In this document: positions 1-64,000 of the stretch, piece after piece | Numbering within the stretch: position 1 is the first letter of the stretch | Layout of the letters: each line of letters begins with the position of its first letter | DNA from: a virus | Taxonomy: Duplodnaviria; Heunggongvirae; Uroviricota; Caudoviricetes | Direction: 5' to 3' (one strand) | IMG/VR virus record: IMGVR_UViG_3300029702_000002 | Length of the DNA: 64,000 bases | Made by a program: the position numbers and the translations under genes | Notes under the pieces: generated by a model | Database searches by the model: none | What the model saw: the letters and a program-made list of their open reading frames with translations, nothing else | What the model was told of the DNA's origin: nothing

Positions 1-908
1 TTACGTGATACCTCCTGGCTTATGCCTAATGCTGGGAAGTAACTACGCGCAGTACGGCGCAAATCTCGGGGTGTAAATGGCTCAAGCTCCATCAGTTCTG
101 GTCGTTCCAGAATACGACGTAATGCCTGGGCTATTGCCACTTTAGACATAGGAAGGTCTTTCCCGATTTTTTTATTCGAAGGCACGAGCCACTGGCTGTC
201 TTTACCATATTCGAACAACTCTTCAATACAAGTGCGCATTAATGAGCTTAAAGGCAGAGAATGCTCACGGGCAGATTTGTTCCTCTTGCCTTGATTCCAA
301 ACCCCACGCTTAAGATTGAACTCACTTTTTTTAGCCCGCAGTACTTCGTCAGGTCGTCTTGCGGATACAAGACATAGCCTGGCCGCCCATTTTGTACCAG
401 CACACACATTGAAGTAGTCCCATATATTCCAGAACACCCATACCTCTGCGTCGGTCAGCTTCCGCTCGCGAGGTGTGGGCTTTGCGCCACCGGCAACTTT
501 GTTAAGTGACATATCGTTTAACGGTGACACGTCTATCATCCCCTGGAAGGCGCACCAGCTAAGGAACTGCTTCATCAGAGAGAAAACGCGGCGGCCCATA
601 ACAATTTTGCCATCCAGTATTAGTGGGTTGACCAGTTGGTTCACCATGAACCTATTAATGTCACTTACTTTTACATCGGCAATGTGCGGCAAAACATGTA
701 TCAAAATACAATGAACAGCGATCTCTGGCCGACGTCTGGTTATCAGCAGAGATAAGCGAGTGAATAACATGAATGCGTCCGAGAATCTCATGTCATTGCT
801 GACCTGGGAGATCATAACGGCCTGCATTTGAGATGCTCTTTCGAGATACTCTATCGCCTCTTTTGAGGTGTTCTCCGCAGCGCGTGCTCTGTCAAAGCTA
901 TTTTTCAT
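1..908 (-). CDS. int: Tyrosine integrase (phage integrase family), partial; C-terminus outside window
   Basis: Minus-strand ORF from ATG at 908 with no stop in window; translation ends ...FTPRDLRRTARSYFPALGISQEV matching integrase box II region, with an upstream ARRPDEV...HSLPLS box I-like region. Confidence 0.6.
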   Translation of the reverse strand, partial: MKNSFDRARAAENTSKEAIEYLERASQMQAVMISQVSNDMRFSDAFMLFTRLSLLITRRRPEIAVHCILIHVLPHIADVKVSDINRFMVNQLVNPLILDGKIVMGRRVFSLMKQFLSWCAFQGMIDVSPLNDMSLNKVAGGAKPTPRERKLTDAEVWVFWNIWDYFNVCAGTKWAARLCLVSARRPDEVLRAKKSEFNLKRGVWNQGKRNKSAREHSLPLSSLMRTCIEELFEYGKDSQWLVPSNKKIGKDLPMSKVAIAQALRRILERPELMELEPFTPRDLRRTARSYFPALGISQEVSR

Positions 909-1010
909 ATGACAATCACCGAGTTACGCCGATGCACTGTATAAGTAAACAGTATATTAGGCATAGATTCTTATAGGATCAAGAGTAAAAGTAACTCATT
1001 TTCAGCAATG

Positions 1011-1041
1011 ATTCCATACATAGTAGGTATGGAATCATTGT
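1011..1041. promoter_or_regulatory. Perfect 12-bp inverted repeat ATGATTCCATAC-N7-GTATGGAATCAT about 100 bp upstream of int start; candidate operator
   Basis: Read directly from sequence; half-site copies recur at 4080-4101 and 5083-5101. Confidence 0.4.
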
Positions 1042-1158
1042 GGGCATTTTTTATAAAATCTGTGATTCTTCTCAGGATAAATTATCTAAACTAAAAATTG
1101 TGTTTTGTGTTGGCATCTGCTTGAATAGACGCATGTTTATTCAGATATGGAATAATCA

Positions 1159-1695
1159 GTGAACAACCAAATTCATTGGGACTACCCATTCTCAGAAGAA
1201 TTCGGCAGTGGGATGGTACACAGACAATTCACTGTGGGAAGCACTATTTATGCCGTTGGGTTTGAACAAATATTGACGATGGATGATTTCACACGTAAGG
1301 GAGTTGATATCCTAAATGTACATCCAACATTCCGGTTTCCTCTGAGTGGTGTATGGGGAGTGATTTTTGACGAAATTGACCCTGTAGAAATGGATTTCAA
1401 AGGATTTCGGCATATCCAACATCAAGGCTTGGCAGGTGGTCAAGTGCTTTTGAATGTTGCAAGTATAATCTTTGACCATTATACTGTTTGTAACGCAGGA
1501 GCTTATGTCTTCTCCGCCGCAGTCGACCATCAGCATTTACGCAGAACTGACTTGGTAGACATTTACTGTAAGATACTGGGTCTAAATGGAAAACGTAAAA
1601 GTAGATTGTTCGCCAATGGTTTTCCTGGATGGGAGGCATACTGTGATGTACCAACAGGAGGAAGAGGCTATGTCGTCACGACTGAAAGTTATTAA
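1159..1695 (+). CDS. Hypothetical protein (178 aa, GTG start)
   Basis: ORF with stop overlapping the next gene start; no recognisable motif. Confidence 0.45.
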   Translation: MNNQIHWDYPFSEEFGSGMVHRQFTVGSTIYAVGFEQILTMDDFTRKGVDILNVHPTFRFPLSGVWGVIFDEIDPVEMDFKGFRHIQHQGLAGGQVLLNVASIIFDHYTVCNAGAYVFSAAVDHQHLRRTDLVDIYCKILGLNGKRKSRLFANGFPGWEAYCDVPTGGRGYVVTTESY

Positions 1696-1897
1696 TTATT
1701 ACCCCACCTCTGCAGAACGTTTGAGCCTTGAAATGGGCGAAAGACTACAGAAAGCTGCTGGTCAGGATTTAAAGAACAAGTTGGGTTCAGGGGAAATTAA
1801 ACTGATTAACGGTAAATATGTAGGTGAAAGCCTGAAAGTTAATAGCACCTCTATGCTAAAAGCGCGGTTGCGTAAAGCGTATATCCCCGCTAAATGA
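1670..1897 (+). CDS. Hypothetical small protein (75 aa)
   Basis: ATG at 1670 preceded by AGGAGGAAGAGG ribosome-binding site; overlaps stop of upstream ORF; followed by hairpin terminator. Confidence 0.45.
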   Translation: MSSRLKVINYYPTSAERLSLEMGERLQKAAGQDLKNKLGSGEIKLINGKYVGESLKVNSTSMLKARLRKAYIPAK

Positions 1898-1926
1898 AAA
1901 GGCCTATATGGGCCTTTTCATTTTTA
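1897..1926. terminator. Bidirectional intrinsic terminator hairpin (AAAAGGCC-TATAT-GGGCCTTTT)
   Basis: GC stem flanked by A-run and T-run between convergent genes. Confidence 0.6.
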
Positions 1927-2169
1927 TAGTGTACTCACCAGCGCCGCAAATTCCGTATACCCCCCAATATGCTCTCCATGTATGAATATCTGAGGTATGG
2001 TATCCACTGGTTTACCAACCAGGTTGCTCAACGTTTCTTTGTTGATCCCCGCAGATGTAATATCTATATACTCATAATCACCGTAGCCATGTCCCTTTAG
2101 TTGCTTCGCCAGCTCGACCGCACGTTTGCAGTATGAGCAGTTATCTCGTCCGTAGATAGTGATCGTCAT
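1924..2169 (-). CDS. Glutaredoxin/NrdH-like redoxin (81 aa)
   Basis: N-terminal CSYC active-site motif (YGRDNCSYCKRA) and glutaredoxin-like length. Confidence 0.7.
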   Translation of the reverse strand: MTITIYGRDNCSYCKRAVELAKQLKGHGYGDYEYIDITSAGINKETLSNLVGKPVDTIPQIFIHGEHIGGYTEFAALVSTL

Positions 2170-2342
2170 AACTTAACAAATACCTTTATAAATATTGATT
2201 CGAACATATCAGACTATACTACAAACAGATTTTTTTGATAAGTATGTAGTAACTTATTGATTGACTAGTAAACAATTGAAGTGATTACGACAATAGATTA
2301 CAGTAAGGATTGCCTTGAAATGTACATTTTATAGAGGTTTTA

Positions 2343-3251
2343 ATGATTGGTAAGTTGTCTGATTCTTTGATTGAAAATAAATACAACGAATTTAGAGAAG
2401 AAATATCTTTACTTTTTGACTATTTAAATCAGATAAATGATACAACAAAGAAAAATATAAAACGTCTTCTTAAAGAAGTGGAGTATGCACAAAATCCAGA
2501 TACTATTATTAATATTAATGAAACTATTAAGATTAAGTGTGGCACAACGTTAGCTCGCCATTTATGTTCAAACCCATATACAGGTTCAACATTAGAGATA
2601 GGTAACAGCGCCATTGATTTAGAAGAAAAGATAAGATTGTGTAATACTTTGAAAAATAAACAATATCAGTGGGTTATTACTGAAGCCTATGAGTTACTGG
2701 AAGACTATATTGAGGCAATATATGTCTATACTGTATGTGTTCGAAATGATTTATGGTCCTCAAGTGATTTTGGTAAGGTTGAAGATGATGAAATTGGGAA
2801 AAGGGAAGTTTATTACAGATTATTAAAAGCAAAAAGTAACCCATCGAAAAAAATAACTAAAATTTTCAGAAATAAAATACCTGGCTTCAAAGAGATAGAA
2901 ACAAACAACAAGATTGGCAAAAACTATCGCTTTAACATCAAGCTAATTGAACTACTAAGACATACAATAGTACACAATAGTGGACGATTCAATGATACAG
3001 AAAAATTTATAAATAAGGTTTTAGATGAATCTGAAATAAACGGTAAGAAAAGAGTTATTGGAGAAAGAGCTGTTAGAAGTTACATTACTAAAGTGCAAGA
3101 AGATGATATTGTGATGCTCTTAGAAAGACCATCTGAAATTTTAGGTTCTTTTGGTGGGTATTTTAACAGAGCAAAATTTTTACTAAGTGATATTTTAGAA
3201 TACTCACTAATCATTAAAGAAGAACTAAAATCATATCTAGGCAATCATTAA
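2343..3251 (+). CDS. AT-rich hypothetical protein with HEPN-like Rx4H motif (LRHTIVHNSG); candidate abortive-infection protein
   Basis: 302-aa ORF with markedly lower GC than neighbours; R-x4-H motif in C-terminal half; own terminator. Confidence 0.5.
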   Translation: MIGKLSDSLIENKYNEFREEISLLFDYLNQINDTTKKNIKRLLKEVEYAQNPDTIININETIKIKCGTTLARHLCSNPYTGSTLEIGNSAIDLEEKIRLCNTLKNKQYQWVITEAYELLEDYIEAIYVYTVCVRNDLWSSSDFGKVEDDEIGKREVYYRLLKAKSNPSKKITKIFRNKIPGFKEIETNNKIGKNYRFNIKLIELLRHTIVHNSGRFNDTEKFINKVLDESEINGKKRVIGERAVRSYITKVQEDDIVMLLERPSEILGSFGGYFNRAKFLLSDILEYSLIIKEELKSYLGNH

Positions 3252-3252
3252 C

Positions 3253-3282
3253 AAAAAAGGGGCCGAAGCCCCTTTGGATTTT
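3253..3282 (+). terminator. Intrinsic terminator (AGGGGC-CGAA-GCCCCT followed by T-run)
   Basis: GC hairpin plus U-tract directly after stop of 2343-3251. Confidence 0.65.
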
Positions 3283-3429
3283 GCGCTTAAAAAAGTGTTG
3301 CTAGGATGTTAGCAAGCTATGGTTAAGAACGTCTGCCGTAATTGTCTATCACAGCGTTGAGCTGTCTGGTTTATGTTAGCGGAGTCTTAATCGAGTTGAT
3401 TAAAAGGCCAAACCGCTCAACGCTGTGTC

Positions 3430-3516
3430 TGGCGGAGAGTAATGGAATCGAACCATCATCGCTTGCGCAATGGGACGGTTTTCAAGACCGCTTGAGCACC
3501 ATGCTCCCTACTCTCC
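3430..3516 (-). tRNA. tRNA-Ser (anticodon UGA), long variable arm, CCA encoded
   Basis: Manual cloverleaf: acceptor GGAGAGT/ACTCTCC, anticodon loop CUUGAAA, T-loop TTCGATT, 3' GCCA. Confidence 0.85.
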
Positions 3517-3729
3517 AATTGTTGTGGTGCCGGGTGCTTCCCGGTGTCCTTTGGCTGGTTATCCACCGTGGACGGAGCCAATAGTCATCACAAAGGATCA
3601 ATATAACCATTTCCCCGCGTGCGCTTAGCCGCATTCACCACAACGAAAAGAGCACTGTATGACGTTTGCACGGACTTACGCTTCAAACAGGGCAGTCTCG
3701 GCGGTTCTCAATGCTCTTTCCTGTTGTGT

Positions 3730-3805
3730 TGGTGCCGGTTAACGGATTCGAACCGCTGACATCCTGCTTACAAGGCAGGTGCTCTACCAACTGAGCTAAA
3801 CCGGC
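3730..3805 (-). tRNA. tRNA-Thr (anticodon UGU), CCA encoded
   Basis: Acceptor GCCGGTT/AACCGGC, D-arm TAGCTCAGTTGGTAGAGC, anticodon loop CUUGUAA, T-loop TTCGAAT. Confidence 0.9.
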
Positions 3806-3807
3806 AT

Positions 3808-3882
3808 TGGCGATGGTGGGTGGATTCGAACCACCGACCAGTTGGTTAACAGCCAACTGCTCTACCGCTGAGCTACACCATC
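3808..3882 (-). tRNA. tRNA-Asn (anticodon GUU), CCA encoded
   Basis: Acceptor GATGGTG/CACCATC, anticodon stem GTTGG/CCAAC with loop CUGUUAA, T-loop TTCGAAT; 2 nt from tRNA-Thr. Confidence 0.85.
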
Positions 3883-4342
3883 AATTCGGCACTGCCAGTA
3901 TTTATTACTCAACAGTGCCAATCGCGACGGTTTAGTTTCTGCCAGGAAACGCACCGCTACTTGCACTTTTCGTTAGTGCCAGACGCTTTCGACTTCGCTC
4001 AATAGTAGAAGGCAAAATCTTTAAGTAGATGATGTTTCTGAGGACTGCACCTACTTTGTAATTTATACAATGTGATGTATGGAATCATTTGTTGTGAAAA
4101 CAGGCACCAATGGCAACAGTGGTTAAACCTACACAACTATCCTGTCTTCACAACGTTGAGGCCACTACTCCGATTGAATGTTTGCCCAACATGTTACATA
4201 TCAACGCTCGCCGGTATCTCTGTGAATAGAACCTTAGAATTGATAAAAATGTAATGGCCTCAACGTTGTGTGCTGGCTAACCATACCAGCCGGGCTACGT
4301 CGCCGCTTTTTAACCCAGTATAAACGACATAATTGAACAAAA

Positions 4343-4457
4343 TGACGTAACAGGATGGGCGGTCATTGGCTAAGAATCCGGGAGTCGTATATGAGTTGAA
4401 AATATACTGACCGCCCATCCTGTTACTTCATCGGAGGGAACATTCATGTTCCCTCCT
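4343..4457. ncRNA. Candidate structured RNA: 23-bp near-perfect inverted repeat (4343-4365 / 4408-4430, 42-nt loop) immediately followed by 10-bp GC hairpin (4434-4457)
   Basis: Arms TGACGTAACAGGATGGGCGGTCA and its complement read directly; no ORF support; next to tRNA cluster. Confidence 0.35.
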
Positions 4458-4661
4458 GCGTTCTGCAATCACACTCGCTCAGTGTGTCCCATTTCGGTAA
4501 CGAGGCTGGAAACTGACCTCGCTGGTGTTTGGCTTATTAGGCTACTGCCAGATAGACTTCTTCGTTTGCACTTGTATTTAAGTTCAAACAGTCGCGTCTC
4601 AACGAAAACAAAGTCATCTTATACATAAAAGATAAGTAAGTAAATACTTATCATTGTGTTT

Positions 4662-4952
4662 TTATTCGGTTGCGACTTTTTTGATCAAGGCCACTCTACG
4701 ACTAGGTGTTCTTGTGATGGTGGCAGTGAATCGTTTCGCTTGGATAGTAATGGTTTCGTTCTCCTTAAGTTGCCCGTAGCGAGTTTCCACCAGGGTGCCA
4801 AGACGCCACAGACCATCATCGATACGTTTATGACTAGCAAATTTAATCAGCAACAGTTTTACGACTAACTGACCTACGTAAAAGGCGAATGCGACTCCGG
4901 CCGCTAAGAAATAGGTGGCCAACCACCAGTCCCAAGAAGTTAAATTGCTCAT
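4662..4952 (-). CDS. Small membrane protein (96 aa, N-terminal hydrophobic segment)
   Basis: ORF start overlaps stop of upstream small ORF (ATGA). Confidence 0.5.
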   Translation of the reverse strand: MSNLTSWDWWLATYFLAAGVAFAFYVGQLVVKLLLIKFASHKRIDDGLWRLGTLVETRYGQLKENETITIQAKRFTATITRTPSRRVALIKKVATE

Positions 4953-5101
4953 TTTCTAACCTTTGTTTCATGAACTACCCGATACACACGCTTTCCGATG
5001 CACAGTGTTTTGGTTTTAAGTTCCTGCTTAATTAAATCACGACAGATGCCGAAGCCGATAAGGAAGCCACCCATAAAAGCTAATGAGATGTATGGAATCA
5101 T
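4949..5101 (-). CDS. Small hydrophobic protein (50 aa, MIPYISLAFMGGFLIGFGIC...)
   Basis: Below ORF-track size cut-off; ATG overlaps upstream stop (ATGA) and own stop overlaps downstream start; AGGAG site 8 nt upstream. Confidence 0.4.
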   Translation of the reverse strand: MIPYISLAFMGGFLIGFGICRDLIKQELKTKTLCIGKRVYRVVHETKVRK

Positions 5102-5313
5102 ATTAACACTCCTGATTCTACTAATTGCTGTAGCAATACTTTCCCTTTATCAGTTAACTGGTAGTTGGCCGAACACCACGTTTCAGAAACGTTTGCAACC
5201 AACCCTAAACGCTCTAACTTAGCTCGCGTTTTAGGCTTCCAGTACTCAGGGAACTCCGGCCACTTACTTATTTCATGAAGCGTTTCTTTCTCCCGTTTAC
5301 TTAATACGATCAT
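5098..5313 (-). CDS. Hypothetical protein (71 aa)
   Basis: Translationally coupled to ligase stop. Confidence 0.5.
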   Translation of the reverse strand: MIVLSKREKETLHEISKWPEFPEYWKPKTRAKLERLGLVANVSETWCSANYQLTDKGKVLLQQLVESGVLI

Positions 5314-6632
5314 TCTTTATCTCCGATTCGATCTTCGGTATCGCGTAAGCAACGCGGCCATTTCAGTCGTGGGTGGCGTAAGCTGCCGTCCGGTGTTTTC
5401 TCGTGACAATGAACCTCAACAATACGACCACGGTACTTCTCTTTGTTGTTCCAGATCTCGTCCAGATATTTATGCTTAATACCGCTCGCACGAACGATGA
5501 CGCCGTTTTCAAGACGAATAACAATTTTTCCAAGTGTGTTGGCAAAACCAGAGTCCGGGTCGCCCGGCTCAAAGTCGATAATTTCACCATCTTCTGAATC
5601 TTCGTCTTTTAACTTCCACCAGCTGCGGGTACGTTTAAACTCGTAAACAGAGTTCGGATCTTTGCCCATCTCCCCTTCTTCGTTATCGTCCAGGCGTTTC
5701 ATGAAGCGTTCGATGAAGTCTTCGTGGCTATGGATGATATAGAACGGATGCAGGTGAATGTCTTGTGTGTAGCCTTCACTGCGATCGTTTTTGAACAACG
5801 CCACCAGCATAGCCAGGCGCTCTTTCAGCTTCATACCTGTCTTTGCATACTCTTTGGATTTAGCCTGTGCTCGCCATTCCGGTAGGAAGAAGTCGAAAAC
5901 ATGATAAATAGCGCCAATTGCCTGCACGTTCTTTTTGCGCAATGCAGATACGGACTGGTTAAATGAACCGGCAGTTCCTTCACCATCGAAGAAGATGTGT
6001 TTGTGGCCTGAAAGTTTGCCTAATTCGAGCATGGCTGGCTTTAGGTGATCGAGAGACGTGATTGGATTACCAGTACGAGAAAGGAAGTTAACCTCTTCCT
6101 CGTCAACAATAACCTCGCAAATTACTCGCAAACCATCGAGCTTAAGACTGCCAATCATCGGCCATTTTGCTTTAGGATTTGGCTTGAAGGGGTATTTGTC
6201 GCCTTTTTCTTTATACGGTGACGCCAGCTGCACCTCGAATTTCGGAATGGGATTTTCAAAAACCTTGTTGCATAGGCTAATCCCAACGCCAGCTTTCGGG
6301 TCTTTTAAGAGGAAACGACGGAACACGTCCTGCCCATCGGCGCACATTGACGCCACGATAGACTCAACAGCTGCTATTGCTGCGTTCCCCGTTAGCTCGC
6401 GAGAGGCCAGCTTATTCAGTACATCAATGGCTTTTTCGTCACTTGGGATGGACTCACTAAGCGGCTCTGCCACTTTGTATTTCTTTACCCCAAAACGGAT
6501 GAAAGGGTTGAGCATCAATGAAACCATGCTTTGTTCAAAGTCATCCATGTTGGCCAATGCCTCTTTTTTTGCATTGGTTCCCATAGCTTTCATTTCGTCC
6601 AGCTTATGCTTAAGTGCGATCAACTTTTTCAT
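5310..6632 (-). CDS. ATP-dependent DNA ligase
   Basis: Adenylation motif I KLDGLR, FDGE motif and WWKLK motif V in 440-aa ORF. Confidence 0.8.
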   Translation of the reverse strand: MKKLIALKHKLDEMKAMGTNAKKEALANMDDFEQSMVSLMLNPFIRFGVKKYKVAEPLSESIPSDEKAIDVLNKLASRELTGNAAIAAVESIVASMCADGQDVFRRFLLKDPKAGVGISLCNKVFENPIPKFEVQLASPYKEKGDKYPFKPNPKAKWPMIGSLKLDGLRVICEVIVDEEEVNFLSRTGNPITSLDHLKPAMLELGKLSGHKHIFFDGEGTAGSFNQSVSALRKKNVQAIGAIYHVFDFFLPEWRAQAKSKEYAKTGMKLKERLAMLVALFKNDRSEGYTQDIHLHPFYIIHSHEDFIERFMKRLDDNEEGEMGKDPNSVYEFKRTRSWWKLKDEDSEDGEIIDFEPGDPDSGFANTLGKIVIRLENGVIVRASGIKHKYLDEIWNNKEKYRGRIVEVHCHEKTPDGSLRHPRLKWPRCLRDTEDRIGDKE

Positions 6633-7111
6633 TGTTGTTTTGCCTCCATATGTTGATCGATTTGCTCATGTGTTTTTTTTGTTGTTTCTTCAAGCAACGC
6701 CGCATACACGTCAGTGATCGCTGTTTGTGATGTGGCGCTCTTCTTAACCATGCTATTAATCGTTACACTGTCACGTTTTCGTTTTATAGTTCTGGCTTGT
6801 TTATTCCGTTCTTCAACCTCCTTAATGAGCGCGGTCATATCTTCGAAATACAGAGATTCTCCTTTACGAATCTCTTCAACCATCATTTTTAACGCCTTGC
6901 ATTTGCCTGCTTTGATAGCGGTTGCGCACGACTGGAATGAAGTTCGAGGAAGACGGTTTTCTTTGAAGGCAAGAATGGTGTGCTGGCAAACGGAGTAGCT
7001 GCAATATGCCGACTCACCGTTTATCTTTACTTCCTCACAACGAAGTGAATAACCATTATTTCCTGAAATAGAGGGGATTTTTGACAAATCAGCTTTCACA
7101 ACTACCGCCAT
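6629..7111 (-). CDS. Hypothetical protein (160 aa, Cys-rich N-terminus)
   Basis: ORF overlapping ligase start by 4 nt. Confidence 0.5.
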   Translation of the reverse strand: MAVVVKADLSKIPSISGNNGYSLRCEEVKINGESAYCSYSVCQHTILAFKENRLPRTSFQSCATAIKAGKCKALKMMVEEIRKGESLYFEDMTALIKEVEERNKQARTIKRKRDSVTINSMVKKSATSQTAITDVYAALLEETTKKTHEQIDQHMEAKQQ

Positions 7112-7166
7112 AAATAATCTTGTACTTACCTATCGTTATTTGCGTAAAAAACGACGCGCGGAGAGA

Positions 7167-7943
7167 TTACCAACTTCCCCAGCTAATCATCTTGCGCTGA
7201 TCGCTTTCTAAGCGATAAGGGGCAAGAAGCTCTGTGACATGATTGGTGGCGTATGATTTAGCCTCTTGCTTAATCATCGGTAATTCGTTAGCAATCCTGA
7301 CCATCTTCCCAGCAAATTCCGCCATTACGCCATCACAAGCCTTCCCCGCATCAACAACGATATGCACAAGATCCAACTGGCTTTTGCACATATCCCAAAG
7401 AGACGCGTATTCACTCTCTCTGATTACATTTACGGCACTATTAGCCCCTTTATTAATCAAAACTTCCAACAGATTTTTCGGGGTAACGAAATCTGCTTTC
7501 AGAGATAATGTCTTTTCACCACTTATCGAACGCAAGTACTCTTCGTAGTTATTCTTCATCAAACCGCTGCTGCGCATTGCTAGAACTGCTTCTTGAATGG
7601 CCGCTTCAATAGTTTCGTCGTTTGAAAGACAAAAAACGGTATTTGTGTAGATCACTCTGCCATCAAGCCATGCTCCAACCTGCACTTTAAGACTGAGCGG
7701 GTTTTCTTTGCTAATAAAAACAACTAATGCAGAACGCCGTGCACAAGAAGGTTCGCCCCATACGTGTAACTCAACTTTCAGATAAGGCAACCCTGGTAGC
7801 GGGATCTCGTCCATACGAGCAGCGATATGATTCATTGCTGTATTGACGGCCTTTCCAATGATGTCTAGTCGACTGCCCTCGCTGATTTCTAAACCTGTTT
7901 TATCAATGATGTCACAGGCCAATTTCTGAATTTCGTCTTTCAT
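7167..7943 (-). CDS. Hypothetical protein (258 aa)
   Basis: First gene of leftward operon 7943 to 4662. Confidence 0.55.
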   Translation of the reverse strand: MKDEIQKLACDIIDKTGLEISEGSRLDIIGKAVNTAMNHIAARMDEIPLPGLPYLKVELHVWGEPSCARRSALVVFISKENPLSLKVQVGAWLDGRVIYTNTVFCLSNDETIEAAIQEAVLAMRSSGLMKNNYEEYLRSISGEKTLSLKADFVTPKNLLEVLINKGANSAVNVIRESEYASLWDMCKSQLDLVHIVVDAGKACDGVMAEFAGKMVRIANELPMIKQEAKSYATNHVTELLAPYRLESDQRKMISWGSW

Positions 7944-8068
7944 ACCAACTCCTAGCTAACAGATGAAAGTATTCTTACAAAAAACTAAGTATGTATCTAC
8001 TTATCATTTTAGGCGCAATAGTTCCCTATACGAAGATGCCGGGCTTATAGTCTGCCCGGCATTCACCA

Positions 8069-8482
8069 TTAATGAGCTACAGCCTCACTGTTGCACATCT
8101 TTCTGTAGACCTGCTTATAACGCTGTAAGTCATGAGGATCATTAGGTGCCAACGACTTCGATAGGATTTTGTATACCACCCCTTTCGAAAACATGCCCTT
8201 TGGCTTCATTTCGAGTTCAACAACATATGAGTGATAGCCCACGTATGCACCAAAGCCATTTTTGGCGTTTAATTCACCACACACAAAGCCTGTCACACTC
8301 CCATCGTCATGATCAGTCCTGACAAACTTATCTTTCCTAAACATCACCGACGTGGGATCTTTCATGTCATCCGCAATGGCCTGTTGGCCCAGAGTAATAG
8401 CCTTCTCGTCTGTAGGCTTACACCCAACTAATGCAAACAAAGACAATAAAGCACCTGTTAAAATCAGCTTCTTTTTGCTCAT
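8069..8482 (-). CDS. Lipoprotein (137 aa); candidate superinfection-exclusion/lysogenic conversion protein
   Basis: Signal peptide with lipobox LVGC; isolated gene with own hairpin. Confidence 0.6.
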   Translation of the reverse strand: MSKKKLILTGALLSLFALVGCKPTDEKAITLGQQAIADDMKDPTSVMFRKDKFVRTDHDDGSVTGFVCGELNAKNGFGAYVGYHSYVVELEMKPKGMFSKGVVYKILSKSLAPNDPHDLQRYKQVYRKMCNSEAVAH

Positions 8483-8714
8483 TTTGACTTCCCTTTATTT
8501 ATATTTATCGTAGGTATTAGTTAACCAAAACACGAGCAGTGTCACAATAATTCCATAACTTATTATTTCCACTAGTGATTAATACCACATCAACTTTACG
8601 GTTCATAAATTAAATTATCAAAGCTGACAGATTAACTAAATTTAAGTACCCTTTTCGCACACTTGACGCTTGCCGCGTCTAAACTGTTCATCCTATATCA
8701 ACAGAATAAAAAAC

Positions 8715-9860
8715 ATGAAATACATAAAATCTTCTTCGTTGCTGGCATTAACTTTGCTTTTTAGCTCTGGATTCGTTAACGCAGACAATAAACAAACGTT
8801 GATAGAAGCCGCTACCGCAGGTGATACCGCAGCACAAAGTGAGTTAGGGACAAATTATTTGGATGGTGTCAATGGTTTTGATAAGGATGTAGTTGAGGCA
8901 AAGAAGTGGATTGATCTCGCTGCAGAAAAGGGAGATAAAGTAGCATATTATGCACTTGGAGTTATGTACACATTTGGCGAGGGTGTAGATAAAGACCTAA
9001 ATAAAGCTGTTGAGTACTACAAACTTGCGGGGGATGCTCGTGAAGGTAGAGCCTACAACAATCTTGGTGCTATTTATCAAAAGGGGATGCTTGGTAAAGT
9101 AGATCATGCACTCGCCATTAAATACTTCAAACTAGCCTCTGATGTCGGGTATGTTAAAGCAACTTCAGTTCTTGGGGCGTATTACCAATATGGTAAAGGC
9201 GTTAAAAAGAATTATAAAAAGGCTTTTACTTATTACAAAAAGGCGGCAGACCAAGGCAGTTCAGAAGCTATGATAGGATTAGGAATACTATACGATGATG
9301 GGTTAGGCGTTAAACGCAATGATGCAGAAGCAGTTAAGTGGTATAAAAAGGCAGCGGAACTTGGAAACGCCGACGCCATAACCAATCTTGGCATTATGTA
9401 TGAGAATGGGGAAGGTGTAAAAAAGGACTATAAAAAAGCAGCCGACCTTTATCAGACTGCTTGCAATAAAGGAGAAAAAAGAGGCTGTGAATACATTGCT
9501 GAACTGAAAGAAAGCGGAAAATATCGAGTATCTGATTCCAAAGCCAAATCAAAATCAGATGTACAGCGACTTATTGCTAAATCCATTGATAAAGGCGTTA
9601 ACGCAACATTTACCTGGCAGGGTGATGATGCCGTCTTCACCGCTAATGATGGCAAAGTTGACTGCACCTTCTTGAAGGATTTTTCAGAGAAAGGAGGCAA
9701 TCTGGCTACCTCGTTTGTTTGCACCGATAACGTTCAAATCATCCTGAAGCAATTCAGAGATACCAAGAATGCCTACCTCGCGGTAATGACTGACAACTTC
9801 AACACAGAAGTTAAATCATTTTCGGTCAATGTTTACGTGACTAATACTGGTTCAAACTAA
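8715..9860 (+). CDS. Secreted Sel1-repeat (TPR-like) protein
   Basis: Signal peptide MKYIKSSSLLALTLLFSSGFVNA then at least 6 Sel1-type repeats (G-x-x-Y/N-x-x-G-x-G-V-x-K-D/N-x-x-x-A-x-x-W/Y-Y-K-x-A-A); start taken at ATG 8715 inside longer ORF 8670. Confidence 0.7.
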   Translation: MKYIKSSSLLALTLLFSSGFVNADNKQTLIEAATAGDTAAQSELGTNYLDGVNGFDKDVVEAKKWIDLAAEKGDKVAYYALGVMYTFGEGVDKDLNKAVEYYKLAGDAREGRAYNNLGAIYQKGMLGKVDHALAIKYFKLASDVGYVKATSVLGAYYQYGKGVKKNYKKAFTYYKKAADQGSSEAMIGLGILYDDGLGVKRNDAEAVKWYKKAAELGNADAITNLGIMYENGEGVKKDYKKAADLYQTACNKGEKRGCEYIAELKESGKYRVSDSKAKSKSDVQRLIAKSIDKGVNATFTWQGDDAVFTANDGKVDCTFLKDFSEKGGNLATSFVCTDNVQIILKQFRDTKNAYLAVMTDNFNTEVKSFSVNVYVTNTGSN

Positions 9861-11105
9861 TGCTGCTATACCTTTTACCTTGCTTAAAAGTTCAAGCTGT
9901 CGTGAGTAAGGTTTTGCGCAATAGTAGGCTTTGATAATCTGCCCCGGTGTCGCATCGCCGGGGTCGAGTCCTTCCTCGCCCAAACACGCAACTTTGACAT
10001 TAAGACCAATACTTGTGAGTCGCCTGGCTGCGGCCATAGTGTTGCGTATAGCTTGCTTTTCACTATCCCACATCATGATCACATTACGTAATCCACGCGC
10101 CTTGAGCGTCAGGAACGCGCCCAGCTGATCTTCTGCATCCTGAGTGGTGTTGCCAGATAGATGCATCCCGAACGTTCCTATTGGTTCCACGTAATCACGT
10201 AATGTTTCTTCGTCAAAAATAGCTCGTTTGACCCCCATAACATCGAACGCCCCCTCACAGACAACTACCGTCTGTTTGCCGACTGCATTATGGCCGTTGT
10301 AGAGAAACTTACCTGAAGCTGGAAGCTGCATAGGAAAGAGGTAGCGACGTTCTGCTGTACCGGTAATGTCTCGTCCCTGAAATGTCTTCATTACCCCATC
10401 CAGATCGTAAACCGGTATGAGTATTCGCATATCGAATATCTGTCCTTTTACCTGATCTGTATACGGATCTACATAGGCGTGTTTGCCTTCGACGCAGTAT
10501 CGTAGGTCAAAATACTTTGCCATTTCAGGCGATATGTTTCGTTCAACCAGATAGTCTGGAAGACGGCCATCTATAGGCAGTTCGTAATGACGAGGGAGGG
10601 CAACTGGTCCCTCTAACTCGACTGTGCTTGCAAGCACTATCTCTTCTTTCTTTGGTGTCCATCCCTGAGAAAGAAGGGCGTTCTGCACATATTCTTCGAA
10701 CTGTCGCCGTGATTTACCGCTGTAGTGCTTGAGGAACACCAGCTTATTAAATTGTATTTCTTCAGGATGGTCGCCAGCGAAACATTTACCCACACCACTG
10801 GTCAGATTGAAATATACCTTCCAGTTGGAGCTGCCGCATACCGGACACTCCTTGATATTCACTTCACGACCGCGAGCACTCACGCCTCCGCGCCGATAAA
10901 TGATACCTTCAGTGTCCAACCATTGTTCAAAATCTAATTCGGTAATTAGCTCTTTCAGCTCGCTCACGATAATTCCACTTTTAACAGGCAATATTGTGAC
11001 CAACCTAAATGTTGATATAACATAAAGGCTCATGTGTTTTTCTTTTGTGGTTTGGCAAAAGAAAAGTTGTTTCACCAATGAATCAAGCGTGGAGGCGTTC
11101 TCCAC
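9852..11105 (-). CDS. DNA primase (zinc-ribbon + TOPRIM)
   Basis: CPVCGSSNWKVY...C zinc-binding motif and TOPRIM VVVCEGAFDVMG; true start probably internal (GTG near 10967 with GGA site or ATG 11033). Confidence 0.8.
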   Translation of the reverse strand: MENASTLDSLVKQLFFCQTTKEKHMSLYVISTFRLVTILPVKSGIIVSELKELITELDFEQWLDTEGIIYRRGGVSARGREVNIKECPVCGSSNWKVYFNLTSGVGKCFAGDHPEEIQFNKLVFLKHYSGKSRRQFEEYVQNALLSQGWTPKKEEIVLASTVELEGPVALPRHYELPIDGRLPDYLVERNISPEMAKYFDLRYCVEGKHAYVDPYTDQVKGQIFDMRILIPVYDLDGVMKTFQGRDITGTAERRYLFPMQLPASGKFLYNGHNAVGKQTVVVCEGAFDVMGVKRAIFDEETLRDYVEPIGTFGMHLSGNTTQDAEDQLGAFLTLKARGLRNVIMMWDSEKQAIRNTMAAARRLTSIGLNVKVACLGEEGLDPGDATPGQIIKAYYCAKPYSRQLELLSKVKGIAALV

Positions 11106-11114
11106 GCTTATTTT

Positions 11115-12455
11115 TTAGGTAACGTCTAAGATTCGCTCAATGAAGCGCATTTGTTCGAGGTTTTGTTTAACGCGAATGCTGATCCCTCCCTGCTGGTTAC
11201 GTGAACCAGCAAAGTAGAGACGAGCCTCTCCTTTCGCTTCTTCTTCTTCGGTTTTGTTGATCGTTATTACCAGGTCAGCAATACGTACTTTTTCGATGTT
11301 GTCGGCAGCGTGCATCATTGTGGCAACTTCTGACGCGCCACCTTCACGGTTTGTCTGCGATGCCGTGATCCCAGCAACGTTATGCTTGTCATAAAGAGCA
11401 CGTAAATCGGTGTAGATACTACGAATGTTGGCGCGATCATCACGAAGGTCATAACTGGCACGCATCAAATCTGCGTAGTCGACAACAACCATGTCAGGCA
11501 CCATGCCGTTGGCTTTCATGCTGTTAAGCATACGGTCCAGATCTGCCGGTGACATACTTCCTGACGGACGCTCAACCACCCACAAACTACCAATCCCCTT
11601 CGTGGCTCCCAACTCTGCCAACTTACGATGAACCTCATCGCGCCGTTCCACCAGCTTGGACATTTCTGTCTCCGACAATCTTGCATCAAAACGGTCGGAT
11701 AAAATGGTGGTGTGAACCTCCAGCGAGAGATACAGAACATTGTAGCCAGCAAGCGTTGCGTTTATGGAAAACTCACCCATTGCGGTCGATTTGCCGGATT
11801 TAGCGAACCCCATGAAGAGCACCATTTCACGCTTCGCCCAGCCTTTTTGGTACAGCAACCTATCGAGCAGAGGGAGTCCAGTTGTAATGCTGTTTGGCAC
11901 ATACTCCTCTGAAGCCTCATATTCACGCGCTTTCAATCGCTCACTTGCGGAGGTGTAGTAGTCATAGATTCCGGTCGCTTCGTTCGAGCCTATCTGCTGA
12001 ACCTTGGCCATGATTGCCATCGCCCCCTGAAAGTCGCCCTTCTCTTTCAGTTCAGCAGCTTTAATCAGAGCATCATCAAACGCTACACTTTTTGCGAATG
12101 TGGATACCTGGTCAACCATGTACGAGGTATCAGACAATTTTTCTGCAAGGATGCGCTTAAACGCAGCAACAACATCCGGGAAGAGTTCCTCACGGATGGT
12201 CTTATCGCGTTTCGCGCGCTTAAGCATATCCAGAATCGCAGATGAAGAAGGCGCGCTCTTGTACATACGGTAATAGCCCGAAACCATATTAACCAATATG
12301 GCATTGGCCGCATTGGCAAATTGGCTAGGCACAACCAGATCTCCCGCACGAGTAAGAAACTCGTGATCACGACAAAAATATGCCGTCAGTCTGTTCTGGA
12401 AATCTTCATCAAACTCTTCGGACAGCCCGCGTCCTGTATGGCAAAGTTCGGTCAT
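11115..12455 (-). CDS. Replicative DNA helicase (DnaB-like)
   Basis: Walker A GFAKSGKST, Walker B VVVDYADLM, DnaB C-terminal domain architecture. Confidence 0.85.
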   Translation of the reverse strand: MTELCHTGRGLSEEFDEDFQNRLTAYFCRDHEFLTRAGDLVVPSQFANAANAILVNMVSGYYRMYKSAPSSSAILDMLKRAKRDKTIREELFPDVVAAFKRILAEKLSDTSYMVDQVSTFAKSVAFDDALIKAAELKEKGDFQGAMAIMAKVQQIGSNEATGIYDYYTSASERLKAREYEASEEYVPNSITTGLPLLDRLLYQKGWAKREMVLFMGFAKSGKSTAMGEFSINATLAGYNVLYLSLEVHTTILSDRFDARLSETEMSKLVERRDEVHRKLAELGATKGIGSLWVVERPSGSMSPADLDRMLNSMKANGMVPDMVVVDYADLMRASYDLRDDRANIRSIYTDLRALYDKHNVAGITASQTNREGGASEVATMMHAADNIEKVRIADLVITINKTEEEEAKGEARLYFAGSRNQQGGISIRVKQNLEQMRFIERILDVT

Positions 12456-12498
12456 GTGCTTTCCTTTGTTTTTTAAACAAATTGTTTTCTAGTATTAG

Positions 12499-13248
12499 TT
12501 AATTAGATAGGGGATCAATAAACCGCCGTGCTTCTTCCAGTTCTTCTGGAAAGTGGGCGGAAATAAGGCGCTCTGGAACGATTTCCATTAGCCAGATAGC
12601 GGAGAAAATTGCGCGTATGCGCTTGCTGCGAGGTATGGTGCGCAAACGCTCCAGAATCCACTCAAAATAGCTTTCCTGAATCGGGTTGAACTGCATGTCT
12701 CCCATATGCTTAAAGCTAACAAGAGAGTCATCCAGACGGGTTGTTGCGCGTCTGGCTAATTTCTCTTCAAATATCTCAATCAGTTCTGGCTGCCACAAAT
12801 GCTGTGGGCGCGGCAGCTTGTCCCACAGCCGTCGTGCAGCTGCGGAAAGAACGGTGGAGATAAAGTAGTCGTATGAGCAGCAATAGCGATCCGCAAACTG
12901 GCGTGCTTTCCATAGCGACGTTTTGTTGGCAGTCGACAACTCCTGATAAGGCAGGCGTTTTAACCCGGTGGTGAACGGAGCTGTTTCAAAGTGTTCGCGA
13001 CCGTGCGTCAGCATGATATTTGAGTACTGACGTTTGTATGCCTCCGTAAAAAGACAGGTGGCCATGAGAGGATGCATGTCGCGGTAATCAAACCACTTCG
13101 TCTCGAAGAGTTCAGCCTCGTCTTTACAGCGCGACAAACCAATGTTTTCAGCGACCCACTTGTCCATAACAGCGGTATTCCACTCTGTCATGAAGTCGTA
13201 CTGGTCGTTGTCGATGGTATCGAAAAAGATTTGGCTCATGTGGCTCAC
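12499..13248 (-). CDS. Hypothetical protein (249 aa), possibly replication-associated
   Basis: ORF immediately upstream of helicase in same orientation. Confidence 0.55.
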   Translation of the reverse strand: MSHMSQIFFDTIDNDQYDFMTEWNTAVMDKWVAENIGLSRCKDEAELFETKWFDYRDMHPLMATCLFTEAYKRQYSNIMLTHGREHFETAPFTTGLKRLPYQELSTANKTSLWKARQFADRYCCSYDYFISTVLSAAARRLWDKLPRPQHLWQPELIEIFEEKLARRATTRLDDSLVSFKHMGDMQFNPIQESYFEWILERLRTIPRSKRIRAIFSAIWLMEIVPERLISAHFPEELEEARRFIDPLSN

Positions 13249-13355
13249 CTGGTAGGTAGTTACTTACTTATCACAATGAGCGGATGATAGCGACTGGTGG
13301 CAGTTTTTGGAAGTGGAAACGGAAGGGAGTTGTTCTGGTGGTGTCTTTTAAAAGA

Positions 13356-13410
13356 CCTGCTTCCGTATATATTTAATAAGTTACTTATTATTTATATATA
13401 CAGAAGCAGG
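13356..13410. repeat. 55-bp AT-rich near-palindrome, copy 1 (identical to 44652-44706)
   Basis: CCTGCTTCCGTATATATTTAATAAGTTACTTATTATTTATATATACAGAAGCAGG read in both places. Confidence 0.9.
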
Positions 13411-13521
13411 CATAACTTGTCGTCTTAGACGCCCAGAAGCTCTACACTTTGAGCCTGTTAAATTGATTAAAAACTTATGTGTAAAATAGAACGCATTAGT
13501 CAGTAGCAAAGAGATGCAATA

Positions 13522-14289
13522 ATGGACGATTTATCGGTATACGCGAGATCATTGGATAAGGCTAAATACTATGTTTACTGTCTCTATGATACAGAAGACA
13601 AGATGAAAAGACCGTTTTACATAGGAAAAGGCAAATCGACTCGTTGTCTCGATCACATCAAGTATCCCGATGACTCTCCCAAATCCATGCGGATCAAAGA
13701 ACTTTTGGCTAATAAAAAATTAGGCATAGATATACTTCGTCATGGTATGGATGAAACCACAGCCAAACTTGTTGAGGCGACATGCATCGACCTTATGGGG
13801 GTCGGAGAGCTTACGAATAAGGTACGAGGAAGTGGTTCCATGATGGGCAGAATATCACTGGACGCCTACCATCACTTAGTGCTGCAAGAGGAAACTGAAA
13901 TTGCTCCTGAGCACGCCGGTCTTGCCTTCCTGCTAAACAGCACCTACAAGTCAGGAATGTCCGCTCTGGCATTATATGAAGCTACGCGTGGCGTATGGGC
14001 AAAGGTTCCAAGAGACGAGAATCTCAAATATGCCTACGCTACATATGGTGGGCTGATAATGGAAGTTTATCAGATTGAATGCTGGGTCAAAGCCGGTTCT
14101 CAGCAGTACTTTACAAGGGATATAGCTCTTGGCCCCGACACAAAACGTTATGAATTTGTTGGCAGAATAGCCGATGAGCATATTAGAAAACTGTATGTAG
14201 GCAAATTAATCAAGAAGCCACCAAGCTACGGTAGCCCTTTTGTGAAGGTTGGGGTGGTTAGGACTGAACATAGTGTTAGCGCGGCATAA
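13522..14289 (+). CDS. GIY-YIG nuclease domain protein (free-standing, 255 aa)
   Basis: N-terminal YYVYCLYD...PFYIGKGKSTRCLDH matches GIY-YIG catalytic motif; lone plus-strand gene in minus-strand region. Confidence 0.7.
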   Translation: MDDLSVYARSLDKAKYYVYCLYDTEDKMKRPFYIGKGKSTRCLDHIKYPDDSPKSMRIKELLANKKLGIDILRHGMDETTAKLVEATCIDLMGVGELTNKVRGSGSMMGRISLDAYHHLVLQEETEIAPEHAGLAFLLNSTYKSGMSALALYEATRGVWAKVPRDENLKYAYATYGGLIMEVYQIECWVKAGSQQYFTRDIALGPDTKRYEFVGRIADEHIRKLYVGKLIKKPPSYGSPFVKVGVVRTEHSVSAA

Positions 14290-14341
14290 AGCTGACACTG
14301 TAGTTATGCATTGGCGCAATGTACGCGCCAATGCATGATTT

Positions 14342-14701
14342 TTAACCTTTCTTCATCAACTCTCGTTTGATTTCATCGGTACGCATCGTGACATCGGCAG
14401 CGGTGATCGCCTCATTCAATTTCACGATGTCCTCGATTTCCTGCGGTGACTTCTCTGCCAGATGGAAAATGGCTGCTCGAATCACGTCAGAACGAGTGAA
14501 CTTCTCGAAGCGAGGGATGAACTTCATCATCTCCAGCAGTTCGAAGTATTCGTCCTCCAGTGACATTGTGCGGCTTTTAATTTTCTCTTTGCCACGAGTC
14601 GGGCGTCCCTGTGGTCTGACTGGTTGGCGCAAAGGAGTTGTGTTCTTAGCCGGTGCATCAGGCTCTTTGCGCTTTGCTAGGTCACCCATTTTCATGGACA
14701 T
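14342..14701 (-). CDS. ParG-like small partition protein (basic N-terminal tail, putative ribbon-helix-helix C-terminus)
   Basis: 119-aa ORF translationally coupled (ATGA) to ParA-like gene. Confidence 0.5.
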   Translation of the reverse strand: MSMKMGDLAKRKEPDAPAKNTTPLRQPVRPQGRPTRGKEKIKSRTMSLEDEYFELLEMMKFIPRFEKFTRSDVIRAAIFHLAEKSPQEIEDIVKLNEAITAADVTMRTDEIKRELMKKG

Positions 14702-15369
14702 TATTCTTCTTCCTCCAGACTCAACAGATAATCTACAAATTCTTCAAACTCGGCTTCCGCCTTTTTGTCGCGCTCGCTACCGGTCATTTCAAAGATAGAA
14801 CGACCAGACTCTTCCGCATCATCATAGACGTTGCGGTTATATAGATTGACTGGCGCAGACTCGATTCCAAACGTCTCAACAATCTCTTTAGCCGCCAGAA
14901 TGCGAGACACTTGTGATGGCAAAGCCGGGCACTGGTTCATGACCGCGCGGACCTTCACTTTATCGTTTACATTGCGAACATTGTCGATAATAGGATCGAT
15001 GTCACGTAAAGATTTCAAATCACGACGCTTAGGACGCAGCGGGATAATGATAACGTCAGCCATCAGCATCGCTTGTCGCTGAATTTCGGAGTCGAAGCCA
15101 CCAGCATCTACCACTACAAACTCAGCTCTACCCTGAAGCGATTTTAGGTGCTTAATGATGTCATCCTGAACGTATGCAAAAGGAATCAGCTCCAGGTCTT
15201 CGTTCTGTCGACGGTCTTCACACCAGCTCGTTGTCGTGCGCTGAATATCTATATCGGTAATATAAACCTTCTTCTTCTTTTTGACTTTCAGGCAAACGGC
15301 AATTTGCTGGGCAACGGTGGATTTGCCAGGCCCGCCCTTTGTGCCGCCAACCACAAAGATCTTGGTCAT
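14701..15369 (-). CDS. ParA/MinD-family partition ATPase
   Basis: Deviant Walker A KIFVVGGTKGGPGKST at N-terminus, 222 aa. Confidence 0.85.
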   Translation of the reverse strand: MTKIFVVGGTKGGPGKSTVAQQIAVCLKVKKKKKVYITDIDIQRTTTSWCEDRRQNEDLELIPFAYVQDDIIKHLKSLQGRAEFVVVDAGGFDSEIQRQAMLMADVIIIPLRPKRRDLKSLRDIDPIIDNVRNVNDKVKVRAVMNQCPALPSQVSRILAAKEIVETFGIESAPVNLYNRNVYDDAEESGRSIFEMTGSERDKKAEAEFEEFVDYLLSLEEEE

Positions 15370-15687
15370 TGGAGAGTTCCCTTTGCGTATATAATTATCG
15401 TCTGAAACAACTTGTTTTCTTATATGTGATATAGCCTAAATGCCTACGGCTGCGGTGTAAAGGTTAAATGGTAGGTTGTGATTAACAATTGGCAAACATA
15501 GCTTGTATTTGTCTGTTGAAAAAAGTAACAATGACCTCTATATTACAAGTACGGTGATATGCCGTACACAATTTGATAATGCACACGTAATGGGCTATAG
15601 CCTTTTAAAGTAATTTTTGAGTCGAAAACTCAGTTTGAACAGAGGAGATTGATGGCCTTCCTACATCACGGCCATCAGGAGGAATAC

Positions 15688-15957
15688 ATGTCAGCACTAA
15701 AAAAGCAGCGCATCGATTTGAGATTAACCGATGACGATAAAAGCATCATCGAGGAAGCTGCCGCAATGTCTAACCAGAGCATTACTCAGTTTATGGTTAG
15801 CAGTGCATCTGAACGTGCCGTGAAAGTTATAGAGCAACACCGTAGACTAGTTCTGAATGAAGAATCCTGGAATCTGGTTATGGACGCTATAAGCAATCCT
15901 CCGGCACCGAACGACAAGCTGAAACGAGCTGCTGATCGTCTGAAAAGCATGGAGTAG
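15688..15957 (+). CDS. DUF1778/TacA-like antitoxin
   Basis: Small ORF immediately upstream of GNAT toxin; ATG 15688 preceded by CAGGAGGAA. Confidence 0.7.
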   Translation: MSALKKQRIDLRLTDDDKSIIEEAAAMSNQSITQFMVSSASERAVKVIEQHRRLVLNEESWNLVMDAISNPPAPNDKLKRAADRLKSME

Positions 15958-15964
15958 TTTACTC

Positions 15965-16486
15965 GTGGATAATATAAAGATAGAAATTTTCTCTGGAGAG
16001 AAAGATTATGATTTGAATGGTTTTGATTGCGGTGAAGAATCACTAAATGCCTTTTTAACCAACCACTTAAAAAGGCAGCATGAGGGAAAAATTCTTCGCG
16101 CTTATGTGCTTTGCACGAAAGAAGGCAGACCAAAAGTGTTAGGGTATTACACTTTGTCAGGTAGCTGCTTTGAAAAGGAGTCCTTACCTTCAAGAAGCCA
16201 GCAAAAGAAGGTACCTTATCGGAATGTTCCAAGTGTTACTTTGGGTAGGCTGGCTTTGGACAAGTCCCTTCAAGGTCAAGGATTTGGCTCAATGCTTGTA
16301 ACACATGCAATGCGCGTTGTGTACAATGCATCTCTTGCTGTAGGCATTCATGGACTTTTCGTTGAGGCGTTAAATGACAAAGCCAAGGCGTTTTATAAAA
16401 GTTTAGACTTTATCCAGCTGGTTGGTAACAACGAGCGTTCTTTGTTCTATCCTACAAAATCTATCGAAAAATTGTTCGAAGAATAA
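15965..16486 (+). CDS. GNAT acetyltransferase toxin (TacT/AtaT-like)
   Basis: 173-aa GNAT fold with LQGQGFGSMLV acetyl-CoA motif, 8 nt after antitoxin stop; GTG start. Confidence 0.75.
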   Translation: MDNIKIEIFSGEKDYDLNGFDCGEESLNAFLTNHLKRQHEGKILRAYVLCTKEGRPKVLGYYTLSGSCFEKESLPSRSQQKKVPYRNVPSVTLGRLALDKSLQGQGFGSMLVTHAMRVVYNASLAVGIHGLFVEALNDKAKAFYKSLDFIQLVGNNERSLFYPTKSIEKLFEE

Positions 16487-16517
16487 TGTACTCCCCTCAA
16501 GTGAGGGGAACTTCGCA

Positions 16518-16733
16518 TCACCAACCGCAAACTCTCTCTCCCATCGTATTGTGAAAAAGGATTTGGCGTTCGGTTTCTTCGGTCATCACATCATTATTGC
16601 TGATATAGATAGGCCCAGCTCCATCGCAGAACAATACGCTGGCGGTTTGTGGTTTAATGACGCACCCACTTATCATACAACTCACGATGAACGGCAGAAG
16701 CATCTTTCTGACGTATTTTATTGCTCGTCTCAT
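16518..16733 (-). CDS. Outer-membrane spanin (Rz1-like lipoprotein), overlapping i-spanin
   Basis: Signal peptide with lipobox ISGC; ORF overlaps 3' end of 16654-16905 in another frame. Confidence 0.5.
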   Translation of the reverse strand: MRRAIKYVRKMLLPFIVSCMISGCVIKPQTASVLFCDGAGPIYISNNDVMTEETERQILFHNTMGERVCGW

Positions 16734-16905
16734 TCACCACTTCCACTGTGCTTTGAAGTCGTTTTCTGTCTTCCTGTTTTGCCTTCTCTTCCATTGCTCG
16801 TCGCGCCGCATTCCCGCCCATCGTGTAAGCGCCGACAAGAACGAAAAGAACGGCAGCCAGCGTAATCAAAGCAACTTTTAGCTTTGTCATCAGGCTGCCT
16901 AGCAT
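16654..16905 (-). CDS. Inner-membrane spanin (Rz-like)
   Basis: N-terminal transmembrane segment then charged coiled-coil-like region; directly downstream of endolysin. Confidence 0.5.
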   Translation of the reverse strand: MLGSLMTKLKVALITLAAVLFVLVGAYTMGGNAARRAMEEKAKQEDRKRLQSTVEVVNETSNKIRQKDASAVHRELYDKWVRH

Positions 16906-16906
16906 A

Positions 16907-17626
16907 TTAGACCATCCCTTTCTGGTATTTTCTTACCTGCGACCAGGCAATGAATCCTGCCACAACAATAGTGGCAATACCGAAGATGATGCGTACTGTA
17001 TCCCCGCTAGAGATATGACCTTGTGCTTTATCCATAGCAGCGGAAACCTGCGGCATAACATCGGCCAGCTGCGCCAGACCAATACCTGCTGTAACAGTTG
17101 CGCCTGCAGTTTCTTTAGTTACAGGAACAGCCTTCACGGTTTTCACCGGCTTAACAACGCCAGCTCGACGCAGACCTTCCTCAATAACTTCTGCCGCATA
17201 CCAGGTGTTCAGCGTTTTTAGCGGGCCTCGGCCATTCTCGTGGCGAATGATTGCCTCAACCAAAGGTCGAAGGATGTCGTAATCATGCAGATCGATGATC
17301 ATGTCTGCGGTTACACCAACGGCTTTAGACACCTCATTAATGTAGGCGTCAGTATTGTTTTCATTCGGCGGTGCCCAGCGTTCAATAACTTCACGAATGG
17401 TATCGATACTTGTGCCGTCTTTTGCGCGACGTTTATCGTGGTAGGTAATTAGAGTCACCGCCAGCGCACGAATCCCCCAAACAGGGTCTTTAAACGTGCA
17501 AAAGCGCGGTTCGTCTGGATTCGCAACCAGACCTTGCCACGGTGATCCTTTATCAAGATTACCGGGGTTATTATTACGAATGCCTCTCGGAGTCTTCATC
17601 CTTGATCTCCTGTTATTGCAGTCCAC
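16907..17626 (-). CDS. Putative endolysin/peptidoglycan hydrolase with C-terminal hydrophobic segment
   Basis: GIRNNNPGNL motif-containing domain, position between holin-like and spanin genes; C-terminal VRIIFGIATIVVAGFIAW hydrophobic stretch. Confidence 0.55.
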   Translation of the reverse strand: MDCNNRRSRMKTPRGIRNNNPGNLDKGSPWQGLVANPDEPRFCTFKDPVWGIRALAVTLITYHDKRRAKDGTSIDTIREVIERWAPPNENNTDAYINEVSKAVGVTADMIIDLHDYDILRPLVEAIIRHENGRGPLKTLNTWYAAEVIEEGLRRAGVVKPVKTVKAVPVTKETAGATVTAGIGLAQLADVMPQVSAAMDKAQGHISSGDTVRIIFGIATIVVAGFIAWSQVRKYQKGMV

Positions 17627-17948
17627 TTTTTACGCCATACGCGGCTAACCCCAAAAGCAGTGCGGTAATAATGAACGACGTTATTTTAGAAACAATGCCG
17701 CCAAAGAACCCACTTGAGATGGAATCTAACCGGTTAAGGAGTTTGTCCAGATTGGAGTGTTGAATACTATGTTGCGCCGGGGTCATATCACCAAAGTAGG
17801 TTTTCAGCTGATCATTGACCTCCTGGCCAATTTCTTCACGTAGCTCTTTACCTAATTTGCCAACAACCTCCCGAGCAACGATCGCGGCAATACGCTCAAC
17901 TTGCTCTGTTGTAACGCCCGCCATCTCGTTCGACATGTTTTCCTCCAT
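17613..17948 (-). CDS. Holin-like membrane protein (single C-terminal TM)
   Basis: Position upstream of endolysin; C-terminal ITSFIITALLLGLAAYGV segment. Confidence 0.4.
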   Translation of the reverse strand: MEENMSNEMAGVTTEQVERIAAIVAREVVGKLGKELREEIGQEVNDQLKTYFGDMTPAQHSIQHSNLDKLLNRLDSISSGFFGGIVSKITSFIITALLLGLAAYGVKSGLQ

Positions 17949-18138
17949 GAAAAGTCAAATCGGGATGGCGGATTTATATCACACTTCTCCTTTCAATTAT
18001 AGGTATATACTTACCTATCTATGCATATGCCGTTTAACGGCTGTTCAAATTCGTATCTAGTAACTCACTAATATATCCCTATGATTGCGGCTGTGAGATC
18101 GCATTTTAAACCTCACAGCCATATAAATAATGTCTAAA

Positions 18139-21100
18139 TCAGTTACTTGTTGCCCCAACAGTACCTGCAAATTTCAGCCATTGACCTGACGGACTTCTAT
18201 TACTACGGTAGTGATAAACGAGGATTGCGTTTGTAACTCCACCGTAGTCAGCTTTATGTGACGTTGTTAAACGAATTGTATAATCACCGTTAGGTAGATT
18301 AAAAACTTCGATTATAGATTCTGCTAATTCTACAGCACCAAATCCCGTTATATTGTTGATACTGCCAGCATTGAATCCCATAGCATCGCCAAAGCCAATC
18401 CAATAACTTTTGCTAAACGCCCCATTTGATTTTAGGTGGCTAATGAATGCGGACAAGCTCATGCCCATATCCCCACCTGAAACAGAGGAAGTTCGCACAG
18501 TCATGCTTGGAAGAGCACTGCTCTTCACATAGGAACTTAGAAGGTTTGTTACCTCTGTTTTCGTGTAAGCATTAAGGTTAGCCGCAGTCAAAGTTATATC
18601 GGCAGAGCCATCAAACGCCACACCAGCAATTTTCCTTGCTGTCTGCAATTTTGTGGCGGTTGCGGCATTACCAGTAGTGTTCTGATTACCAGTTGTATTC
18701 ACACCAGGGATTGAATCCTTAGCGGTATATACCTGCGCCCACGCTGACCATGCCGCACCTGTGTTATCTCTTCGTGAGCGAATGAAAACTGGCGCATGTG
18801 CACCGCTCGTACCACTCCAGCCAATAAGCAACTCTCCCTCACCAGCAGCACTCGCACCTTTCATGTGCAATACGTTGCCATACATGGTCGGGTAGCTATT
18901 GTTGTACGCCTCATACATTTGAATGCCAGCAGTGCCTTGAGTAGAGCCGCTTAACGCCGTAACTCGGCCACGAGATACCAATGTATTAATATTGATATCG
19001 CCTGAACCATCAAACTTAACACCATTGATGTTTCTCGCTGTTTGCAACTTCGTAGCTGTTGAAGCATTACCGTTCAAACTACCATTTACGCCACCAGTCA
19101 CATTTAGTCCATTACCAATTGATACAGCACCGCTGGTATTATTAATTGTAATAGGTCGCAAACCGTTCCATGAACCTAATGTGTCTCCTGATGCTGTTAG
19201 CATGAAATATGTGTTCGATCCATCATTACGGATAAAGAACCCAAAGCTACCGTAAGCAATGCGGAAACCATTTGCATATTTTGAAATGATCTCGCCAGAA
19301 GATGTCAAACCTCCAGATAATGTACCACCGGTAAGAGGTAATGCACCGACATCAGAGGCTGTTGGTTTGTTTTTCGTGTTATATACTCTTCGCCATCCTG
19401 GAGAATAATCTGTGCCATTAAATACATAGATAAACTCCGCATTAGTGAGAGCACCGGAAACACTTGTCGTTGTGGCCGTTGTTATGCGGATCGTATAATT
19501 ATTTGAACTACTACCGTTATTAAATACTTCTATAACAGCTCCTGCCAATGGAATAACGCCACAACCAGTTTCACTATTTGGTATGGTTGCGCTATTGGCA
19601 TAGGCCCACGCACATCGAGCAATCCATGCCTTTGTGTTAAAGGCTCCATTATTTTGCAATAACGTCACTAACTGGGCTGTTGTTATTGCTCCGCCATTAC
19701 TTCCTGTAGTTAACCAACCAGTAGGAGATGCTGGGCAACCTATATTTGCTGGTGACAAGGAAATATTTGCCGAACCGTCAAACGACACCCCATTAATAGT
19801 ACGCGCAGTCTGCAACTTCGTAGCAGTAGCCGCATTACCTGTTGTATTCTGATTACCAGTCGTATTAACACCTGGCAAATTAATATTTGCAGTACCATCA
19901 AAGCTCACGCCGCCGATAGTTCTTGCCGTCTGTAGTTTTGTAGCAGTTGCGGCATTACCAGTGGTGTTCTGATTACCCGTAGTGTTTACACCTGGAAGAT
20001 TAATATTGGCAGAACCGTCGAAACCAACTCCACCGATAGATCTTGCCGTCTGTAATTTCGTTGCTGTAGCAGCATTTCCTGAAAGACTTGAAATAAATGG
20101 ATGTGAACAGTAATAACCTCGTCCATTTTTAAAGTCCAAAATTATCTGTGCATTCGTACTTTCTGATAAAGGATCAGTTGCCCCCCACTTATAAGTGGTT
20201 TGACCAACTGCATAATCAGCCGTTGGAACAATCACATTTAATCCTTCCTCAGCAAAAATCTGGATAGGGAATGCTCTTGTCTCAACGTAAAATACACTAC
20301 ACAAATCATCATCTTTCACGCTTGCGATAATCGAGTGTATAGATCGTTCAACGGTTGAATATATTGAGAAAAAACCAACAGCATATGAACCGCGATCAGA
20401 CCAACCGCCCGGCATAACAAAACCATTAAACTCACAATTATTCATAGCGTATCCGCCAGCTGAGGAATAAGTGGTGATAACCACTCGTGAGGCTAATTCA
20501 TCTGTGCCACCACCAGTTCGGCGAAAGACTACAGGATACCACTTACCGCTTACTGCATTTGCAGGAGCAGAGAAAGTGTATTTTCGCATCCCCTTTTTCT
20601 TATCCACTTCACCTTTGCTGTAAACATTAATGTTATTCAGGAAGCGGCCCTTGTCGGGGATATCAGCACCATTCTGATCCTTCTGTAGTCTTTTTTCAGC
20701 ATTATCATATGCGGCCTTAACTGCTTTTGGCGTTGCGGCCAGCGATTCACTGGTGCTATCGACAGCACTGCTAAGTTTCACAACACCTTTAGTTGTAAGG
20801 CTTGCGTCTTCCATCGCAACTGCACCGGCAATCTCTTCAGCACGATCAGCAGCAGCTTCCGCACGGGTCGCAGCGGATTCAGCAGCAGTTTTGCTCTGAG
20901 ATGCTGCCGTCGCACTGCCTGCCGCCTCTGTTGCTTTCGTGGATGCTGTCGTGGCGCTGCCCTTCGCTGCGGACGCTTGTCTGGTCGCCTCATCTTTTGA
21001 AGCAGACGCCGATGATGCCGATGACGCTGCCGAACTGGCGGACGATGCGGCTGCCGTTTTTGAGGATTCTGCACGGGTTTCCGACGCTTTCGCGTTCGTT

Positions 21101-22176
21101 TCGGATGTCTTCGCTGCGGAAGCAGACCTCGCTGCTGCGCTGGCCTGTTCAGTGGCTTCGCCAGCCTTCGTTGTGGCTGTTGAAGCAGACGATGCGGCAC
21201 TTTCTGCCGATTTTCCGGCGGCGGTGGCACTGGCTGAGGCCTGCCCGGCACTTGTTGACGCGGCACTGGCAGACGACGCAGCCGCTGTTTTTGAGCCTGC
21301 CGCAGCCGAAGCGCTCTGTCCCGCTGCCGTTTCAGAAGACCTGGCGTTCGTCTCGGACGTTTTTGCCGCCTTCGCGGAATTTCCTGCCGCCGTTGCCGAG
21401 GAAGCGGCATTACTGGCGCTCGAGGCTGCGCTCGTTTCTGATGATTTCGCTGCCTCTTTTGAGGCCGCCGCATCCCGGGCTGAGGTGGCAGCTTCTGACG
21501 CTTTCGTGGTCGCGGTGGATGCAGAAGTGGCTGCTGATTGTTGTGACGCTGCGGCATTCGTTTCAGATTTTTTCGCAGCAGTTGCACTCGCACTTGCGGC
21601 ACTTTGTGAGGATGCCGCAGCGGATGCACTTTGAGACGCTTGAGAGGCTTTTTCTCCAGCGGTATTGGCGCTTTCTGCTGCTGCGGCAGCACTGGCCGCC
21701 GCCTCACGAGCTTTGTCGCCAGCAGCATCAATCGCGTCAGTGTTATTTTTATACCACTCAACGTTTTCGTTGTGCTCGTTGACGATCTGCATTAGCGGCT
21801 TAACGGTTACTTCTGTACCGTCTTCACGCTCGATTGTCACCTCATCCAGAGCAGTCAACCAACTGCGCATAGACTTGGAATCAGCCGACATACGCGACAT
21901 TAGTGCTGTAAAGCGCGCGCTAAACTGTGTTAAGTCGCCTTCATAGGTCGTAATGATTCGGCACGGAACCTCAGACTGAGTTTCGCCGGTATAAGGTTCT
22001 GAGAGAACAATATTCGTATCGCTTATTACGCGCTTGATCTCATACAGCTTATTGTCGGGGCCAATGACGATCATCCCCGGCAACACACCATTAGCTGTTA
22101 CGTTCCAGGCTGTCCCTGCCCCAACCAGAGTATTGCTACCCTGTGTAAATGTGATAGTACCTTCCCTGTACCACAT
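18139..22176 (-). CDS. Tail fibre protein (1345 aa)
   Basis: Long Ala/Ser-rich low-complexity region followed by at least 5 copies of NTTGNAATATKLQTAR..GV.FDGSA fibre repeat. Confidence 0.9.
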   Translation of the reverse strand: MWYREGTITFTQGSNTLVGAGTAWNVTANGVLPGMIVIGPDNKLYEIKRVISDTNIVLSEPYTGETQSEVPCRIITTYEGDLTQFSARFTALMSRMSADSKSMRSWLTALDEVTIEREDGTEVTVKPLMQIVNEHNENVEWYKNNTDAIDAAGDKAREAAASAAAAAESANTAGEKASQASQSASAAASSQSAASASATAAKKSETNAAASQQSAATSASTATTKASEAATSARDAAASKEAAKSSETSAASSASNAASSATAAGNSAKAAKTSETNARSSETAAGQSASAAAGSKTAAASSASAASTSAGQASASATAAGKSAESAASSASTATTKAGEATEQASAAARSASAAKTSETNAKASETRAESSKTAAASSASSAASSASSASASKDEATRQASAAKGSATTASTKATEAAGSATAASQSKTAAESAATRAEAAADRAEEIAGAVAMEDASLTTKGVVKLSSAVDSTSESLAATPKAVKAAYDNAEKRLQKDQNGADIPDKGRFLNNINVYSKGEVDKKKGMRKYTFSAPANAVSGKWYPVVFRRTGGGTDELASRVVITTYSSAGGYAMNNCEFNGFVMPGGWSDRGSYAVGFFSIYSTVERSIHSIIASVKDDDLCSVFYVETRAFPIQIFAEEGLNVIVPTADYAVGQTTYKWGATDPLSESTNAQIILDFKNGRGYYCSHPFISSLSGNAATATKLQTARSIGGVGFDGSANINLPGVNTTGNQNTTGNAATATKLQTARTIGGVSFDGTANINLPGVNTTGNQNTTGNAATATKLQTARTINGVSFDGSANISLSPANIGCPASPTGWLTTGSNGGAITTAQLVTLLQNNGAFNTKAWIARCAWAYANSATIPNSETGCGVIPLAGAVIEVFNNGSSSNNYTIRITTATTTSVSGALTNAEFIYVFNGTDYSPGWRRVYNTKNKPTASDVGALPLTGGTLSGGLTSSGEIISKYANGFRIAYGSFGFFIRNDGSNTYFMLTASGDTLGSWNGLRPITINNTSGAVSIGNGLNVTGGVNGSLNGNASTATKLQTARNINGVKFDGSGDININTLVSRGRVTALSGSTQGTAGIQMYEAYNNSYPTMYGNVLHMKGASAAGEGELLIGWSGTSGAHAPVFIRSRRDNTGAAWSAWAQVYTAKDSIPGVNTTGNQNTTGNAATATKLQTARKIAGVAFDGSADITLTAANLNAYTKTEVTNLLSSYVKSSALPSMTVRTSSVSGGDMGMSLSAFISHLKSNGAFSKSYWIGFGDAMGFNAGSINNITGFGAVELAESIIEVFNLPNGDYTIRLTTSHKADYGGVTNAILVYHYRSNRSPSGQWLKFAGTVGATSN

Positions 22177-22269
22177 GTTGAATATGCTCCTTGATTTGGC
22201 GGGTTATCCTTGCCCGCCATTAAGTAAATACTTACCTATTTTTACCGATATAAAATTTTTTTTCCACCA

Positions 22270-25200
22270 TCACAGACGGCCAATTCTTACTCGTAGGACG
22301 TTGTTATCGTCATAAACGTCAATCCGCTGACCATTTATAACCAATCGCCCATTGCCGCCGCTATTACCGTTGATCTCAAGCGTTCCATTTTTGCCGAACC
22401 GCCATCCAGATCTACCGCTAACAAAATTGGTAGATTGCAGATCGCCTACTTTTGCATTGGTGATTGTGCCATCCTTGATATACGCTCCATTCATATAGGC
22501 GATACTGTTTTCGATAACAAATGGCGTTGTGATCTTCCCGTTAACAGAGTTGACCAAACCAAACCTGTCCGCCTGAACCAAAAACTGAGATAGCCCAGTG
22601 GTGTCAATACCAAGCGCAATACCGGCAACATACTTCTGCCCTCCGCTCGTTGAAGTCTCCATTTTCAACGTCCACGCGGTTGACACTTTTTTGTTGGTAT
22701 CAGCAATAGCTGTTGCCTGCTGTTGAATTGTCGCGGTATTTCCATCCACCTCTGCTTTCAGAGTATCGATTCGCCCACTTAGAGCATTATCTGCCTGCGT
22801 TCTCGCTGTCGTTTCAGTTGTGACCGCCGCAGAAATGTTGGCTGCTGTTTGAGACTCTAAGTTTGTGATTTGGGTCGCCAATGCCGCATCTTGCTCTGTA
22901 CGCGTTTTCGTTTCGGTTGCCACAGCCGCTTTAATATCCTCTTTGTATTGAGAGGTCAGCTTGGTGATCTGAGATGACAACGCCGAGTCAGCATCAGTTC
23001 GAGCCTGCGTTTCCACTGCAACGGCCGCACTAATATCTTTCGCAGTCTGTGCTTTTAAACTTGAAACCTCTTTTGTTAAAGCGGTATCACCATCTGCACG
23101 AGCCGTTGTTTCTTTGGCAAGAGACGCCTCGAGATCATTAGCTTTTGCTGTAAGAGATGTAATCTGGCTGGACAATGCACTATCGGCGTCAGTCCTTGCC
23201 TTTGTCTCTACAGCAACGGCTGCGGCAATGTCAGTTCCGGTCTGCGCCCGCAGGCTGTTAATTTCTCGTGAGAGCGCCTCGTCAGCACTTGCTCTGGCCT
23301 CCTGCTCCTGAGTGATGGCGGCTGATATATCACCGTCAACCTTTGCTTGAAGCTGGTTTATTTGTTTAGCTAACGCAGAGTCTCCGCTCGCACGAGCCTC
23401 CTGCTCACTGCGTATTGCAGCAGAAATATCATCATCAACTTTTGCCTGAAGTTGGGTGATCTGGCTTGCCAGAGCCGAATCTTCCGTTGCTCGGGCTTCT
23501 TGCTCTTCCTTAATGGCTGCGACAATATCGTTGCTTACTTTCGACTCAAGCTGAGTTATTTGTTTCGTCAAAGCTTCATCGGCAGATGTACGAGCCTCCT
23601 GTTCTGTACTAATCGCCGCGCTGATATCTCCTTCAAACTTAGATTGCAGCTGAGTGACACGCTTTGCCAACGCTTCATCGCCATCGGCACGAGCGGTGGA
23701 CTCTTCCAGAATACTGGCCTTAATGTCTTCGCCAATTTCTACGCGAATTTCTTCAACCTTCGTAGCCATTGCAGACATATCATCAGCAAAGGTTTTCTGT
23801 GTTGTTGCGATCTTCGCGTTATTGACCATCTGCTTGTGCTGGTCTTCATCTTGACGAAGAGCCAGGTCAATATTTGTTTTGGCTAACGCCTCAATGTTCG
23901 TAGTCAGTTCTGCACTTGCACGATCGACCTCTGCAACCGTCTTTTTCATTTCTTCAACGGCAGCGGAGCTTTCCTCTACCGTTGACTGCAACACTTCCAG
24001 TTGTTTAGCGTTTGCAGCATCGCCTTCAACACGAGCCTCGCTTTCCTTAGCAATAAGAGCCGCCGCTTCATCTCTTGCAGCCTTTATTGCCTCGACTGTA
24101 TTAGCGAGAGCTTTATCGTGTTCAGATACGGTATTTTCGATTTCAACAATTGCAGCATCAGTAGCATCAATTTTTTCAAACGCTTCATTGACCTTGTCGA
24201 TCGTTGCCGAAACCTCACCTTTAAGCTCGGTTTGTGCGTTCTCCAAAGCATCGCTACGCTCGTTGAATTTTATTTCAAAATCCGCGAGGTTATCGCTGAA
24301 CTGCTTATCTAATTCAGCTATATCTTCCTTAACGTCGTTTACCGCCCCCTCCAAAGATTCGACGCTCTGGTTGATATGCTCATTTAACTCGTCAACGGCT
24401 TCTTGAGAGGCTTTGCTGTTGATGTCCTCAAGCAGAGCCTGACCAAGCTCGGAAGATGTAATTTTGCCAGTCAGGAACGACAGTACATCGCGAGTTGTCG
24501 CCTCTGTACCCAAGTTTGAGTTCGGAGGACTTAACATACCTCGCTTGTTCGATGCTCGAACCCAGTAATACCACGTTTCGCTATCCCCAAGACCAGCATG
24601 TGTAAAGGTGGTGCTTGCAGACTCTGCGATCAGTTTCGCCGTATCCAGATTATTGGTCTGGGACGCGTAAACATTAATGTGATCAAGGTCTACCGAATCT
24701 GGATTAACCCAATTCAGTATCACATTACGATAGTCTCCAACGGCCGTTAATGACGTTGGGGCATCTGGCGGTGTCATTGTGCCCAGCACCTGATAAACGG
24801 TACTGATAATCTCTGTTTTTTTACCGTTGAATGAAACCGCATACAGCTGGAAGTCGTAGCGTCCATTCTCCGCAACATTAACGATTTCGTATTGCTCTTC
24901 GGTTACACGCGCCGATTGCCAGTTCGATACATTGTTTTCATCAGAACGTCGCCAACTGATCCAATACTCTGGAGATTTCCCTTCCCATGTTGCAGTCAGT
25001 TTTACTGACAGGTTGCCAGGGCTTGAGAGATAAGTCCCTTCGGTGATTTGCAAATTAGACGGCTTGGAGTAAGTCGGGTCCAATACCGTCGTATTTTGCG
25101 GGATAAGCGTTGCACCATTGTCGATCGCCTCATATTTAGACGGATTGTTCTCAACAGCGGTGATGTCAAAGCTACCCGGCGTTTCCCCCTGCGCGATGTT

Positions 25201-27003
25201 AACGATGCGAACGCGCATAGGTTCGAGGTCTGGTTCTGTAATAGTCCAGACGCCGTTCAAAACAGGCGTTTCAGCCGAAGACAGGGCTTTTGAAAACGTA
25301 ACTTTTGTTATATTTTCGCCAGTTTCAAGAACATCGCGTTCAACGATTTTGCCTTCCTGATTCAGTATTCGAATAAAGCAGCCGCCTTTGGCTAACGACA
25401 CAGGCGCATCGAGTGTGACGCTGTTTTTGGTAAACGCCACAATTCGACCTGAGTTACGTTTGCCTGCGCGATATTTGTTCTGAATCAGAACGGTTTCACC
25501 AGGCATCAGAAATGACGCGTCTAAGCCGGCAGTAAATGTAATTACATCCGACTCCATTCTGGCGGTATATAAAAGCCATAAACCAACTCGGTGAGCCTGC
25601 CCTCGGCTTGTACAGCCAAATGCTACGACTTCTGTCTTACGCTCACCATAACGGCGCATTGCGTCCTGATCTTCAACGTACTCGATGTTTTGCTTATAAC
25701 CGTCCTCCTTGTTGTTGTAGGTTACGAGCGCAACGGATGGGCGATCTTTACGCGCAGAACCTTTATAGGTAAACAATCCATCTTTGACGTTAGAGTTGGT
25801 AAACATCATTACCGGATCTGATGGGCTATCCTGCATGATGTTAACCATCCCACCAGCCCAAAACACCATGCCGCGGAATGCTCCAGCAATATCCTGAATT
25901 AGCCGGTATGCGTCCTGTCGACTGGTGATCTGCGTATTGATTGCAAAGCGTTTCTCTTTGCCACCAAAGCCATCATCGACCTCTTCGTCACAATATCGAC
26001 CAATCTGGTACAACTGGCCAAGGTCAATCATAGATTCCGACACATACTGACCAAGGCCATATCGAGCATTGGTCAGCAAATCAAAGAGAATCCACGCGGG
26101 GTTCGAAGAAGACAACAGCTTAAAAGTACCATCCCATACCCCAGCGTAAGTGTTACTTGACTCGTTATAGTTTGAAGGTACTCGAATTTTTAGGCCACGC
26201 ACCAGATAAGAGCGAGATGGCATGGTGCTGCCGAATTGCTCAGAGTTTACCTTCAATCCAACCAAAACAGAGTTTGGATAGTTCATCGGTGTATCGACAA
26301 TTTCCCCGATTGAATCCACCCATGTATCGTTATAGAGATACTGGCTACTGTTATCATCGGTAATACGGACTACACGAACCTTGTATGCGCGTCCAGGCTT
26401 AGGCAGCTTAAGCTCGTAGCTACGGTAATAAACGCCGGTCTTCTTTGCTGTTAGCTTAATGCCAACGCTTTTTTCACCTTCCGCGACCACATCTACAAAT
26501 GTTGAGTCGCCATTTGCTATCTGGAACTTGTACTCAACAGTCGTACCGTTCGTGTCACCAGTTTTTTTATCTATGCTTCGCAAAGAAGGAAACTTCATGA
26601 TGACACGAACCCGATCAGCTTCATCGTTATCGATTGAAACCGTTACATAATGTGTTTTTTTTAACTGGATATTGACGGATTTAGGCGTTTCAACGAAATC
26701 AAAGCCAGACATTGGAGTCTGGTCTTGTGAACCGTCGCGAAAATCCCATGTGATTCCGCTGAAGTTGGAGGAACCGTCTTCATTTACAATCGGCAGATCG
26801 TCGATAAAAATAGATCTTGCGCCATTTACTAAGCCGCCAATTACCCCTTCCCCAAGAAGATCGAGGATAGCGGCCATTGCACGAGAATTTACGGTATCGT
26901 CGGCTTCAACCGGTGTACGGCTGGAGCTTTTGCTGCTTTTTTTACCACCCGCACCGGCAATAAACAGCGGTAGCTTTTTCTTCTTGAACTGTTCCATGTT
27001 CAA
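22270..27003 (-). CDS. Tail tip/host specificity protein, lambda J-like (1577 aa)
   Basis: N-terminal two-thirds aligns by eye with lambda J (NPAWILFDLLTNARYGLG, SYLVRGL); C-terminal third has about 10 tandem coiled-coil repeats (ISAAI..EQEARA.ADEAL...ITQLQ.KV). Confidence 0.9.
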   Translation of the reverse strand: MNMEQFKKKKLPLFIAGAGGKKSSKSSSRTPVEADDTVNSRAMAAILDLLGEGVIGGLVNGARSIFIDDLPIVNEDGSSNFSGITWDFRDGSQDQTPMSGFDFVETPKSVNIQLKKTHYVTVSIDNDEADRVRVIMKFPSLRSIDKKTGDTNGTTVEYKFQIANGDSTFVDVVAEGEKSVGIKLTAKKTGVYYRSYELKLPKPGRAYKVRVVRITDDNSSQYLYNDTWVDSIGEIVDTPMNYPNSVLVGLKVNSEQFGSTMPSRSYLVRGLKIRVPSNYNESSNTYAGVWDGTFKLLSSSNPAWILFDLLTNARYGLGQYVSESMIDLGQLYQIGRYCDEEVDDGFGGKEKRFAINTQITSRQDAYRLIQDIAGAFRGMVFWAGGMVNIMQDSPSDPVMMFTNSNVKDGLFTYKGSARKDRPSVALVTYNNKEDGYKQNIEYVEDQDAMRRYGERKTEVVAFGCTSRGQAHRVGLWLLYTARMESDVITFTAGLDASFLMPGETVLIQNKYRAGKRNSGRIVAFTKNSVTLDAPVSLAKGGCFIRILNQEGKIVERDVLETGENITKVTFSKALSSAETPVLNGVWTITEPDLEPMRVRIVNIAQGETPGSFDITAVENNPSKYEAIDNGATLIPQNTTVLDPTYSKPSNLQITEGTYLSSPGNLSVKLTATWEGKSPEYWISWRRSDENNVSNWQSARVTEEQYEIVNVAENGRYDFQLYAVSFNGKKTEIISTVYQVLGTMTPPDAPTSLTAVGDYRNVILNWVNPDSVDLDHINVYASQTNNLDTAKLIAESASTTFTHAGLGDSETWYYWVRASNKRGMLSPPNSNLGTEATTRDVLSFLTGKITSSELGQALLEDINSKASQEAVDELNEHINQSVESLEGAVNDVKEDIAELDKQFSDNLADFEIKFNERSDALENAQTELKGEVSATIDKVNEAFEKIDATDAAIVEIENTVSEHDKALANTVEAIKAARDEAAALIAKESEARVEGDAANAKQLEVLQSTVEESSAAVEEMKKTVAEVDRASAELTTNIEALAKTNIDLALRQDEDQHKQMVNNAKIATTQKTFADDMSAMATKVEEIRVEIGEDIKASILEESTARADGDEALAKRVTQLQSKFEGDISAAISTEQEARTSADEALTKQITQLESKVSNDIVAAIKEEQEARATEDSALASQITQLQAKVDDDISAAIRSEQEARASGDSALAKQINQLQAKVDGDISAAITQEQEARASADEALSREINSLRAQTGTDIAAAVAVETKARTDADSALSSQITSLTAKANDLEASLAKETTARADGDTALTKEVSSLKAQTAKDISAAVAVETQARTDADSALSSQITKLTSQYKEDIKAAVATETKTRTEQDAALATQITNLESQTAANISAAVTTETTARTQADNALSGRIDTLKAEVDGNTATIQQQATAIADTNKKVSTAWTLKMETSTSGGQKYVAGIALGIDTTGLSQFLVQADRFGLVNSVNGKITTPFVIENSIAYMNGAYIKDGTITNAKVGDLQSTNFVSGRSGWRFGKNGTLEINGNSGGNGRLVINGQRIDVYDDNNVLRVRIGRL

Positions 27004-27014
27004 AAAATCCTTGT

Positions 27015-27608
27015 TTACATTAGCTGGTCAATCGTGATTGAAGAACTCACAACCTGTGAGCCAACCAGAATTTCCTCGCCATAGATAAGTTGTACTGGGT
27101 TGCCCTGGTTTTCTGTATTTTGAGGGCCGTCGAAATAATAAGAGTTCGAGTTATCTGCCTGTCTCACACTTTCGTTAGTGGCTTGCGGCGATATGATTTG
27201 TGATATGCCGCCCATCATCAGTGACAAACCGAGAGGTGCTAAAGCAGGCATCACTACCGCCGATACAACCAACAAAGCGGCCCCTACTACCGTCTGAAAC
27301 CACCCAAAAGCAGATCCACCGCTTCCTCGCGGAACAGGTGTAATGCGGATTTTGGCAATGTTGTCAGACTGCCCCATCATCTGATATTCACTTTCGTCAA
27401 CAGACCACTTGTGGCCCTGTTTATTGGTGATCTGGATGTGGTAACTGTCATAGGTTTTGATATTGCGCTTCATCCATGCTTTAAACCCAGGCTTGTTGGC
27501 TTCAATTAAATCCAGAGCCTGTTTTGTATTGCGCACCTTTAGATGCCAGTGGCGACCAAAATGTTTAGCCATAGGTCCGCCAAGCTGCACATGAACTAAC
27601 TCAGACAC
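27015..27608 (-). CDS. Tail assembly protein, lambda I-like
   Basis: Position between K-like and J-like genes; RITPVPRGSGG motif and C-terminal hydrophobic segment. Confidence 0.75.
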   Translation of the reverse strand: MSELVHVQLGGPMAKHFGRHWHLKVRNTKQALDLIEANKPGFKAWMKRNIKTYDSYHIQITNKQGHKWSVDESEYQMMGQSDNIAKIRITPVPRGSGGSAFGWFQTVVGAALLVVSAVVMPALAPLGLSLMMGGISQIISPQATNESVRQADNSNSYYFDGPQNTENQGNPVQLIYGEEILVGSQVVSSSITIDQLM

Positions 27609-28420
27609 GTCTCATCTCCCTTGAGCAAGTCTCTGTGACGCAAGTGATGCGTCGTATGTTTCTGATACATTCCGCCGTAATAAGCACGACAACTAAGACG
27701 GTCGATCTGGTGATGAAGAATCATTCCATCGCCGATATAAACCGCGCAGTGATCTGGCATTTTCCCGTATTGAATAAAGAAGACGTCCCCACGTTGAGGC
27801 TCTGTTCCAGGCGCAAGCCGTACCAACCCTTCGTTTCGGTAGTTCTGGTCGAGAATGTCGTTATCGCCGGTGTACCACGATGGAATATGCAGGTGTGCGT
27901 TCGGGTTAAGCTCGACGTTAAACTCACGCTTCAAATAGTCCCGACACAACATCCAGCAATCGAATACGCCAAATACATACGGTCTACCCAGGTATGGCAT
28001 TTCGAAACCATCAGGTGTGATCACATTCATCTCGCTAAAATGGAAAGGGGCATCTCCCTCAACATTCTTGCGAATAGCCAGAATCATCCACGGAACTTCC
28101 GTCGCTTCACAGCCTGCACGATCGGCATCAGATGCTTCTGCTGATTCATCAGTATGTGAATGCCAGATTGCGATTACGTCACCTGCATCCTCTGCCGCTA
28201 TAATGTCGTCAACGTGCATTACAAAAGTGTTCTGCGGGTTCTCCGAAACATTTCGCGCTTCCATAAAGCGATATTTGTCGCCATTAGTTCTCACCAGAAA
28301 GCCACACGCTTCATTAGGGTAGCGATTTATGGCGCAGAGATAGATTTGCTGCATAACATCAGAGCCAAGCTCAGGGATTGCTTTATTACCCATATCGCGT
28401 AGCTCCAATAAACCCGCCAA
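27596..28420 (-). CDS. Tail assembly protein, lambda K-like (JAB/MPN + NlpC/P60)
   Basis: EACGFLV...AIWHSHTD JAB motif and Cys/His NlpC-like C-terminus, similar to lambda K. Confidence 0.8.
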   Translation of the reverse strand: MAGLLELRDMGNKAIPELGSDVMQQIYLCAINRYPNEACGFLVRTNGDKYRFMEARNVSENPQNTFVMHVDDIIAAEDAGDVIAIWHSHTDESAEASDADRAGCEATEVPWMILAIRKNVEGDAPFHFSEMNVITPDGFEMPYLGRPYVFGVFDCWMLCRDYLKREFNVELNPNAHLHIPSWYTGDNDILDQNYRNEGLVRLAPGTEPQRGDVFFIQYGKMPDHCAVYIGDGMILHHQIDRLSCRAYYGGMYQKHTTHHLRHRDLLKGDETCLS

Positions 28421-29084
28421 AATGGATCACTCCGTTGGCAAAATAATTCCGACGCGCATTACAGGCGTCATAACGTTTTGTGCAGTAATCAGCACCAGAC
28501 ATAGACGTCTGCTGGTTATTTTTGTCGAAATATGGACCGGTATAGCCGCATTCTGGCCCTCGGTATTTCCACGGGCAGGTGTTTTTAATGATCTGACGAT
28601 ACGGCAGTTGCACCCCCATCAAATCGAACACACTGGACAACTCAAACTCGACAACCTGATGAGTTTCGAGCGTTTTCTGTTCGATAAACCACATTTCATC
28701 CGGGAAATGTTGGTTTGGATCTGCTGTTGGATTACCGTCTTTAAAATTAACGGCATCGAGGAAGCGAGCCAGCGTCATCTTGCGAATAATGCGGCAGCCA
28801 ACAAGATCGTCGTTTGCCTGAACTTCCGCAGAGACGGTTCCGGCAAAGTTCGATACCTGAATTTTTGGACGTGGCAACGTTCCCTGGCCCGTTTTGTCAA
28901 AGCCTGATGCTTTGATTGGCCACGGCTCGTATGTCACTCCTTGCCAGACGACCGGTTGCATCAGTTCGTTTGTTCCGGCGTGGAAGAATAGCTTCCCCCC
29001 TGAAGTTGTGTTCGACATATCCAGTACGAACAACTCAATGAGTGCAGAGGGAGATAAGCTCTGAATATCAGCTTTAATTCCCAT
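28386..29084 (-). CDS. Minor tail protein, lambda L-like
   Basis: ARFLDAVNF and RGPECGYTGP motifs match lambda L; start set at ATG 29084 with AAGGA site (longer ORF to 29117 runs into hairpin). Confidence 0.8.
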   Translation of the reverse strand: MGIKADIQSLSPSALIELFVLDMSNTTSGGKLFFHAGTNELMQPVVWQGVTYEPWPIKASGFDKTGQGTLPRPKIQVSNFAGTVSAEVQANDDLVGCRIIRKMTLARFLDAVNFKDGNPTADPNQHFPDEMWFIEQKTLETHQVVEFELSSVFDLMGVQLPYRQIIKNTCPWKYRGPECGYTGPYFDKNNQQTSMSGADYCTKRYDACNARRNYFANGVIHFGGFIGATRYG

Positions 29085-29166
29085 TGTTTCATCCTTGAAA
29101 TAAGTAGGCGCTAACATCCTGTCAGCGCCACAATGATAGTAAATTAGTACTTACTTATCCAGATAC

Positions 29167-29502
29167 TTAAGCCTCAAATACTTGTCTGAATGGAGCGGTT
29201 AATACTGCGTACCCCTGATATCGCTTGACCGTATGACTGTCACATACAACTACAATCCGTTTTCCTCTTGGATTAACCCAATAGAACGACTCAACGCCTG
29301 CTCGCTCAGTCAGGAAGTCATCGATTGCATTAATTTCGTTGTATGATCTGGTAAAGGTTAACGACCATTCTTCTTTAATACGATTAAGACCTTGAGCCTG
29401 TCGCTGCTCGTAGTCATCACCAAAATTAAGTACCGTTACATTCGGTTTTACGCTTTTTTCAGATTCGTAATCTGGATACCAATTAAACGTTTGTCTTTCC
29501 AT
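29167..29502 (-). CDS. Minor tail protein, lambda M-like
   Basis: 111 aa; position and FGDDYEQRQAQGLN similarity to lambda M. Confidence 0.75.
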   Translation of the reverse strand: MERQTFNWYPDYESEKSVKPNVTVLNFGDDYEQRQAQGLNRIKEEWSLTFTRSYNEINAIDDFLTERAGVESFYWVNPRGKRIVVVCDSHTVKRYQGYAVLTAPFRQVFEA

Positions 29503-29544
29503 CTCACATCCTTGTGAGACTGCCCCGACCGGGGCAGTCGATAG

Positions 29545-32500
29545 TTAGTTACGTTGAGTGTTTGGGTTGAGTGATCCGCCAGGGCGTTTCTCTTGAGCGA
29601 TAGTCTCAAGCGCGATTGCTTTCATCCGTTGAGCGGCATTGTTCCATATGCTTTCTGTATCGCCGGATTCAGTTGTGCTACCGTCACTATGGACGTTGAT
29701 CTCAATTGATACCGGAGAAAGAACATTTCCTCCTCCACTCATACCATCGGTACTGAGCGTTACAGGGATTGTTCGACCATCAGGCAATGGAACATACGCC
29801 TCATTCATATCGCCTTCCCCAAACAACGCCAATTGAGGTGAGTTGGCGATACCGCCTTTCTGGTATGCCCGGAGCGGGATCACGCCGTCTTTTCCGAATA
29901 TGCCACCATTTGCAAACTTCGGAATTGCAGGAATACCATTCGTGCCATCGGCAGCAGAACTGGTCAGATTGTTGAACCCGGAAGTTGAGCCAGAAGAACC
30001 GGACATCAATCCATCGAATCCACCACCAGCCCATACTGAAACCAAACCAGATGCAACTGTCGCGCCGAAATTCAACCACTTATTACCAGAGCCGGAAGCA
30101 TTAGCTCCAAGCATTGCAAACGCGGCAGACAGAGCGCCGGTAACAGAGCTGAGGTTCTGCATCGAGAAGATGGAGTCCTTCACTGCTTTTGTCTCAGCAT
30201 CTTTGGCTTCGGTGCTATCAAATAGCCCCGATACCCAGCTACCAATCGCATTTGTTGCTGTGCCAATTGCGCTGGTGGTCTGCTGTGTTGTTTGCCCCAA
30301 TCCAGTTACCGAACTGGACGTCTCCTTCGTGGCTTCTCCTACAGACTTGTCGCCGTTAACAGTGTTGCCCATTCGTACCCCTTGATTGGCAACGGCGGAA
30401 GCAACCCCGGTCAGCAAATTACCACTCTGTGAACTACCAGCAGCGGTGGTTCCCATCCCCAACATGTTCATTAGAGGCAGCGTGATCTGCGACTTCACGA
30501 CCATATTGGTGATATCTTTCAAAATGGACTGAGATAGGCTGGAGAAGCTCATCTTCCCGTTAATAACGAAATCAGTCAGGACATCAGTTAAGCCACTAAA
30601 CAAATCAGTCCAGGTGCTTTCGATCTGCTCTGCCAGGTTTTCGTATTCCAGTGCCAACTTCTGCGTCGCAGTCCCCGTCTCTTTAATAAGCGCGGTATTG
30701 CCAGCAGCAATCAGTTGATTGATTTTCTTTGTATAAAGCGCCACAACTTTAGGATCAGACGCCTTATCACGAAGTTCTATCAACGCTTTGAGATTGCGGT
30801 TGTAGGTGTCTTCGAAATCAGCAACTTTATCTTCGCGAGACGGCGTATAGCCAGCACTAATAATGGAATCCGACTCCGGTGCCCAGGTGGAGATCATCTG
30901 CTCAACATTGCGGCGATTAAACATCTCGCGATATTCAGGTGTCGCATTTTTGAGGTCTTCAAGACGTTTTTTCGCCTTGTCGATCATCTCTTGAGTGATG
31001 AACTCGTTAGGAACCGCATTAGCCAAATCTGTCAGCGATTTCGTTGTATCGCGAAGAGACTGATCAAACGATACCGTAGCCTTAGAGCTTTCACCCATTT
31101 GCCCCATAAGCTGATCGGCTTTGTCCAGAGCCTTCTGGTATCCGGCTGCCAGTTTCTGTTGCGCTGCCTGTTCCTTCTTGGCCGCACGCTGCGAGGCGTT
31201 AGCTGATCGTTGGGCTGCTTTCTCGGCAGCTGCTGCATCCTGTTCACGAGCTTTAGTCAGTGCAGCAATAGCTGCGGCACGCTCTTCATCGCTCATTTTC
31301 TCCAGAGAGCTGGCGCTGGATGCTTTCTGCAAATTAAGCTGCGTCTTGAGTTGTTTAGGCCCAATAATCGGCTTACCTTCGAAGTCCATCATCGGAGTGC
31401 CGTCAGGCAAAGTACGTTGATAAGTCGCAGAATCCATCTGGTTTCGCATATATTGCGCCAGCGCCTTCTGAGCAGCTTTATCAGTTGTACCTAACCCAAG
31501 AACAGTCCCCTGGTTTGACATTACGCCCTTACCAGTTTTGGCCGCGTTATCTCTCTCGAACTCTGCCTGAGTCAGCTCCTGAGCAACGGCTTCCAAATGC
31601 TCCTGATAACCACGAATACTGCCTTGCAGTTTCTGGATCTGCTCGGTATTTCCATCCTTTTTGGCTTTTTCAAGCTGATCATTAAGAGTCGCAATTTGCT
31701 TCTCGGTCGCATTCTTACGAGAAGAAAGTGAATCAACCAGTTTTTGCGCAGGCTCCAGATAGCTTTTGTTTACCGTTTCACGTAACGGTGCCAATAGCTT
31801 GTTCTTTTCGTCATCTGAAAGTGAACCGTCATCATTGATTTTCTGGATCTTATCCAGAGCCTCTTGCCGGGCTTTCACGAATGTTGCCGCGAAAATCTGG
31901 TTTTCCGCTCGAATTTTCTCAATCTGAGATTCGGCAGCCTCTTTAGCCAAACGCTTTGCTACAGCGCCGTCACCAAGAGCTATCGTGCCGGTTATCTTTT
32001 GATACTCCTCCTGATTTTTTTTCAGGCGTGCTTCGATGTCAGCCTTCGACTCTTTGTGAGTAATAACACCGGCAGAGTTAGATACGTAATTAACACCCTC
32101 ACCAGTTTTTAATGCTCGTTGATCAGCAAGAATCTGCTTTTCGAGCTTTTCTGCGCGGTCGGCCATTTGTGCACGTTTGGCCGCTGTCATCGCTTCTGGT
32201 ATTTTCCTAATCTCGTCAACGACCTTTGAAGTTTCGCTGCGGAGCATGGTCATGTACGTGATTAGGCCAGCAACAGCTACAGTGGCAACTGTAAATGCTG
32301 CCCCTATAGGGTTTGCTGCAATGAACGCCGTTAATCCAGCAAAAGCGCCTTTAAGCCCCGTAATCGCCCCACGGATGGCGAAAATAAGAGAGGGGATCGG
32401 AGCCAGCCCCATACGTGCCGCACGATTGAATCGAGTTACTGCTGTAGCGCCGAGGTTAAATGGAGTCTGTATGGCGGTCGCCATCGTGGCAAAGGTGCTA

Positions 32501-34125
32501 ACCATCTGGCTCCCAGCGCCAACTACCCCCATGATCCCTGCTCGCATCAGTTTGAACGCAACCATCGCGGCCACGACCTTACCGAGATTAATTACCAGCT
32601 CTTGGTTCTTTGCTAACCATTGAGCAAGCTGACGCAACCCATCGATTGCCGTTGTTAACCCCGAACCTAAAGAATTGGCAAACGAAATCCCTTCGGCGCT
32701 ATTCATGATTGAAGCCAGTTCTTTCATCCCCTTCGATAGAGAATCCAGATATCCGGCCTGACCAACCCGATCAGCAAATAACGTGAATGACGTCTGAAGT
32801 TGCGCCAGCGCACCTGTGTAGGTTTGCATCATGTCTTTCGCTGCGTTCTCATTCTCCGCACGCAGACCAACAAACATCAGAGACAACGCCTGTTTTGCCT
32901 CAACCGTACCGCTGGCAACGGCTTTAGTCAGTTCCCCCATAGTGATGCCTGCGGCGTCTGCCATTGCCTGCATCGCGTTAGGAACGGCTTCACCTAATTG
33001 CTGACGTAGCTCTTCCATTGACACAACGCCCTTACCGGACATCTGCTGAACGGCCACAGCCGCACGTTTCAACAGCTCACTATCACCACCAAAACGAGCA
33101 ACGGAGTCCACCAGCGCCTTCAGAGAACCATCGGTTGGATCTAAGCCAGCAGAACGAAACTTCACGAAGGAGTCTGTTAACGCCTGCATCGCGAACGGCG
33201 CATTTTGAGCCATGTCTACGATGTACTTCATATCATCAGCGGCAGCCTGGCCCGGGTTGGACTTCTCCTTATTCAACCCTCGAAGCATCACCCGCATACG
33301 TTCCATTTCGGCCGCAGCTTCAACAATAGGCTTCTGCCACCCAAACATGATGTCAGTAACCGTTCTGGCTGCATCTCCGATCTCGCCAAGCAGGAAAATG
33401 TTGCCACGCAGGCCAGAGAACATACCTCCTTCGTTACTTTTACCGCTATGGCCAGAAGCGCCGCTACGCCGCCCGCTACCACCATCACCACTTCCAGATG
33501 TACGAACGCGTACCGGCTTGCTAATCAGTTGCTGACGTCCGATAACTTCGTCCATCTGCTCACGAACCTTTTTCAGTCCCTCGGCAGCCTGACTCGTTGT
33601 GACACCCCAATTACTGAGTCGCTTCGTCGTGGTATTAAGGCGCGTATTCATGCCACTCACGGACGCAGAGGCTTCTTTGACCTCCGTACCAAAGCGGCTT
33701 GCGCTTTTGCTTGCATAGGTCGCCCAATCAGAGAAATCATTTAGCTCTGATTGCACTTTACGTAATGACGCGGTGAGTTTATCTACTGAAGAAGTTGTCG
33801 TATCGACGCGCTCAATCAGGGCTTTAAGGCTGGTGATGTTGCCACGCATTTTACGCGTAGCATCTGAAGCAAGCTCAAAACCGGCAGCTACATCCTGTAG
33901 TTTATCTGCCGTAGAATCGAGCTTGCTTTCCAGAACGCCAATGATACGGGCGACCGAACCCAAAGAGCGTTCAAAGGTTTGGATTTTTTGAGCAGGCTTT
34001 GTTACCTGCTCACCAAATCGAGTAAGCAGTTTCCCCGCACGATCGATTGACGCTGTAAACTGTTTGTCTTCCAGCGACAGGATAAACTCTACGTTTTGTG
34101 ACATTCCCTTGTCATCCTCTGCCAA
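29545..34125 (-). CDS. Tail tape measure protein (1526 aa)
   Basis: Size, coiled-coil-rich N-half, Gly/Ala-rich hydrophobic segments, position upstream of M/L/K/I/J. Confidence 0.9.
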   Translation of the reverse strand: MAEDDKGMSQNVEFILSLEDKQFTASIDRAGKLLTRFGEQVTKPAQKIQTFERSLGSVARIIGVLESKLDSTADKLQDVAAGFELASDATRKMRGNITSLKALIERVDTTTSSVDKLTASLRKVQSELNDFSDWATYASKSASRFGTEVKEASASVSGMNTRLNTTTKRLSNWGVTTSQAAEGLKKVREQMDEVIGRQQLISKPVRVRTSGSGDGGSGRRSGASGHSGKSNEGGMFSGLRGNIFLLGEIGDAARTVTDIMFGWQKPIVEAAAEMERMRVMLRGLNKEKSNPGQAAADDMKYIVDMAQNAPFAMQALTDSFVKFRSAGLDPTDGSLKALVDSVARFGGDSELLKRAAVAVQQMSGKGVVSMEELRQQLGEAVPNAMQAMADAAGITMGELTKAVASGTVEAKQALSLMFVGLRAENENAAKDMMQTYTGALAQLQTSFTLFADRVGQAGYLDSLSKGMKELASIMNSAEGISFANSLGSGLTTAIDGLRQLAQWLAKNQELVINLGKVVAAMVAFKLMRAGIMGVVGAGSQMVSTFATMATAIQTPFNLGATAVTRFNRAARMGLAPIPSLIFAIRGAITGLKGAFAGLTAFIAANPIGAAFTVATVAVAGLITYMTMLRSETSKVVDEIRKIPEAMTAAKRAQMADRAEKLEKQILADQRALKTGEGVNYVSNSAGVITHKESKADIEARLKKNQEEYQKITGTIALGDGAVAKRLAKEAAESQIEKIRAENQIFAATFVKARQEALDKIQKINDDGSLSDDEKNKLLAPLRETVNKSYLEPAQKLVDSLSSRKNATEKQIATLNDQLEKAKKDGNTEQIQKLQGSIRGYQEHLEAVAQELTQAEFERDNAAKTGKGVMSNQGTVLGLGTTDKAAQKALAQYMRNQMDSATYQRTLPDGTPMMDFEGKPIIGPKQLKTQLNLQKASSASSLEKMSDEERAAAIAALTKAREQDAAAAEKAAQRSANASQRAAKKEQAAQQKLAAGYQKALDKADQLMGQMGESSKATVSFDQSLRDTTKSLTDLANAVPNEFITQEMIDKAKKRLEDLKNATPEYREMFNRRNVEQMISTWAPESDSIISAGYTPSREDKVADFEDTYNRNLKALIELRDKASDPKVVALYTKKINQLIAAGNTALIKETGTATQKLALEYENLAEQIESTWTDLFSGLTDVLTDFVINGKMSFSSLSQSILKDITNMVVKSQITLPLMNMLGMGTTAAGSSQSGNLLTGVASAVANQGVRMGNTVNGDKSVGEATKETSSSVTGLGQTTQQTTSAIGTATNAIGSWVSGLFDSTEAKDAETKAVKDSIFSMQNLSSVTGALSAAFAMLGANASGSGNKWLNFGATVASGLVSVWAGGGFDGLMSGSSGSTSGFNNLTSSAADGTNGIPAIPKFANGGIFGKDGVIPLRAYQKGGIANSPQLALFGEGDMNEAYVPLPDGRTIPVTLSTDGMSGGGNVLSPVSIEINVHSDGSTTESGDTESIWNNAAQRMKAIALETIAQEKRPGGSLNPNTQRN

Positions 34126-34381
34126 ATATTTGCATCAGTTGCTCTTTGGCGTCAGGGTCTGCCTTATCCTGGCTTGGATCGTAGACTTTATCTGTTACGA
34201 CTGGTCTTCCAATCCTGAGTTGCAAACCCTCCATGAACGCCTTCACAGCCTCGCCATCCGCCTGGGACGCACGAGCGACTTGTAAGTTGCGGACATCCTC
34301 TTCCGCACGCAGACGGTCTATATTGCGACTGAGCATCCAGAACATCGTGAGAGGAACGTTCAGTAGCTCTAATGGCGACAC
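34112..34381 (-). CDS. Tail assembly chaperone extension (lambda T-like; probable -1 frameshift product with upstream G-like ORF)
   Basis: ORF frame is open across the stop of 34462-34779 and is -1 relative to it; canonical G/T position before tape measure. Confidence 0.45.
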   Translation of the reverse strand: MSPLELLNVPLTMFWMLSRNIDRLRAEEDVRNLQVARASQADGEAVKAFMEGLQLRIGRPVVTDKVYDPSQDKADPDAKEQLMQIFGRG

Positions 34382-34461
34382 GGCGTAGTGAGCAACTACA
34401 CGACTGAAATAGAATCCGAGATCTATTGAGACGGTCCTTGTCCCGGATTCATCGCGGGAAA

Positions 34462-34779
34462 TTACTTTGCCCCTTCGCCAGCCGCTTTTTCGTTTTCTTC
34501 ATCAATCACTTCCATAGCGAAGGTGAAGATCTGCTGGAGTTGCGGAACAGTCAGTTTTTCAAGAACTTCGTCAGGTACTGAAGGGATAACCTTACGAACC
34601 AGATCTGCATAAGCTGTCACTTGCTCAACAGGAGACATGTTCATGAGATCTTTGCCTTCCATCTGCTTGATGGAAACGAACAGACCTACCGTCATTTCAA
34701 CGATGGGATATTCCTGACCGCCAAATTTGATGCTTTTCTTCGGAGGCAGAATGGAATCGAGATCGAGTAATTTGGTCAT
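34462..34779 (-). CDS. Tail assembly chaperone (lambda G-like)
   Basis: 105-aa acidic ORF between major tail protein and tape measure. Confidence 0.55.
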   Translation of the reverse strand: MTKLLDLDSILPPKKSIKFGGQEYPIVEMTVGLFVSIKQMEGKDLMNMSPVEQVTAYADLVRKVIPSVPDEVLEKLTVPQLQQIFTFAMEVIDEENEKAAGEGAK

Positions 34780-34834
34780 TGGTTAAAATCCTTTTAAAAG
34801 AGAGGCTCATCCTGAGCCTCTGCTTAATTACTGA

Positions 34835-35617
34835 TTAACCTGCGGAGTTAATCGTTACTGACTTAGTAGCCTTCTTAGAACCGCTATTGCTGGTGAAGGA
34901 GATGTTTGCAGTACCCTGCGCCACACCGCGCACAAGACCCGTTTGATCTACCGTGGCCTTTTCCTGGTCTTCGGATTCCCAAACACCGGTTTTGTCTGCG
35001 GCATCAGCTGGAGTGATTTCGGCTGTCAGTTGCACAGTTTCTCCAGCTTTTACGGTTGGAGATTCCGGTTTGATCGACACGGTTTTTACCGGTTTAGGGC
35101 CGCTCATTCTTCCCAGAACGCCTTCGTCATCAGGGTACGCACTGAACTGAACAGAGAACACACGAACATCATCAGACTGGTAAGTCATGGTGAAGTTACC
35201 TGCGGTCGCAGCTTTCGGGATGGTCAGAACGTAGTCGGTAGTGTCCTGCGGAGTCAGAACCAGCTCTTTGGCTACGTCGATCAGGTTGACACCCTGTGCG
35301 GAAGTGATGGTCACAGCGTTGTCGTCTTCGTTCAGAGTAGACCCCGGCATCAGATCGACCATATTTTTCAACACAGACTCGGCCAGCGGCGCAGTAATGG
35401 TAATGTTACGACCCTGCACCAGCTCGGACATAATTGTCTGCCCGTGCTGGTCGACAGTGACTTTCAGCGTTTCAGTGGCTACTTCAACCTGAACACCACC
35501 TTTGGTGTAACCCAAATCCACACCACCAAACGACACCTTACAGGCACCAAGTTTGATGTTTTTTACATGGGTATTAGACATTGATGGAAAACTCCTTTTT
35601 CCGTTAATTCTACGCAT
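34835..35617 (-). CDS. Major tail protein with C-terminal Ig-like (Big_2) domain
   Basis: Position; C-terminal VKTVSIKPESPTVKAGETVQLTAEITPADAADKTGVWESEDQEKATVDQTGLVRGVAQGTANI is a Big_2-type repeat. Confidence 0.65.
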   Translation of the reverse strand: MRRINGKRSFPSMSNTHVKNIKLGACKVSFGGVDLGYTKGGVQVEVATETLKVTVDQHGQTIMSELVQGRNITITAPLAESVLKNMVDLMPGSTLNEDDNAVTITSAQGVNLIDVAKELVLTPQDTTDYVLTIPKAATAGNFTMTYQSDDVRVFSVQFSAYPDDEGVLGRMSGPKPVKTVSIKPESPTVKAGETVQLTAEITPADAADKTGVWESEDQEKATVDQTGLVRGVAQGTANISFTSNSGSKKATKSVTINSAG

Positions 35618-35655
35618 TCATTGCGCTAATAGTAAGTATATACTTACCGATTAAC

Positions 35656-36039
35656 TTAATTCAATAAATAGCCAGCAAATTCAACAGGAATGCCTGCTTC
35701 TATTAATGCTCCATCATTTTTGGGATAAATGATTGGCATCGCAATCGGTCGTACCAGTCGAAAATAAACACCACCAGATTCCGTTTCCTCTACTGGAAAC
35801 ATCTCAATGATTTTATTGGCTTTCTCAACCGTCGTAGTAATTGACGAACCACGCACAATGATTGTGAATGATTCGTGATAAAAGCCCTGTAGCTCATGAT
35901 CGATGCTGATACCGGTATTTGGGTTAATAAGCAGGACGCCAGATTTCACATTGGCAGGCAAGTAGTGACAGAAAATGTCAGTCCCGACCGTGCCAATCTT
36001 TGCCTTCTGCATCAAACTTGCAAACGCTTCAATAAACAC
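35656..36039 (-). CDS. Tail completion/terminator-type protein (start uncertain)
   Basis: ORF 35656-36162 overlaps upstream gene; GTG at 36039 with GAGAGG site chosen. Confidence 0.45.
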   Translation of the reverse strand: MFIEAFASLMQKAKIGTVGTDIFCHYLPANVKSGVLLINPNTGISIDHELQGFYHESFTIIVRGSSITTTVEKANKIIEMFPVEETESGGVYFRLVRPIAMPIIYPKNDGALIEAGIPVEFAGYLLN

Positions 36040-36040
36040 A

Positions 36041-36514
36041 TTAACCTCTCGTAAATCCGGCTTTTCTGGCAGCCTCAAGAATCGCTTCTGAGAACTGCTT
36101 CTCGCTAATTTCCACCGCTCTTTCCAGAAAGTGTGGCCCAACACGGGGTTTAACACCGGCAATTGGTGGGTTTGTCACGTTCTTCATTCGAGAAAGATAA
36201 CCGAGTCGGTATTTACCCAGCTCCATGTACTTAGCATAGTCACCTACTTCTACGCCCGGATGCCCCTGACGTGGTTTTGCTCCAGACACAGAAAGCTCAA
36301 TACGCAGCCCTGAATAACCTTCTTTAATCACCCTGGCAAAGATGGCTGTCTCCAGAGATCCGGTTTCCAGCGGGGCCATTGCACGGCTGAGGCGCTCAAC
36401 CAAACGCGCCAGCTTTTCCATGTCCCGAATAAGATATCGCTTAAATGCTTTCTGGCTGTTGTTGAGTCTATTCCCCGCACGTTTGAACTGATGCGCATCG
36501 TATTTCAGACCCAT
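36041..36514 (-). CDS. Head-tail joining/neck protein (hypothetical, 157 aa)
   Basis: Position in head-tail connector region. Confidence 0.5.
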   Translation of the reverse strand: MGLKYDAHQFKRAGNRLNNSQKAFKRYLIRDMEKLARLVERLSRAMAPLETGSLETAIFARVIKEGYSGLRIELSVSGAKPRQGHPGVEVGDYAKYMELGKYRLGYLSRMKNVTNPPIAGVKPRVGPHFLERAVEISEKQFSEAILEAARKAGFTRG

Positions 36515-36849
36515 ATATTCGCCCCTACTTCAAGATGCCCAGGTCTTCCTCGTAGCCCCCAGCGGCGATGAACACTGGACACCTTTAATTTTTGACCTTC
36601 AAGGATCAGTACATCATCAAGTTGTACAGCCGCTTCTAAAGGGACAACTAACACAGCATCAAACAGCTCCAGACTCGCCTTACCACGACTACCAGAGCTA
36701 TCAGCACGAACTGACGATTTCTCATTACTCTGTTCGAACTTAACCACGCCGACATTCGTCTTCCTGACGAATTGTAATTGCGCCTCACCGTAAACGTTCT
36801 TTGCGCCAAAGCGGTAGATCGCAATTTCTGTTTGCCATGAAATATTCAT
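36505..36849 (-). CDS. Head-tail adaptor-like protein (hypothetical)
   Basis: Start placed at internal ATG with GGGAGAGAGC site; longer ORF to 36945 also possible. Confidence 0.45.
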   Translation of the reverse strand: MNISWQTEIAIYRFGAKNVYGEAQLQFVRKTNVGVVKFEQSNEKSSVRADSSGSRGKASLELFDAVLVVPLEAAVQLDDVLILEGQKLKVSSVHRRWGLRGRPGHLEVGANIWV

Positions 36850-36928
36850 GCTCTCTCCCTGTTGTTGTCGGTCGCTCTCATTACTGGCCAAAAAACCTTT
36901 CGACCAAAAGTAAATAATGCGACTGGCG

Positions 36929-37762
36929 TTACGCACGGCGAACAATCATACGGTTGTTGATGTAACTGACCAGCAAGCGCCAGGTACTACGAGCCACATG
37001 CACGTTTGCAGCTTTACCGGTACGGTACATGTTGGTTGTTTCACCGATGGACTCTGACAAAATGCCATCCTCTCGTGCTGCGGCTACATCATTGCCATTT
37101 GCGATCTCACACGCTTCGTTGACAACGGCAAGCATCAACGCTTCTTTGAAGTAGTCAGGGAACTCTTCAAACTTCTCCTGCGTCATCTTTTCCCAATCGA
37201 CTAAATCATGCCGGTACGCTCCATCTGCTCCCCACGGAATGTCATACACATTCAGCATATTTTGAGGGCGATCGTATCGGTCAAAGTCGATACGTAGAAT
37301 TTTGCGGATTGAGAACGGTAAAGTTTTAATTCGTCTGGTAGCCTCAATGAGACGCTTGCGCATTAAGCCTTCACCATCCGACAGCAAAGTGTCCCCATTC
37401 AGCATATCGATCGCCTGCATTTGAGCATCAGCGACAGTTGCAAACGACTGTTCTGGTATCGACAGTTCAAAACTATTCAGCAGAACATACATTTGCCGCT
37501 CTTCATGCGTCAGACCCGATGCAACAGCCTTCACAATGACGTACCGCAGATCTCGCTCTTTCTCAGAGAGCTGGTTATATTCAGCCGACACGACAACCGG
37601 AATCGACATTTGACCGATGGTAATTTCTAGCGGCTCGCCATCAACGAGAATAGCCCCGGTGCTGTCCTTTACTGTGTAGGTGGCAGATTCGATATCCAGC
37701 ACGTTGAAGGCAAATGAAAGAGAAACAGCTTCACCGCTACGATACGAGTCGATCTGCGCCAT
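36929..37762 (-). CDS. Hypothetical virion morphogenesis protein (277 aa)
   Basis: ORF in structural operon. Confidence 0.55.
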   Translation of the reverse strand: MAQIDSYRSGEAVSLSFAFNVLDIESATYTVKDSTGAILVDGEPLEITIGQMSIPVVVSAEYNQLSEKERDLRYVIVKAVASGLTHEERQMYVLLNSFELSIPEQSFATVADAQMQAIDMLNGDTLLSDGEGLMRKRLIEATRRIKTLPFSIRKILRIDFDRYDRPQNMLNVYDIPWGADGAYRHDLVDWEKMTQEKFEEFPDYFKEALMLAVVNEACEIANGNDVAAAREDGILSESIGETTNMYRTGKAANVHVARSTWRLLVSYINNRMIVRRA

Positions 37763-38196
37763 TACTCACCGCCTTGTGCTTTCAGGATGCCGTCAATCAT
37801 TTCGACAATTCCTTTCGCTTTGACACCAACCTGATTACCAATAACTCGTAGACCGGCAATACCTTCGTTGTCTGCAATTGACTCCAGCTCTTCTCGTGTG
37901 AAAGTCTGGATCTGTTTGGCCGGTTCATCTGGTGTCCCACGTTTCATTGGCACAATGTCAGGCGCTGCTGGCTCGGTAATCAGGTCTGCTGTCAATTCAC
38001 CACGATCACTGTATGCGGCAGACGGAGAAACATTTTTGCCCTCTACTGTTGACGCTCGCATTGAAGCACAAATCCTTTGCTGATCGATAAAAGGCAACTC
38101 CGCTACGGACACCCCGTTCTCGAACTGAACGCCGCACAACATTCCCGAATAACCGGAAAATTGCGGTTCTAATAAAACAATTTTTGCTGGTTTCAT
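37762..38196 (-). CDS. Hypothetical structural protein (144 aa)
   Basis: ORF in structural operon, ATGA overlap with next gene. Confidence 0.5.
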   Translation of the reverse strand: MKPAKIVLLEPQFSGYSGMLCGVQFENGVSVAELPFIDQQRICASMRASTVEGKNVSPSAAYSDRGELTADLITEPAAPDIVPMKRGTPDEPAKQIQTFTREELESIADNEGIAGLRVIGNQVGVKAKGIVEMIDGILKAQGGE

Positions 38197-38240
38197 AACG
38201 CATTCTCTCTACATGGGCGGCTTTCGCCGCCCAATATTGA

Positions 38241-39161
38241 TTATTCCTGTGCAGCAGTGACTTCTACGGTCGCTGTCGCTTTGTGGCTACCATCTTGGGT
38301 AGTAACCTCGATTGTGGCAGTACCAGCCGCAACACCAGTTACAACACCGGTTTCGCTGTCAACCGTTGCAAACTCGGTATTTTTAGATTCCCAAGTAACG
38401 GTTTTATTTGTGGCTCCTGCCGGCTCGACATTTGCTGTCAGCTGAACAGTTTTGTTTGCCTCAACGGTTGTGCTATTTGGGTCGATTTCGACGCCGGTAA
38501 CAGCCACAACAGGCGCAGTTACTTCCACCGTTGCAGTTGCCTTTTTGCTACCATCTTGGGAAACGATCTCAATCGTCGCAGTGCCAACTTCTACACCAGT
38601 TACGTTCCCGCTCTGGTCTACCGTTGCCTTATCTTCATTTTTGGAAGACCAGGTAACAGCCTTATTCGTCGCATTTGACGGCTGAACATTCGCTTTCAGA
38701 CTGACTGATTTTCCTTTCTCAACAGAGGTTGAGTCTGGCGTTACCGTTACGGATTGAACGGCTACCGGATTTACGGTGACTTCCACTGAAGCGGAAAGCT
38801 GGGTTTCCTGATCAGTTGCAGTAATTTTTACTTTACCTGGGGCTACGCCAGTTACTAATCCAGTGCCGTTAACGGTTGCAATTTGGTCATTGGCTGACTT
38901 CCAGGTGAATGAACTGGCACTCTTACCCATACTAATACCTGCACTAAGTTGAACAGTTTTCCCAACCAAAACTGACGGTGAAGCCGGGGTTATGTTTACG
39001 GATTGGGAGAGGGGAACCGCCTGCAAACAAGCAGATAGCTGACTTTGTTGCCGCTCGGTTAAAGGTTCATCGGAGATAGAATTGGTAAATCCGGCACGGC
39101 ACATATGCCCCGTAAAATCCGAAAATGCCTCTTCCGTAATCTTCATCTTTTGTTCTGGCAT
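38241..39161 (-). CDS. Ig-like (Big_2) repeat protein, probable capsid decoration protein
   Basis: Three tandem Big_2-like repeats (VTVTP..T.V..GK.V.L.A.V.P..ATNK.VTW.S.N...ATVD..G.VTGV..GTATI). Confidence 0.7.
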   Translation of the reverse strand: MPEQKMKITEEAFSDFTGHMCRAGFTNSISDEPLTERQQSQLSACLQAVPLSQSVNITPASPSVLVGKTVQLSAGISMGKSASSFTWKSANDQIATVNGTGLVTGVAPGKVKITATDQETQLSASVEVTVNPVAVQSVTVTPDSTSVEKGKSVSLKANVQPSNATNKAVTWSSKNEDKATVDQSGNVTGVEVGTATIEIVSQDGSKKATATVEVTAPVVAVTGVEIDPNSTTVEANKTVQLTANVEPAGATNKTVTWESKNTEFATVDSETGVVTGVAAGTATIEVTTQDGSHKATATVEVTAAQE

Positions 39162-39234
39162 TTCTCGCTCCTACAAAAAGGGTGGGCGTATAGCCCACCC
39201 TTTAACATAGATAACTACTTATCTACTACACTGA

Positions 39235-40110
39235 TTAAATTTTTACATTGGTCAGTGCAGCGATAGCCTTATCGTGCTTATTCGCCAGAGAGCAGTACCA
39301 CTTCACACGGGTACGTACTGCGTCTTTGTTCTGTACAGTACCAATGTTTTCAACAACGATACCTGCGTTGTCGCCGCCATACAGACCAGTAACGCCGTTC
39401 TCTTCTGACAGATGCAGGCAGTAGATGCTTGCTTTGCCAGAATCGGTCGGGATGAAGTCGTTGATGATGAACGGAACGCCGTTATGACACAGCATCGGAC
39501 GACCGAAGTTCTCCATCATGATTTCAGACGGACCTACGTTTACTGTACGCAGCAGCGCACGGTAAGCACGCAGGTGCTCTGAACGCATCATGATGCAGTC
39601 AGCACCAAGATCTTTCACCGCATCGACCAGTTCGTCGAACATAGAGAAAGTCATAGATGCACCGGCGATATCGATCTTCTGATCTGCGTGCATCAGGCGT
39701 GGAATGCCGTCAAACGCCTTGTTGTTGGAGCTGGAGTCACCCAAAATCAGGTTGCGACGGAACGCACGAGCCAGACCTTTAACTTTCTGACGAACCTGAA
39801 TAGCCAACTGGTTGTTGGTGTCGGCCATAGTGGTCGCCAGGAATTTATCAACGTCTACGTCACCAGCCAGAATACGCAGTTTCGCAACGCATTCTTCGAA
39901 GGTTGCTGCACCTTCAGGGATGGTGTCGTTAACGTCGATGAAGGTAGCTTCACTCAGCGTTTTTTCACGGTTGTACAGATATGCCTTTGAATTAATTTTC
40001 ATAAAAGGCAGGATGGCAAACAGGTCATCGCGATCGATGATAGTTTCGATCACACCCTGTTCAAGTTCGTTGTTAGACAGCTTTTCAGCTTCTTCACGCA
40101 GTAATGGCAT
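39235..40110 (-). CDS. Major capsid protein
   Basis: 291-aa ORF after scaffold-like gene and before decoration protein; strong codon bias. Confidence 0.75.
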   Translation of the reverse strand: MPLLREEAEKLSNNELEQGVIETIIDRDDLFAILPFMKINSKAYLYNREKTLSEATFIDVNDTIPEGAATFEECVAKLRILAGDVDVDKFLATTMADTNNQLAIQVRQKVKGLARAFRRNLILGDSSSNNKAFDGIPRLMHADQKIDIAGASMTFSMFDELVDAVKDLGADCIMMRSEHLRAYRALLRTVNVGPSEIMMENFGRPMLCHNGVPFIINDFIPTDSGKASIYCLHLSEENGVTGLYGGDNAGIVVENIGTVQNKDAVRTRVKWYCSLANKHDKAIAALTNVKI

Positions 40111-40135
40111 CTATCAATTCCCTTTGATTTAGATG

Positions 40136-41023
40136 TTACTTAAGTCCAATTTTCCCCAGACCGGAGGCCAACTTATCCATAGTCGACTTGTTCTTCGGTT
40201 GGGATATTGTGTAGGTCGATTTGGAATGTGAGCCTACACCCTGCTTGGCTTCGCTACGCATCAATGCGTCAGCTTCCGGATCTGCCCGCACAATGCGTTC
40301 AATCGCGGATTCAAACGGCAACGGCTTACCTTCACCGTCAACCAGAACAGCTCGTTCTTTATGACCTGCCGGTTTGTCATAACCCACTACGCTACCGTCT
40401 TCACCCACTTCAAAATGAGAACCGTAGATCACGCGGGCTTTTGCCGGGGTCATCAGAACTTTGTCACGTAGGAAGAGAGAGTTACTGAAGGAAGCGCCCA
40501 CGGTCATCTCGACTAATTGAGATTTCAGTGATGCGTTTTCACTTTCCAGTGCTGCATAACGTTCGTCACGCTGTGCCAGCTCTGCCTGGTGTGCTTCGAT
40601 CATCTGTTTTTTAACAGCATCGAACTCACCACGACGCTCCAGTTCAGCTTGCTCCGCCTCACGACGTGCGTTTTCTGCGGCCTGTTCAGCTTCTAAAAGC
40701 TGGCGAGCACGAGCCGGATCGATATCACCGTACTGAGCAAGCTGATCGGCCAATGTGCGCTCTTTCTCTTTGCGCTTCATGTTCTCCTTCAGCAGTTCAG
40801 CACCAGCTTTCTTGGTTTTACGAAGTTCGGCCAGTAACTCTTCCTGAGTCATGCCAGCGTATTCGTCATCGCCCTTCGGCTGCTCTTTTTGTTCACCCTG
40901 TTTGTCAGGATCTTGTGTACTCTGCTCATTATCAGCAGCTACACCGCCAGCGCCTCCACGCTCATGCGCTTCAGCGACATCCATCAGACCACGACGGGCC
41001 AAAAGCATTTGCCACAGATTCAT
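40136..41023 (-). CDS. Scaffolding protein
   Basis: Charged, E/Q/A-rich coiled-coil-type 295-aa ORF between portal and capsid genes. Confidence 0.6.
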   Translation of the reverse strand: MNLWQMLLARRGLMDVAEAHERGGAGGVAADNEQSTQDPDKQGEQKEQPKGDDEYAGMTQEELLAELRKTKKAGAELLKENMKRKEKERTLADQLAQYGDIDPARARQLLEAEQAAENARREAEQAELERRGEFDAVKKQMIEAHQAELAQRDERYAALESENASLKSQLVEMTVGASFSNSLFLRDKVLMTPAKARVIYGSHFEVGEDGSVVGYDKPAGHKERAVLVDGEGKPLPFESAIERIVRADPEADALMRSEAKQGVGSHSKSTYTISQPKNKSTMDKLASGLGKIGLK

Positions 41024-41044
41024 AAAAATTCCTTTTGTTACTTA

Positions 41045-42619
41045 TCACTCGTTCTCTTGAGTAGATGAGTCCCCATTCCCTCGGGGTTGATCTTGCCCGC
41101 TTTCTTGGGCTGCACCACGATCATAAGTAAGTACTGACTTATTTTCAAGGGTATTTAGATCATTTTTTGGAGGAAAATTCAAGAGATCTTTATCAAATTC
41201 CTTTTTCATCGCCTCAGTAATGTTCGGGAAAATCTTCTCAATAAGCATTTCCATCTGGTGACGACGTACAGAGTCCGGTGCCTGAAGTAATGACAGTTTC
41301 TCGGCAACAGAAAATTCATCAGTAAGGCCACGAATATCGAAACTTTCTGGATACGCAATTAAAGAGTGGTCTTCGTCCAGATCTACCCCCATCCATTTCG
41401 CAACCAGTAGCATGATTTGGCGTTCAGCCCTTTCCAGACGCTCTGCTTTTGTGACAAGCAAGCTATTTACACGCTGGAAGTCATACATTTTTGCGGCACC
41501 AGATGAATTATCGATTCCCTGTGCGTTGTCCTGCTTCGTTCGCTCACCAGCTACACCAACTGAATGGTAGATTTCGTTAATCACCGTCTTAATCGTAGTG
41601 ATGATCATCTGAGCTTGTTTCGGGTCTGGTGACAGATAAAACGGCTGGTTTCCACCTTCAGAATCGTAGGTGAAGACTCGCTTTGTGCCCATTTCAAGCA
41701 CTTTAGTGTGGTTTTCATCACCAGGTAAAAGCGACTGTACCGGTATAGCCAACTGGCTAAATGTCTGATCCTGAATAATGGCATCAAGGTTTGACAGATA
41801 GTTTGCAACCGCACGATCAAGATAAGCGATATCATCGATCAACGATGGGCTGAAATACGGTGATTCACTTTCTCCAATACAATCAACAGGAAACACAGGA
41901 ACTACGCCGAGATTATGCTCACCGCTATCCTCTAAAATAACTTTTGCCTGACGGCGACCTGCTCCACCAGCGCCCTTCTTCACTTCCTCACGGAACAGAT
42001 ACCACTCGTTTTGTGTCCACAGACGATAACGTTGGTATTCCTGACCTGTAGAAGTAAAAGGATCTGCGTCATCACGAGCGACTTCCACAATTAACGCCCA
42101 CAACATATTCCCGTCGTCGTCCCATGCCACATCCAGCATTTGCTGAGGTGAAATCCAGTAGGCGTAGGCGCGAGCATCTTTCTTTTTCTCGTCAGCTACT
42201 GACTCAACATCACCACTCATCGTGCTATCGACAACAACCCATATGCGACCGTAAATAGACGACTGCAAATCAATAGCGGCCATAAATGAGTCAATAGAGG
42301 CATTCTGGCGAGTCGCACGTTTCCAGAAATTGCGGATCTGCTCTGGTGCCTCTTCGATATTTCTATGAATGTCTTCTTTAAAGAGATATTTGTTGATGAG
42401 GTTTACCACCTCACGAGTGTGGTTGAAGCGATAAGCACGCTCAACTCGCTCCTTAAACTCCTGATCTCCCTCTTTAAAGTAACGAAAGATATTGTCTGTA
42501 AACCAACCACGCCCGCCAGCGTAAGTGCTGGCGAGGAAGTCCCAATGTTCTTTTTTCTTTTCGTATTCCGGGTGGCGTCGCGCCACCAGATCCTTAATTT
42601 GTTTGTCGTTCAATTCCAT
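41045..42619 (-). CDS. Portal protein
   Basis: 524-aa ORF directly after large terminase. Confidence 0.8.
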   Translation of the reverse strand: MELNDKQIKDLVARRHPEYEKKKEHWDFLASTYAGGRGWFTDNIFRYFKEGDQEFKERVERAYRFNHTREVVNLINKYLFKEDIHRNIEEAPEQIRNFWKRATRQNASIDSFMAAIDLQSSIYGRIWVVVDSTMSGDVESVADEKKKDARAYAYWISPQQMLDVAWDDDGNMLWALIVEVARDDADPFTSTGQEYQRYRLWTQNEWYLFREEVKKGAGGAGRRQAKVILEDSGEHNLGVVPVFPVDCIGESESPYFSPSLIDDIAYLDRAVANYLSNLDAIIQDQTFSQLAIPVQSLLPGDENHTKVLEMGTKRVFTYDSEGGNQPFYLSPDPKQAQMIITTIKTVINEIYHSVGVAGERTKQDNAQGIDNSSGAAKMYDFQRVNSLLVTKAERLERAERQIMLLVAKWMGVDLDEDHSLIAYPESFDIRGLTDEFSVAEKLSLLQAPDSVRRHQMEMLIEKIFPNITEAMKKEFDKDLLNFPPKNDLNTLENKSVLTYDRGAAQESGQDQPRGNGDSSTQENE

Positions 42620-42645
42620 TTGAATAACCTTAGATAATTACTTAC

Positions 42646-43902
42646 CTATCGAGAACCACCAAGAATAACACGGTTTTTGACTGGATACCTACGATGTACT
42701 GGATAGCCCAATGCGTCTGCACTATGCTCAATGCCACCTGTCTTATCCATATCTCGTGTTCCAGGCTTGTAGATGACTTTTTCCAGTGAATCAATCAAAT
42801 GCTTGCACTTCGGATCGATATACAACCGGATATCTCCAGATGCGGTCATCAGCATTCGGTTAACAGCATTAACACGATCCGCAATTGGCGGGTGCTTTTT
42901 CGAATAATCGACACGTAAGAATCCCTTCTCTTTGAATATGTCGACGTCAGACTCCCCGCGAGCATGTTGGCGATAAGCACCTGCCGGATCTGGAAATACC
43001 GTTATCTGTGATTTCCAGCGCCAGAAGCGTCTCTCAAGCTCATCACAAACCTCTGCCGTGTTAGAGGAAAAGAGCACCAATTCATCAATTGCCCATAGCT
43101 CACCATTTGGCTGAGGTTGCAAAATTACTGAAGACATCGGGTCAATGTTGAAGTCCTGCCCTACCCATATAGGCAACCGAGGGTTGAACTGAAGCGGTTT
43201 TACATGCACGTTACGATCGAACGGGTAGTAAACGCGCCCGGACATGTTCTCAAAGCTCGCCAGGTACTCCTGAGCGAACGATTTCGGGTCCATATCGTTC
43301 TTAGCAGCTTCAATTTCCGCCGTAGGCACAAACGGAGAATCGGCAGTTACAAACTGCCAGCTCTTCCACTGTCCCTTTCTTTGCAGCTCTACGTTCTGGC
43401 CTATAGTCCACAGTTTGTGAAATTCCGAGAAACCTTTTGGCGTACCAATGATCAGTGCACCGCCGCGTGTCGATGAAAGAGTAGGTCGTAACACCTTGTA
43501 CCAGGTGTCAGCCTTCATATCCTGAAATTCATCAAGCACTACAAAATGCAACGCTACGCCGCGCAGAGTGTCAGGCTTATCAGCACCTTTGAGGGCGATC
43601 TCCGAACCGTTCTTCAACACGATTGTCATCGTGGTGTCGTTCTTTTTCCTAACCCACTTACGAGGCAGAACTTCCTGTAGATCGTCCCACAAAATCTGGC
43701 GAGCCATCTGGTAAGTAGGAGCGACATACCAGACCCTTTGCTTTTTTTCCTTTGCCGCCGCACGAATAATAGTGGAGATCGACAACCGGGATTTTCCCCA
43801 GCGTCGACCAGCACAAACAACTTTAAATCGATGCGGAGACTGGAAGACTTTCATCTGTCCAGAATGCAGTTGCACAAGACTGAGCGAGGACGGGATTGCC
43901 AT
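42646..43902 (-). CDS. Terminase large subunit
   Basis: N-terminal Walker A VVCAGRRWGKS, ATPase + nuclease two-domain size, overlaps terS stop. Confidence 0.9.
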   Translation of the reverse strand: MAIPSSLSLVQLHSGQMKVFQSPHRFKVVCAGRRWGKSRLSISTIIRAAAKEKKQRVWYVAPTYQMARQILWDDLQEVLPRKWVRKKNDTTMTIVLKNGSEIALKGADKPDTLRGVALHFVVLDEFQDMKADTWYKVLRPTLSSTRGGALIIGTPKGFSEFHKLWTIGQNVELQRKGQWKSWQFVTADSPFVPTAEIEAAKNDMDPKSFAQEYLASFENMSGRVYYPFDRNVHVKPLQFNPRLPIWVGQDFNIDPMSSVILQPQPNGELWAIDELVLFSSNTAEVCDELERRFWRWKSQITVFPDPAGAYRQHARGESDVDIFKEKGFLRVDYSKKHPPIADRVNAVNRMLMTASGDIRLYIDPKCKHLIDSLEKVIYKPGTRDMDKTGGIEHSADALGYPVHRRYPVKNRVILGGSR

Positions 43903-44534
43903 TATTCGTCCTCCCCTTCACTTCCATCATCTGTCGCATCAAATTCGCTTAGAGCTTCTTCTTCCAACGTCTCAAGCAATTCGTCATCGATGATTTCAGG
44001 CTCGTCGTCTTCCTGACGTAATTTCGCCACCTGGGAAGGCGTAAGCTCACCAAATACCAGGTTCGGAATTTCTTCCTCGTCATTTTCCGCATGATCCATG
44101 CCCAATGCTTTGGACGAAACTTCAAAGCATTTTGCAAGGGTATTACTGGCTCTCTGTAAGCTCTTGAGAGAATCCTCAATCGCCCCTAAAGGCTTACCCT
44201 CACGTTTGGCCGTAGTGACTTCGACCATCACCATCTGCCCCAACGCATACGCCCAGCCGTCATAACGTGTACGACGTTCTTCTATCTTTTCCGCACGGGC
44301 TTTAGCGCGAAGCTCTGCGTCAGATTTAAGAGACTCACGAACCATCTTCCCAACAGAGTCCGCGCCTTTCTCTAATCCTCGCTTTTTGAAATGTCTGGAG
44401 AGTGTTTCACGACGAATGCCGTACTCTTCCTCCAGCTTTGAGAGTGTATATTCGCCTGACGTCCATTTGGCTTCAGCTTCGGCCCACTCCGCTGGTGTCA
44501 GGCGAGTTTTTACCTCGTCTTTTTCGACCGTCAT
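43902..44534 (-). CDS. Terminase small subunit
   Basis: N-terminal HTH-like region, acidic C-terminal tail, immediately upstream of terL. Confidence 0.7.
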   Translation of the reverse strand: MTVEKDEVKTRLTPAEWAEAEAKWTSGEYTLSKLEEEYGIRRETLSRHFKKRGLEKGADSVGKMVRESLKSDAELRAKARAEKIEERRTRYDGWAYALGQMVMVEVTTAKREGKPLGAIEDSLKSLQRASNTLAKCFEVSSKALGMDHAENDEEEIPNLVFGELTPSQVAKLRQEDDEPEIIDDELLETLEEEALSEFDATDDGSEGEDE

Positions 44535-44651
44535 AGATCCCTCTAAAACACACAGAGCGCGTCCATGCGCTCTAAAACAACTTGTTTACTGCATTTTCTA
44601 ACCAACTTGTTTTCTGGGTTGTTTAATTAGGTCTGGGCATGTCTTATTAAG

Positions 44652-44706
44652 CCTGCTTCCGTATATATTTAATAAGTTACTTATTATTTATATATACAGA
44701 AGCAGG
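44652..44706. repeat. 55-bp AT-rich near-palindrome, copy 2 (identical to 13356-13410), about 120 bp upstream of terS
   Basis: Exact 55/55 identity to copy 1. Confidence 0.9.
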
Positions 44707-44730
44707 TCTTTAAATAAGCTCCCAGACCGA

Positions 44731-44997
44731 TTACATCACCAGTAACTTCGCTTTGGCTCGACCTAAAGTGGTTAACCCAAGAGTTCGGCGGTGATAGCGA
44801 TTGTCACTGCGTTGGCGCGTATGCCCTTTCTCCACAAGCCCCTTTTTTATCAGAGCGCGAATTGAGAACTGGATACTTTGCTTGGTTGTCTTGTACGGCA
44901 AAACTTCAAGCAATTCGTCCAGATCAAGTAGATGACCTCGCTCATAACCGAGATTGAGCGTTTTGATGATGTCCTTTTGTTTATCGGTTAACGTCAT
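44731..44997 (-). CDS. Small putative DNA-binding protein (88 aa)
   Basis: AAGGA site; basic C-terminus; last gene of ParB/ATPase/GNAT operon. Confidence 0.45.
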   Translation of the reverse strand: MTLTDKQKDIIKTLNLGYERGHLLDLDELLEVLPYKTTKQSIQFSIRALIKKGLVEKGHTRQRSDNRYHRRTLGLTTLGRAKAKLLVM

Positions 44998-45006
44998 GGC
45001 AAATCC

Positions 45007-45897
45007 TTATGCCGGTAAAGCAATTTCTAACGGTTTATCCAAAGGTTGTTTGTCGAATGCCAGCAGTGGCAGCGTGTCAGGCAGTCGACGACCAAAGTCA
45101 GGGTTTCGATACACCCCATACAACGGAGACGTAAAGCTCAGGTTGTGAATGTCCTTGAGCAACTTCACAATGCTGGCCTCGTCCACCAGACTGTCGGCAA
45201 TGTCCTGAATCGTCGTGCCACGATTCCGCCCAGCTTTTGCCAGGGAACTGTTCTTATGGTAGTCCGCCACCAGATCACGCAGTGCACGGCGACGACGAGA
45301 CTCGCTCATTGCGAACAACTCTTTGACGATCGCCTCGTTATCACCCGGGTCGGAACGAAAATGGCGCTGGAATACACGCAGTGCACTTTCATAGCTCTTC
45401 GGTCGCTCAGGGCGGATGAACTTAAACCCTGCTTTCATGGCGAAGGGATTGTATTTGCTCATCGAGGACTGGATCTCAATGATTGGCCGGTCATGCATCC
45501 TGCTAACCAGGTTAATCATTCGATAAGAGACGCCTACGCCACGATACTGAGTATCCACAACTGAGCGACTGATCACCGCAAAGTTGTTATTCACGTACCG
45601 ACCCCAGTACTGGTTAGCCACGGTGGTATTAGTGGTTGGTTTCAACTTAGGAAACATGCGGTGGCGAGGTGCCAACAGTAGTTTCGGGTAAGCCATAACC
45701 ACGACGCCCACCAGACGGTCATCAAGTTCGCAGCGATAGTAAGTTGGCGCGAAAGGTTTGCCGTCTGTTTTGTAGTGAAGCGACTTAAGAGCGTGCCAGT
45801 CCTCTACAGTTCCCTTTGTAACAGTCATTCGCTCCAGAAAGTCCAGATGACGCGGAAACTCTTCAGGGCGGTAGCGTTTAATGATGATGTCCGTCAT
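45007..45897 (-). CDS. GNAT-like acetyltransferase-fold protein with C-terminal extension (296 aa)
   Basis: VVDTQYRGVGVSYRMI resembles GNAT motif A (Q/R-x-x-G-x-G/A); 4-nt overlap with upstream ATPase. Confidence 0.45.
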   Translation of the reverse strand: MTDIIIKRYRPEEFPRHLDFLERMTVTKGTVEDWHALKSLHYKTDGKPFAPTYYRCELDDRLVGVVVMAYPKLLLAPRHRMFPKLKPTTNTTVANQYWGRYVNNNFAVISRSVVDTQYRGVGVSYRMINLVSRMHDRPIIEIQSSMSKYNPFAMKAGFKFIRPERPKSYESALRVFQRHFRSDPGDNEAIVKELFAMSESRRRRALRDLVADYHKNSSLAKAGRNRGTTIQDIADSLVDEASIVKLLKDIHNLSFTSPLYGVYRNPDFGRRLPDTLPLLAFDKQPLDKPLEIALPA

Positions 45898-46559
45898 GAA
45901 TGGACCTCATCATGACTACCATTGTGATATTCCACCTTCACGCGTTCTTTGTAGTGCTTGGTGATCTGCATATCCGGGCGCAGCGCGTTCTTCAGGTCTT
46001 CGTGAGTCGTCGCCACCATTACCGTCGCACCAACCTTTCGCGCGGCACGCTGGAGGTTAGACGCCACAACCTGAGCGGTTACACGGTCGAGAACAGCGCC
46101 GAACTCGTCAGCAGCCCACACTTTAGCGCCTGACTCAATCAGTTTGGCAATCTTGAGACGATATTTCTGGCCGTCTGACATTTCAGAAGGCTTGCGAACA
46201 AACAGATATGCATCGTTCAGACCAGCCATAGATAACAACCCAAGCGCATCACTGGTCGTTTTGCCCAACTGATCGATGACGTTAACCTCATTATCGAAGG
46301 TAAAATCATCGATGGAGGCTACAGACAGCCCTTCATCCTTCATCTGTCGTTGCAACTCGCGCAGCACAACGGATTTGCCGGAACCGGATTGGCCGGTGAT
46401 GTACACCACATCGCCCTGCTTCACTTCCAGCTCCAGATTGTCGTAAAGCGTCCACTCTTTTTCGTCCAGGCCAAGCCCGAACGACTCAGCGATTTCCAAC
46501 GTGCGCGTGGTTTTATTTACGCGTGTCTGAAACGATATGTTGATGATGTATTTGCTCAT
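45894..46559 (-). CDS. ABC-type ATPase (single nucleotide-binding domain, 221 aa)
   Basis: Walker A GQSGSGKS, signature-like MSDGQKYR, Walker B VWAADEF, H-loop TTHE. Confidence 0.7.
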   Translation of the reverse strand: MSKYIINISFQTRVNKTTRTLEIAESFGLGLDEKEWTLYDNLELEVKQGDVVYITGQSGSGKSVVLRELQRQMKDEGLSVASIDDFTFDNEVNVIDQLGKTTSDALGLLSMAGLNDAYLFVRKPSEMSDGQKYRLKIAKLIESGAKVWAADEFGAVLDRVTAQVVASNLQRAARKVGATVMVATTHEDLKNALRPDMQITKHYKERVKVEYHNGSHDEVHS

Positions 46560-47224
46560 GCAGCCATCTCCCCGGAAGAGATCTTCTCCGCATATGCCAC
46601 AAATGCGTCTACCCCGCTTTCTCCCGTCATTTCTTCCATATGGGCAAGCAAATCACCAACAACAATGGCAGAGCCAGCAGGGAGCGTTTTAAAGCCCAAT
46701 ACGTCGACAACACGTACTTCTTCCGCTGCAACTTCACGACTGATCTCGGTGTGTTCATCCTTCTGTCGTTTAGTTTCTTCGCCAAGATCGATAACTAGCG
46801 AGTCGGTGTCCATTTCTTCTGTCATACTGCCAACGAGAACATTCAACTCACGCTCTTCAAAGCCGAAAACCTCGATATCGTCCAGAACAAGCGACTCAAG
46901 CTCTTTCTGTAGCTTAATTGCATCGTAATCAATGCTGGCAAGTCGGTTATCTTCAAGGCGCTTCGCACGAACCTCGTCATCACTGAGATCATCGCGAACA
47001 ATAACCGGTACGCGCTCAAGTCCAGCAAAAATTGCAGCCTCACGGCGGCCGTGGCCAGTAATAATTACGTCGTTCTTATCGACCGTAATTGGCTGGTCAA
47101 ATCCGCGCTTTTTAATGGCTGCGGCCAGATCTCGGATCTGCTGTTCATCATGCTTTTTGGCATTCATCTCATAGGGAATAAGATCTGCCGGGTCGCGATA
47201 TACGATTTCAAACTTTTTGGTCAT
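46556..47224 (-). CDS. ParB-like nuclease domain protein
   Basis: ParB N-terminal motif ITGHGRREAA; start at ATG 47224 overlapping upstream stop. Confidence 0.65.
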   Translation of the reverse strand: MTKKFEIVYRDPADLIPYEMNAKKHDEQQIRDLAAAIKKRGFDQPITVDKNDVIITGHGRREAAIFAGLERVPVIVRDDLSDDEVRAKRLEDNRLASIDYDAIKLQKELESLVLDDIEVFGFEERELNVLVGSMTEEMDTDSLVIDLGEETKRQKDEHTEISREVAAEEVRVVDVLGFKTLPAGSAIVVGDLLAHMEEMTGESGVDAFVAYAEKISSGEMAA

Positions 47225-47922
47225 TACATACGCTCCTTGTAGTAGTCGACCAGCCACACCAGAGCCTCACCAGCGTTCTCCATTTCATTACCGGTGTTAA
47301 TAGCCTGCTCTTTGATGATGTTTTTTATGGTTTCTGCAACACGATCTGACGCATCGAAAGTTACTTTGAAGCGCATGGTCTGATGTTCCGCACCCACACG
47401 TTCGGTTTTCTCTCGTTTGTCGGTATCGACAGGCTCATCACTACCACGAGACAACGCCTCCAGTGCTTCAAGGTCGATTGCCGCCTCTTTTGCTAAAACC
47501 ATCGAGATTTCGTCGTCATACGGGGCGATTTCAGACAGTTGATAGTCAAGTTCTGACTGAATTTCTTCAATGAAGCGTTGCAATGCGATTTGGTCGTCTT
47601 CACCGTATCGCTCGTTGTCCACCAGTGACATCTGTTTAGCTACGACATCGCTAATTTTGCCCACAGAAAGCACCGGAACCGTTGAAATTCCTTGCTCAAT
47701 AGCAGCACGCCAGCGATGTTCGCCGCCGAGGATTTCAAAAAATCCATCTTCAAGTTCACGAGCCAAAATTGGCTTAAAAAAGCCCAATTTTTCGATAGAA
47801 CCTTTCAGTTTTTCAAAATTCTGCGCACCAACCGAATTGGTGTTCCAGGTATTCGGGCGAAGGTTGGCAACATCAACCTGCAAAATCGTGATTTTTACAT
47901 CCATTTTATTGCTACAATCCAC
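47224..47922 (-). CDS. ParB-like nuclease domain protein
   Basis: ParB N-terminal motif ILGGEHRWRAA. Confidence 0.65.
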   Translation of the reverse strand: MDCSNKMDVKITILQVDVANLRPNTWNTNSVGAQNFEKLKGSIEKLGFFKPILARELEDGFFEILGGEHRWRAAIEQGISTVPVLSVGKISDVVAKQMSLVDNERYGEDDQIALQRFIEEIQSELDYQLSEIAPYDDEISMVLAKEAAIDLEALEALSRGSDEPVDTDKREKTERVGAEHQTMRFKVTFDASDRVAETIKNIIKEQAINTGNEMENAGEALVWLVDYYKERM

Positions 47923-47986
47923 TAAGTAATCACTTACTTATTATAATAGCCAAATAACATACAAAAGGCACTAAGGAAAGAGGTTT

Positions 47987-49546
47987 ATGACTGTTCGGAT
48001 TGTATCTAACGCAGTTAATGCGCTTATTTCTGGCGCAGATGACAAGGTAAAGCAAATGGTGCAACAGATGTTGAGCTACGAAGTCGAGACTGGCGACTGG
48101 AAGGGCACAAGCACGATGTTCAACTGGAGTAAAAACTCGTTCCCTGCTGGCTTTGCCAAGCCTGTAGCGGCGAACTTGAACAAGGCGGGCATCAAATGTG
48201 TTCATATCCGCAAAGACAAAGCCCCGGCGCTTGGTAAACCAAATCCGGCGGTTAACCCATTCCCATACAATCCTGATTATGCGTATCAGGATCAGACTGT
48301 GGAAACACTGGTTCGAGAGGGAATGATGATTGCGCAGATCGCTACTGGTGGCGGGAAATCTAACGTTGCCTGCAAAGCAGCTGCACGTATCGGTCGAATG
48401 ACATTATTTTTAACAACCCGCTCTGTTCTGATGTTTCAAATGGCCGAAAACTTCCAGAGATCCATCGACTACCGCGCCGAAAATGGCGAACCGTGGTTAA
48501 AGGGCCAAAAGGTTGGAGTCATTGGCTCGGGTGAGTTCCAGGTATCACGACATATCAACGTCGCTACAGTTCAAACTCTGGCAAGTTTCCTTGAAGAACC
48601 ACCACGCGATGCAACACCAGATAAAAAGAGCTACCACCTCAAACGTCGGGAGTTGGTGAAACGCTTCCTTTCAAGTGTGTCTCTGCTTATTCTGGAAGAA
48701 GCGCATGAGTCTTCAGGCTCTAATTTCTATGACATTGCCAGATTATGTGTGAACGCAGACTATCGTCTGGCGCTTACAGCCACGCCGTTCATGAAGGATT
48801 CGACGGAAGCCAACATGCGCCTGATGGCGGTGGCCGGGCGAATTGAAATTAAAGTCACAGAAAAGTACCTGATTGATCGAGGCATTCTGGCAAAGCCGTA
48901 CTTCCTTTATCATAAAGTTGCCTACAAGCCAGACGAGGCCAGAATCAAGGCCGAACTTGCCAACAAACACCTCAATTTTAGAGTTGGTATGAGCACCGCC
49001 TACCAAAAGGCTTATCAGTTGGGGATCGTGTATAATTTGGGACGTAACGAGGCCATAGTGCGCGAGGCATTGCTTTATAAGCAACATTCACTCAACTGCA
49101 TGACTCTGGTTCGTCTTAAACGCCACGGGCAAATCCTGATGGAGATGATGAAGGAGTCAGGTCTTAAAGTTGATTTCATCTATGGGGAATCTAACCAGAC
49201 GACAAGGCAAGCAAAGCTGAACAGTTTAGCGTCTGGAGAAATAGATGTTTTAATAGGCTCGACTATTCTGGATGTCGGTGTTGATGTGCCAAGCGTTGGT
49301 GCGGTCATTCTTGCTGGTGGTGGGAAAGCAGAAGTTGAAATGAGGCAGCGTGTCGGTCGTGGCTTACGAGCCAAAAAAAATCAGGCAAACGTGTGTTTTA
49401 TCACTGATTTCATTGACATTAGCAACAAATACCTGTTGTCTCACTCTTATGAGCGAAAACACATCATCGACACCACACCTGGCTTTGCAGAAGGTGTATT
49501 GCCTATTGATGGAGCATTCGATTTTGGAGTTCTGAAACGAGATTAG
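47987..49546 (+). CDS. Superfamily 2 DNA helicase (DEAH box)
   Basis: Walker A ATGGGKSN, DEAH-like LILEEAHE, C-terminal helicase domain motifs. Confidence 0.8.
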   Translation: MTVRIVSNAVNALISGADDKVKQMVQQMLSYEVETGDWKGTSTMFNWSKNSFPAGFAKPVAANLNKAGIKCVHIRKDKAPALGKPNPAVNPFPYNPDYAYQDQTVETLVREGMMIAQIATGGGKSNVACKAAARIGRMTLFLTTRSVLMFQMAENFQRSIDYRAENGEPWLKGQKVGVIGSGEFQVSRHINVATVQTLASFLEEPPRDATPDKKSYHLKRRELVKRFLSSVSLLILEEAHESSGSNFYDIARLCVNADYRLALTATPFMKDSTEANMRLMAVAGRIEIKVTEKYLIDRGILAKPYFLYHKVAYKPDEARIKAELANKHLNFRVGMSTAYQKAYQLGIVYNLGRNEAIVREALLYKQHSLNCMTLVRLKRHGQILMEMMKESGLKVDFIYGESNQTTRQAKLNSLASGEIDVLIGSTILDVGVDVPSVGAVILAGGGKAEVEMRQRVGRGLRAKKNQANVCFITDFIDISNKYLLSHSYERKHIIDTTPGFAEGVLPIDGAFDFGVLKRD

Positions 49547-49649
49547 TTATGAGCGAAAAGAAAACAACTTATTGTCAGGTAGCATTGTCTGATAAGGCCA
49601 ATGACAAACTTGGAAAGTTTCAAGTGAAACTAAAAGAAAAAATATCAAA

Positions 49650-49826
49650 ATGTCTAAGGCTGAAGTCATAAATACCATTCTGGAACAATTGACAATGGCC
49701 GACTTTGACAAGGTTATATCTTCTGTCGGGGCTTCCGCTAAGACTCGTGAGAAAATCATGCGTATCTATGAGAACTCTAATATGACAAAGGAAGATCTCG
49801 AAACGCTATTAAGCAGATTAAAATAA
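49650..49826 (+). CDS. Small hypothetical protein (58 aa)
   Basis: Short ORF below track cut-off between helicase and lipoprotein gene. Confidence 0.3.
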   Translation: MSKAEVINTILEQLTMADFDKVISSVGASAKTREKIMRIYENSNMTKEDLETLLSRLK

Positions 49827-49852
49827 TCACGCTATCAATTAGGGAGACAAAG

Positions 49853-50317
49853 ATGAAGTCTCCCATACTGTTCACTTTCTGTTCTAAAACTATCATGAAA
49901 TACTCGCTTCTCCCTCTACTAACGTTACCAGTGTTGATGCTTACCGCGTGCCAATCACGCCCAATATCAATCCATGACGCCAAACCAGCACCGCAGGCCA
50001 AAGTGTTCAAGTATCAAAGCGCAGCGCCAGCTACGTTGGTGGTAATGAGAGACACAGGTTTTGTAGGAGCTGGATGTGATGCTTCCATTTTCATCAACGG
50101 CGAAACTGTCGCAAAACTGGCTACAGGCGAAAAAGCGACTTTCCATTTAAATGCCGGAGAATTAATTGTGGGTGCATCTCTTGAAGGTGCAGGTTTATGT
50201 GCTCTAAACCCCGCTCGTCAAGAGCGAGAAACGACTCTGAAGAATGGAGACACAAAAGCGTTCAGGGTGTTCACCAGCAATTCTGGTGACATCGACATTC
50301 TGCCAACAACTCTGTGA
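49853..50317 (+). CDS. Lipoprotein (lipobox LTAC)
   Basis: AGGGAGA site before ATG 49853; internal ATG 49895 would give a canonical 19-aa lipoprotein signal peptide. Confidence 0.6.
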   Translation: MKSPILFTFCSKTIMKYSLLPLLTLPVLMLTACQSRPISIHDAKPAPQAKVFKYQSAAPATLVVMRDTGFVGAGCDASIFINGETVAKLATGEKATFHLNAGELIVGASLEGAGLCALNPARQERETTLKNGDTKAFRVFTSNSGDIDILPTTL

Positions 50318-50321
50318 TGAC

Positions 50322-50846
50322 ATGACAACCAAAGATATTACCTACGGTATCCAAGCTGAACTCTGGCCGCGAGATTACACTAACGTTGAAAAACTACTGA
50401 TGTTCTGGCGCAGAGAACAAATTCCTGTAAGGGTCACTCTCGAAGATGGCCAGGCGTTTTGCATGTACGTTTATGGCCTCATGCCATCTCGTAACAAAGT
50501 TGACCTTTGCCCAGCCCCTTTTGACAAAGAAAATCGTATAAGGCTCCCACTTGAACGCATTAGTACAATTGAATCAGGTGTGGTTGACAGTATCGCTCAC
50601 GATTTCAAAGGTCGACTAACAGTTCACCCTGATTATGTCGATAATCGGCCATCACGCCGCGATTTTTTTGCAATTTGCAACCAAGCCTACAAAGCAAACA
50701 AATCTATAAGGGTGTACATGGCGGATGGCCGTGAAATTGAGGGGGTGTCAGCAGGCGCAGATGCTTGTCAGGTTACACTACGTGTCGAGAACGTTAGAAA
50801 AATAGTTGTTTTGTTCGATTGGGTTGAACGAATTTTGCCTTTTTGA
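50322..50846 (+). CDS. Hypothetical cytoplasmic protein (174 aa)
   Basis: ATG 5 nt after lipoprotein stop. Confidence 0.5.
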   Translation: MTTKDITYGIQAELWPRDYTNVEKLLMFWRREQIPVRVTLEDGQAFCMYVYGLMPSRNKVDLCPAPFDKENRIRLPLERISTIESGVVDSIAHDFKGRLTVHPDYVDNRPSRRDFFAICNQAYKANKSIRVYMADGREIEGVSAGADACQVTLRVENVRKIVVLFDWVERILPF

Positions 50847-50849
50847 GTT

Positions 50850-51158
50850 ATGAAATCGATATTGTTACCACCATTATTTTTACTTTGCTCAGTTGCGGCA
50901 AATGCAATGGACTATAAGCCTGTCATTCAGTCGCTGATGAATGACGTGTGCTCAACGTCTCAGAATGTATCAGTTTGCATGTATCAATTTTCGGCAGCCG
51001 TAAAAGCAGGAAAAGCGATAGGTGAGAATGTGGAACTGTGTAAGAAAGTGGCAAATGAAGAACGGGCAATGTTGGATTGCGAATCTAGCGAGTCATCGGC
51101 ACAGTTCGTTGATGCGCTATTTGACACCAATCGTAAGGCTGTAGAGTCTGTTCAATAA
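50850..51158 (+). CDS. Secreted small Cys-containing protein (102 aa)
   Basis: Signal peptide MKSILLPPLFLLCSVAANA; followed by hairpin 51171-51195. Confidence 0.55.
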   Translation: MKSILLPPLFLLCSVAANAMDYKPVIQSLMNDVCSTSQNVSVCMYQFSAAVKAGKAIGENVELCKKVANEERAMLDCESSESSAQFVDALFDTNRKAVESVQ

Positions 51159-51348
51159 ATCTATAAGGTTAATAACCGGCTAAGTCCGGTTATTATTTTT
51201 CACATCACTTCTTTATATCTATAAATCAAATAATCTAAATATATATAAGGTCGAAAGCCGGAATCGATTATTTATTTAGGGAACACCTTCGACGATCTCG
51301 CTTTTATTTCTAGGACTTTCATCCCTGCAAAAAATTTTAAAAAAACAC

Positions 51349-51377
51349 TTGCAATCTTTTTTCGCGTATCGATAATT
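51349..51377 (+). promoter_or_regulatory. Sigma70-like promoter (TTGCAA-N16-GATAAT) for AT-rich cassette
   Basis: Hexamers read from sequence about 65 nt upstream of ATG 51442. Confidence 0.45.
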
Positions 51378-51441
51378 GAACTCGTCGAAAGCGAAGACGC
51401 TAACGACAATAAATTTTAAATTTACATAAGGAAAAATTATC

Positions 51442-52092
51442 ATGGCTAACATTATCATTTCTAAAAAATCCATCATTGAAGCTGCTTCCATTGTATCCGA
51501 TGAACTGCGCGAAAAAGCAGATCTGGCAACTCAAACATATAACGAACATTATAAAAATGGTACGCACACTAAAGCAGACAAAGCAAATATGCAAGCTGCG
51601 ACCACTAAACTTGCTTACTTCATCAACAACGTCGTAAACGCAGTAGAAGACGAAAAATTATGCTCTGTTTTCTACTATGCGATTAAAGCAAGCAAACAAG
51701 CGCCAGAAGTATTTTTTCGTGATGCAATGACTAATAGTTATTCTCTGGAAAAACTGGTTTATCTGGTTAAATCAATTAAATCTGGTAAATGCGTTTATTC
51801 CATCGCTGATATGTCTGGATCTCGTGTATTCGCTTTAATCGATATGATTAACGACGAGATCGACACGTTCACCAATGGCGCTGTTTTCGATTTAATGAAT
51901 GAAGCTAAAAAAGCGTGTGAAATTAAATTGGACGCTGGCTATACTCAAGCCAACCAGTTGATCAATCTTTGCGAACGTCTTGGACTTGTTGAAAAAGTCA
52001 AAGGAGCTGGGAGTGCGAAAGCTGGTACTCAGCAATATCGCTTCATTAAAAATGATTTCTACAATTATTTAGCTGATGCTTTCAAAGCGTAA
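51442..52092 (+). CDS. AT-rich hypothetical protein (216 aa)
   Basis: Low-GC ORF with AAGGAAAAA site; no recognisable motif. Confidence 0.55.
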   Translation: MANIIISKKSIIEAASIVSDELREKADLATQTYNEHYKNGTHTKADKANMQAATTKLAYFINNVVNAVEDEKLCSVFYYAIKASKQAPEVFFRDAMTNSYSLEKLVYLVKSIKSGKCVYSIADMSGSRVFALIDMINDEIDTFTNGAVFDLMNEAKKACEIKLDAGYTQANQLINLCERLGLVEKVKGAGSAKAGTQQYRFIKNDFYNYLADAFKA

Positions 52093-52140
52093 TTAATGGA
52101 ATCAAGCGCCCATAGTGGGCGCTTTAAAGGAGCTTTAAAA

Positions 52141-52344
52141 ATGGTCAGCTATGACAAGATCCGCGCGGAATATCGCGCAAAGTATCGCGCTTATAAACTG
52201 GAATTAATCGATGATTTGATCGCGCAACGCGACCAATTAAATTTTACGTTTTCTGATTTGCTTAACAGCAAGCGAGATTGCAAGCGCAAACGTGAATACT
52301 TACGTTTAAGCGCATTAATCGGAAAACTTCAAAATTCTATTTAA
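52141..52344 (+). CDS. Small basic hypothetical protein (67 aa)
   Basis: ATG with AAAGGAGCTTTAAAA leader. Confidence 0.45.
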   Translation: MVSYDKIRAEYRAKYRAYKLELIDDLIAQRDQLNFTFSDLLNSKRDCKRKREYLRLSALIGKLQNSI

Positions 52345-52365
52345 TTTTTTTTAAGGAGCTTAATC

Positions 52366-52596
52366 ATGTTTGTTCTTATCGCTGGCGTTAACGTCCATAA
52401 TGAATATTATGTTAGTCGCATCGCTGGGATCGCTGGTTACGCTGGGCGCGCAGTCGAGCTTATAGATGAAACGACGCGCAAAATTGACTTATTGAGCGAC
52501 CAGGAGCGAAAAAAAGCAGACGTGAACGACGCTGATATATTTTTAATGCTGAAAGCGTTTGTAGAAATGGGATTTGAAATCAGTTTACATAAATAA
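52366..52596 (+). CDS. Small hypothetical protein (76 aa)
   Basis: ATG with TAAGGAGCTTAATC leader; strong terminator follows. Confidence 0.5.
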   Translation: MFVLIAGVNVHNEYYVSRIAGIAGYAGRAVELIDETTRKIDLLSDQERKKADVNDADIFLMLKAFVEMGFEISLHK

Positions 52597-52602
52597 AATC
52601 GA

Positions 52603-52632
52603 GCGCCCACTATGGGCGCTTTTTTCGTTTCC
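52603..52632 (+). terminator. Intrinsic terminator (GAGCGCCCACTATGGGCGCTTTTTT); tandem second hairpin at 52650-52680
   Basis: GC hairpin plus T-run after 52366-52596; same stem also at 52107-52125. Confidence 0.65.
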
Positions 52633-53069
52633 AATACTTCCACAATAACGCGCCATCAATGGCGCGTTTTTTATTGTCTTTAACTCACTCCAACAACATA
52701 AAAATAAGCACCAAAATAACGCCATAGACGCGCTTTTATATCCTTGCCAGTACATACCCATTACTTAACACATTAACGCGCTTAAAACGCGTTATATTGC
52801 GCTATAGAGTATGGTTAATCATTGGCTTTTAGTCTTGCTATGTGATCCGCGTTTATTTGTCGGTGCGGATCGGCATTTTGTTTTGTTCTGTATCCGCTCG
52901 CGTATTATGTGCGCGTGATTTTTCACATAATCACACCACTTAATCACGTATGTGATTATGCTACGAAAGAAATCTGGATGTCTCAGGTGACGAAAGTCAT
53001 CATAATTTTCCCCGCTCACCTGTCCGACAACCGCTGGTTGGATTCCACCAGCTTCCCGATGTTTTTCTA

Positions 53070-53155
53070 CATAAAGGCGAATGCAGCCGTTTCCCGAAAA
53101 AATCCTGTCCGTTCCCCGTCGGCTCATGAATACGTTCCTCGCCGTTTCTGAAAAT
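53070..53155. repeat. Iteron-like direct repeats (AGCCGTTTCCCGAAAA family), cluster A
   Basis: 3-4 imperfect copies at about 21-bp spacing; Chi-like GCTGGTGG at about 53145. Confidence 0.5.
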
Positions 53156-53211
53156 TTCCCTGCGGCAGCTGGTGGCTATAGAGAAAGGGCCGTTTCTGGC
53201 CCTCTTCTCAG

Positions 53212-53694
53212 TTACACGCCATCAAGGATGTGGATGCGGTTGCTTGCGTATACATTCAGCATAAAGTTAGCGCAAAACAGTTTCCATGTATCAACGCCAG
53301 CGGTATACGTAATGTTTTTGCATTTAATTGCATTGTTGGCGATCCGCATCCCCTGCGATACTGCTTCATCGTCGGAAAATTTGAACGACGATTGAGTTTT
53401 AATCCAGACAGAAATCTGCGTAGCGAACTCAATCAGCTTGGACTGGCAGAATCGCCCGGAGCGCACCGGAAAGACGAACGTTCCGAATCCAGAATTTACC
53501 ACATACGCTTTTTCAAATACCCGCGAGTAACGACGATTGCCAATGATGTCGCGTGCAATAATGCATTTTTCTTGTGCTGACAGTTCTACCGTCTCATTGT
53601 CGCGCCATGCACCAAGTACTCGTTTTTCAATGTCAGAGAACGTTACAGCGATATTGCCATGTGCGGGTGCGTTTACAGTAGCGATAAAATTCAT
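53212..53694 (-). CDS. Hypothetical protein (160 aa), monocistronic cassette
   Basis: Shared upstream promoter/operator element. Confidence 0.55.
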   Translation of the reverse strand: MNFIATVNAPAHGNIAVTFSDIEKRVLGAWRDNETVELSAQEKCIIARDIIGNRRYSRVFEKAYVVNSGFGTFVFPVRSGRFCQSKLIEFATQISVWIKTQSSFKFSDDEAVSQGMRIANNAIKCKNITYTAGVDTWKLFCANFMLNVYASNRIHILDGV

Positions 53695-53898
53695 GATTAA
53701 TTCCTTATCGTAAATAACAAATTGTTTTCTTGTTGGTGTTAATTATCGTTGTACGAATAAGGCGTCAAAGTGGAAAGTTACGGTAGCCGGACGGGAACAG
53801 GTGGGTTTGTCGGTTGCCTGGAGGTAAGAGGTTGGTGTTTTTAGCCTGCGGGAAACAAGATAGTCATTTAAGGCCACCAATGCTGGTGGCCTTAGCCT

Positions 53899-54180
53899 TT
53901 AGTGGAGCAGACCGATGTCGATGGTATCCCCTGAATCATCCACACGGATCATCAGCATGGCAAAGGCGTTTAGTGGATAGCTTGCGTGCCATTCAGGGAA
54001 GCGGTCATCTCGCATGAAGTCGACAATGTCGTAAACGCATCCCTCAAAGTGGAAGAATCGCGTGCTTACCTGCTCGTCATAATCCACATGATCCATTTCT
54101 TGCTGTTCTGTTTCCGGCAAGTCCAGCCATGATTCAAGAAATACATTTTGTGCTTTAGGGGTAATGGTGAAATCAGTCAT
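53899..54180 (-). CDS. Small acidic hypothetical protein (93 aa), monocistronic cassette
   Basis: ATG at 54180 with GAGGA site; conserved upstream element and 3' hairpin 53871-53895. Confidence 0.5.
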   Translation of the reverse strand: MTDFTITPKAQNVFLESWLDLPETEQQEMDHVDYDEQVSTRFFHFEGCVYDIVDFMRDDRFPEWHASYPLNAFAMLMIRVDDSGDTIDIGLLH

Positions 54181-54369
54181 GAGCATATCCTCACTGCGTA
54201 AACATGTTGTTTTCTTGTTGGTGTAATTATCGCAGTGTAGATAAGGCATAAAAGAAGTTAATACAGGCTGAATACACAAGAAAGGTTATGGAAGTTGATA
54301 GCCAGGTTTCAAACTAACCTTCGGTTATTAAAAGTCATTTAAGACCACCAATGCTGGTGGCCTTAATAA

Positions 54370-54513
54370 TTATCGCCCGATTACGCTAAGGATCTTTTCC
54401 TCAACTGATTTGTTGTTGCGACTAAACTGCCTTGCGTATCTGATGACAGAAGAGGCGTTTTGCTTTCTGACCATCTCGGCTCTTTCCTTCAGGCGTTTCT
54501 TGAAATCGCCCAT
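54370..54513 (-). CDS. Small basic protein (47 aa), coupled to upstream gene
   Basis: Short ORF starting 2 nt after stop of 54516-54890 and ending 5 nt before conserved hairpin. Confidence 0.3.
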   Translation of the reverse strand: MGDFKKRLKERAEMVRKQNASSVIRYARQFSRNNKSVEEKILSVIGR

Positions 54514-54515
54514 AT

Positions 54516-54890
54516 TTACCACCAGGCGCAGAAGGTCAGTCTGTTATTGTGAAAGTCGTGGTTCTTAATCAGATCTTCCACAAGCTCTTTCAACTGCCCC
54601 ACATCATGCCAGTAACCTTCATCGTACTCCTGACTGCCGAAGAAAAAACCTTCCCGGGTAGGCAAGTACTCTTCGCAATTACTTTCGTTTATGTGCATCA
54701 AATGAGCCTTCAGAAAACAAATGTCATTCATCGTTAATTCTAAAAGCTCACAATTTTCGACTTCACCTACGTTGCGCTCCATCCACCCAACGAGCGCATT
54801 GAACTTACGGAAGTAAGCAACCTGCTTTCTGGATGCCTCGTTATTCAGATCGTTTTTAGGCTGCGTCTCGATATAGATATCAAGTCCCAT
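54516..54890 (-). CDS. Hypothetical protein (124 aa), monocistronic cassette
   Basis: ATG 54890 with AAGGAAACC site; conserved upstream element. Confidence 0.5.
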   Translation of the reverse strand: MGLDIYIETQPKNDLNNEASRKQVAYFRKFNALVGWMERNVGEVENCELLELTMNDICFLKAHLMHINESNCEEYLPTREGFFFGSQEYDEGYWHDVGQLKELVEDLIKNHDFHNNRLTFCAWW

Positions 54891-55007
54891 GATGGTTTCC
54901 TTATTAAGTTGCTTCAGTGAAATCATTTTCACAAATCAGATAAGGCAGAAAACAAATTGTTATCGGGCATAATAAAATGGCGCGGTTTACGCGCCATTTA
55001 AAGAGGA

Positions 55008-55403
55008 TTAAGCGAATACGCTTTCAGGGATTAAGGTGTCGGCAGGAATGCCAGAGGTAATGCGCAGGCCGTACTGACCAATCCAGGTAGTGTTGGTATT
55101 CAGGCTGGAGGCGAATACGGTGTTAACCATATTCATCATGGTTTCAAACACCTCTTCATTAACCTGGCGGAAGTAGTTCTCGATTTTCAGCAGCAGCGGG
55201 TCAGTTGCATCGAGAATGGACTGGTATTGAGTCGCGTACTCGCCGCCGGAGGCATCACCTTTACGCACGATCGTACTGGCCTGGACTTCGGCACCAGTTT
55301 CGGTGTTGTACGTAACAACGGTGATTTTTGCCACATTCTTACCTTCGGCGGTTTCAGAGGCATAGTAAACATCAACTGTCAGTTTTTCGCGTTTAACGGT
55401 CAT
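55008..55403 (-). CDS. Hypothetical protein (131 aa)
   Basis: ATG 55403 with GGAGAG site. Confidence 0.5.
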   Translation of the reverse strand: MTVKREKLTVDVYYASETAEGKNVAKITVVTYNTETGAEVQASTIVRKGDASGGEYATQYQSILDATDPLLLKIENYFRQVNEEVFETMMNMVNTVFASSLNTNTTWIGQYGLRITSGIPADTLIPESVFA

Positions 55404-55529
55404 TTCACTCTCCGTAGTGTTTTGGTTATTTTTATATTCTATGATCGTAAGTATGTACTTACAATACAAAAAAGCCCCGTAAGGATGGCGGGGCTGTCGT
55501 ACGGTCGACTAATTACCACTTGCACATTA

Positions 55530-55841
55530 TCAGGCTATTGCCATCACTGATGCTCTCTGAATCTCTTGCTGGGCCACGCGGTTAACTTCCATCAAAGCCA
55601 GTTCGAGCTGATGTTCCGGCCACATTCTTTGAAATGCCACCCAGCCTTTTCCACGCTGGCGACGAACATTCATTACATAACGAGTAAAGGTGTTTTTATC
55701 GAAAGACACCGCTGTTTCACGGAACAGACGAATAGAGGTTCCATTGGCAACGATGTCCAGCAAAGTTAATTGAGCAACCAGCGCAGGCTTCTCTTTTCTC
55801 TTCTGGTCTTTGTCCAGACCAAGAACCAATGATTTTTTCAT
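55530..55841 (-). CDS. Hypothetical basic protein (103 aa)
   Basis: ATG 55841 with GGAG site; conserved upstream element at 55853-55867. Confidence 0.5.
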   Translation of the reverse strand: MKKSLVLGLDKDQKRKEKPALVAQLTLLDIVANGTSIRLFRETAVSFDKNTFTRYVMNVRRQRGKGWVAFQRMWPEHQLELALMEVNRVAQQEIQRASVMAIA

Positions 55842-55994
55842 CACAACTCCGTAAACAACTTGTTTTCTCAATGGCGTAAATAATACCAGTAAGAAAACGG
55901 CTACAAAGCATATTGATCAGGTGCATGAGCTATATGCAGGTTCTTCCCTGCGGCTATAGAGAAATTAAGCCAGCAATGCTGGCTTTGGTTGGGG

Positions 55995-56324
55995 TTACTC
56001 GAATACTTCAAGAAACTCCTGAACGTCCCAATGCTGGACGAGGTGAAGATAGACCTTAGAAATCACGTCATTTTCGCTATCGCATGTGAAGTAGTACTTC
56101 TGGCTGCGGTTGTATGTGTCCACACAAAATTCGCTCATATCCATAAAGTCAGCATCTTCACCCAGGTCGCTGATCATCAAAGCAGGTGCGTCATCACGAG
56201 TCATCAGTTCCAGCACCCATCTTGAATTGATCAGAGTGGAAGACCAACCTTCTAACTCATAAAACTGATCAAACTCTTTTTGAGTTAATTTCTTGATTTG
56301 GTTGATGTCGATATTTGTAAACAT
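55995..56324 (-). CDS. Small acidic hypothetical protein (109 aa)
   Basis: ATG 56324 with AAGGA site; conserved upstream element; 3' hairpin 55968-55986. Confidence 0.5.
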   Translation of the reverse strand: MFTNIDINQIKKLTQKEFDQFYELEGWSSTLINSRWVLELMTRDDAPALMISDLGEDADFMDMSEFCVDTYNRSQKYYFTCDSENDVISKVYLHLVQHWDVQEFLEVFE

Positions 56325-56679
56325 AAAGCAATCCTTAAACAACATGTTTTCTTGATGGTGTTATTATCGCAATAACGCACAGGCGAAAAAGGATTTTGTT
56401 CCGGTGAATGTGGTTTTGGCAGTGAGTTTTCAGGTTCAGTACCGAGTACACTTTTTACATTATTCTGATTTAGTGGCCGAAAGTGGCTGGTGGCAGAGTA
56501 ATCCTCTCCCCAAAAACCTACTGAAATCGATTGTGACCCGTTGGCTGTCTGGCACAATTACGCTGTAGCTGGGCATTCAGAGGGAATCCAGCGGTAAGCA
56601 AGTCCGCCTACGTGAGCGCCTCTCTTCTTCCCGCACATTACAGGTGGGTAGCCGCAACTCTCCCTCTCGCTATACCGGT

Positions 56680-56830
56680 ACGCCACCGTTCCTGAACCGG
56701 CATCGAGCCTTTTCCCGAAATCCACACAGGCAACTCGACCGTTTCCCTGAAAACCTCCAGCCGTTCCCCGAAGGCAACCCAGCCGTTTCTGTAGCGGGAT
56801 GCAGCCTTTTCCCTGTATGGACCGAAGGCT
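56680..56830. repeat. Iteron-like direct repeats (CCGTTTCCCTGAAAACC family), cluster B, 6 copies
   Basis: Six imperfect 20-23-bp units in tandem, same family as 53070-53155. Confidence 0.55.
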
Positions 56831-56859
56831 GACCGTAGGGGTGTTACGGGGGGATAAAA

Positions 56860-57780
56860 TCAGGAGTTGAATAAATACGAAAAAGGAGGCGACACCCCTC
56901 CTTCCCTCCCCACTTATACATACCTGGCTTCTTCGCTATACATGTTGTGTTTTATCTGTCTCAACCTCTCTATAGGCGTTAATGCTCACTCCTTCCAGAA
57001 TGTTCTATACGGCGACTATTTCTGTTGGTGAATTGGGTGTGTTGTTTTCTCTGTCGGTGTATGTGGTTTCGTTCGTTTTGCGGTGGTTCTTCTATGGGGT
57101 GTTCTCGTCGTTTTGGTGATTGTTCTTCTCCGTGTATGGAGTAATGGCAGGTGGGCGATTCCTTTCGTTGTTGTGTTTGAGTTGTTTGTCTGGAGTGTGT
57201 GAAAGGCTTTTGTAGTTATTCGTGTATTGGGTAATGGCGTTTCCCGTGATTGTTATGTTTCGTGTCTTTTGGGATTGAGAGAATCCTTGCGGTTACAGGC
57301 TTCGTTGGGGTTTCAGCGGTTCAGGTGTTTCTTCGCTGTTTGGGTAATGGCGTGTCGTGGGTATCGCGCGTATGAATGTTTTCGGATTGCCTGTGAAAGT
57401 TAGGTTGGTTGTCCGGTAGCCTGGGGAGAAGAGGTGGGTCTTTTCGGTAGCCTGCCATAAAGAGGTTGGTTGTTTTTGGGAATGGCATGTGTGTTATTTA
57501 GTTGTTTTGTTATGCCTGAAAATAAGTTGTTTATATGGTTGTGTAACGCAACGGGAGCGATTTTGAGCGTGTGTTTTTGTTGGTAGTGTGTTGGGTCGTC
57601 TGTGGTGAAAATTGGACGCTGTGGCGCTGTCTGCTGCGTAGCAGTTACGGGTATAAGAAGTGATGTGTGAAAACGTCAATTTTTTAGACCAAATCGGGTG
57701 AAAGCGTTGACGTTTCGTTGATCTGTTATTTAGTTGTTTTCTTATTTGTATAAACAACCATAACCTATTGATATTTAAGG
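56860..57780. repeat. ORF-free GT-skewed region with degenerate direct repeats of about 115 bp (units begin GGGTAATGGCG)
   Basis: Plus strand almost exclusively G/T-rich for about 900 bp; three GG(G/A)GTAATGGC copies and two CGGTAGCCTG copies. Confidence 0.55.
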
Positions 57781-57876
57781 GTATGATTGCAGGTATGGAA
57801 GGGGAGTAGTGGCGATCAACGGATTCTTATAGAAAAGAATCAAATTGTGACCGCCATTATCAATAAGTTGCAACCG

Positions 57877-58446
57877 TTAGTTGTTCAGATAAACATTTGG
57901 AACACGGACGTAGAAGTTCCTGTCACCGGTAAGTTCCAGAGTAATGTTAATGTCATTACCATTGTCTAGTGTAGCCGTTGCTCTATAGAACTTATCCGTC
58001 ACCTTGTCCTCTATTGTCACCTTCATACATTTTGGTGCAGTCGAACCGTTATTCTCTTTCAGAATAGTTGTCACGAGAGGGCAGGCTGCTTCTTCAAGAG
58101 CAACCTCGTCCTTGTGTGGGATGCCGATGAAGATAATCCAAGCCAGCGACGCAACGATTATGATAAATGGCACTCTGCTGCCTTTTGTAATAGTCGCGCG
58201 CTTCCAGAGATAGACAGGCAGGAGGAATACCCCCCATAGAATTGAAGGTGGTTCACAGCCAGACTCCGATAGAGCCATTCTGTCAGCTACTAACAAACCG
58301 ATGGTAGTTACACCCCCAATTATAATAGCGTAATTGGTATACTCTTCCGGCAATACTCCAAAGAAGAAAGGCATGAACGCTAGAATCCACGCATAAATGT
58401 TATTCAGAGGTTTTGTTTGTTGGTTCTGGGTTTCCATCACATCCAT
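57877..58446 (-). CDS. Integral membrane protein (189 aa)
   Basis: Several hydrophobic segments. Confidence 0.5.
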   Translation of the reverse strand: MDVMETQNQQTKPLNNIYAWILAFMPFFFGVLPEEYTNYAIIIGGVTTIGLLVADRMALSESGCEPPSILWGVFLLPVYLWKRATITKGSRVPFIIIVASLAWIIFIGIPHKDEVALEEAACPLVTTILKENNGSTAPKCMKVTIEDKVTDKFYRATATLDNGNDINITLELTGDRNFYVRVPNVYLNN

Positions 58447-58598
58447 TCCATCACATAAAAATCGCGTTTATATATTATCAATTTTCTCACTTGTATAACC
58501 TAAATACGCATCCGTTTATCAATCCACCTTCCACAAACATCAGCTTTGGCTATGAAAAATAACAATCTCAAAGTGAAACCATTATCATAGGATAACGA

Positions 58599-58784
58599 TT
58601 AGATGAGATGGTCTAATTCATCATCTATCATCGCTTTAACACTTGAGTCATTAACCCCGTATTGATTTATGAGCCGTTTCAGCTCCGGTGAAAACTGAAG
58701 GTAGATATCGTGGGCGTTTTTCACTGTAGGTTCAACGCCACGCATTTCAAGCGCCTTTAGTAGATATGAGTCTTCTTTAAGCAT
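58599..58784 (-). CDS. Small hypothetical protein (61 aa)
   Basis: Short ORF, weak support. Confidence 0.3.
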   Translation of the reverse strand: MLKEDSYLLKALEMRGVEPTVKNAHDIYLQFSPELKRLINQYGVNDSSVKAMIDDELDHLI

Positions 58785-58820
58785 AAATTCTCCGTTATCT
58801 AGTATGAAGCGATTGCCGGA

Positions 58821-59120
58821 TTACCATTGCCAGCACTCAAGCCCTTCAACGACCGGTGCGCCACAATCAAAATGTACAGAGTCAAAGCCTACATCAAGTA
58901 CTTTCTGAATGTTCGCAATCGCGCCCTCGGATATACCATATCGACGCAACTCATCTTTCCAGTCATCGTCCTGTAACCCGGCGTGGACAATGCAACCGTA
59001 CTCAATTTGTGAAACCCAATCCAGCTCATTGCTTGCGATCATGAATCGGCGAGCATCTTCCTCTGATGTATGAGATGAGCTGATCAATGCCACCTGGTAG
59101 GCTTGGGTAATGTTCAACAT
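58821..59120 (-). CDS. Hypothetical protein (99 aa); rightmost prophage gene
   Basis: Preceded by two copies of the shared AAACAA-N-TTGTTT operator element (59133-59148, 59184-59198). Confidence 0.5.
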   Translation of the reverse strand: MLNITQAYQVALISSSHTSEEDARRFMIASNELDWVSQIEYGCIVHAGLQDDDWKDELRRYGISEGAIANIQKVLDVGFDSVHFDCGAPVVEGLECWQW

Positions 59121-59236
59121 TTAAACCACTCCAAAACAAGTTGTTTTCTTATGTGGTTTATTATCTCAATCAACAAAAGGCAGAAAACAAATTGTTTTAG
59201 GGTATGTGTAAATCAGAAGGGATTGTGTCTAAATGA

Positions 59237-59265
59237 AAATGCCCAGCGTATTGCCGGGCATTGTG
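59237..59265 (-). terminator. metG intrinsic terminator
   Basis: GC hairpin (GCCCGGCAATACGCTGGGC on gene strand) with flanking T-run just after metG stop. Confidence 0.6.
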
Positions 59266-59281
59266 AAGAATGGTTGCTTAA

Positions 59282-61315
59282 TTACTTAACCTGGTGGCCT
59301 GGTTTAGCACCAGCATCCGGGCTTAACAGGAAGATATCTTTCCCGCCGGGGCCAGCAGCCATCACCATGCCTTCGGAGATACCGAAGCGCATTTTACGCG
59401 GAGCCAGGTTGGCCACCATAATGGTGTGACGACCAATCAGTGCCTGTGGATCTGGATAAGCGGAACGAATGCCGGAGAAGACATTACGTTTTTCGCCACC
59501 GAGATCCAGCGTCAGGCGAAGCAGTTTGTCAGAACCTTCGACAAACTCCGCGTTTTCAATCAGAGCCACGCGCAGGTCAACTTTGGCGAAGTCGTCAAAG
59601 GTGATGGTTTCCTGAATCGGATCATCTGCCAGTGGGCCAGTTACTGGCGCGGCAGCGGCTTTTACTTCCTCTTTGGATGCTTCCACCAGTGCTTCAACCT
59701 GCTTCATGTCGATGCGGTTATACAGTGCCTTGAACGGATTCACTTTATGGCCCAGCAGCGGTTGCTGGATACCATCCCAGGTCAGTTCTGTATTCAGGAA
59801 TGCTTCTGCACGTTCAGTCAGTTTCGGCAGTACCGGTTTCAGGTACGTCATCAGCACGCGGAACAGGTTAATGCCCATAGAGCAAATCGCCTGCAGATCG
59901 GCATCGCGCCCTTCCTGCTTCGCCACCACCCACGGAGCCTGTTCATCGACATAGCGGTTAGCCAGATCAGCCAGCGCCATGATTTCACGAATCGCTTTAC
60001 CAAATTCGCGGCTTTCCCATGCTTCACCAATCACTTCAGCAGCATCAGTAAAGGTTTTGTACAGTTGCGGGTCAGCCAGTTCGCTTGCCAGCACGCCGTC
60101 AAAACGCTTGTTGATAAAGCCTGCATTACGGGAGGCCAGGTTAACCACTTTGTTCACGATATCGGCATTCACGCGCTGAACGAAATCCTCCAGGTTGAGA
60201 TCGATATCATCAATGCGCGAAGAGAGTTTCGCAGTGTAGTAGTAACGCAGGCTGTCAGCGTCAAAATGATTCAGCCAGGTGCTGGCTTTAATAAAGGTGC
60301 CGCGAGACTTGGACATCTTCGCACCGTTCACCGTCACATAGCCATGAACAAACAGGTTGGTCGGCTTGCGGAAATTGCTGCCTTCCAGCATGGCAGGCCA
60401 GAACAGGCTGTGGAAGTAAACGATATCTTTACCGATGAAGTGGTACAGCTCGGCGGTGGAGTCTTTCTTCCAGTATTCGTCGAAGCTGGTAGTGTCGCCG
60501 CGTTTGTCGCACAGATTCTTGAAGGAACCCATGTAGCCAATCGGCGCGTCCAGCCAGACGTAGAAATATTTGCCCGGTGCGTTCGGAATTTCAAAACCGA
60601 AGTACGGCGCATCGCGGGAGATATCCCACTGTTGCAGGCCAGATTCAAACCACTCCTGCATTTTGTTTGCCACCTGCTCCTGCAACGCACCGCTGCGGGT
60701 CCATGCCTGCAACATTTCGCTGAAAGAAGGCAGATCAAAGAAGAAGTGTTCGGAATCACGCATTACCGGCGTAGCACCAGAAACTACCGATTTCGGCTCG
60801 ATCAGTTCAGTCGGGCTGTAAGTAGCGCCGCAGACTTCACAGTTATCGCCGTATTGATCCGGTGCTTTACATTTCGGGCAGGTGCCTTTCACAAAACGGT
60901 CCGGCAGGAACATGCCTTTTTCCGGATCGTACAGCTGAGAGATGGTGCGGTTTTTAATAAAACCGTTCTCTTTCAGGCGAGTATAGATAAGCTCGGACAA
61001 CTGACGGTTCTCTTCGCTGTGCGTCGAGTGATAGTTGTCATAGCTGATGTTAAAGCCTGCAAAATCAGTCTGGTGTTCCTGACTCATTTCGCCAATCATC
61101 TGTTCCGGTGTGATACCAAGCTGCTGTGCTTTCAGCATGATCGGTGTGCCGTGGGCATCGTCGGCACAGATGAAATTAACCTCGTGGCCGCGCATTCGCT
61201 GGTAACGAACCCAGACATCAGCCTGGATGTGCTCCAGCATATGGCCGAGGTGGATTGAGCCGTTAGCGTACGGCAGCGCGCACGTCACCAGAATTTTCTT
61301 CGCGACTTGGGTCAT
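59282..61315 (-). CDS. metG: Methionine--tRNA ligase
   Basis: Translation from [25 protein letters not shown] (HIGH motif), KMSKS motif, C-terminal ...AKPGHQVK; start placed at internal Met 44 of the 720-aa ORF to give the 677-aa enterobacterial MetG. Confidence 0.95.
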
Positions 61316-61472
61316 AGTAGGCATTACTTCTTTGTAGTGAAAAGGGGCTTGATAGTAACAAAATGGCCTTATGTCTGCCATGTGATAACAGCATTTCTCA
61401 TAAATGATTAAATGTCGTAGCTGGAGTACACTACAAGGCGACAATTGCGCAAATTAAAATAAAGGAGACGGG

Positions 61473-62573
61473 ATGAGCGAGTCCAAATCGCCGGATGCCC
61501 TGAGAGCAATGGTAGCCGGTACGCTGGCTAATTTTCAGCACCCAACCCTGAAACACAACCTGACTACGCTTAAAGCGTTACACCATGTTGCGTTGATGGA
61601 TGACACACTGCATGTCGAACTAATCATGCCTTTCGTGTGGAATAAGCCTTTTGAAGACCTGAAAGAGCAATGTAGTGGTGATCTGCTCCGTATCACTAGC
61701 GCAAAGGCTATTGACTGGAAGCTGTCGTACAACATTGCCACGCTTAAGCGCGTCAAAAACCAACCAGGCATTAATGGCGTGAAGAACATCATTGCGGTCA
61801 GCTCCGGTAAAGGCGGCGTGGGTAAATCCTCCACGGCGGTAAACCTGGCGCTGGCGCTGGCGGCTGAAGGTGCGAAAGTTGGTATTCTGGATGCCGATAT
61901 CTACGGGCCATCAATTCCAACCATGCTGGGCGCGGAAAACCAACGTCCAACCTCACCGGACGGTACTCACATGGCACCTATCATGTCTCATGGCCTGGCA
62001 ACCAATTCAATTGGCTATCTGGTCACCGACGACAATGCAATGGTGTGGCGTGGACCGATGGCCAGCAAGGCGCTGATGCAGATGTTGCAGGAAACACTGT
62101 GGCCTGATCTGGACTATCTCGTTCTCGATATGCCGCCGGGCACTGGTGATATTCAGTTGACGCTGGCGCAGAACATTCCTGTAACTGGTGCGGTTGTGGT
62201 AACTACGCCGCAAGACATCGCGCTGATCGATGCGAAGAAAGGCATTGTGATGTTCGAAAAAGTCGAAGTGCCGGTACTGGGTATCGTCGAAAACATGAGT
62301 GTGCATATTTGCAGTAACTGCGGTCATCACGAGCCAATTTTTGGCACCGGTGGCGCACAGAAACTGGCCGAGAAATACAACACGCAGTTGTTAGGCCAAA
62401 TGCCACTTCATATCTCTCTTCGTGAAGATCTGGATAACGGAACACCAACCGTTATTAGTCGTCCAGATAGCGAATTTACGGCTATTTATCGTGACCTCGC
62501 AGATCGCGTTGCTGCCCAAATGTATTGGCAAGGTGAAGTAATACCTGGCGAAATCGCATTCCGCGCAGTGTGA
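61473..62573 (+). CDS. apbC: Fe-S cluster carrier ATPase ApbC/Mrp
   Basis: AVSSGKGGVGKSSTAVNLALALA Walker A and CxxC motif; near-identical to enterobacterial Mrp by recall; divergent from metG as in E. coli. Confidence 0.95.
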   Translation: MSESKSPDALRAMVAGTLANFQHPTLKHNLTTLKALHHVALMDDTLHVELIMPFVWNKPFEDLKEQCSGDLLRITSAKAIDWKLSYNIATLKRVKNQPGINGVKNIIAVSSGKGGVGKSSTAVNLALALAAEGAKVGILDADIYGPSIPTMLGAENQRPTSPDGTHMAPIMSHGLATNSIGYLVTDDNAMVWRGPMASKALMQMLQETLWPDLDYLVLDMPPGTGDIQLTLAQNIPVTGAVVVTTPQDIALIDAKKGIVMFEKVEVPVLGIVENMSVHICSNCGHHEPIFGTGGAQKLAEKYNTQLLGQMPLHISLREDLDNGTPTVISRPDSEFTAIYRDLADRVAAQMYWQGEVIPGEIAFRAV

Positions 62574-62575
62574 TA

Positions 62576-62600
62576 AAAAGGCGGTGCATTGCACCGCCTA
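62576..62600. terminator. Bidirectional terminator hairpin (AGGCGGTGCATTGCACCGCCT) between apbC and the UmuD'-like gene
   Basis: GC palindrome flanked by A-run and T/A-rich sequence. Confidence 0.55.
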
Positions 62601-62610
62601 ATCAGTTCTC

Positions 62611-63000
62611 CTACATCACGGGACAATCATCAAACTCGCCACTTCTTGCGTCGTTGATAATGTGAGTGATCACACCAAACACGGCATTGCTGCCCGTGCA
62701 TCCATCGTCATCCTTTGGCAATGCTTCCTTCTTACCGGTTCTTAAATCCTCCAGATGCTGACGTGGGTACTTCCGGTATCTTTTTACGCGATATTCCCCA
62801 TCCAGAGCGCATACAAGCAGAGAACCATCAACCGGGGTAAGTGAGGAATCGACCACCAGCAATGCACCCTGTAATATTCCCTCACGATGATGACTATCAG
62901 CTGCCCTCATGAAGTAGGTCGCTGAAGGATGTCTAATTATCTGCTGATCAAGAGAAATACGGCTCTCAGCATAATCCGCCGCAGGAGAAGGGAAGCCCAT
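62611..63000 (-). CDS. UmuD'-like (S24 peptidase-fold, pre-processed form) protein, apparently lacking Ser/Lys dyad
   Basis: 129-aa product starts MGFPSPAADY (UmuD begins ...CGFPSPAADY after its cleavable N-terminus); SGDSM region replaced by AADSHH; no umuC partner downstream. Confidence 0.65.
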   Translation of the reverse strand: MGFPSPAADYAESRISLDQQIIRHPSATYFMRAADSHHREGILQGALLVVDSSLTPVDGSLLVCALDGEYRVKRYRKYPRQHLEDLRTGKKEALPKDDDGCTGSNAVFGVITHIINDARSGEFDDCPVM

Positions 63001-63016
63001 AATACTCGCCTCTTAA

Positions 63017-63036
63017 TACTGTATGCACATACAGTA
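63017..63036. promoter_or_regulatory. LexA (SOS) box TACTGTATGCACATACAGTA
   Basis: CTGT-N8-ACAG consensus, 17 bp upstream of UmuD'-like start codon. Confidence 0.8.
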
Positions 63037-63662
63037 TATATTGAAGCTATATATTTTTGAACTCTATCTCTTAAAAAAGATGTTAATAAGATGCTAACTA
63101 TTGAAAGGCATAAATATATACAATTCAAACAAACGTTATTTTTAACAAATTTTTTCTTCCCATTGACTTTTTCAAACGCCTTGTCCGGTCTAAAGTGCGC
63201 AGAAGTCACTTTTTCCTTCCTGAGTTATCCACAGGCTTATGCACTTGCATGAAAAATCTATTCACACTATCTTAATTCGCAAGACACTGATGTTGCAGTA
63301 TTGAGGGTATGTTGGGTTAAAAATAGACATTAAAAAGCCCAGTTGACTAGGCTGGGCTTTTTAAAAGGAAACAGAGTTTGCGGCTCTGTTCCTGAGCCAT
63401 AAGTATCTGGCGACTGAATTAAGATTAACCGAATGTACTGGATTCATCAAGAAACGTTGAGTGGTCATACCAGGTAATAATGACCATTTACTAAACATCG
63501 TTGTTCTCAAAGAAGATTTAAGTCCAGGTTTTTGGTGACTCTAAAACCTTACCTTAACTCGAAATCGTGCCGTAAGTATCTGGCGACTACAGATATTGCA
63601 ACTGCAAAGGCAAGCCCAAAGGTATTTGCAGCTAGGCGCGATAAAACTAAGTGAGGCCTGTT

Positions 63663-63746
63663 ATGGTTAACTTACTGTTCAAAATCGTGCCGCCGATGTT
63701 CGCGATTATCAAAGCGATCATTGAGTACGTAAACCAGCGTCCATAA
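63663..63746 (+). CDS. Candidate small hydrophobic peptide (27 aa, MVNLLFKIVPPMFAIIKAIIEYVNQRP)
   Basis: Short ORF with GTGAGG site; speculative. Confidence 0.2.
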   Translation: MVNLLFKIVPPMFAIIKAIIEYVNQRP

Positions 63747-63801
63747 CGCTAGTTGCTACAGGCCCCATCAAGAGCATGGGGCCTCTTTATCGTACTATTG
63801 C

Positions 63802-64000
63802 TTATTTTTTACGGACTGAGTTGTTCACTGCTCTGGCAATTTTCTCCCGCAATTGCTGCGCTCCGTGGTACTGAACCGCAATATCCCGCAACTCGTTCAC
63901 CAGTTCTCTAATCTGGTGATCTTTAAGCTCATTATTTGGGTGATGGGTAACAACTCTGGTTAATTCACCCTTGTCTTTTGCTCTTACGTATGCAGCTCTT
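63802..64000 (-). CDS. Hypothetical protein, C-terminal fragment (N-terminus outside window)
   Basis: Open frame to window end, stop at 63802-63804; product ends ...IRELVNELRDIAVQYHGAQQLREKIARAVNNSVRKK. Confidence 0.3.
   Translation of the reverse strand, partial: RAAYVRAKDKGELTRVVTHHPNNELKDHQIRELVNELRDIAVQYHGAQQLREKIARAVNNSVRKK

What the first reader, a model, noticed from the sequence alone, without database searches (positions are those of the whole stretch)
12475..59198. Dispersed 13-bp palindrome AAACAA-N-TTGTTT(TC) upstream of many early genes (candidate global repressor operator)
The palindrome recurs at 12475-12489 (helicase operon), 15405-15419 (parA), 44574-44589 and 44601-44614 (terS), 49559-49574, 53715-53728, 54200-54214, 54949-54964, 55853-55867, 56337-56351, 59133-59148 and 59184-59198, always 15-60 nt upstream of a start codon. 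A fixed-spacing palindrome in so many promoters suggests one dimeric regulator controlling replication, partition, packaging and accessory genes, like the dispersed operators of P1-type phages. The regulator gene is not identified.
Basis: seen in the sequence. Interest (0 to 1): 0.65.

Follow-up and report, generated by a model that had tools for sequence, protein, structure and literature searches.

The report
Dispersed operator palindrome in SSU5-like phage-plasmids
A 13-base palindrome sits in about a dozen promoters of this SSU5-like phage-plasmid and is unchanged in relatives from E. coli, Salmonella, Klebsiella, Enterobacter and Yersinia, so it is most likely the binding site of one element-encoded repressor that keeps replication, partition, packaging and accessory genes quiet in the plasmid state.

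Summary
AAACAANTTGTTT occurs 12 times in the window at up to one mismatch, against 0.5 expected. The site at 49559 is not, and a site at 57520 was missed. The window is an SSU5/pHCM2-type phage-plasmid. Five complete relatives carry 16-20 copies each and pMT1 keeps 6, always with the same sequence and at the same promoters, while the flanking DNA diverges. Most sites lie 13-14 bp downstream of a -10 box (about +8 to +20) and 11-40 nt before the start codon. A few overlap the -35 region of a promoter. The palindrome gives no stable RNA hairpin and shows no compensatory changes. In an LF82 lysogen the linked genes sit at background, apart from the parA operon. I read it as a DNA operator for a repressor. 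The best candidate is the small protein after ParA (14342-14701). It is clade-restricted like the motif, expressed in the lysogen, preceded by a site in its own operon, and its predicted DNA-reading segment is invariant. Binding is untested. A second dispersed palindrome (TAAGTANNTACTTA) appears tied to the CI-like repressor. Verdict: a new member of a known kind, of moderate interest.

The parts
12475..12487 (-). class-1 palindrome, 19 nt upstream of the DnaB-like helicase start (12455)
   Evidence: conserved in SSU5, pJN2-26, pCP102 and pKSB1_9A_3
15405..15417 (-). class-1 palindrome, 35 nt upstream of the parA start (15369); preceded by a conserved TAGGCT -10-like box
44575..44587 (-). class-1 palindrome, proximal copy upstream of terS (start 44534)
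44600..44612 (-). class-1 palindrome, distal copy upstream of terS (1 mismatch), 25 bp centre to centre from the proximal copy
53715..53727 (-). class-1 palindrome of an accessory-gene cassette (ORF 53212-53694); GATAAT at 53742-53747, 14 nt upstream
54200..54212 (-). class-1 palindrome of an accessory-gene cassette (ORF 53899-54180); GATAAT at 54226-54231
54950..54962 (-). class-1 palindrome directly after a hairpin and running into a -35-like TTGTTTTCTGCC box (ORF 54516-54926)
55853..55865 (-). class-1 palindrome of an accessory-gene cassette (ORF 55530-55841); TATTAT at 55880-55885
56337..56349 (-). class-1 palindrome of an accessory-gene cassette (ORF 55995-56324); GATAAT at 56363-56368
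59134..59146 (-). class-1 palindrome, downstream copy of a double-operator promoter (DUF5983 ORF 58821-59120); GATAAT at 59160-59165
59185..59197 (-). class-1 palindrome, upstream copy overlapping the -35 region of the same promoter
14342..14701 (-). best candidate regulator: 119-aa protein encoded directly after the small ParA. It has a disordered basic N-terminus followed by a strand-helix-helix pattern (inferred ribbon-helix-helix), and the segments IKSRTMS-EDE and FTRSDVIRAAI are invariant.
   Evidence: expressed in the lysogen
14701..15369 (-). small ParA ATPase (222 aa), first gene of the operon behind the 15405 site
   Evidence: CbiA, MipZ and ParA family hits on orthologues
44731..44997 (-). 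alternative candidate: 88-aa winged-helix protein directly upstream of the terS sites
   Evidence: disfavoured
50322..50846 (+). alternative candidate for an RNA-level model: FljA-family protein (PF03614)
   Evidence: disfavoured

Best explanation
The 13-bp palindrome is a double-stranded-DNA operator. It is built into a family of sigma-70-type promoters of SSU5-like phage-plasmids of Enterobacteriaceae and Yersinia. A symmetric, element-encoded repressor is proposed to bind it. At most promoters the site is centred at about +14, where a bound protein would block RNA polymerase binding or promoter escape. At a few promoters it covers the -35 region, and at two promoters there are two copies. 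This would keep about 18 transcription units low in the plasmid (lysogenic) state. They include the replicative helicase operon, parA, cobT, nrdB, terS and a string of single-gene accessory cassettes. My preferred regulator is the small protein encoded after ParA (window 14342-14701), about 0.35-0.4 likely. On that reading it is a ParG/omega-type centromere-binding protein that autoregulates its own operon through the 15405 site and has been recruited as a global repressor, and the sites might also serve as dispersed centromeres. Shown here: enrichment, symmetry, position, conservation, silence of the linked genes in a lysogen, and the distribution and residue conservation of the candidates. 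Inferred: transcription start sites, repression, the protein's fold, and all binding.
For: Enrichment is 12 against 0.5 expected in the window. There are 18, 20, 17, 16 and 19 sites in five complete relatives and 6 in pMT1. Both half-sites are near-invariant and the centre is free. Single mismatches are never compensated, and the RNA hairpin is worth only 0 to -1.8 kcal/mol, no better than shuffles. The -10 box has fixed spacing (GATAAT 13-14 nt upstream; T at -14 in 34 of 38 sites), and some sites overlap -35 regions. At the helicase and parA promoters the motif is the conserved island in five lineages, and at cobT in three of the four compared, while the flanks diverge. Linked genes read 5-13 against a background of 9.8 in the LF82 lysogen, apart from the parA operon at 50-89, the helicase at 21 and one accessory gene (CYRAN_111) at 25. 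For the ParA partner: it is found in 797 plasmids, matching the spread of the enterobacterial clade. It is absent from the Acinetobacter and Aeromonas relatives, which also lack the motif. It is expressed in the lysogen. A site precedes its own operon. Its overall identity falls to 49% while the strand and second helix stay invariant. In Moellerella, where the motif is not enriched, the basic arm and the strand differ. The 7-bp half-site spacing suits ribbon-helix-helix proteins (established knowledge of omega, MetJ and CopG).
Against: No binding or transcription-start data exist. The ribbon-helix-helix fold is not demonstrated: the monomer model has pLDDT 63 and no fold match, and profile comparisons with ParG and CopG are not significant. 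pMT1 has lost parA and its partner but keeps six intact sites, although it is a recent deletion derivative. Most phage genes are silent in the lysogen, so silence of the linked genes does not discriminate. The one-sided AAGA flank is unexplained by a purely symmetric binder. The motif is totally invariant while every element-encoded candidate diverges, which also fits a conserved host factor.
Confidence: 0.55

Rival explanations
1. The motif acts in the 5' untranslated RNA. It would be bound by the element's FljA-family protein (window 50322-50846), which, like Salmonella FljA on fliC mRNA, would block translation and destabilise about 18 mRNAs.
For: Most sites lie between the inferred transcription start and the ribosome-binding site, 11-40 nt before the ATG. 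A PF03614 protein with a weak Hfq-like C-terminal match is encoded. It is present in every motif-bearing lineage and absent from Moellerella and Acinetobacter, with only a weak partial match in Aeromonas. It is expressed in lysogens under several conditions.
Against: The palindrome forms no stable RNA hairpin, and mismatches are never compensated. Mirror-image conservation of the two halves has no reason in single-stranded RNA. Several sites overlap -35 regions directly after hairpins. The protein is only 36% identical in pKSB1_9A_3 while the motif is unchanged. The E. coli fliC leader has no such motif.
Confidence: 0.1
2. The palindrome is the site of a chromosomal transcription factor conserved in Enterobacteriaceae and Yersinia, which the phage-plasmid uses to tie its promoters to host physiology.
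For: The motif is invariant across lineages whose own candidate regulators have diverged to 36-78%. By contrast, the second palindrome class changes along with the CI-like repressor. The motif is absent from relatives in Acinetobacter, Aeromonas and Moellerella. pMT1 keeps its sites without the ParA partner.
Against: I know of no E. coli regulator with this consensus (from memory only, not tested). LexA, KdgR and LacI-family boxes differ in spacing or sequence. No paper in the library contains the sequence. I could not scan a host chromosome for the motif.
Confidence: 0.12
3. The palindrome is a positive or polymerase-directed element: an activator site, a promoter-proximal pause or antiterminator-loading site, or part of a specialised promoter.
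For: There is a fixed distance to the -10 box and a one-sided AAGA flank. The -35 regions are poor by a consensus scan. The terS leader carries two copies followed by a conserved terminator-like hairpin.
Against: Activators rarely act from +14. Most sites have no terminator downstream and only 11-20 nt before the start codon. A dimer-type symmetry is not expected of a pause signal or promoter element. The linked genes are off in the lysogen.
Confidence: 0.08
4. The repeat is mainly an evolutionary by-product: a promoter cassette copied with accessory genes by recombination, like the promoter-stem-loop cassettes of T4-type phages, with no dedicated binding protein.
For: Five accessory cassettes share about 45 bp of promoter sequence, and each ORF ends in a hairpin. 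The gene content between cassettes differs between relatives.
Against: At core genes (helicase, parA, cobT, terS) only the 13-bp palindrome and its short flank are conserved, not a cassette. Conservation is concentrated on the palindrome itself.
Confidence: 0.05

Closest known systems
Phage-plasmid P1 C1 repressor and its dispersed operators
   Same: It is also a phage-plasmid whose genome carries well over a dozen copies of one operator at scattered promoters, including a replicative helicase gene (ban in P1, a DnaB-like helicase here), which are kept off in the plasmid state (established knowledge).
   Different: P1 operators are asymmetric 17-bp sites bound by a large monomer, whereas this site is a 13-bp palindrome. 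No regulator has been shown here. SSU5-like elements have two site classes, and it is the other class that lies at the CI-like repressor gene.
Omega (inc18 plasmid pSM19035) and ParG (TP228): ribbon-helix-helix partition proteins that also repress transcription
   Same: In both systems a small protein is encoded after a small ParA. It has a flexible N-terminus and autoregulates its operon, and omega also represses other promoters through the same 7-bp units, which double as centromeres. Here the half-site spacing is 7 bp and a site precedes parA.
   Different: Omega needs arrays of 7-10 heptads at three promoters, whereas here there are two inverted units at about 18 promoters. The fold is only inferred, and there is no detectable sequence relationship.
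KorB/KorA global regulons of IncP plasmids
   Same: KorB binds a 13-bp palindrome (TTTAGCSGCTAAA) present in 12 dispersed copies, and it is the partition protein acting as a global repressor (established knowledge).
   Different: KorB is a ParB-type helix-turn-helix protein that acts at a distance. The two ParB-domain proteins here (46556-47922) are not expressed in the lysogen. The sites here are promoter-proximal.
Promoter-early stem-loop (PeSL) cassettes of T4-type phages
   Same: A repeated promoter module plus hairpin frames each small accessory ORF in a variable region.
   Different: PeSLs are described as recombination and early-promoter modules, not as carriers of a palindromic operator. 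Here the same palindrome also sits at core genes that lack the cassette.

Membership tests
Dispersed-operator repressor regulon (P1 C1 type) | Many copies of one site scattered over the element, far above chance | tested here: met
   12 against 0.5 expected in the window; 16-20 per genome in five relatives
Dispersed-operator repressor regulon (P1 C1 type) | Sites overlap promoters or the transcription start region | tested here: inconclusive
   -10 boxes lie 13-14 nt upstream, or the site overlaps a -35-like box. Promoters are inferred from sequence, there are no start-site data, and a simple consensus scan did not call them.
Dispersed-operator repressor regulon (P1 C1 type) | An element-encoded repressor binds the sites, and the genes are derepressed on induction | not testable with these tools
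   Only indirect evidence: linked genes are at background in the LF82 lysogen
Omega/ParG-type partition protein acting as regulator | Gene directly follows a small (type Ib) ParA ATPase | tested here: met
   A 222-aa ParA with CbiA/MipZ/ParA hits is followed by the 119-aa protein
Omega/ParG-type partition protein acting as regulator | Ribbon-helix-helix fold with a flexible N-terminal tail | tested here: inconclusive
   The model has residues 1-47 disordered, then helices 48-60 and 70-84, which fits strand-helix-helix. However, pLDDT is 63, there is no fold match, there are no PDB sequence hits, hhalign against ParG and CopG is not significant, and the only family hit is a weak aCcr1 match.
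Omega/ParG-type partition protein acting as regulator | Binding sites upstream of its own operon | tested here: met
   The palindrome and a TAGGCT box are the only conserved elements upstream of parA in five lineages. Whether the protein binds there is untested.
KorB/ParB-type global repressor | A ParB-family protein available in the plasmid state | tested here: not met
   ParB_N proteins are encoded, but they read 5-9.5 against a background of 9.8 in the lysogen
FljA-type 5'-leader translational operator | An FljA-family protein is encoded | tested here: met
   PF03614, E = 2.9e-83
FljA-type 5'-leader translational operator | The target acts as RNA (a structure or strand-specific element), and the protein is conserved alongside it | tested here: not met
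   Hairpin energy is 0 to -1.8 kcal/mol, no better than shuffles. There are no compensatory changes. The protein is 36% identical where the motif is unchanged. The fliC leader lacks the motif.
PeSL-like mobile promoter cassette | A repeated promoter plus hairpin frames accessory ORFs | tested here: met
   Five cassettes share the promoter, and terminator-like hairpins follow the ORFs

The most novel reading that the evidence does not exclude
The ParA-associated centromere-binding protein of SSU5-like phage-plasmids is also their global transcriptional repressor. Through about 18 identical 13-bp sites it would hold phage replication, nucleotide-metabolism, packaging and accessory genes in check. 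The same dispersed sites would act as centromeres, so plasmid segregation and maintenance of the prophage state would be coupled through one small protein. This would work alongside a separate CI-like repressor that uses the second palindrome class.
Probability: 0.3. Interest if true: 0.7.

Novelty: new member of a known kind. Interest (0 to 1): 0.5.

Why it matters
SSU5/pHCM2/pMT1-type phage-plasmids are common: about 800 enterobacterial records in one plasmid database match this element's terminase and ParA partner. They occur in E. coli, Klebsiella, Salmonella Typhi and Yersinia pestis and can carry resistance genes. A 2024 review of phage-plasmids and my literature searches turned up nothing on how they control their genes. 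A defined operator sequence, a map of the promoters it marks, a short list of candidate binders and a second site class give direct handles for studying the choice between plasmid life and lytic growth. The operator-controlled promoter cassettes could also be reused for engineering. If the partition protein is the regulator, this would extend the omega/KorB principle from plasmids to a tailed phage.

Tried and rejected
(1) A collection scan for AAGAAAACAANTTGTTT in viral contigs returned mostly single chance hits and was not informative.

(2) The small protein after the UvsW-like helicase (CYRAN_117 homologue, window 49549-49827) looked like a ribbon-helix-helix repressor expressed in lysogens. 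I rejected it because it is 52-58% identical in SSU5 and pJN2-26, 36% in pCP102 and undetectable in pKSB1_9A_3 while the motif is unchanged, and its predicted DNA-facing strand residues vary.

(3) The CI-like HTH protein next to the integrase lies just outside the window. SSU5 lacks it yet has 20 sites, and its own promoter carries the other palindrome.

(4) The winged-helix protein at 44731-44997 is confirmed as DNA-binding by fold. However, it is at background in the lysogen, and its recognition helix is identical in Moellerella, which lacks the motif.

(5) The Cra-like and 71-aa proteins are 44-48% identical or absent in motif-bearing lineages.

(6) The ParB-domain pair is not expressed in the lysogen.

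(7) The FljA link through the fliC leader gave no motif.

(8) Searches for a classical repeat-array centromere near parA found none.

(9) Homology searches for the candidates returned only close relatives with no names.
Full report
**What the window is.** Megablast places the window in the SSU5/pHCM2 family of phage-plasmids. It is 96-98% identical to Escherichia phages CMS-2020a, PhiR41_1 and Cyrano (pLF82), and about 80% identical over half its length to Klebsiella and Salmonella relatives. It runs antiparallel to the Cyrano record. It spans roughly from the integrase through the replication, partition, lysis, tail, head and terminase genes into a variable accessory region. The genes next to the motif are all on the minus strand.

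**The observation.** AAACAANTTGTTT occurs 6 times exactly (0 expected) and 12 times at up to one mismatch (0.51 expected). The 49559 site has two mismatches, lies inside the first codons of a small gene and is not conserved in SSU5. A site at 57520 was missed. The palindrome ends 11-40 nt before the start codon, or about 65 nt for the upstream member of the two double sites.

**Anatomy.** I read the sites on the transcribed strand and pooled 38 sites from Cyrano and SSU5.
- The twelve specified positions are conserved in 34-38 of 38 sites each, and the centre is random.
- There is a one-sided AAGA flank 5' of the palindrome, and a T at -14 in 34 of 38 sites.
- In five accessory cassettes of the window the T at -14 or -15 is the last base of GATAAT or TATTAT, 13-14 nt upstream. 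That box is preceded by a T-rich block and GCCTTAT about 11 nt before it.
- At parA, a TAGGCT box conserved in five lineages lies at -21 to -16, with TTTACA 17 bp upstream.
- With a start 6-9 nt after the -10 box (inference), the palindrome covers about +8 to +20.
- A minority of sites sit directly after a hairpin and run into the -35-like TTGTTTTCTGCC of the next promoter (54950 and 59185 here; several more in relatives).
- The promoter at 59134/59185 has both positions occupied, and terS has two copies 25 bp apart.
- Each small accessory ORF between 53.2 and 59.2 kb ends in a terminator-like hairpin, so these are single-gene units.

**DNA or RNA.** The palindrome can only form a 5-bp stem with a 3-nt loop. 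Predicted energies are 0 to -1.8 kcal/mol, no better than shuffled sequence. Variant sites carry single changes that are never compensated. Together with the equal conservation of both halves and the sites that overlap -35 regions, this favours a symmetric protein on double-stranded DNA.

**Conservation.**
- Whole-genome scans at up to one mismatch give 18 sites in Cyrano, 20 in SSU5, 17 in Klebsiella pJN2-26, 16 in Enterobacter pCP102, 19 in Klebsiella pKSB1_9A_3 and 6 in the deletion derivative pMT1 of Y. pestis. At least two of these (pJN2-26 11788, pCP102 6617) look like in-gene chance matches.
- The sequence is the same even where the terminase small subunit is only 58% identical.
- Upstream of the helicase, parA and cobT the palindrome is the conserved island in otherwise diverged DNA.
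- Relatives from Acinetobacter and Aeromonas (terminase 53-59% identical), and one from Moellerella, show no enrichment of the motif.
- No paper in the library contains the sequence, and a recent review gives no regulatory information for SSU5-type elements.

**Expression.** In published RNA-seq of the LF82 lysogen (PMC9928086, supplementary table), the genes directly behind the sites read 5-13 against a background median of 9.8. The exceptions are parA and its two downstream genes (50-89), the helicase (21) and one accessory gene (25). This fits repression with an autoregulated parA operon. It is weak evidence, because most phage genes are silent in the lysogen.

**A second palindrome.**
- A palindrome screen also found TAAGTA-NN-TACTTA (fuller form ATAGGTAAGTACTTACCTAT). 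It has 11 hits against 0.07 expected in the window and 14-33 matches per relative, some of them overlapping registers of the same site.
- These sites lie upstream of other genes, including tail genes, the gp32-type single-strand-binding protein gene, sbcD, thyX and the ParB-domain operon.
- Related forms occur in Acinetobacter (AGTAAGCGCTTACT, 26 sites) and Aeromonas (AGTAA-N4-TTACT, 12 sites), and the inner bases differ in pCP102.
- A full copy lies about 30 bp upstream of the CI-like HTH repressor gene in Cyrano and pJN2-26. That protein diverges in step with this motif.
- The element therefore has at least two dispersed site classes, and the classic immunity repressor probably uses the second one.

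**Who binds the first class.** I compared every plausible candidate across lineages.
- *CI-like protein:* SSU5 lacks it yet has 20 sites.
- *Small protein after the UvsW-like helicase:* it falls to 36% identity or becomes undetectable in motif-bearing lineages.
- *FljA-family protein:* it falls to 36% identity.
- *Cra-like protein:* it falls to 44%.
- *The 71-aa protein:* it is absent from pCP102.
- *ParB-domain proteins:* they are silent in the lysogen.
- *The 88-aa protein at 44731-44997:* it models confidently as a MarR-like winged helix (pLDDT 82, TM about 0.7). However, it is at background in the lysogen, and its recognition helix is identical in Moellerella, which lacks the motif.
- *The 119-aa protein after ParA:* it stands out. 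It occurs in 797 plasmids, matching the enterobacterial clade. It has no homologue in the Acinetobacter or Aeromonas relatives. It is expressed in the lysogen, and its operon starts with a site. Its overall identity falls to 49% while IKSRTMS-EDE and FTRSDVIRAAI stay invariant. In Moellerella the preceding basic arm differs and the strand has V in place of M.

Its position after a small ParA, its disordered basic N-terminus and its strand-helix-helix pattern fit ParG/omega-type proteins. I could not confirm the fold. pMT1 keeps its sites without this gene, but pMT1 is a recent deletion derivative.

**Conclusion.** The finding is real and is best read as a repressor operator shared by about 18 promoters. 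It is a new example of the dispersed-operator design known from P1, omega and KorB. The regulator is still unproven, and the ParA partner is the leading candidate. The main rivals are a conserved host factor and an RNA-level role for the FljA-like protein.

Noticed in passing
window 4637, 7990, 13253, 18000, 22221, 29144, 35633, 41124/41128, 47923, 55448 (14-bp sites): There is a second dispersed palindrome, TAAGTA-NN-TACTTA (fuller form ATAGGTAAGTACTTACCTAT), with 11 hits against 0.07 expected. It lies upstream of a different set of genes (tail, lysis and the ParB-domain operon, among others). Related forms occur in Acinetobacter and Aeromonas relatives. A full copy sits at the CI-like repressor gene of Cyrano and pJN2-26, so it is probably that repressor's operator.
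   Followed up: partly
window 44554-44573 (minus strand), between the class-1 sites and terS: The terS leader contains a hairpin, AGAGCGC-ATGGAC-GCGCUCU, followed by GUGUGUUUU. It is conserved in SSU5 and pJN2-26 and has compensatory changes (CGGCGC/GCGCCG) in pCP102. It looks like a terminator or attenuator in front of the late operon, which hints at antitermination control.
   Followed up: partly
window 49549-49827 (plus strand), A-run near 49638-49645: The homologue of the 92-aa Cyrano protein CYRAN_117 (expressed in lysogens, with a strand-helix-helix pattern) is split into 40-aa and 58-aa ORFs by a one-base deletion in an A-run, relative to Cyrano. This is either a real frameshift or a homopolymer sequencing error.
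   Followed up: partly
window 50322-50846 (plus strand): This gene encodes an FljA-family protein (PF03614, E = 2.9e-83) with a weak Hfq-like C-terminal match. It may be a cargo gene that silences host flagellin. The E. coli K-12 fliC leader shows no class-1 motif.
   Followed up: partly
window 53200-59250: The accessory region is built of single-gene units, each with the same roughly 45-bp promoter-operator module and a terminator-like hairpin. The gene content between modules differs between relatives, which resembles the promoter-stem-loop shuffling cassettes of T4-type phages. The ORFs have no known function; one is DUF5983.
   Followed up: partly
window 1159-1695 (plus strand): This is the homologue of CYRAN_43, by far the most highly expressed Cyrano gene in the LF82 lysogen (about 7000 against a background of 9.8). 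It has no family match and is absent from SSU5, pJN2-26 and pMT1.
   Followed up: no
window 15424-15437 and 15590-15603: There are two copies of an AGGCTATA(G/T)C element (one is the perfect palindrome GGCTATAGCC) upstream of parA, between parA and the divergent toxin-antitoxin pair. The proximal copy contains the conserved TAGGCT box. It could be a separate operator.
   Followed up: no
L130 30780-31445 and class-2-like sites of NZ_CP016299.1: The Acinetobacter relative encodes a sigma-70-family sigma factor between the MoxR-like ATPase gene and dnaE. Its 26 AGTAAGCGCTTACT sites are flanked by ATTATT and ATAAT, so there the palindrome abuts -10-like hexamers on both strands.
   Followed up: no
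L147 about 11090-11170 (Moellerella pW18-2-b, upstream of parA): The full palindrome is absent here. However, ATAAGAAAACAA (the left half plus its flank) is present, with an inverted GTTTTCTT about 33 bp away, as if the half-sites were split around the promoter.
   Followed up: no
window 3430-3882 (minus strand); 62611-63000 (minus strand): There is a cluster of tRNA-Ser, tRNA-Thr and tRNA-Asn genes. There is also a UmuD-like S24 peptidase gene without a DNA-binding domain, whose Cyrano homologue is well expressed in the lysogen (148 against 9.8).
   Followed up: no

What the first reader, a model, noticed from the sequence alone, without database searches (positions are those of the whole stretch)
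13356..44706. Two identical 55-bp AT-rich palindromes 31 kb apart
Identical 55-bp near-palindromes at 13356-13410 and 44652-44706 lie in promoter regions of leftward operons, one about 120 bp upstream of terS and one between the divergent 12499-13248 gene and the GIY-YIG nuclease gene. Perfect conservation of a long cruciform-capable element at two distant sites implies selection or recent recombination. Candidates are a packaging or regulatory site, a late-activator binding site, or a homing-endonuclease target (only copy 1 has the nuclease gene next to it).
Basis: partly seen in the sequence, partly recalled or inferred. Interest (0 to 1): 0.6.

Follow-up and report, generated by a model that had tools for sequence, protein, structure and literature searches.

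The report
Repeated terminator-like hairpin in a phage-plasmid
The two identical 55-bp palindromes are real, belong to a three-copy intergenic hairpin element found in nearly all SSU5-like phage-plasmids, and most likely act as transcription stop signals that insulate operons, not as a packaging site or a nuclease target.

Summary
Observation confirmed. The repeat is exact and 55 bp long at 13356-13410 and 44652-44706, and identity stops at both edges.

The window is an E. coli SSU5-like phage-plasmid. A near-identical complete relative carries a third copy outside the window.

In loci found through neighbouring genes, the element fills three fixed slots:
- A, about 110 bp upstream of p249, the 249-aa ORF at 12499-13248, which precedes the helicase and primase genes (78/80 loci).
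- B, 28 bp after the 88-aa gene and about 118 bp upstream of terS (77/80).
- C, after dam (68/80).

Each copy is the core of a roughly 100-nt compound hairpin. In a Moellerella plasmid and two IMG/VR contigs, both the inner arms and the outer stem have different but still complementary sequences, which indicates a paired structure.

On the transcribed strand, A and C are followed by a U-tract. Published RNA-seq of the relative Cyrano/pLF82 shows a fall from about 55 to about 6, the detection floor, across site A.

Best reading, about 0.5: terminator/insulator hairpins, homogenised within genomes or recognised by a factor.

The GIY-YIG gene is one of several alternative cargo genes beside A (25/80 loci). 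Contig ends in plasmid-state assemblies also fall inside these palindromes, so the SSU5 record end is weak evidence for a cos site.

Interest is low to moderate.

The parts
13356..13410 (-). Site A core hairpin (55 bp). The sense strand is the - strand.
   Evidence: Exact repeat. Syntenic slot about 108 bp upstream of p249 (12499-13248), present in 78/80 loci found through p249. Folds at -27.7 kcal/mol on the - strand.
13344..13355 (-). U-rich tract immediately 3' of hairpin A on the - strand (UCUUUUAAAAGA).
   Evidence: Sequence. Across 46 distinct site-A sequences the mean is 5.24 T in the 8 nt after the stem on the sense strand, against 3.67 on the other side.
13333..13438 (-). Extended compound hairpin A. 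Outer stems UUCUGG/CCAGAA and GUCU/AGAC enclose the core.
   Evidence: RNA fold -40.2 kcal/mol, z = -7.7.
44652..44706 (-). Site B core hairpin (55 bp).
   Evidence: Exact repeat. Slot 27-30 bp after p88 and 116-118 bp before terS, present in 77/80 loci found through p88.
44630..44728 (-). Extended compound hairpin B. The outer stem GGUCUGGG/CCCAGACC plus CUUAUU/AAUAAG encloses the core.
   Evidence: RNA fold -50.6 kcal/mol on the - strand against -44.7 on the + strand, z = -11.4. The CCAGAC box is at least 90% conserved at all three sites.
12499..13248 (-). p249 (phrog_2500, function unknown). First gene downstream of site A, followed by DnaB-like helicase (11115-12455) and primase (9852-11105).
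   Evidence: Its Cyrano orthologue CYRAN_31 is at the detection floor in lysogens.
13522..14289 (+). LEM-3-like GIY-YIG gene. It is a neighbour in the variable cargo slot and not part of the element.
   Evidence: Pfam PF22945. Present beside A in 25/80 relatives. Other relatives carry DUF2971 or other genes there.
44731..44997 (-). p88, an 88-aa protein (phrog_900, function unknown). Last gene upstream of site B.
   Evidence: annotated in Cyrano as DNA-binding-domain protein.
43902..44534 (-). terS (phrog_867). First gene downstream of site B.
44575..44615 (-). Two copies of the AAACAAnTTGTTT leader/operator motif lie between hairpin B and terS. A -10-like TAATTA upstream of them lies next to the outer stem. 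Together these suggest that terS has its own promoter.

Best explanation
The 55-bp palindromes are the cores of a roughly 100-nt compound hairpin element. SSU5-like phage-plasmids keep this element at three fixed intergenic junctions of leftward operons.

- Site A lies between the partition/cargo genes and the p249-helicase-primase operon.
- Site B lies between the ParB-like/ABC/p88 operon and terS and the morphogenesis genes.
- Site C, outside the window, lies between dam and the next operon.

Transcribed from the - strand, the GC-rich stem base CCUGCUUC/GAAGCAGG followed by a U-tract acts as an intrinsic terminator or mRNA 3'-end signal. This keeps constitutive plasmid-state transcription, such as that of the par operon, out of the lytic operons.

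Shown: the structure, its conserved position, compensatory evolution, the U-tract at A and C, and a sharp expression boundary at A in one relative.

Inferred: that the boundary is termination at the hairpin, and that B and C work the same way.

The exact A = B identity in this window reflects homogenisation of the copies within a genome. This could come from gene conversion or from shared recognition by a factor.
For: 1. Position. All 141 classified pattern hits fall in three syntenic slots at near-constant distances. Loci chosen only by the neighbouring gene carry the element in 78/80 (A), 77/80 (B) and 68/80 (C) cases.

2. Paired structure.
- The main family has arms CCTGCTTCYGTATA/TATACRGAAGCAGG with outer stem GGTCTGGG/CCCAGACC.
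- Moellerella pW1-b has CCTAGCTCCCATA/TATGGGAGCTAGG with outer CCGCAG/CTGCGG.
- L384 has CCTTGCTCCCATA/TATGGGAGCAAGG with CCGCAGTGT/ACACTGCGG.
- L385 has yet another complementary pair.
- Stepwise changes C-G > U.G > U-A are seen within the family.
- The arms stay paired although the centre varies from 49-59 nt to about 80-115 nt overall.

3. Terminator hallmarks on the sense strand. The stem base is GC-rich and abuts UCUUUU at A (5.24 T in 8 nt) and CUUUUU at C (4.54 T in 8 nt).

4. Expression data from LF82/Cyrano RNA-seq (PMC9928086, S1 Table).
- parA reads 49.8, the parG-like gene 89.1 and CYRAN_30 54.6. After palindrome A, 25 nt beyond the CYRAN_30 stop, CYRAN_31 reads 6.2.
- In other conditions log2 values are 8.6-10.4 upstream against 2.3-4.2 downstream, where the floor is 2.32.
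- The hairpin is the only strong structure in that 193-bp gap.

5. Functional replacement.
- In a divergent Klebsiella lineage, site C keeps only one arm and carries a canonical GC hairpin plus T-run terminator next to it.
- In Moellerella, two of the three half-elements are preceded by canonical terminators.

6. The element is not a host repeat. In complete E. coli genomes 1042 of 1044 places are on plasmids.
Against: - Site B, including the window's own copy, has no proper U-tract (CUUAAUAAG; mean 2.97 T in 8 nt).
- No strand is uniformly better paired. The core dG for sense against antisense is -22.6/-18.1 at A, -24.5/-22.7 at B and -19.9/-23.1 at C. An RNA-only constraint is therefore not demonstrated.
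- The G.U excess at A could also come from strand-biased C>T mutation.
- Terminators normally need neither an outer stem nor a sequence shared among sites. Here the arm sequence is lineage-specific and shared by the sites of one genome, and the centres can differ. Moellerella carries three perfect single left halves without a partner. This hints at sequence-specific recognition.
- The consensus terminator scan does not call the sites, because its model allows only simple stems.
- The RNA-seq evidence comes from one relative, whose site-A centre differs from the window's. It gives per-gene values and not mapped 3' ends. Sites B and C are uninformative there because both flanks are silent.
Confidence: 0.5

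Rival explanations
1. The arms are a recognition site for a lineage-specific trans-acting factor. Candidates are an activator, repressor, antiterminator or structure-specific DNA/RNA-binding protein. The factor would coordinately control three lytic operons (replication, packaging, and the operon after dam). Under this reading the hairpin would be a regulated switch, not a passive stop.
For: - The arm sequence is invariant across genera while the flanks diverge by about 25%.
- The arm sequence changes between lineages but is shared by the sites within each genome, even where the centres differ.
- Moellerella has three further perfect left halves (CCTAGCTCCCATA plus an AT-rich tail) in sense orientation, 100-146 nt upstream of genes.
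- The downstream CCAGAC box is retained at site A even where cargo exchange removed its pairing partner.
Against: - The distance between the arms varies, from 49-59 nt to about 115 nt, with (TA)n length polymorphism. One dimer on B-form DNA cannot contact both arms in register.
- No half-sites occur in the window or in CP053388.1.
- No candidate factor was identified.
- Gene conversion could explain the within-genome homogeneity.
Confidence: 0.2
2. The full compound hairpin is an RNase III processing or retroregulation signal in read-through transcripts, like phage lambda sib/tI or the T7 R sites. It would set mRNA 3' ends and stability and would not terminate transcription.
For: - The core has 23-25 bp with a bulge, and the outer stem can form only after read-through.
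- The outer stem co-varies between lineages.
- Site B lacks a U-tract.
- Only generic long-hairpin (miRNA-precursor) models give weak Rfam hits. This fits a long dsRNA-like hairpin with no known family.
Against: There are no cleavage data. The U-tract at A and C is not needed for RNase III. This model overlaps with the best explanation and does not exclude it.
Confidence: 0.1
3. The element is a selfish or neutral repeated palindrome, either a MITE-like relic or a recombination hot spot. It would be maintained by gene conversion, with no function for the phage-plasmid.
For: - The copies evolve in concert.
- Homology between relatives breaks exactly at the edge of palindrome A, which marks the boundary of a cargo-exchange slot.
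- Assemblies break inside the palindromes.
Against: - The element is fixed at the same three syntenic slots in E. coli, Salmonella, Klebsiella, Yersinia, Kluyvera, Buttiauxella and Moellerella, with compensatory changes.
- There is no insertion polymorphism and no target-site duplication.
- It is essentially absent from host chromosomes.
Confidence: 0.07
4. The elements are DNA-level hairpin or cruciform sites for replication. They would be lytic origins or helicase/primase-loading sites for the phage-encoded DnaB-like helicase and primase.
For: The centre is AT-rich and flanked by GC-rich arms. Site A lies next to the replication operon. The three sites are spaced 30-45 kb apart around the circle.
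Against: GC skew bears no relation to the sites. Genes on both sides are co-oriented. No initiator was identified. This model does not explain the U-tract or the expression step.
Confidence: 0.05
5. Copy B is the cos/pac site cut by terminase.
For: Copy B lies 118 bp upstream of terS. The SSU5 GenBank record starts and ends inside copy B.
Against: - There are three copies with the same arms per genome.
- The joined SSU5 ends give the intact 55-mer, with nothing missing or duplicated.
- Cyrano's ends were copied from SSU5.
- Contigs from bacterial-isolate assemblies, including a 108,630-bp contig, also end inside palindromes A and B. The break is therefore a recurrent assembly artefact.
- One PhageTerm result for Nican01, a Nickievirus phage whose TerS is a distant homologue (about 32% identity), calls 'DTR (long)' and not cos. 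The Nickievirus phage examined (nickie) lacks the palindrome.
Confidence: 0.04
6. The palindrome is the target of the neighbouring GIY-YIG homing endonuclease.
For: A GIY-YIG gene lies 112 bp from copy A in this window. The homology break falls at the palindrome edge.
Against: The palindrome is present in 78/80 relatives and the gene in 25/80. The same palindrome variants occur with and without the gene. Sites B and C never have the gene. Several unrelated alternative genes occupy the slot.
Confidence: 0.02

Closest known systems
Rho-independent (intrinsic) transcription terminators
   Same: A GC-rich stem base is followed directly by a U-tract on the sense strand at sites A and C. The element sits 15-30 nt after a stop codon. 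A sharp drop in expression is seen across site A in Cyrano.
   Different: The hairpin is unusually long (about 24 bp, AT-rich upper stem) and sits inside a second, outer helix. The sequence is conserved and shared by three sites. Site B lacks a good U-tract.
Phage lambda sib/tI retroregulator (own knowledge)
   Same: A terminator hairpin is embedded in a longer dyad. The longer dyad can form completely only in read-through transcripts and would then be an RNase III substrate.
   Different: There is no evidence here of RNase III cleavage or of antitermination. There are three copies and not one.
Phage T7 RNase III processing sites (R0.3-R18.5; own knowledge)
   Same: Several intergenic hairpins per genome have upper and lower stems and a shared sequence, and they punctuate long operons.
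   Different: T7 sites do not terminate transcription and carry a characteristic internal loop. Cleavage was not tested here.
Dispersed palindromic centromere sites of phage-plasmid N15 (sopC-like IR1-IR4; own knowledge)
   Same: Both are in a phage-plasmid and have several copies of one palindrome scattered among phage genes, near regulatory regions.
   Different: N15 sites are short (about 16 bp) with fixed-register half-sites bound by SopB. Here the arm spacing is variable and no binding protein is known.
Enterobacterial repeated palindromes (REP/BIME, ERIC) and Neisseria Correia elements (own knowledge)
   Same: These are intergenic, transcribed, imperfect palindromes of about 100 nt that can terminate or stabilise mRNA.
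   Different: Those elements are dispersed in host chromosomes in many copies with insertion polymorphism. This element is confined to one mobile-element family, at three fixed syntenic slots.

Membership tests
Intrinsic terminator | Stable stem-loop with a GC-rich base on the transcribed strand | tested here: met
   The core folds at -27.7 kcal/mol on the - strand. Stem base is CCUGCUUC/GAAGCAGG.
Intrinsic terminator | U-tract immediately 3' of the stem | tested here: inconclusive
   Met at A (UCUUUU; mean 5.24 T in 8 nt) and at C (4.54). Not met at B (window CUUAAUAAG; mean 2.97).
Intrinsic terminator | Lies at the end of a transcription unit, and transcript level drops across it | tested here: met
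   Tested for site A only, in the relative Cyrano. Values fall from 54.6 to 6.2, and log2 from 8.6-10.4 to 2.3-4.2. No data bear on B or C, and no 3' ends were mapped.
cos/pac packaging site | Single site per genome next to the terminase genes | tested here: not met
   Three copies share the same arms, and only B is next to terS.
cos/pac packaging site | Virion DNA termini map to the site | not testable with these tools
   The SSU5 record ends lie inside B. Contigs of plasmid-state assemblies break in the same palindromes.
Homing-endonuclease target | The site co-varies with presence or absence of the adjacent nuclease gene | tested here: not met
   The palindrome is present in 78/80 loci and GIY-YIG in 25/80. 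The same variants occur with and without the gene.
RNase III site (T7 R-site or lambda sib type) | Irregular dsRNA hairpin of at least about 20 bp in an mRNA | tested here: met
   The core has 23-25 bp and there is an outer stem.
RNase III site (T7 R-site or lambda sib type) | Cleavage by RNase III | not testable with these tools
   No data.
MITE/REP/ERIC-like repeat | Many dispersed copies in host genomes, with insertion polymorphism | tested here: not met
   1042 of 1044 places are on plasmids, in 260 of 5426 E. coli genomes. Every classified copy lies in one of three syntenic slots. The chromosomal hit and one 141-kb-plasmid hit that were inspected are phage-plasmid fragments flanked by IS elements.
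Dispersed partition centromere (N15 type) | Half-sites at fixed spacing, bound by the partition protein | tested here: inconclusive
   Arm spacing varies, from 49-59 nt up to about 115 nt, which argues against this family. Binding cannot be tested.
Protelomerase target (telRL) | Single palindrome in a linear plasmid prophage with hairpin ends | tested here: not met
   Relatives are deposited as circular plasmids and carry three copies.
Rfam RNA families | Match at the gathering score | tested here: not met
   Only two tRNAs pass in the window. The element gives sub-threshold miRNA-precursor hits only.

The most novel reading that the evidence does not exclude
The hairpin arms are a lineage-specific recognition code read by a co-evolving trans-acting factor, either a protein or a processed RNA. 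The factor would switch all three boundaries at once on induction. The replication, packaging and third lytic operons would then be unlocked by regulated read-through at one shared, sequence-defined terminator cassette. Evidence that is compatible with this reading but does not require it:
- The arm sequence is shared by the sites within a genome and differs between lineages.
- The outer box is conserved.
- Moellerella carries perfect single half-elements upstream of genes.
Probability: 0.15. Interest if true: 0.6.

Novelty: new member of a known kind. Interest (0 to 1): 0.3.

Why it matters
SSU5-like phage-plasmids include pHCM2 of S. Typhi, pMT1 of Y. pestis, pLF82/Cyrano, and many Klebsiella and E. 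coli plasmids. They are common in clinical Enterobacterales, and almost nothing is known about how they keep lytic genes silent in the plasmid state.

A conserved three-copy boundary element gives a concrete and easily mutated handle on that question. It also marks the edge of a cargo-exchange hot spot next to site A.

In practice, the element explains recurrent contig breaks in assemblies of these plasmids. It also warns against reading the SSU5 record ends as physical termini.

If the element is only a terminator, the finding is useful annotation and not a surprise.

Tried and rejected
- Packaging site. I followed the SSU5 and Cyrano record ends. Cyrano was merely re-oriented to SSU5, and isolate-genome contigs break in the same palindromes.
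- TerL typing gives Terminase_6N/Terminase_3, nearest to P74-26 TerL. This does not decide the packaging mode.
- The SSU5 genome announcement could not be read.
- Nickievirus as an ancient homologue of site B. Its inverted repeat turned out to be two copies of the AAACAAnTTGTTT-type motif and not the 55-bp element, and it is single-copy.
- Homing-endonuclease target: rejected on the presence/absence counts.
- Host MITE: rejected.
- Replication origin: GC skew is uninformative.
- T4-type late promoter. TATAAATA sits in the sense half of the palindrome, but the window has only 6 copies, so there is no general usage.
- Sigma-70 promoter or simple terminator consensus at the sites: none called.
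- Strand asymmetry as proof of an RNA-level constraint: it holds at A and B and is reversed at C.
- RNAalifold on a mixed alignment recovered only the lower stem, because (TA)n indels disturb the alignment.
- A 14-mer scan for the divergent arm returned only random hits and wasted one scan.
- Literature searches for the palindrome, its arm sequence, or SSU5 termini found nothing.

Full report
**1. Observation**

The sequence CCTGCTTCCGTATATATTTAATAAGTTACTTATTATTTATATATACAGAAGCAGG occurs at 13356-13410 and 44652-44706 on the + strand. No match appeared in 100 shuffles. The identity is exactly 55 bp, and the first base outside differs on each side.

The sequence is a near-palindrome. The 17-nt arms carry one C.A mismatch on the + strand, which is U.G on the - strand. 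The centre is AT-rich. It folds to a 23-24 bp hairpin, at -22.2 kcal/mol on the + strand and -27.7 on the - strand.

The + strand neighbour at 13522-14289 does carry a LEM-3-like GIY-YIG domain.

**2. What the window is**

The window is an E. coli SSU5-like phage-plasmid.
- It is about 99% identical to CP053388.1 and PhiR41_1.
- It is close to Cyrano (pLF82).
- It is about 80% identical to Salmonella phage SSU5.
- 832 plasmids of Klebsiella, Escherichia, Enterobacter, Yersinia (pMT1), Salmonella (pHCM2-like), Citrobacter and others match the site-B region.

**3. Copy number and position**

The complete relative CP053388.1 has three copies. Two correspond to the window's copies. The third lies at 91622-91676, between dam and an 84-aa gene, with the same arms and a different centre. 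It falls beyond the window's right end.

A pattern scan of public collections returned 7 loci from reference genomes and more than 120 from IMG/VR. All 141 hits that could be classified lie in three syntenic slots:
- A: 104-120 bp upstream of p249, the 249-aa ORF at 12499-13248 (phrog_2500), followed by DnaB-like helicase and primase.
- B: 27-30 bp after p88 and 116-118 bp before terS.
- C: 27-31 bp after dam and 84-107 bp before p84.

That scan fixed the arm sequence in advance. I therefore repeated the survey with loci chosen only through the neighbouring protein. The element was then present in 78/80 (A), 77/80 (B) and 68/80 (C) loci.

In complete E. coli genomes, 1042 of 1044 places are on plasmids, in 260 of 5426 genomes. 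The single chromosomal hit and one of the hits on an unrelated large plasmid, both inspected, are fragments of such phage-plasmids flanked by IS elements. The element is therefore specific to this mobile-element family and is not a host repeat.

**4. Anatomy**

In sense orientation (the - strand of the window) each copy reads as follows:
- an outer box, (G)GTCTGGGAG;
- about 10 nt of spacer;
- the left arm CCTGCTTCYGTATA;
- a (TA)n run, then AT-rich sequence with an inner TAAGT-N-ACTTA dyad;
- the right arm TATACRGAAGCAGG;
- 12-30 nt of spacer;
- the partner box CTCCCAGAC(C).

The whole stretch of roughly 100 nt folds as one compound hairpin. Site B gives -50.6 kcal/mol (z = -11.4) and site A gives -40.2 (z = -7.7) on the - strand.

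Core length varies from 49 to 59 nt, mostly through (TA)n slippage. No Rfam family matches.

**5. Evidence that pairing is under selection**

Within the family there are stepwise compensatory series:
- L8-r7: C-G, then U.G, then U-A.
- L5-r10: C-G, then U.G, then U-A.
- L6-r9: T-A to G-C.
- The pair just outside the arms: A-U to G-C.

Some changes are uncompensated, for example L6 G or A at site B.

The comparison with deeper lineages is more telling.
- Moellerella pW1-b has arms CCTAGCTCCCATA/TATGGGAGCTAGG at A and C and a degenerate version at B. Its outer stem is CCGCAG/CTGCGG, and its centres are about 50-90 nt.
- The IMG/VR contig L384 has CCTTGCTCCCATA/TATGGGAGCAAGG with outer stem CCGCAGTGT/ACACTGCGG.
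- L385 has GCCGTGTTCCCATA/TATCGGAGCACGGC.

Both helices have changed sequence while staying complementary. The arms remain partners whatever the length of the centre. This indicates a hairpin (RNA, single-stranded DNA or cruciform) and argues against two half-sites read in register on B-form DNA.

**6. Evidence for a transcription boundary**

On the sense strand the stem is followed directly by UCUUUU(U/A) at A and by CUUUUU or CUGUUUU at C. The mean T count in the next 8 nt is 5.24 at A and 4.54 at C, against 3.67 and 2.97 on the opposite side. Site B has only 2.97.

Published RNA-seq of E. coli LF82 carrying Cyrano (PMC9928086, S1 Table) gives these values along one strand:

| Gene | Value |
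|---|---|
| parA | 49.8 |
| parG-like | 89.1 |
| CYRAN_30 | 54.6 |
| palindrome A, 25 nt after the CYRAN_30 stop | |
| CYRAN_31 (p249) | 6.2 |
| helicase | 21.1 |
| primase | 10.6 |

In eight other samples CYRAN_30 is at log2 8.6-10.4 and CYRAN_31 at 2.3-4.2, where 2.32 is the floor.

The hairpin, followed by UCUUUUAAAG, is the only strong structure in the 193-bp gap. The genes flanking B and C are silent on both sides in these data, so the data say nothing about those sites.

Two further observations suggest that a terminator is needed at these junctions.
- In a divergent Klebsiella lineage, site C has lost one arm and carries a textbook GC hairpin plus T-run beside the remnant.
- In Moellerella, two of the three solitary left halves are preceded by canonical terminators.

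**7. What does not fit a plain terminator**

- Site B lacks a U-tract.
- The better-paired strand is the sense strand at A (41/46 distinct sequences). The result is mixed at B (23/38), and the antisense strand is better at C.
- An outer helix and a shared sequence are not needed for termination.
- Arm sequences are lineage-specific but shared by the copies of one genome. Lineage-specific substitutions in the centre are also shared by A and B, for example ACTTAGTATTT in SSU5-type elements against ACTTATTATTT in E. coli-type elements.
- In this window's lineage A equals B outright.
- Moellerella carries five perfect copies of the 13-nt left arm, and only two of them have partners.

Gene conversion among copies could explain this homogeneity. 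So could recognition by a co-evolving factor. I cannot separate the two, and I keep the factor model as the main rival and as the novel case.

**8. Rejected readings**

*Homing-endonuclease target.* GIY-YIG lies beside A in 25/80 relatives and the palindrome is present in 78/80, with identical variants in both groups. The slot to the right of A (window 13411-14341) holds different genes in different relatives: GIY-YIG, CYRAN_30, DUF2971 and others. Homology to relatives ends exactly at the palindrome edge. The element is therefore the boundary of a cargo hot spot.

*cos/pac site.* The SSU5 record does start and end inside copy B. Several points weaken this hint.
- The joined ends give an intact 55-mer.
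- Cyrano's ends were copied from SSU5.
- There are three copies per genome.
- Contigs from isolate assemblies end inside palindromes A or B. These include a 108,630-bp contig that is a whole plasmid.

*Other readings.* GC skew gives no hint of origins. TATAAATA inside the sense half is not a general promoter motif here.

**9. Verdict**

The identity reflects paralogy with homogenisation.

The most likely function is a terminator/insulator hairpin cassette at three operon junctions. It is supported directly at site A and by inference at B and C. Confidence is about 0.5. A further 0.3 is spread over related RNA-level or factor-dependent versions.

This is a new, family-specific member of a known kind of element. 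It has not been described in the literature I could search. Interest is low to moderate.

Noticed in passing
window 12475-12491, 15405-15421, 44575-44615 (two copies), 53715, 54200, 54925, 56337, 59134, 59185; at least 16 sites in CP053388.1: A 16-nt motif AGAAAACAAnTTGTTT (13-bp dyad AAACAAnTTGTTT) recurs 7-10 nt downstream of a -10-like ATAATA/TAATTA and about 20-30 nt upstream of start codons of many operons, including dnaB-like, parA and terS. It looks like a shared operator or 5'-leader of the phage-plasmid's promoters.
   Followed up: partly
window 50244-50846 (+): A 200-aa protein matches Pfam PF03614, 'Repressor of phase-1 flagellin' (FljA), at E = 4.8e-83. From my own knowledge, FljA is an mRNA-leader-binding post-transcriptional repressor in Salmonella. 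It is a candidate trans-factor for the leader motif above or for the hairpins.
   Followed up: no
window 13411-14341: The slot between palindrome A and the parG-like gene is a cargo hot spot. It holds GIY-YIG here, and CYRAN_30, DUF2971 or other genes in relatives. Homology breaks exactly at the palindrome edge.
   Followed up: yes
Moellerella wisconsensis pW1-b NZ_CP093257.1 (L509/L510): 12535, 38852, 64217: Three perfect solitary left halves of that lineage's element (CCTAGCTCCCATA plus an AT-rich tail) lie in sense orientation 100-146 nt upstream of genes, and two of them lie just after canonical terminators. A 13/13 match to the right arm also lies inside nrdA at 87728.
   Followed up: partly
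IMG/VR contigs L150, L188, L240, L244: Assemblies of bacterial isolates repeatedly break inside palindromes A and B. One whole 108,630-bp plasmid contig is linearised at B. This is useful as a warning for assembly and for termini calls in this family.
   Followed up: yes
window 3733-3805 and 3811-3882 (-): Two adjacent tRNA genes (Rfam RF00005, 76.5 and 75.5 bits).
   Followed up: no
window 18578-20079 and 38254-38603: Diverged direct repeats of about 120 bp (five copies of a 77-nt core) and of 89 bp lie inside the region occupied by tail and head genes. They are probably repeated protein domains (D1, D2, D4).
   Followed up: no
E. albertii plasmid NZ_CP126909.1 (L016 5002-5056): A 62-kb plasmid carries one copy of the palindrome between a RelE/ParE toxin-antitoxin pair and hypothetical genes. 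It also has metG, as Cyrano does, so it is probably a deletion derivative of an SSU5-like element.
   Followed up: no
window 44553-44574 (-): A small GC hairpin plus T-run (UAGAGCGCAUGGACGCGCUCUG UGUGUUUUAG) lies directly upstream of the terS ribosome-binding site, downstream of the leader motifs. It may be an attenuator-like feature of the terS leader.
   Followed up: no

Follow-up and report, generated by a model that had tools for sequence, protein, structure and literature searches.

A probable single-gene anti-phage nuclease of the PD-T4-3/CMoRE family in a swappable cassette of an SSU5-like phage-plasmid of E. coli

Type IV modification-dependent enzymes such as McrBC, GmrSD, PvuRts1I/AbaSI and the EVE-HNH enzyme VcaM4I pair a modified-base reader with a nuclease. 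PD-T4-3, the closest described system to the gene considered here, was first found in ECOR68 by functional selection, and the ECOR68 protein acts by direct defence. Under its new name, CMoRE, known from E. coli O157:H7 and APEC O1, it counts as a type IV restriction endonuclease of a single component; it binds and degrades 5hmC and 5ghmC DNA, protects ~10^5-fold against T2, T4 and T6, does not act by abortive infection and is escaped by T4 with plain cytosine (PMC12923530). In CMoRE, for which four structures are available (9U75, 9U8D, 9U7U and 9U7Z; Liu et al., Nat Commun 2026), a loop between α2 and α3 with four consecutive acidic residues covers the active site; neutralising this loop, as in mutant 4A, raises activity, allows ordinary DNA to be cut and is toxic, and the acidic loop is present in "most" family members (PMC12923530). 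In a native E. coli host PD-T4-3 is active against Tevenvirinae, as one of two active systems there (10.1101/2024.12.20.629700). PD-T4-3Capno, a Capnocytophaga homologue from another phylum that was recovered from metagenomic selections and is 48% identical (a figure that does not refer to the protein of the present window), provides modification-dependent defence in E. coli and cuts both T4 and Mu DNA (PMC12366544). SSU5-group phage-plasmids have been reported to carry PD-T4-3, PrrC, PD-T7-5 and RM systems, and the DefenseFinder screen of the same preprint places PD-T4-3 in E. coli and Shigella SSU5-group elements, its name occurring at least 44 times in the supplementary table (10.1101/2025.09.12.675607).

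We propose that the gene at 13522..14289 (+ strand, 255 aa, ATG start) of the window, by which we mean the whole stretch of 64,000 nucleotides of viral DNA that was analysed, is likely a divergent member of the PD-T4-3/CMoRE family, namely a one-gene anti-phage nuclease directed against hydroxymethyl-cytosine DNA and carried as a swappable cassette of a phage-plasmid. By analogy with CMoRE, the C-terminal domain would bind DNA containing 5-hydroxymethyl or glucosyl-hydroxymethyl cytosines, and the N-terminal GIY-YIG domain (Y17/Y19/Y33, R41, E85 and N99) would cut the modified DNA, with incoming T-even-type genomes destroyed directly and the cell not killed. The chromosome and the phage-plasmid DNA, lacking hydroxymethylated cytosine, would be spared, and as unmodified self DNA is spared a methylase partner would not be needed. 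We further infer that the gene is expressed during plasmid carriage and that the phage-plasmid carries it to exclude T-even-type phages from its host, which would benefit both host and element.

The protein belongs to the PD-T4-3/CMoRE family. The PADLOC PD-T4-3 model PDLC04031 matches it at E 1.3e-23, with residues 11-231 placed on profile positions 11-238 of 256 (~89% coverage), and a phmmer search against the PDB returns only 9U7U/9U7Z and 9U75/9U8D, at E 2e-15 over residues 12-230 and covering both domains. BLASTP identity to the crystallised CMoRE proteins is 32%. The two-domain layout is present, with a GIY-YIG nuclease at the N-terminus joined to a family-specific C-terminal sensing domain (~residues 111-244; 13852..14253, + strand) that aligns with 9U7U/9U75 and is homologous to the modification-sensing domain of CMoRE. 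The clear GIY-YIG motif that an earlier note on this DNA had seen at the N-terminus is confirmed, reading K-Y-Y-V-Y-C-L-Y...R-P-F-Y-I-G-K-G-K...R, that is "YVY...YIG" plus an arginine (KYYVYCLYD...RPFYIGKGKSTR), and Pfam LEM-3_GIY-YIG (PF22945) scores 30.1 bits against a cut-off of 27, over residues 32-104 only, a borderline hit on the general catalytic core. In a Pfam scan at E<=1 the GIY-YIG domain is the only domain found and the C-terminal half matches no family; the ankyrin repeats and LEM domain of LEM-3/ANKLE1-like nucleases are absent, and NCBIfam gives no match to the protein. The LEM-3-like product name given by NCBI describes only the fold, not the function.

A predicted structural model has pLDDT values mostly of 80-94 that fall below 50 in a linker at residues 93-105, which parallels the disordered linker of the CMoRE crystals (PMC12923530). 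The global TM-score, taken over the whole chain, is low at 0.39, as would fit if the two modelled domains were placed differently relative to each other around this linker. There is a weak though consistent sign that the sensing domain is similar to modified-base readers of PUA-like type. The window protein is like CMoRE in being the product of a single gene of similar size (255 aa as against crystal chains of 262 residues), with a flexible linker and no methylase partner; it differs in being carried by a phage-plasmid rather than a chromosome. PD-T4-3Capno is likewise a divergent member that retains modification-dependent defence, which supports the transfer of function across a wide sequence distance, although its cutting of Mu as well as T4 DNA indicates that specificity can vary from one family member to another.

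The catalytic residues are intact. CMoRE Y17, Y19 and Y31 (the "GIYxY-YIG" motif with its third tyrosine; published numbering, to which five is added for the PDB chains) align with Y17, Y19 and Y33, and R41 and E85 occupy the positions of the Arg and Glu that serve catalysis at the GIY-YIG site. None of these five residues varies among 22 diverse homologues, nor do H45 and N99; the three tyrosines are kept in 220-221 of 223 relatives and the residues of the set in at least 218 of the 223 aligned family members. CMoRE depends for its function on its tetramer interface, to which V92, L96 and the β1-β2 loop contribute. V92 aligns with the conserved V84, R80 of the dimer interface with R73, likewise conserved, and L96, also of the dimer interface, with C88, a position occupied among the 223 family sequences by C (126), A (44), V (25) or L (14). 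The β1-β2 loop is present and two residues longer than in CMoRE.

Around this shared core the protein has diverged. Against the PADLOC model it scores 82 bits, and 78-98 bits when its relatives are included, whereas the crystallised enzymes score 399-410, and this five-fold lower family-model score places it in a divergent clade. The H45-I58 segment has 14 residues (HIKYPDDSPKSMRI), two of them acidic (D50-D51) and three basic, for a net charge of +1; it is eight residues shorter than the 22-residue α2-α3 loop of CMoRE with its DDDE/DDDD, and the four consecutive acidic residues of that autoinhibitory loop do not occur in it. A short loop is found in 178 of the 223 aligned relatives, a few of which, 54% identical to the window protein, keep four acidic residues there. 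As the loop is described for "most" members, its absence does not exclude family membership, but with the acidic lid shortened the published safety-catch cannot be assumed. Finally CMoRE Y127, whose main-chain oxygen touches the 5-hydroxyl group of 5hmC, aligns with a leucine, and this position holds L, Y, Q, R or V across the family.

These differences speak against the proposal and lend weight to the one rival explanation that has any, namely that the protein is a true PD-T4-3/CMoRE relative of a short-loop clade that reads another modification (the Mu-type N6-carbamoylmethyl-adenine, a 5hmU-derived base or other hypermodified bases) or controls self-cleavage by other means. A sequence only 32% identical and scoring five-fold lower, a truncated and non-acidic autoinhibitory loop, the family-wide variation at the Y127-aligned position and the plasticity of PD-T4-3Capno towards T4 and Mu DNA (PMC12366544) would all fit it. 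On the other hand, the whole sensing domain aligns without large rearrangements, an acidic loop found in only "most" members leaves membership standing without it, and the four acidic residues kept in some 54%-identical short-loop members suggest a continuum rather than a new function. We consider this explanation distinctly unlikely, and prefer the hydroxymethyl-cytosine nuclease. For the preferred reading both substrate specificity and self-protection would follow CMoRE by extrapolation. A broader and still tentative suggestion, to which we give somewhat more room, is that the large short-loop clade as a whole, having no acidic lid, tells self from foreign DNA in some other way, and maybe also reads other phage DNA modifications, through a sensing domain that is possibly a distant PUA-like (EVE/YTH/ASCH) reader.

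Judged from its sequence, the gene is evidently no chance reading frame. RefSeq places it at identical coordinates in NZ_CP023851 with the product "LEM-3-like GIY-YIG domain-containing protein", the 90% cluster of the protein holds 372 member sequences, homologues at 50-79% identity number in the hundreds, and the family comprises 1781 clusters (50% identity) at E<=1e-3 and 632 at E<=1e-10. Alleles of the gene, which includes a listed part at 13555..13833 (+), differ by three to four synonymous codon changes as against one non-synonymous change, with no stop codons. It is preceded by a cassette-specific region of 111 bp (13411..13521, +) that is absent from relatives without the gene, is identical at 108 of 111 positions in a second allele and presumably supplies promoter and ribosome-binding site, the latter probably AAGAGA, 7 nt before the ATG. 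A scan of 13100-14500 for consensus promoters and terminators reported neither a sigma-70 promoter nor a terminator. The best candidate promoter found by eye, TTGATT (13463-13468) with TAAAAT (13482-13487), was rejected as its spacer is only 13 nt; the promoter would nonetheless lie within the upstream region. Beyond the gene, a hairpin with a T-run (14302..14340, +) lies between the nuclease gene and the convergent partition operon and is probably a terminator. It has a 16-pair stem with 12 perfect pairs and a 7-nt loop, folds at -25.1 kcal/mol (z -5.6 against shuffles) and is part of the cassette, being present in PhiR41_1 and not in Cyrano or SSU5; as the pattern scan missed it, the call rests on folding energy.

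Near-identical matches, together with the phage, replication and partition genes of an annotated relative, show the window to be part of an SSU5-like phage-plasmid of E. coli. Over the 3.1 kb around the nuclease gene, E. coli plasmid CP057798 matches at 100% identity, Escherichia phages CMS-2020a and PhiR41_1 at 98.5-99.7% and, in the flanks only, Salmonella phage SSU5 at 85%; the annotated near-identical relative, NZ_CP023851, encodes tail, capsid, portal and terminase proteins together with replication and partition genes. The immediate neighbours of the nuclease gene all lie on the minus strand. To the left are genes for a primase and a DnaB-like helicase and, adjoining the latter, a 249-aa backbone gene (12499..13248, -) that is kept in all SSU5-like relatives examined and forms the left flank of a variable slot. 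To the right lies the partition operon (14342..15369, -), identified from open reading frames and the annotation of relatives, which consists of a small ParB-like, centromere-binding gene (14342-14701, -) and the gene of the ParA ATPase (14701-15369, -) and forms the conserved right border of the slot. The earlier note's description of the gene as alone on the plus strand holds locally, the next plus-strand genes being a toxin-antitoxin pair 1.3 kb downstream. This pair (15649-16486, +) encodes a DUF1778 antitoxin and a GNAT acetyltransferase toxin of TacAT/KacAT-like type and occupies a second variable slot beyond parA, where PhiR41_1 and SSU5 have other genes, so that two cargo slots flank the partition operon. 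Annotated in NZ_CP023851, at about 18015-18251 (-) in window terms and adjoining tail-fibre genes, is a "phage exclusion lipoprotein Cor", which, taking that annotation at its word, would give the element another function in superinfection exclusion. Four sites of the window (12475-12507, 53715-53747, 54925-54970 and 59160-59217) share a short motif that contains AAACAAATTGTTTT; in one case it lies between the start of the helicase gene and the 249-aa open reading frame, and it could be a shared operator or promoter element.

The nuclease gene, its upstream region and its terminator form an accessory cassette of 931 bp (13411..14341, +) with exact borders. PhiR41_1, which carries the gene, aligns across the whole region, whereas homology with Cyrano and SSU5 ends precisely at the right end of an imperfect 55-bp palindrome (13410/13411) and restarts at 14342, where the ParB-like gene has its stop codon. 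The cassette has a GC content of 43.6% as against 47-49.5% in flanking genes, and the gene a GC3 of 0.44 as against 0.51-0.58. Other elements fill the same slot with other cargo. Phage Cyrano and many plasmids have a gene for a DUF2971 protein there (PADLOC candidate PDC-S31), and pSCU-306-2 has pieces of a KAP-family NTPase (PADLOC candidate PDC-S49). Pairs of uncharacterised genes occupy it in pWP4-S18-ESBL-07_2 and in Citrobacter and Cronobacter plasmids, an uncharacterised gene pair with a DUF2971 gene in SSU5, and a 357-aa plus-strand gene in pERB3f3. Two of the alternative cassettes thus match PADLOC candidate systems. In all sampled relatives the slot is filled, with another cassette of at least ~0.8 kb at identical breakpoints, and no empty slot was found among 60 evenly sampled flank-matching plasmids. 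The shared breakpoints fit an exchange of cassettes by recombination in the conserved flanks. Defence hotspots of temperate elements such as P2/P4 are likewise fixed slots with interchangeable cassettes, several of them defence-related; we did not find a prior description of the slot between palindrome and partition operon in the literature consulted, and it is mapped here.

This architecture bears on the suggestion of the earlier note that the gene could be either a homing endonuclease or a nuclease effector. A free-standing GIY-YIG homing endonuclease of I-TevI/Seg type would spread by cutting phage-plasmid alleles without the gene, and the GIY-YIG domain itself, the patchy presence, an orientation opposite to the neighbours, a GC content below that of the flanks and the label "putative homing nuclease" on distant jumbo-phage relatives might be read in its favour. 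I-TevI and SegA-G, however, differ from the window protein in their C-terminal domain, their DNA-binding module and the existence of an empty target allele: Pfam finds no sequence-specific DNA-binding module (NUMOD, IENR1, HTH or zinc finger) in the window protein, whose C-terminal half is the CMoRE sensing domain, the sampled relatives (a sample, not an exhaustive census) offer no empty site, unrelated cassettes share the identical breakpoints, and close homologues are solo chromosomal genes. Domain content, a slot never seen empty in the relatives sampled and solo homologues together largely refute homing, which we consider very improbable; of the note's two suggestions the effector is the right one, in the sense of a single-gene anti-phage restriction nuclease of the PD-T4-3/CMoRE family. 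The comparison of presence and absence at this site, which the earlier note had proposed, finds the gene variably present and not conserved in all relatives.

The idea that the gene encodes a nuclease that acts as toxin in an abortive-infection or addiction module, or else is no more than an inactive remnant, draws on its position beside plasmid-maintenance genes and near the DUF1778/GNAT pair and on its lack of the loop whose neutralisation made CMoRE toxic, but is no less improbable than homing, as the cassette has one credible open reading frame and no second gene for an antitoxin, immunity protein, methylase or other partner (the ground on which the toxin-antitoxin and abortive-infection reading was rejected), direct defence is the mode of action of both CMoRE and the ECOR68 protein, and the gene is intact with all catalytic residues, varies mostly at synonymous positions and is stable in more than 100 complete plasmids.

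The 55-bp palindrome (13356..13410), recognised from repeats and alignment, forms the left breakpoint of the slot and belongs to the backbone, not to the cassette. As the earlier note had remarked, the nuclease gene adjoins copy 1 of this palindrome, which lies 111 bp upstream of the ATG; an identical copy 2 lies at 44652-44706. The palindrome is conserved in SSU5, Cyrano and PhiR41_1, where its outer arms, CCTGCTTC and GAAGCAGG, are invariant. Both copies are AT-rich and lie in gaps between genes of minus-strand arrays; copy 1 separates the variable slot from the replication genes, and copy 2 has an 88-aa gene on one side and, on the other, the gene immediately upstream of that for the large terminase. 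On the minus strand copy 1 has a folding energy of -30.8 kcal/mol (z -7.9) and TCTTTT comes after it, a T-run that is absent on the minus strand at copy 2. A role as partition centromere or as cassette recombination site was considered alongside the position of the copies at module boundaries, the terminator-like fold and the restriction of the T-run to copy 1; the palindrome could work as a terminator, be bound by a protein or mark a recombination boundary. Copy 1 also overlaps a perfect 14-bp palindrome, GTCTTTTAAAAGAC, at 13343-13356.

The cassette is common on plasmids. It is complete in 123 of 737 flank-matching plasmids, 135 PLSDB plasmids have its whole 931 bp (98-100% identity), and among 5426 complete E. 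coli genomes it occurs in 106, always plasmid-borne. Among non-phage plasmids of PLSDB with the nuclease gene, 24 are conjugative and 13 mobilisable. Some large mosaic plasmids keep the cassette on a 1.6-kb fragment of phage-plasmid backbone amid insertion sequences, and such an embedded piece is one route by which the gene reaches non-phage plasmids. In NZ_CP062900.1 a piece of this size (6734-8348 of locus L004, corresponding to 13144-14761 of the window) holds cassette, palindrome and ParB-like gene and sits among IS3, IS30, IS2 and IS630 in a 141-kb plasmid that encodes CFA/III-type pili. Salmonella, Providencia and Pluralibacter are among those with homologues of 72-79% identity; the Salmonella chromosome has a solo homologue between ppx and guaA, and the homologue on the Providencia chromosome lies near mutS. 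At the Salmonella and Providencia loci no partner gene, intron or phage context is found, which fits a self-sufficient single-gene system. More distant two-domain relatives, 28-30% identical over 85-88% of the length, occur in Serratia and Pectobacterium jumbo phages of ~255-278 kb, where they are annotated as "GIY-YIG endonuclease" or hypothetical protein (records with relatives include ON287375, MK994515/NC_048792, MF285618, OK040170, ON375847 and others); the annotation "putative homing nuclease" belongs to matches that are weaker and partial, those of Klebsiella phage N1M2 and Pseudomonas phage OBP. The jumbo-phage relatives may be PD-T4-3-like enzymes used in phage-phage competition.

The structurally characterised family is already known, as is the presence of PD-T4-3 in SSU5-group elements (10.1101/2025.09.12.675607); the exact boundaries of the cassette, the set of alternative cassettes, the placement of the protein in a divergent clade without a long acidic lid and the PUA-like hint are added here. 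A gene labelled by NCBI only as a "LEM-3-like GIY-YIG domain-containing protein" thereby gains a specific and testable predicted function, and the site beside the partition operon of SSU5-like elements at which accessory and defence cassettes are swapped is mapped precisely. With about one in 50 complete E. coli genomes (106/5426) carrying this predicted anti-T-even gene on a phage-plasmid, the finding is relevant both to host range in phage therapy and to the way in which phage-plasmids earn their keep in a host.

Follow-up and report, generated by a model that had tools for sequence, protein, structure and literature searches.

What is a plasmid-type partition pair doing on the DNA of a phage that also carries an integrase? 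The stretch analysed here (the window, 64,000 nucleotides of a Caudoviricetes virus) holds a gene for a small ParA followed by one for a small basic protein. An earlier, sequence-only reading took the element for an integrated prophage, in which such a module would mean either a dual lifestyle, integrated or plasmid-like, or the reuse of ParA for another role such as exclusion. This work leads to a different answer, to which we give a probability of roughly 80%: the pair is the active partition module of an SSU5/pHCM2-type phage-plasmid that lives as a low-copy circular plasmid.

The ParA ATPase and its basic partner

The two genes and the features of their products are the following (positions are those of the window):

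14701..15369, minus strand: parA, called as an open reading frame of 222 aa, a small ParA/ParF-type ATPase
15316..15348, minus strand: deviant Walker A motif seen in the translation, G8-G-T-K11-G-G-P-G-K16-S-T18 (KGGPGKST)
14342..14701, minus strand: partner gene, 119 aa, basic product, candidate centromere-binding protein
14669..14689, minus strand: conserved N-terminal peptide M5-G-D-L-A-K10-R11 of the partner, candidate ParA-contacting, ATPase-stimulating tail
14570..14635, minus strand: basic proline-rich arm of the partner, residues 23-44 (P-L-R-Q-P-V-R-P-Q-G-R-P-T-R-G-K-E-K-I-K-S-R), marked by conservation and predicted disordered
14450..14578, minus strand: ribbon-helix-helix core of the partner, residues 42-84, with strand K-S-R-T-M-S-L, helix A (50-59) and helix B (70-82)
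14348..14446, minus strand: C-terminal extension past that core, helices 86-97 and 101-118

Type Ib partition ATPases have about 200-230 residues and a Walker A motif within the first ~10 of them. The ParA of the window has no N-terminal DNA-binding domain, and both its size and its Walker A at residues 8-18 agree with this description. The signature lysine of the deviant motif is K11, and G8, G9, K11, G12, G13, G15, K16 and S17 are unchanged in 18 homologues, down to 36% identity. The 222-aa ParA with a deviant Walker A recognised by the sequence-only reading is indeed there. Pfam matches are to MipZ, AAA_31 and CbiA, the PHROG match is ‘ParA-like partition protein’, and the best PDB match is ParF of TP228 (4dzz, E 1.2e-10, residues 9-199), the ParA 5u1g being matched as well (E 1.2e-10, residues 9-200). 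Judged by these matches, the protein is a type Ib ATPase nearest to ParF of TP228. It misses the equivalog cutoff of NCBIfam ParA_partition (NF041546), with 115.7 bits vs 180, and is of a related but distinct clade; it has an invariant, clade-specific P-x-R-P-K-R-R-D motif, and is 100% identical to a protein cluster with 386 members.

The parA stop and the partner start overlap as TAATG, with GGAGG 10 nt upstream, and the partner is translationally coupled to parA by this overlap (an alternative start at M3, 14695, two codons later and used by PGAP, gives 117 aa). With a pI of 9.56 overall and 11.4 for residues 1-47, the product is the coupled, basic 119-aa protein that had been anticipated. 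It has no Pfam match, belongs to PHROG 5111 of unknown function, and is annotated as ‘hypothetical’ in most records and as ‘RelE/ParE toxin’ in Cyrano. The family is narrow (18 representatives among 1.84 billion proteins), and a small ORF directly follows the ParA homologue in most of 80 related loci.

The protein belongs to a Pfam-less, unannotated family, very probably of ribbon-helix-helix type, as several sequence comparisons suggest. The family profile aligns to CopG (hhalign probability 60.7%, E 8e-5, residues 42-81 on CopG 3-39), and among 21 syntenic members nine match RHH_3 and eight RHH_1 (best E 1e-5), the window protein itself matching neither. Helices 50-59 and 70-82 are predicted with pLDDT >90, the latter beginning T-R-S-D-V-I-R-A-A-I, and the arm at residues 23-44 with pLDDT <60. 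The ribbon-helix-helix-like segment proposed earlier thus seems real, but it is central (about 42-84) and not C-terminal, since two helices (86-118) lie beyond it; these may have a role in higher-order oligomerisation. In the same way, ‘ParG-like’ holds as an analogy and fails as family membership: against ParG, verified as 1p94, the partner has no Pfam PF09274 match and hhalign probabilities of 0.09% and 0.85%. Homology to ParG, Arc and omega was rejected (all <1%), which leaves CopG as the only usable alignment, and PDB sequence searches with the partner and two family profiles returned nothing meaningful. At the other end of the protein, M5, G6, D7, L8, A9 and K10 are unchanged across the SSU5 group, and distant partners keep an invariant L8 within a (G)L-x-(D/G)-L-K-K/R motif. 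ParG and Spo0J have N-terminal tails that stimulate their ATPases, and it is by analogy to these that the MGDLAKR peptide is a candidate for the same role.

The replicon that carries the pair

The circular plasmid pRHB14-C22_3 (108,954 bp, non-mobilizable) contains two segments of the window, 13300-15700 and 56500-64000, at 100% identity, and their mapping puts the window ends at 17901 and 81913 of that record. Escherichia phage CMS-2020a shares the first segment at 99.8% identity, and Salmonella phage SSU5 shares the par genes at 86.5%. Near-identity to circular plasmids of ~100-115 kb and to phages of this group, together with structural and plasmid genes on one replicon, places the element in the SSU5/pHCM2 phage-plasmid group (defined in PMC7969092). 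By these identities the window is a contiguous piece of a circular ~109-kb phage-plasmid of this type, and not an integrated prophage.

Among 5,426 complete E. coli genomes, 264 contain the par locus, at 304 places in all; every place is on a plasmid and none on a chromosome, so that the puzzle of a partition module in an integrated element disappears. Lysogens normally keep the element as a plasmid, and on a phage of the SSU5/pHCM2 type, which is never integrated, the locus is the usual partition module of a plasmid and no prophage oddity. With the pair conserved across more than 700 plasmids, the features described are not due to chance. Essentially the same plasmids carry the pair and the helicase backbone gene, and the numbers in each genus agree, which left no natural par-less lineage keeping the palindrome to compare. 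For the close relative Cyrano/pLF82, the question of episomal forms that the sequence-only reading wanted checked is already answered: an episome at 5.5 copies per chromosome, virion-producing and ciprofloxacin-inducible (PMC9928086).

That the element is an integrated prophage, or alternates between integrated and episomal states, draws its appeal from the integrase, which is present as foreseen: a tyrosine recombinase annotated as ‘site-specific integrase’ (1..908, minus strand, cut by the window edge) and transcribed in Cyrano lysogens (49.5). Cre, for its part, resolves multimers of the P1 plasmid. By analogy the integrase here most likely resolves plasmid multimers too, or integrates only rarely. 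A preprint mentions an integrated plasmid with the SSU5 repB-parA region, lacking the phage structural genes, in S. Agona chromosomes (10.1101/2025.09.12.675607). Given the two segments on a circular plasmid record and 0/304 chromosomal occurrences, an integrated prophage is extremely unlikely. The chromosomal-looking metG-apbC pair in the window, which had raised the suspicion of integration, proved to be carried by the plasmid itself.

The par promoter and its dispersed palindrome

The sites considered outside the genes are these:

15401..15475, minus strand: par promoter/operator block, putative -35 TTTACA (15456-15461), 17-nt spacer, -10 TAGGCT (15433-15438), then the palindrome
15405..15417, no strand: 13-bp palindrome AAACAA-C-TTGTTT (AAACAACTTGTTT), candidate operator and centromere site of the partner
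12475..12487, no strand: second palindrome copy, 19 nt upstream of the start of a DnaB-like helicase
44575, 44600, 53715, 54200, 54950, 55853, 56337, 57520, 59134 and 59185, no strand: further palindrome copies from the motif search
14306..14336, no strand: perfect 12-bp inverted repeat ATGCATTGGCGC-N7-GCGCCAATGCAT, in the space separating the partner gene from the PD-T4-3-like gene that converges on it

The -35 and -10 hexamers come from visual inspection; the promoter scanner did not call them. Between E. coli, Salmonella SSU5 and Klebsiella pJN2-26 the block hardly differs, the coding DNA being only 80-86% identical, and TTAGGCTA and ATAAGAAAACAnnTTGTTT within it are unchanged across six lineages; to judge from these alignments, it is more strongly constrained than the coding DNA. 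The palindrome lies 36 nt upstream of the parA ATG. In the window, AAACAAnTTGTTT is found 12 times, allowing up to one mismatch, vs 0.51 expected, a count reached by none of 100 shuffles, and this bears out the shared early operator that the sequence-only reading saw in the parA promoter. The whole plasmid has 18 copies vs 0.25 expected, which places the palindrome in the par promoter and at about 17 others, including those of the helicase, terS and many small early genes. The promoter region of an HTH regulator next to the integrase has no palindrome. In type Ib systems the DNA-binding partner autoregulates the par operon, and the par promoter is the expected site of that autoregulation; a separate repressor could bind the palindrome instead.

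The usual type Ib centromere consists of iterated short repeats adjoining the operon, mostly upstream of parA. A repeat search and TRF over 13200-15700 found no tandem or phased repeats of this kind, only the single 13-bp palindrome, and in the SSU5 group no repeat array adjoins the par operon, which speaks against the partition reading. As a repeated site, the left part of the promoter block was rejected, being unique in the window. In SSU5, Klebsiella and Cyrano the 12-bp inverted repeat 3′ of the partner gene is missing, and the partner gene adjoins different genes; as the repeat is not conserved in relatives it was rejected as centromere, and it looks like a terminator rather than a conserved part of the par module.

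Relatives of the pair beyond the SSU5 group do carry arrays. Those on Acinetobacter and Pseudomonas plasmids have 9-bp-phased YAA-S-TTR arrays on either side of the operon, before parA and immediately past the partner gene, and in one Pseudomonas relative (L088) the arrays upstream of parA have the unit GCAAsTTGC, whose core CAA-S-TTG is also that of the palindrome. In parallel to this core, TAA-S-TTA sites flank the operon in Acinetobacter and P. syringae relatives, and on a P. syringae plasmid the pair adjoins the replicase gene. Those TAA-S-TTA sites are not enriched in the present plasmid (11 vs ~20 expected, no array). In Xenorhabdus and Morganella relatives the beta-strand is almost the same, yet the palindrome is missing upstream of parA. 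The pair also has homologues on chromosomes, in Shewanella, Alteromonas and Agarivorans, so the clade is not restricted to plasmid partition.

Partition, its alternatives and known systems

The small deviant-Walker ParA closest to ParF and the small ribbon-helix-helix-type partner vindicate the type Ib-style partition pair proposed earlier, and a mechanism can be outlined by reference to such systems. The 119-aa protein would dimerise through its ribbon-helix-helix fold and bind specific plasmid DNA, and its flexible N-terminal tail (MGDLAKR) would contact nucleoid-bound ATP-ParA dimers and stimulate their ATPase. The resulting ParA gradient would space the plasmid copies, one to each daughter cell, and the partner would probably repress the par promoter via the palindrome at about +8 to +21. 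For this locus we infer that the partner binds DNA and stimulates the ParA ATPase and that the plasmid is stabilised, as well as the identity of the candidate centromere; the papers searched report no functional test for any SSU5-group member.

Transcription in Cyrano lysogens fits a pair at work in the plasmid state: ParA is at 50 and the partner at 89, vs a background of 9.8, with RepA (133) and toxin-antitoxin genes also on and the structural genes at background. Most genes downstream of the palindrome are silent there, the partner being expressed.

Could the pair do something other than partition, positioning another cargo or serving exclusion or defence, with partition left to something else? 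The operon here adjoins no repeat array and is flanked by accessory cargo (the PD-T4-3 defence gene and a TacAT toxin-antitoxin pair), and its chromosomal homologues in Agarivorans and Shewanella, between pilZ and hslVU, have no upstream repeats. We consider such a role improbable all the same, since the pair keeps company with the helicase backbone gene in essentially the same plasmids and is expressed with RepA in lysogens, and since its plasmid relatives adjoin rep genes and have flanking site arrays. PADLOC is negative for ParA and gives a negligible match for the partner, so reuse for exclusion, as suggested earlier, or for defence found no support. In the whole-plasmid annotation ParA is the sole partition ATPase of its type, ApbC being an Fe-S carrier.

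The choice of partner deserves the same scrutiny. Literature on the plasmid group lists parA and parB, and the ‘parB’ of SSU5 corresponds to two genes whose products have ParB N-terminal domains (46556..47922, minus strand; Pfam ParB_N, 1.5e-8 and 3.3e-13); were these the partners of ParA, the 119-aa protein would be a transcriptional regulator only. They lie 31 kb from parA, directly before the terminase genes and in one operon with ABC-type ATPases, and are silent in Cyrano lysogens (5.0 and 9.5), where the genes for ParA and the 119-aa protein are transcribed. As a rule, the partner of a small ParF-type ParA is a small ribbon-helix-helix protein encoded next to it, and the adjacency of ParA and partner persists well outside the phage-plasmids, also at loci that have no ParB_N gene in the vicinity, which makes partnership with the ParB_N proteins very unlikely. 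As for an addiction module with the 119-aa protein as a RelE/ParE-type toxin, the label (CYRAN_29) comes from annotation only, in record OV696614 and Table 1 of PMC9928086. The partner matches no RelE/ParE model or structure in Pfam, NCBIfam or the PDB, its family aligns to CopG with relatives matching RHH_1 and RHH_3, and the gene upstream encodes a Walker ATPase rather than an antitoxin; the chance of this reading is next to nil.

With the partition module as the preferred reading, the adjacent 119-aa ribbon-helix-helix protein would be the true partner of ParA in the SSU5 group, and the ‘parB’ genes of the literature, silent in lysogens, would not. The locus is an ordinary partition module, and its dispersed sites are an open lead. 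Tentatively, and with odds somewhat against it, the partner might bind AAACAA-S-TTGTTT, the ~18 copies forming both a dispersed centromere and a set of operators, and act as a genome-wide silencer of lytic or early genes during plasmid lysogeny. In favour of this are the core shared with the relatives' repeat units, the place of the palindrome in the par promoter, its absence from the promoter region of the HTH regulator and the silence of most genes downstream of it; the possibility of a separate repressor and the Xenorhabdus and Morganella relatives count against it. Phage-plasmids of the SSU5/pHCM2 kind are frequent in E. coli (~5% of the complete genomes here), and also in Klebsiella, Salmonella Typhi and Shigella; resistance genes are found on some of them. 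The partner family reaches wider: Pfam-less ParA partners of this kind are encoded by plasmids of Acinetobacter and Pseudomonas and by some chromosomes. What is gained is a corrected annotation, a guide for curing and stability work and a lead on the centromere; the understanding of partition itself is unchanged.

Among known systems, ParF-ParG-parH of TP228 is the closest, with a small deviant-Walker ATPase without DNA-binding domain, a downstream gene for a small dimeric ribbon-helix-helix-type protein with a flexible basic N-terminal tail, and an operator in the par promoter. Even so, identity to ParF is only ~25%, the present ParA having its clade-specific motif, and homology to ParG is not detectable, the partner being longer (119 vs 76 aa) and having two extra C-terminal helices; nor is there an upstream array of tetramer boxes. 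The type Ib par2 of pB171 (ParA-ParB, parC1/parC2) has centromere repeats on both sides of the operon, a layout matched by the Acinetobacter and Pseudomonas relatives with their arrays upstream of parA and after the partner stop.

In δ-ω of pSM19035 (Inc18) and IncC-KorB of RK2 the centromere-binding protein is also a global repressor with sites in several promoters, and RK2 has 12 palindromic 13-bp KorB operators dispersed over the plasmid. The candidate palindrome is distributed here in a similar manner, over the par promoter and the others, and the partner, if it does bind there, would be a ribbon-helix-helix counterpart of KorB/OB in RK2 or of omega in pSM19035, within a phage. KorB, as is well established, is an HTH ParB and not a ribbon-helix-helix protein; omega, equally well known, has that fold and binds arrays of 7-bp heptads, unlike the single palindromes described here. 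Finally, P1 ParAB-parS and N15 SopAB likewise segregate low-copy plasmid prophages, and the centromere sites of N15 are dispersed in the phage genome. Those two are type Ia systems, with a large ParA bearing an N-terminal HTH and a ParB/SopB with HTH and CTPase fold, whereas the present one is type Ib-like, with a ribbon-helix-helix partner.

The phage-plasmid and its integrase

The module at 14342-15369 is, with a probability of roughly 0.8, a predicted partition system of a known and common phage-plasmid family. Region 13300-15700 is 100% identical to E. coli plasmid pRHB14-C22_3 (circular, non-mobilizable, 108,954 bp) and 99.8% identical to Escherichia phage CMS-2020a, the par genes share 86.5% identity with Salmonella phage SSU5, and, apart from one small indel, the window corresponds to positions 17901-81913 of the plasmid record. 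In a set of 5,426 complete E. coli genomes, 264 carry the par locus, at 304 places, every one on a plasmid and none on a chromosome; contrary to the sequence-only reading, the window is not an integrated prophage. The element belongs to the SSU5/pHCM2 phage-plasmid supergroup (PMC7969092), and its relative Cyrano/pLF82 is present at 5.5 copies per chromosome, makes virions and is ciprofloxacin-inducible (PMC9928086). The integrase reported in the same reading does exist (window 1..908, truncated by the window edge); because chromosomal copies are absent, a role in multimer resolution seems the more economical interpretation. According to a preprint (10.1101/2025.09.12.675607), rare S. Agona chromosomes carry an integrated repB-parA fragment without phage structural genes.

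Some of the cargo deserves mention in its own right. The pair metG and apbC (59282..62573) looks chromosomal yet is plasmid-borne, with identities of 97-100% between plasmids and of 90-95% to the copy on the E. coli chromosome; the phage-plasmid itself thus encodes methionyl-tRNA synthetase and the Fe-S carrier ApbC/Mrp, and in Cyrano lysogens apbC is expressed at 92 reads and metG weakly at 16 (background 9.8). An unexpected passenger is a 200-aa FljA-like regulator (50244..50846, plus strand; Pfam 'Repressor of phase-1 flagellin', E 5e-83). Inserted between primase and the upstream replication genes, and running the opposite way, is a Sel1-repeat gene (8670..9860, plus strand); neither the Cyrano nor the p4_0.2 map of that region has it.

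ParA and its partner

The par locus and its neighbours
14701..15369, minus strand: parA, 222 aa
14342..14701, minus strand: partner gene, 119 aa, downstream of parA
13522..14289, plus strand: GIY-YIG ORF, convergent with the par operon
15649..16486, plus strand: TacA (DUF1778, RHH) and TacT (GNAT acetyltransferase) toxin-antitoxin pair, divergent from parA

The first protein of the operon is a ParA/MinD-class ATPase, already annotated as ParA, with Pfam matches to MipZ, AAA_31 and CbiA and the PHROG assignment 'ParA-like partition protein'. Its best solved relative is ParF of TP228 (E 1.2e-10, residues 9-199), and its 115.7 bits to NCBIfam ParA_partition fall short of the equivalog cutoff of 180; it is a distant member of the type Ib ParF-like ATPase class. 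The deviant Walker A (G8-G-T-K-G-G-P-G-K-S-T18), the Walker A' aspartates, Walker B and a clade-specific P-x-R-P-K-R-R-D motif are all invariant among homologues with as little as 36% identity.

The parA stop and partner start overlap as TAATG, with GGAGG 10 nt upstream; PGAP starts the partner two codons further in (117 aa). The partner has a basic pI of 9.56 (11.4 over residues 1-47) and no significant match in Pfam, NCBIfam or PDB sequences. Its family is narrow, with 25 proteins among 5.8 billion and, in a second count, 18 representatives among 1.84 billion; a profile to which more distant members were added gathers 104, most from Pseudomonas plasmids, several bearing the JGI name 'Arc/MetJ-type ribbon-helix-helix transcriptional regulator'. 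Conservation covers an N-terminal peptide M-G-D-L-A-K-R (family-wide G-L-x-D/G-L-K-K/R), a basic, proline-rich disordered arm, a strand K-S-R-T-M-S-L, helix A, the T-R-S-D-V-I-R-A-A-I that opens helix B, and two more helices beyond. An AF2 model was poor when built on 12 close sequences; with 82, residues 41-119 exceed pLDDT 90 and helices are predicted at 50-59, 70-82, 86-97 and 101-118, Foldseek finding no structural match to the model. In a 130-sequence family profile, residues 3-39 of CopG (1b01) align in register with partner 42-81 (probability 60.7%, E 8e-5), and of 21 proteins whose genes come right after a ParA homologue of this clade, nine match Pfam RHH_3 and eight RHH_1. An RHH fold, extended at the C-terminus by helices, is thus very probable for the partner. 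Its description as ParG-like holds in the sense of a functional analogue, while the protein falls outside the ParG family: the 130-sequence profile aligns with neither ParG, Arc nor omega. The RelE/ParE toxin label on its Cyrano counterpart, CYRAN_29, is wrong, given the lack of significant Pfam, NCBIfam or PDB matches and the alignment of the family to CopG.

A small partner-type gene also directly follows the ParA-clade gene in a Xenorhabdus phage-plasmid, in Acinetobacter plasmids and in a P. syringae plasmid, there beside a replicase gene. Chromosomal pairs lie between pilZ and hslVU at the loci inspected in Agarivorans, Shewanella and Alteromonas, with no repeat arrays upstream; they look like a chromosomal orphan ParA system. 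Chromosomal ParA homologues with an RHH-type partner (related loci L010, L037-L058 and L060-L091) are about 42-45% identical to the present ParA.

A second candidate for the partner role comes from papers on the SSU5 group, which give the name parB to two genes with a ParB N-terminal domain.

46556..47922, minus strand: two ParB N-terminal-domain genes
45007..46559, minus strand: two ABC-type ATPase genes, in operon with the former

Transcription in Cyrano lysogens (overnight LB, normalised read counts, background 9.8)
ParA: 50
Partner: 89
RepA: 133
Integrase: 50
Putative repressor: 96
Structural genes: 5-12

At 5.0 and 9.5 reads the ParB-domain genes are silent in these lysogens, and they share an operon with ABC-type ATPases immediately upstream of the terminase genes. 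It is therefore improbable that they supply ParA's partner in the plasmid state. Given this silence, the operon probably has a lytic-cycle role other than partition.

Beside the par operon, the GIY-YIG ORF matches PADLOC anti-phage defence family PD-T4-3 (E 1.3e-23) and Pfam LEM-3-like GIY-YIG, and occupies a variable slot in which Cyrano, SSU5 and Klebsiella relatives have different genes. The TacA-TacT pair is served by a separate promoter (TTGAAA-17-TATATT), and the stretch 15551-15569 forms an inverted repeat, GTACGG-N7-CCGTAC; the counterparts of the pair rank highest in Cyrano expression after the gene CYRAN_43.

The promoter palindrome and the centromere

Upstream of parA, E. coli, SSU5 and Klebsiella pJN2-26 share a nearly unchanged block of 75 bp (15401-15475), whereas the par coding DNA is just 80-86% identical between them; TTAGGCTA and ATAAGAAAACAnnTTGTTT are invariant in six lineages.

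15456-15461: putative -35 TTTACA of the par promoter, read by eye
15433-15438: putative -10 TAGGCT, read by eye, 17-nt spacer from the -35
15405-15417: palindrome AAACAAGTTGTTT, about +8 to +21 if the by-eye promoter holds

A consensus scanner made no call on these hexamers. The palindrome, as AAACAAnTTGTTT with up to one mismatch, has 12 copies in the window against 0.51 expected (12475, 15405, 44575, 44600, 53715, 54200, 54950, 55853, 56337, 57520, 59134 and 59185), and 18 in the whole plasmid against 0.25. All copies keep a constant orientation relative to the downstream gene, some 20-65 nt upstream of minus-strand starts and usually with a GATAAT-like -10 just upstream; these starts belong to the helicase gene, parA, terS and a series of small genes between 53 and 59 kb. 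Because of this enrichment and constant orientation, the shared early operator proposed for the par promoter is confirmed as a sequence feature.

Other repeated elements occur in the window. A motif TA(A/G)GTA-nn-TACTTACCTAT (13253, 18000, 22221, 35633, 42631; also 4631, 29134, 41123) stands 5-50 nt upstream of late operon starts (lysis, tail fibre, tail, head), perhaps as a late promoter or a site for an activator; the related GGTAAGCACTTACC precedes the gene for the HTH regulator next to the integrase (17278-17295 in L093). A 55-bp palindrome (CCTGCTTCCGTATATAT...ATATATACAGAAGCAGG) has two perfect copies 31 kb apart, 13356-13410 and 44652-44706, the second shortly before the terS-like gene and the two palindromic operators of that gene; terminator, insulator and packaging-related site are its possible roles.

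No repeat array was found within or beside the par operon. Among plasmid-borne relatives, an Acinetobacter locus (L059) has GTAAGTTAT x 9.4 and a Pseudomonas locus (L088) has TTGCGCAAG/C units with a 9-bp period, 17 phased units being counted by eye; TAACTTA units occur in the P. syringae plasmid, a mussel symbiont and other Acinetobacter plasmids. Their core, YAA-S-TTR, is palindromic over 7 bp around an odd centre; six relatives have phased pairs of this core upstream of parA and again right after the partner stop codon.

What, then, binds the palindrome? In type Ib systems the DNA-binding partner autoregulates, and this rule, together with the core CAA-S-TTG that the SSU5-group palindrome has in common with the Pseudomonas L088 unit, suggests the partner as a tentative candidate. 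A repressor other than the partner could bind there instead. Two observations fit binding by the partner: the palindrome is missing from the promoter region of the HTH regulator beside the integrase, and in Cyrano lysogens, where the partner is expressed, most genes preceded by the palindrome are silent. Against the partner count the absence of the palindrome upstream of parA in Xenorhabdus and Morganella relatives, despite a nearly identical partner beta-strand, and the lack of enrichment of TAA-S-TTA sites in this plasmid. Binding by the partner is possible, though doubtful; were it a KorB/omega-like global silencer of the phage genome, the interest of the module would rise.

Comparison with known partition systems

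What is new here is the assignment of the unannotated neighbour gene as, very probably, the RHH partner of ParA, the correction of the 'toxin' and 'parB' labels, a wider partner family with phased flanking sites, and the question of a dispersed centromere. The module departs from type Ib systems, of which an adjacent repeat-array centromere is a defining feature, and from ParF/ParG in that its partner is not of the ParG family. By analogy, it would nevertheless work like the type Ib ParF/ParG or pB171 par2 systems; in the latter, parC1 and parC2 lie on both sides of the operon, a layout reproduced by the flanking phased sites of the six relatives.
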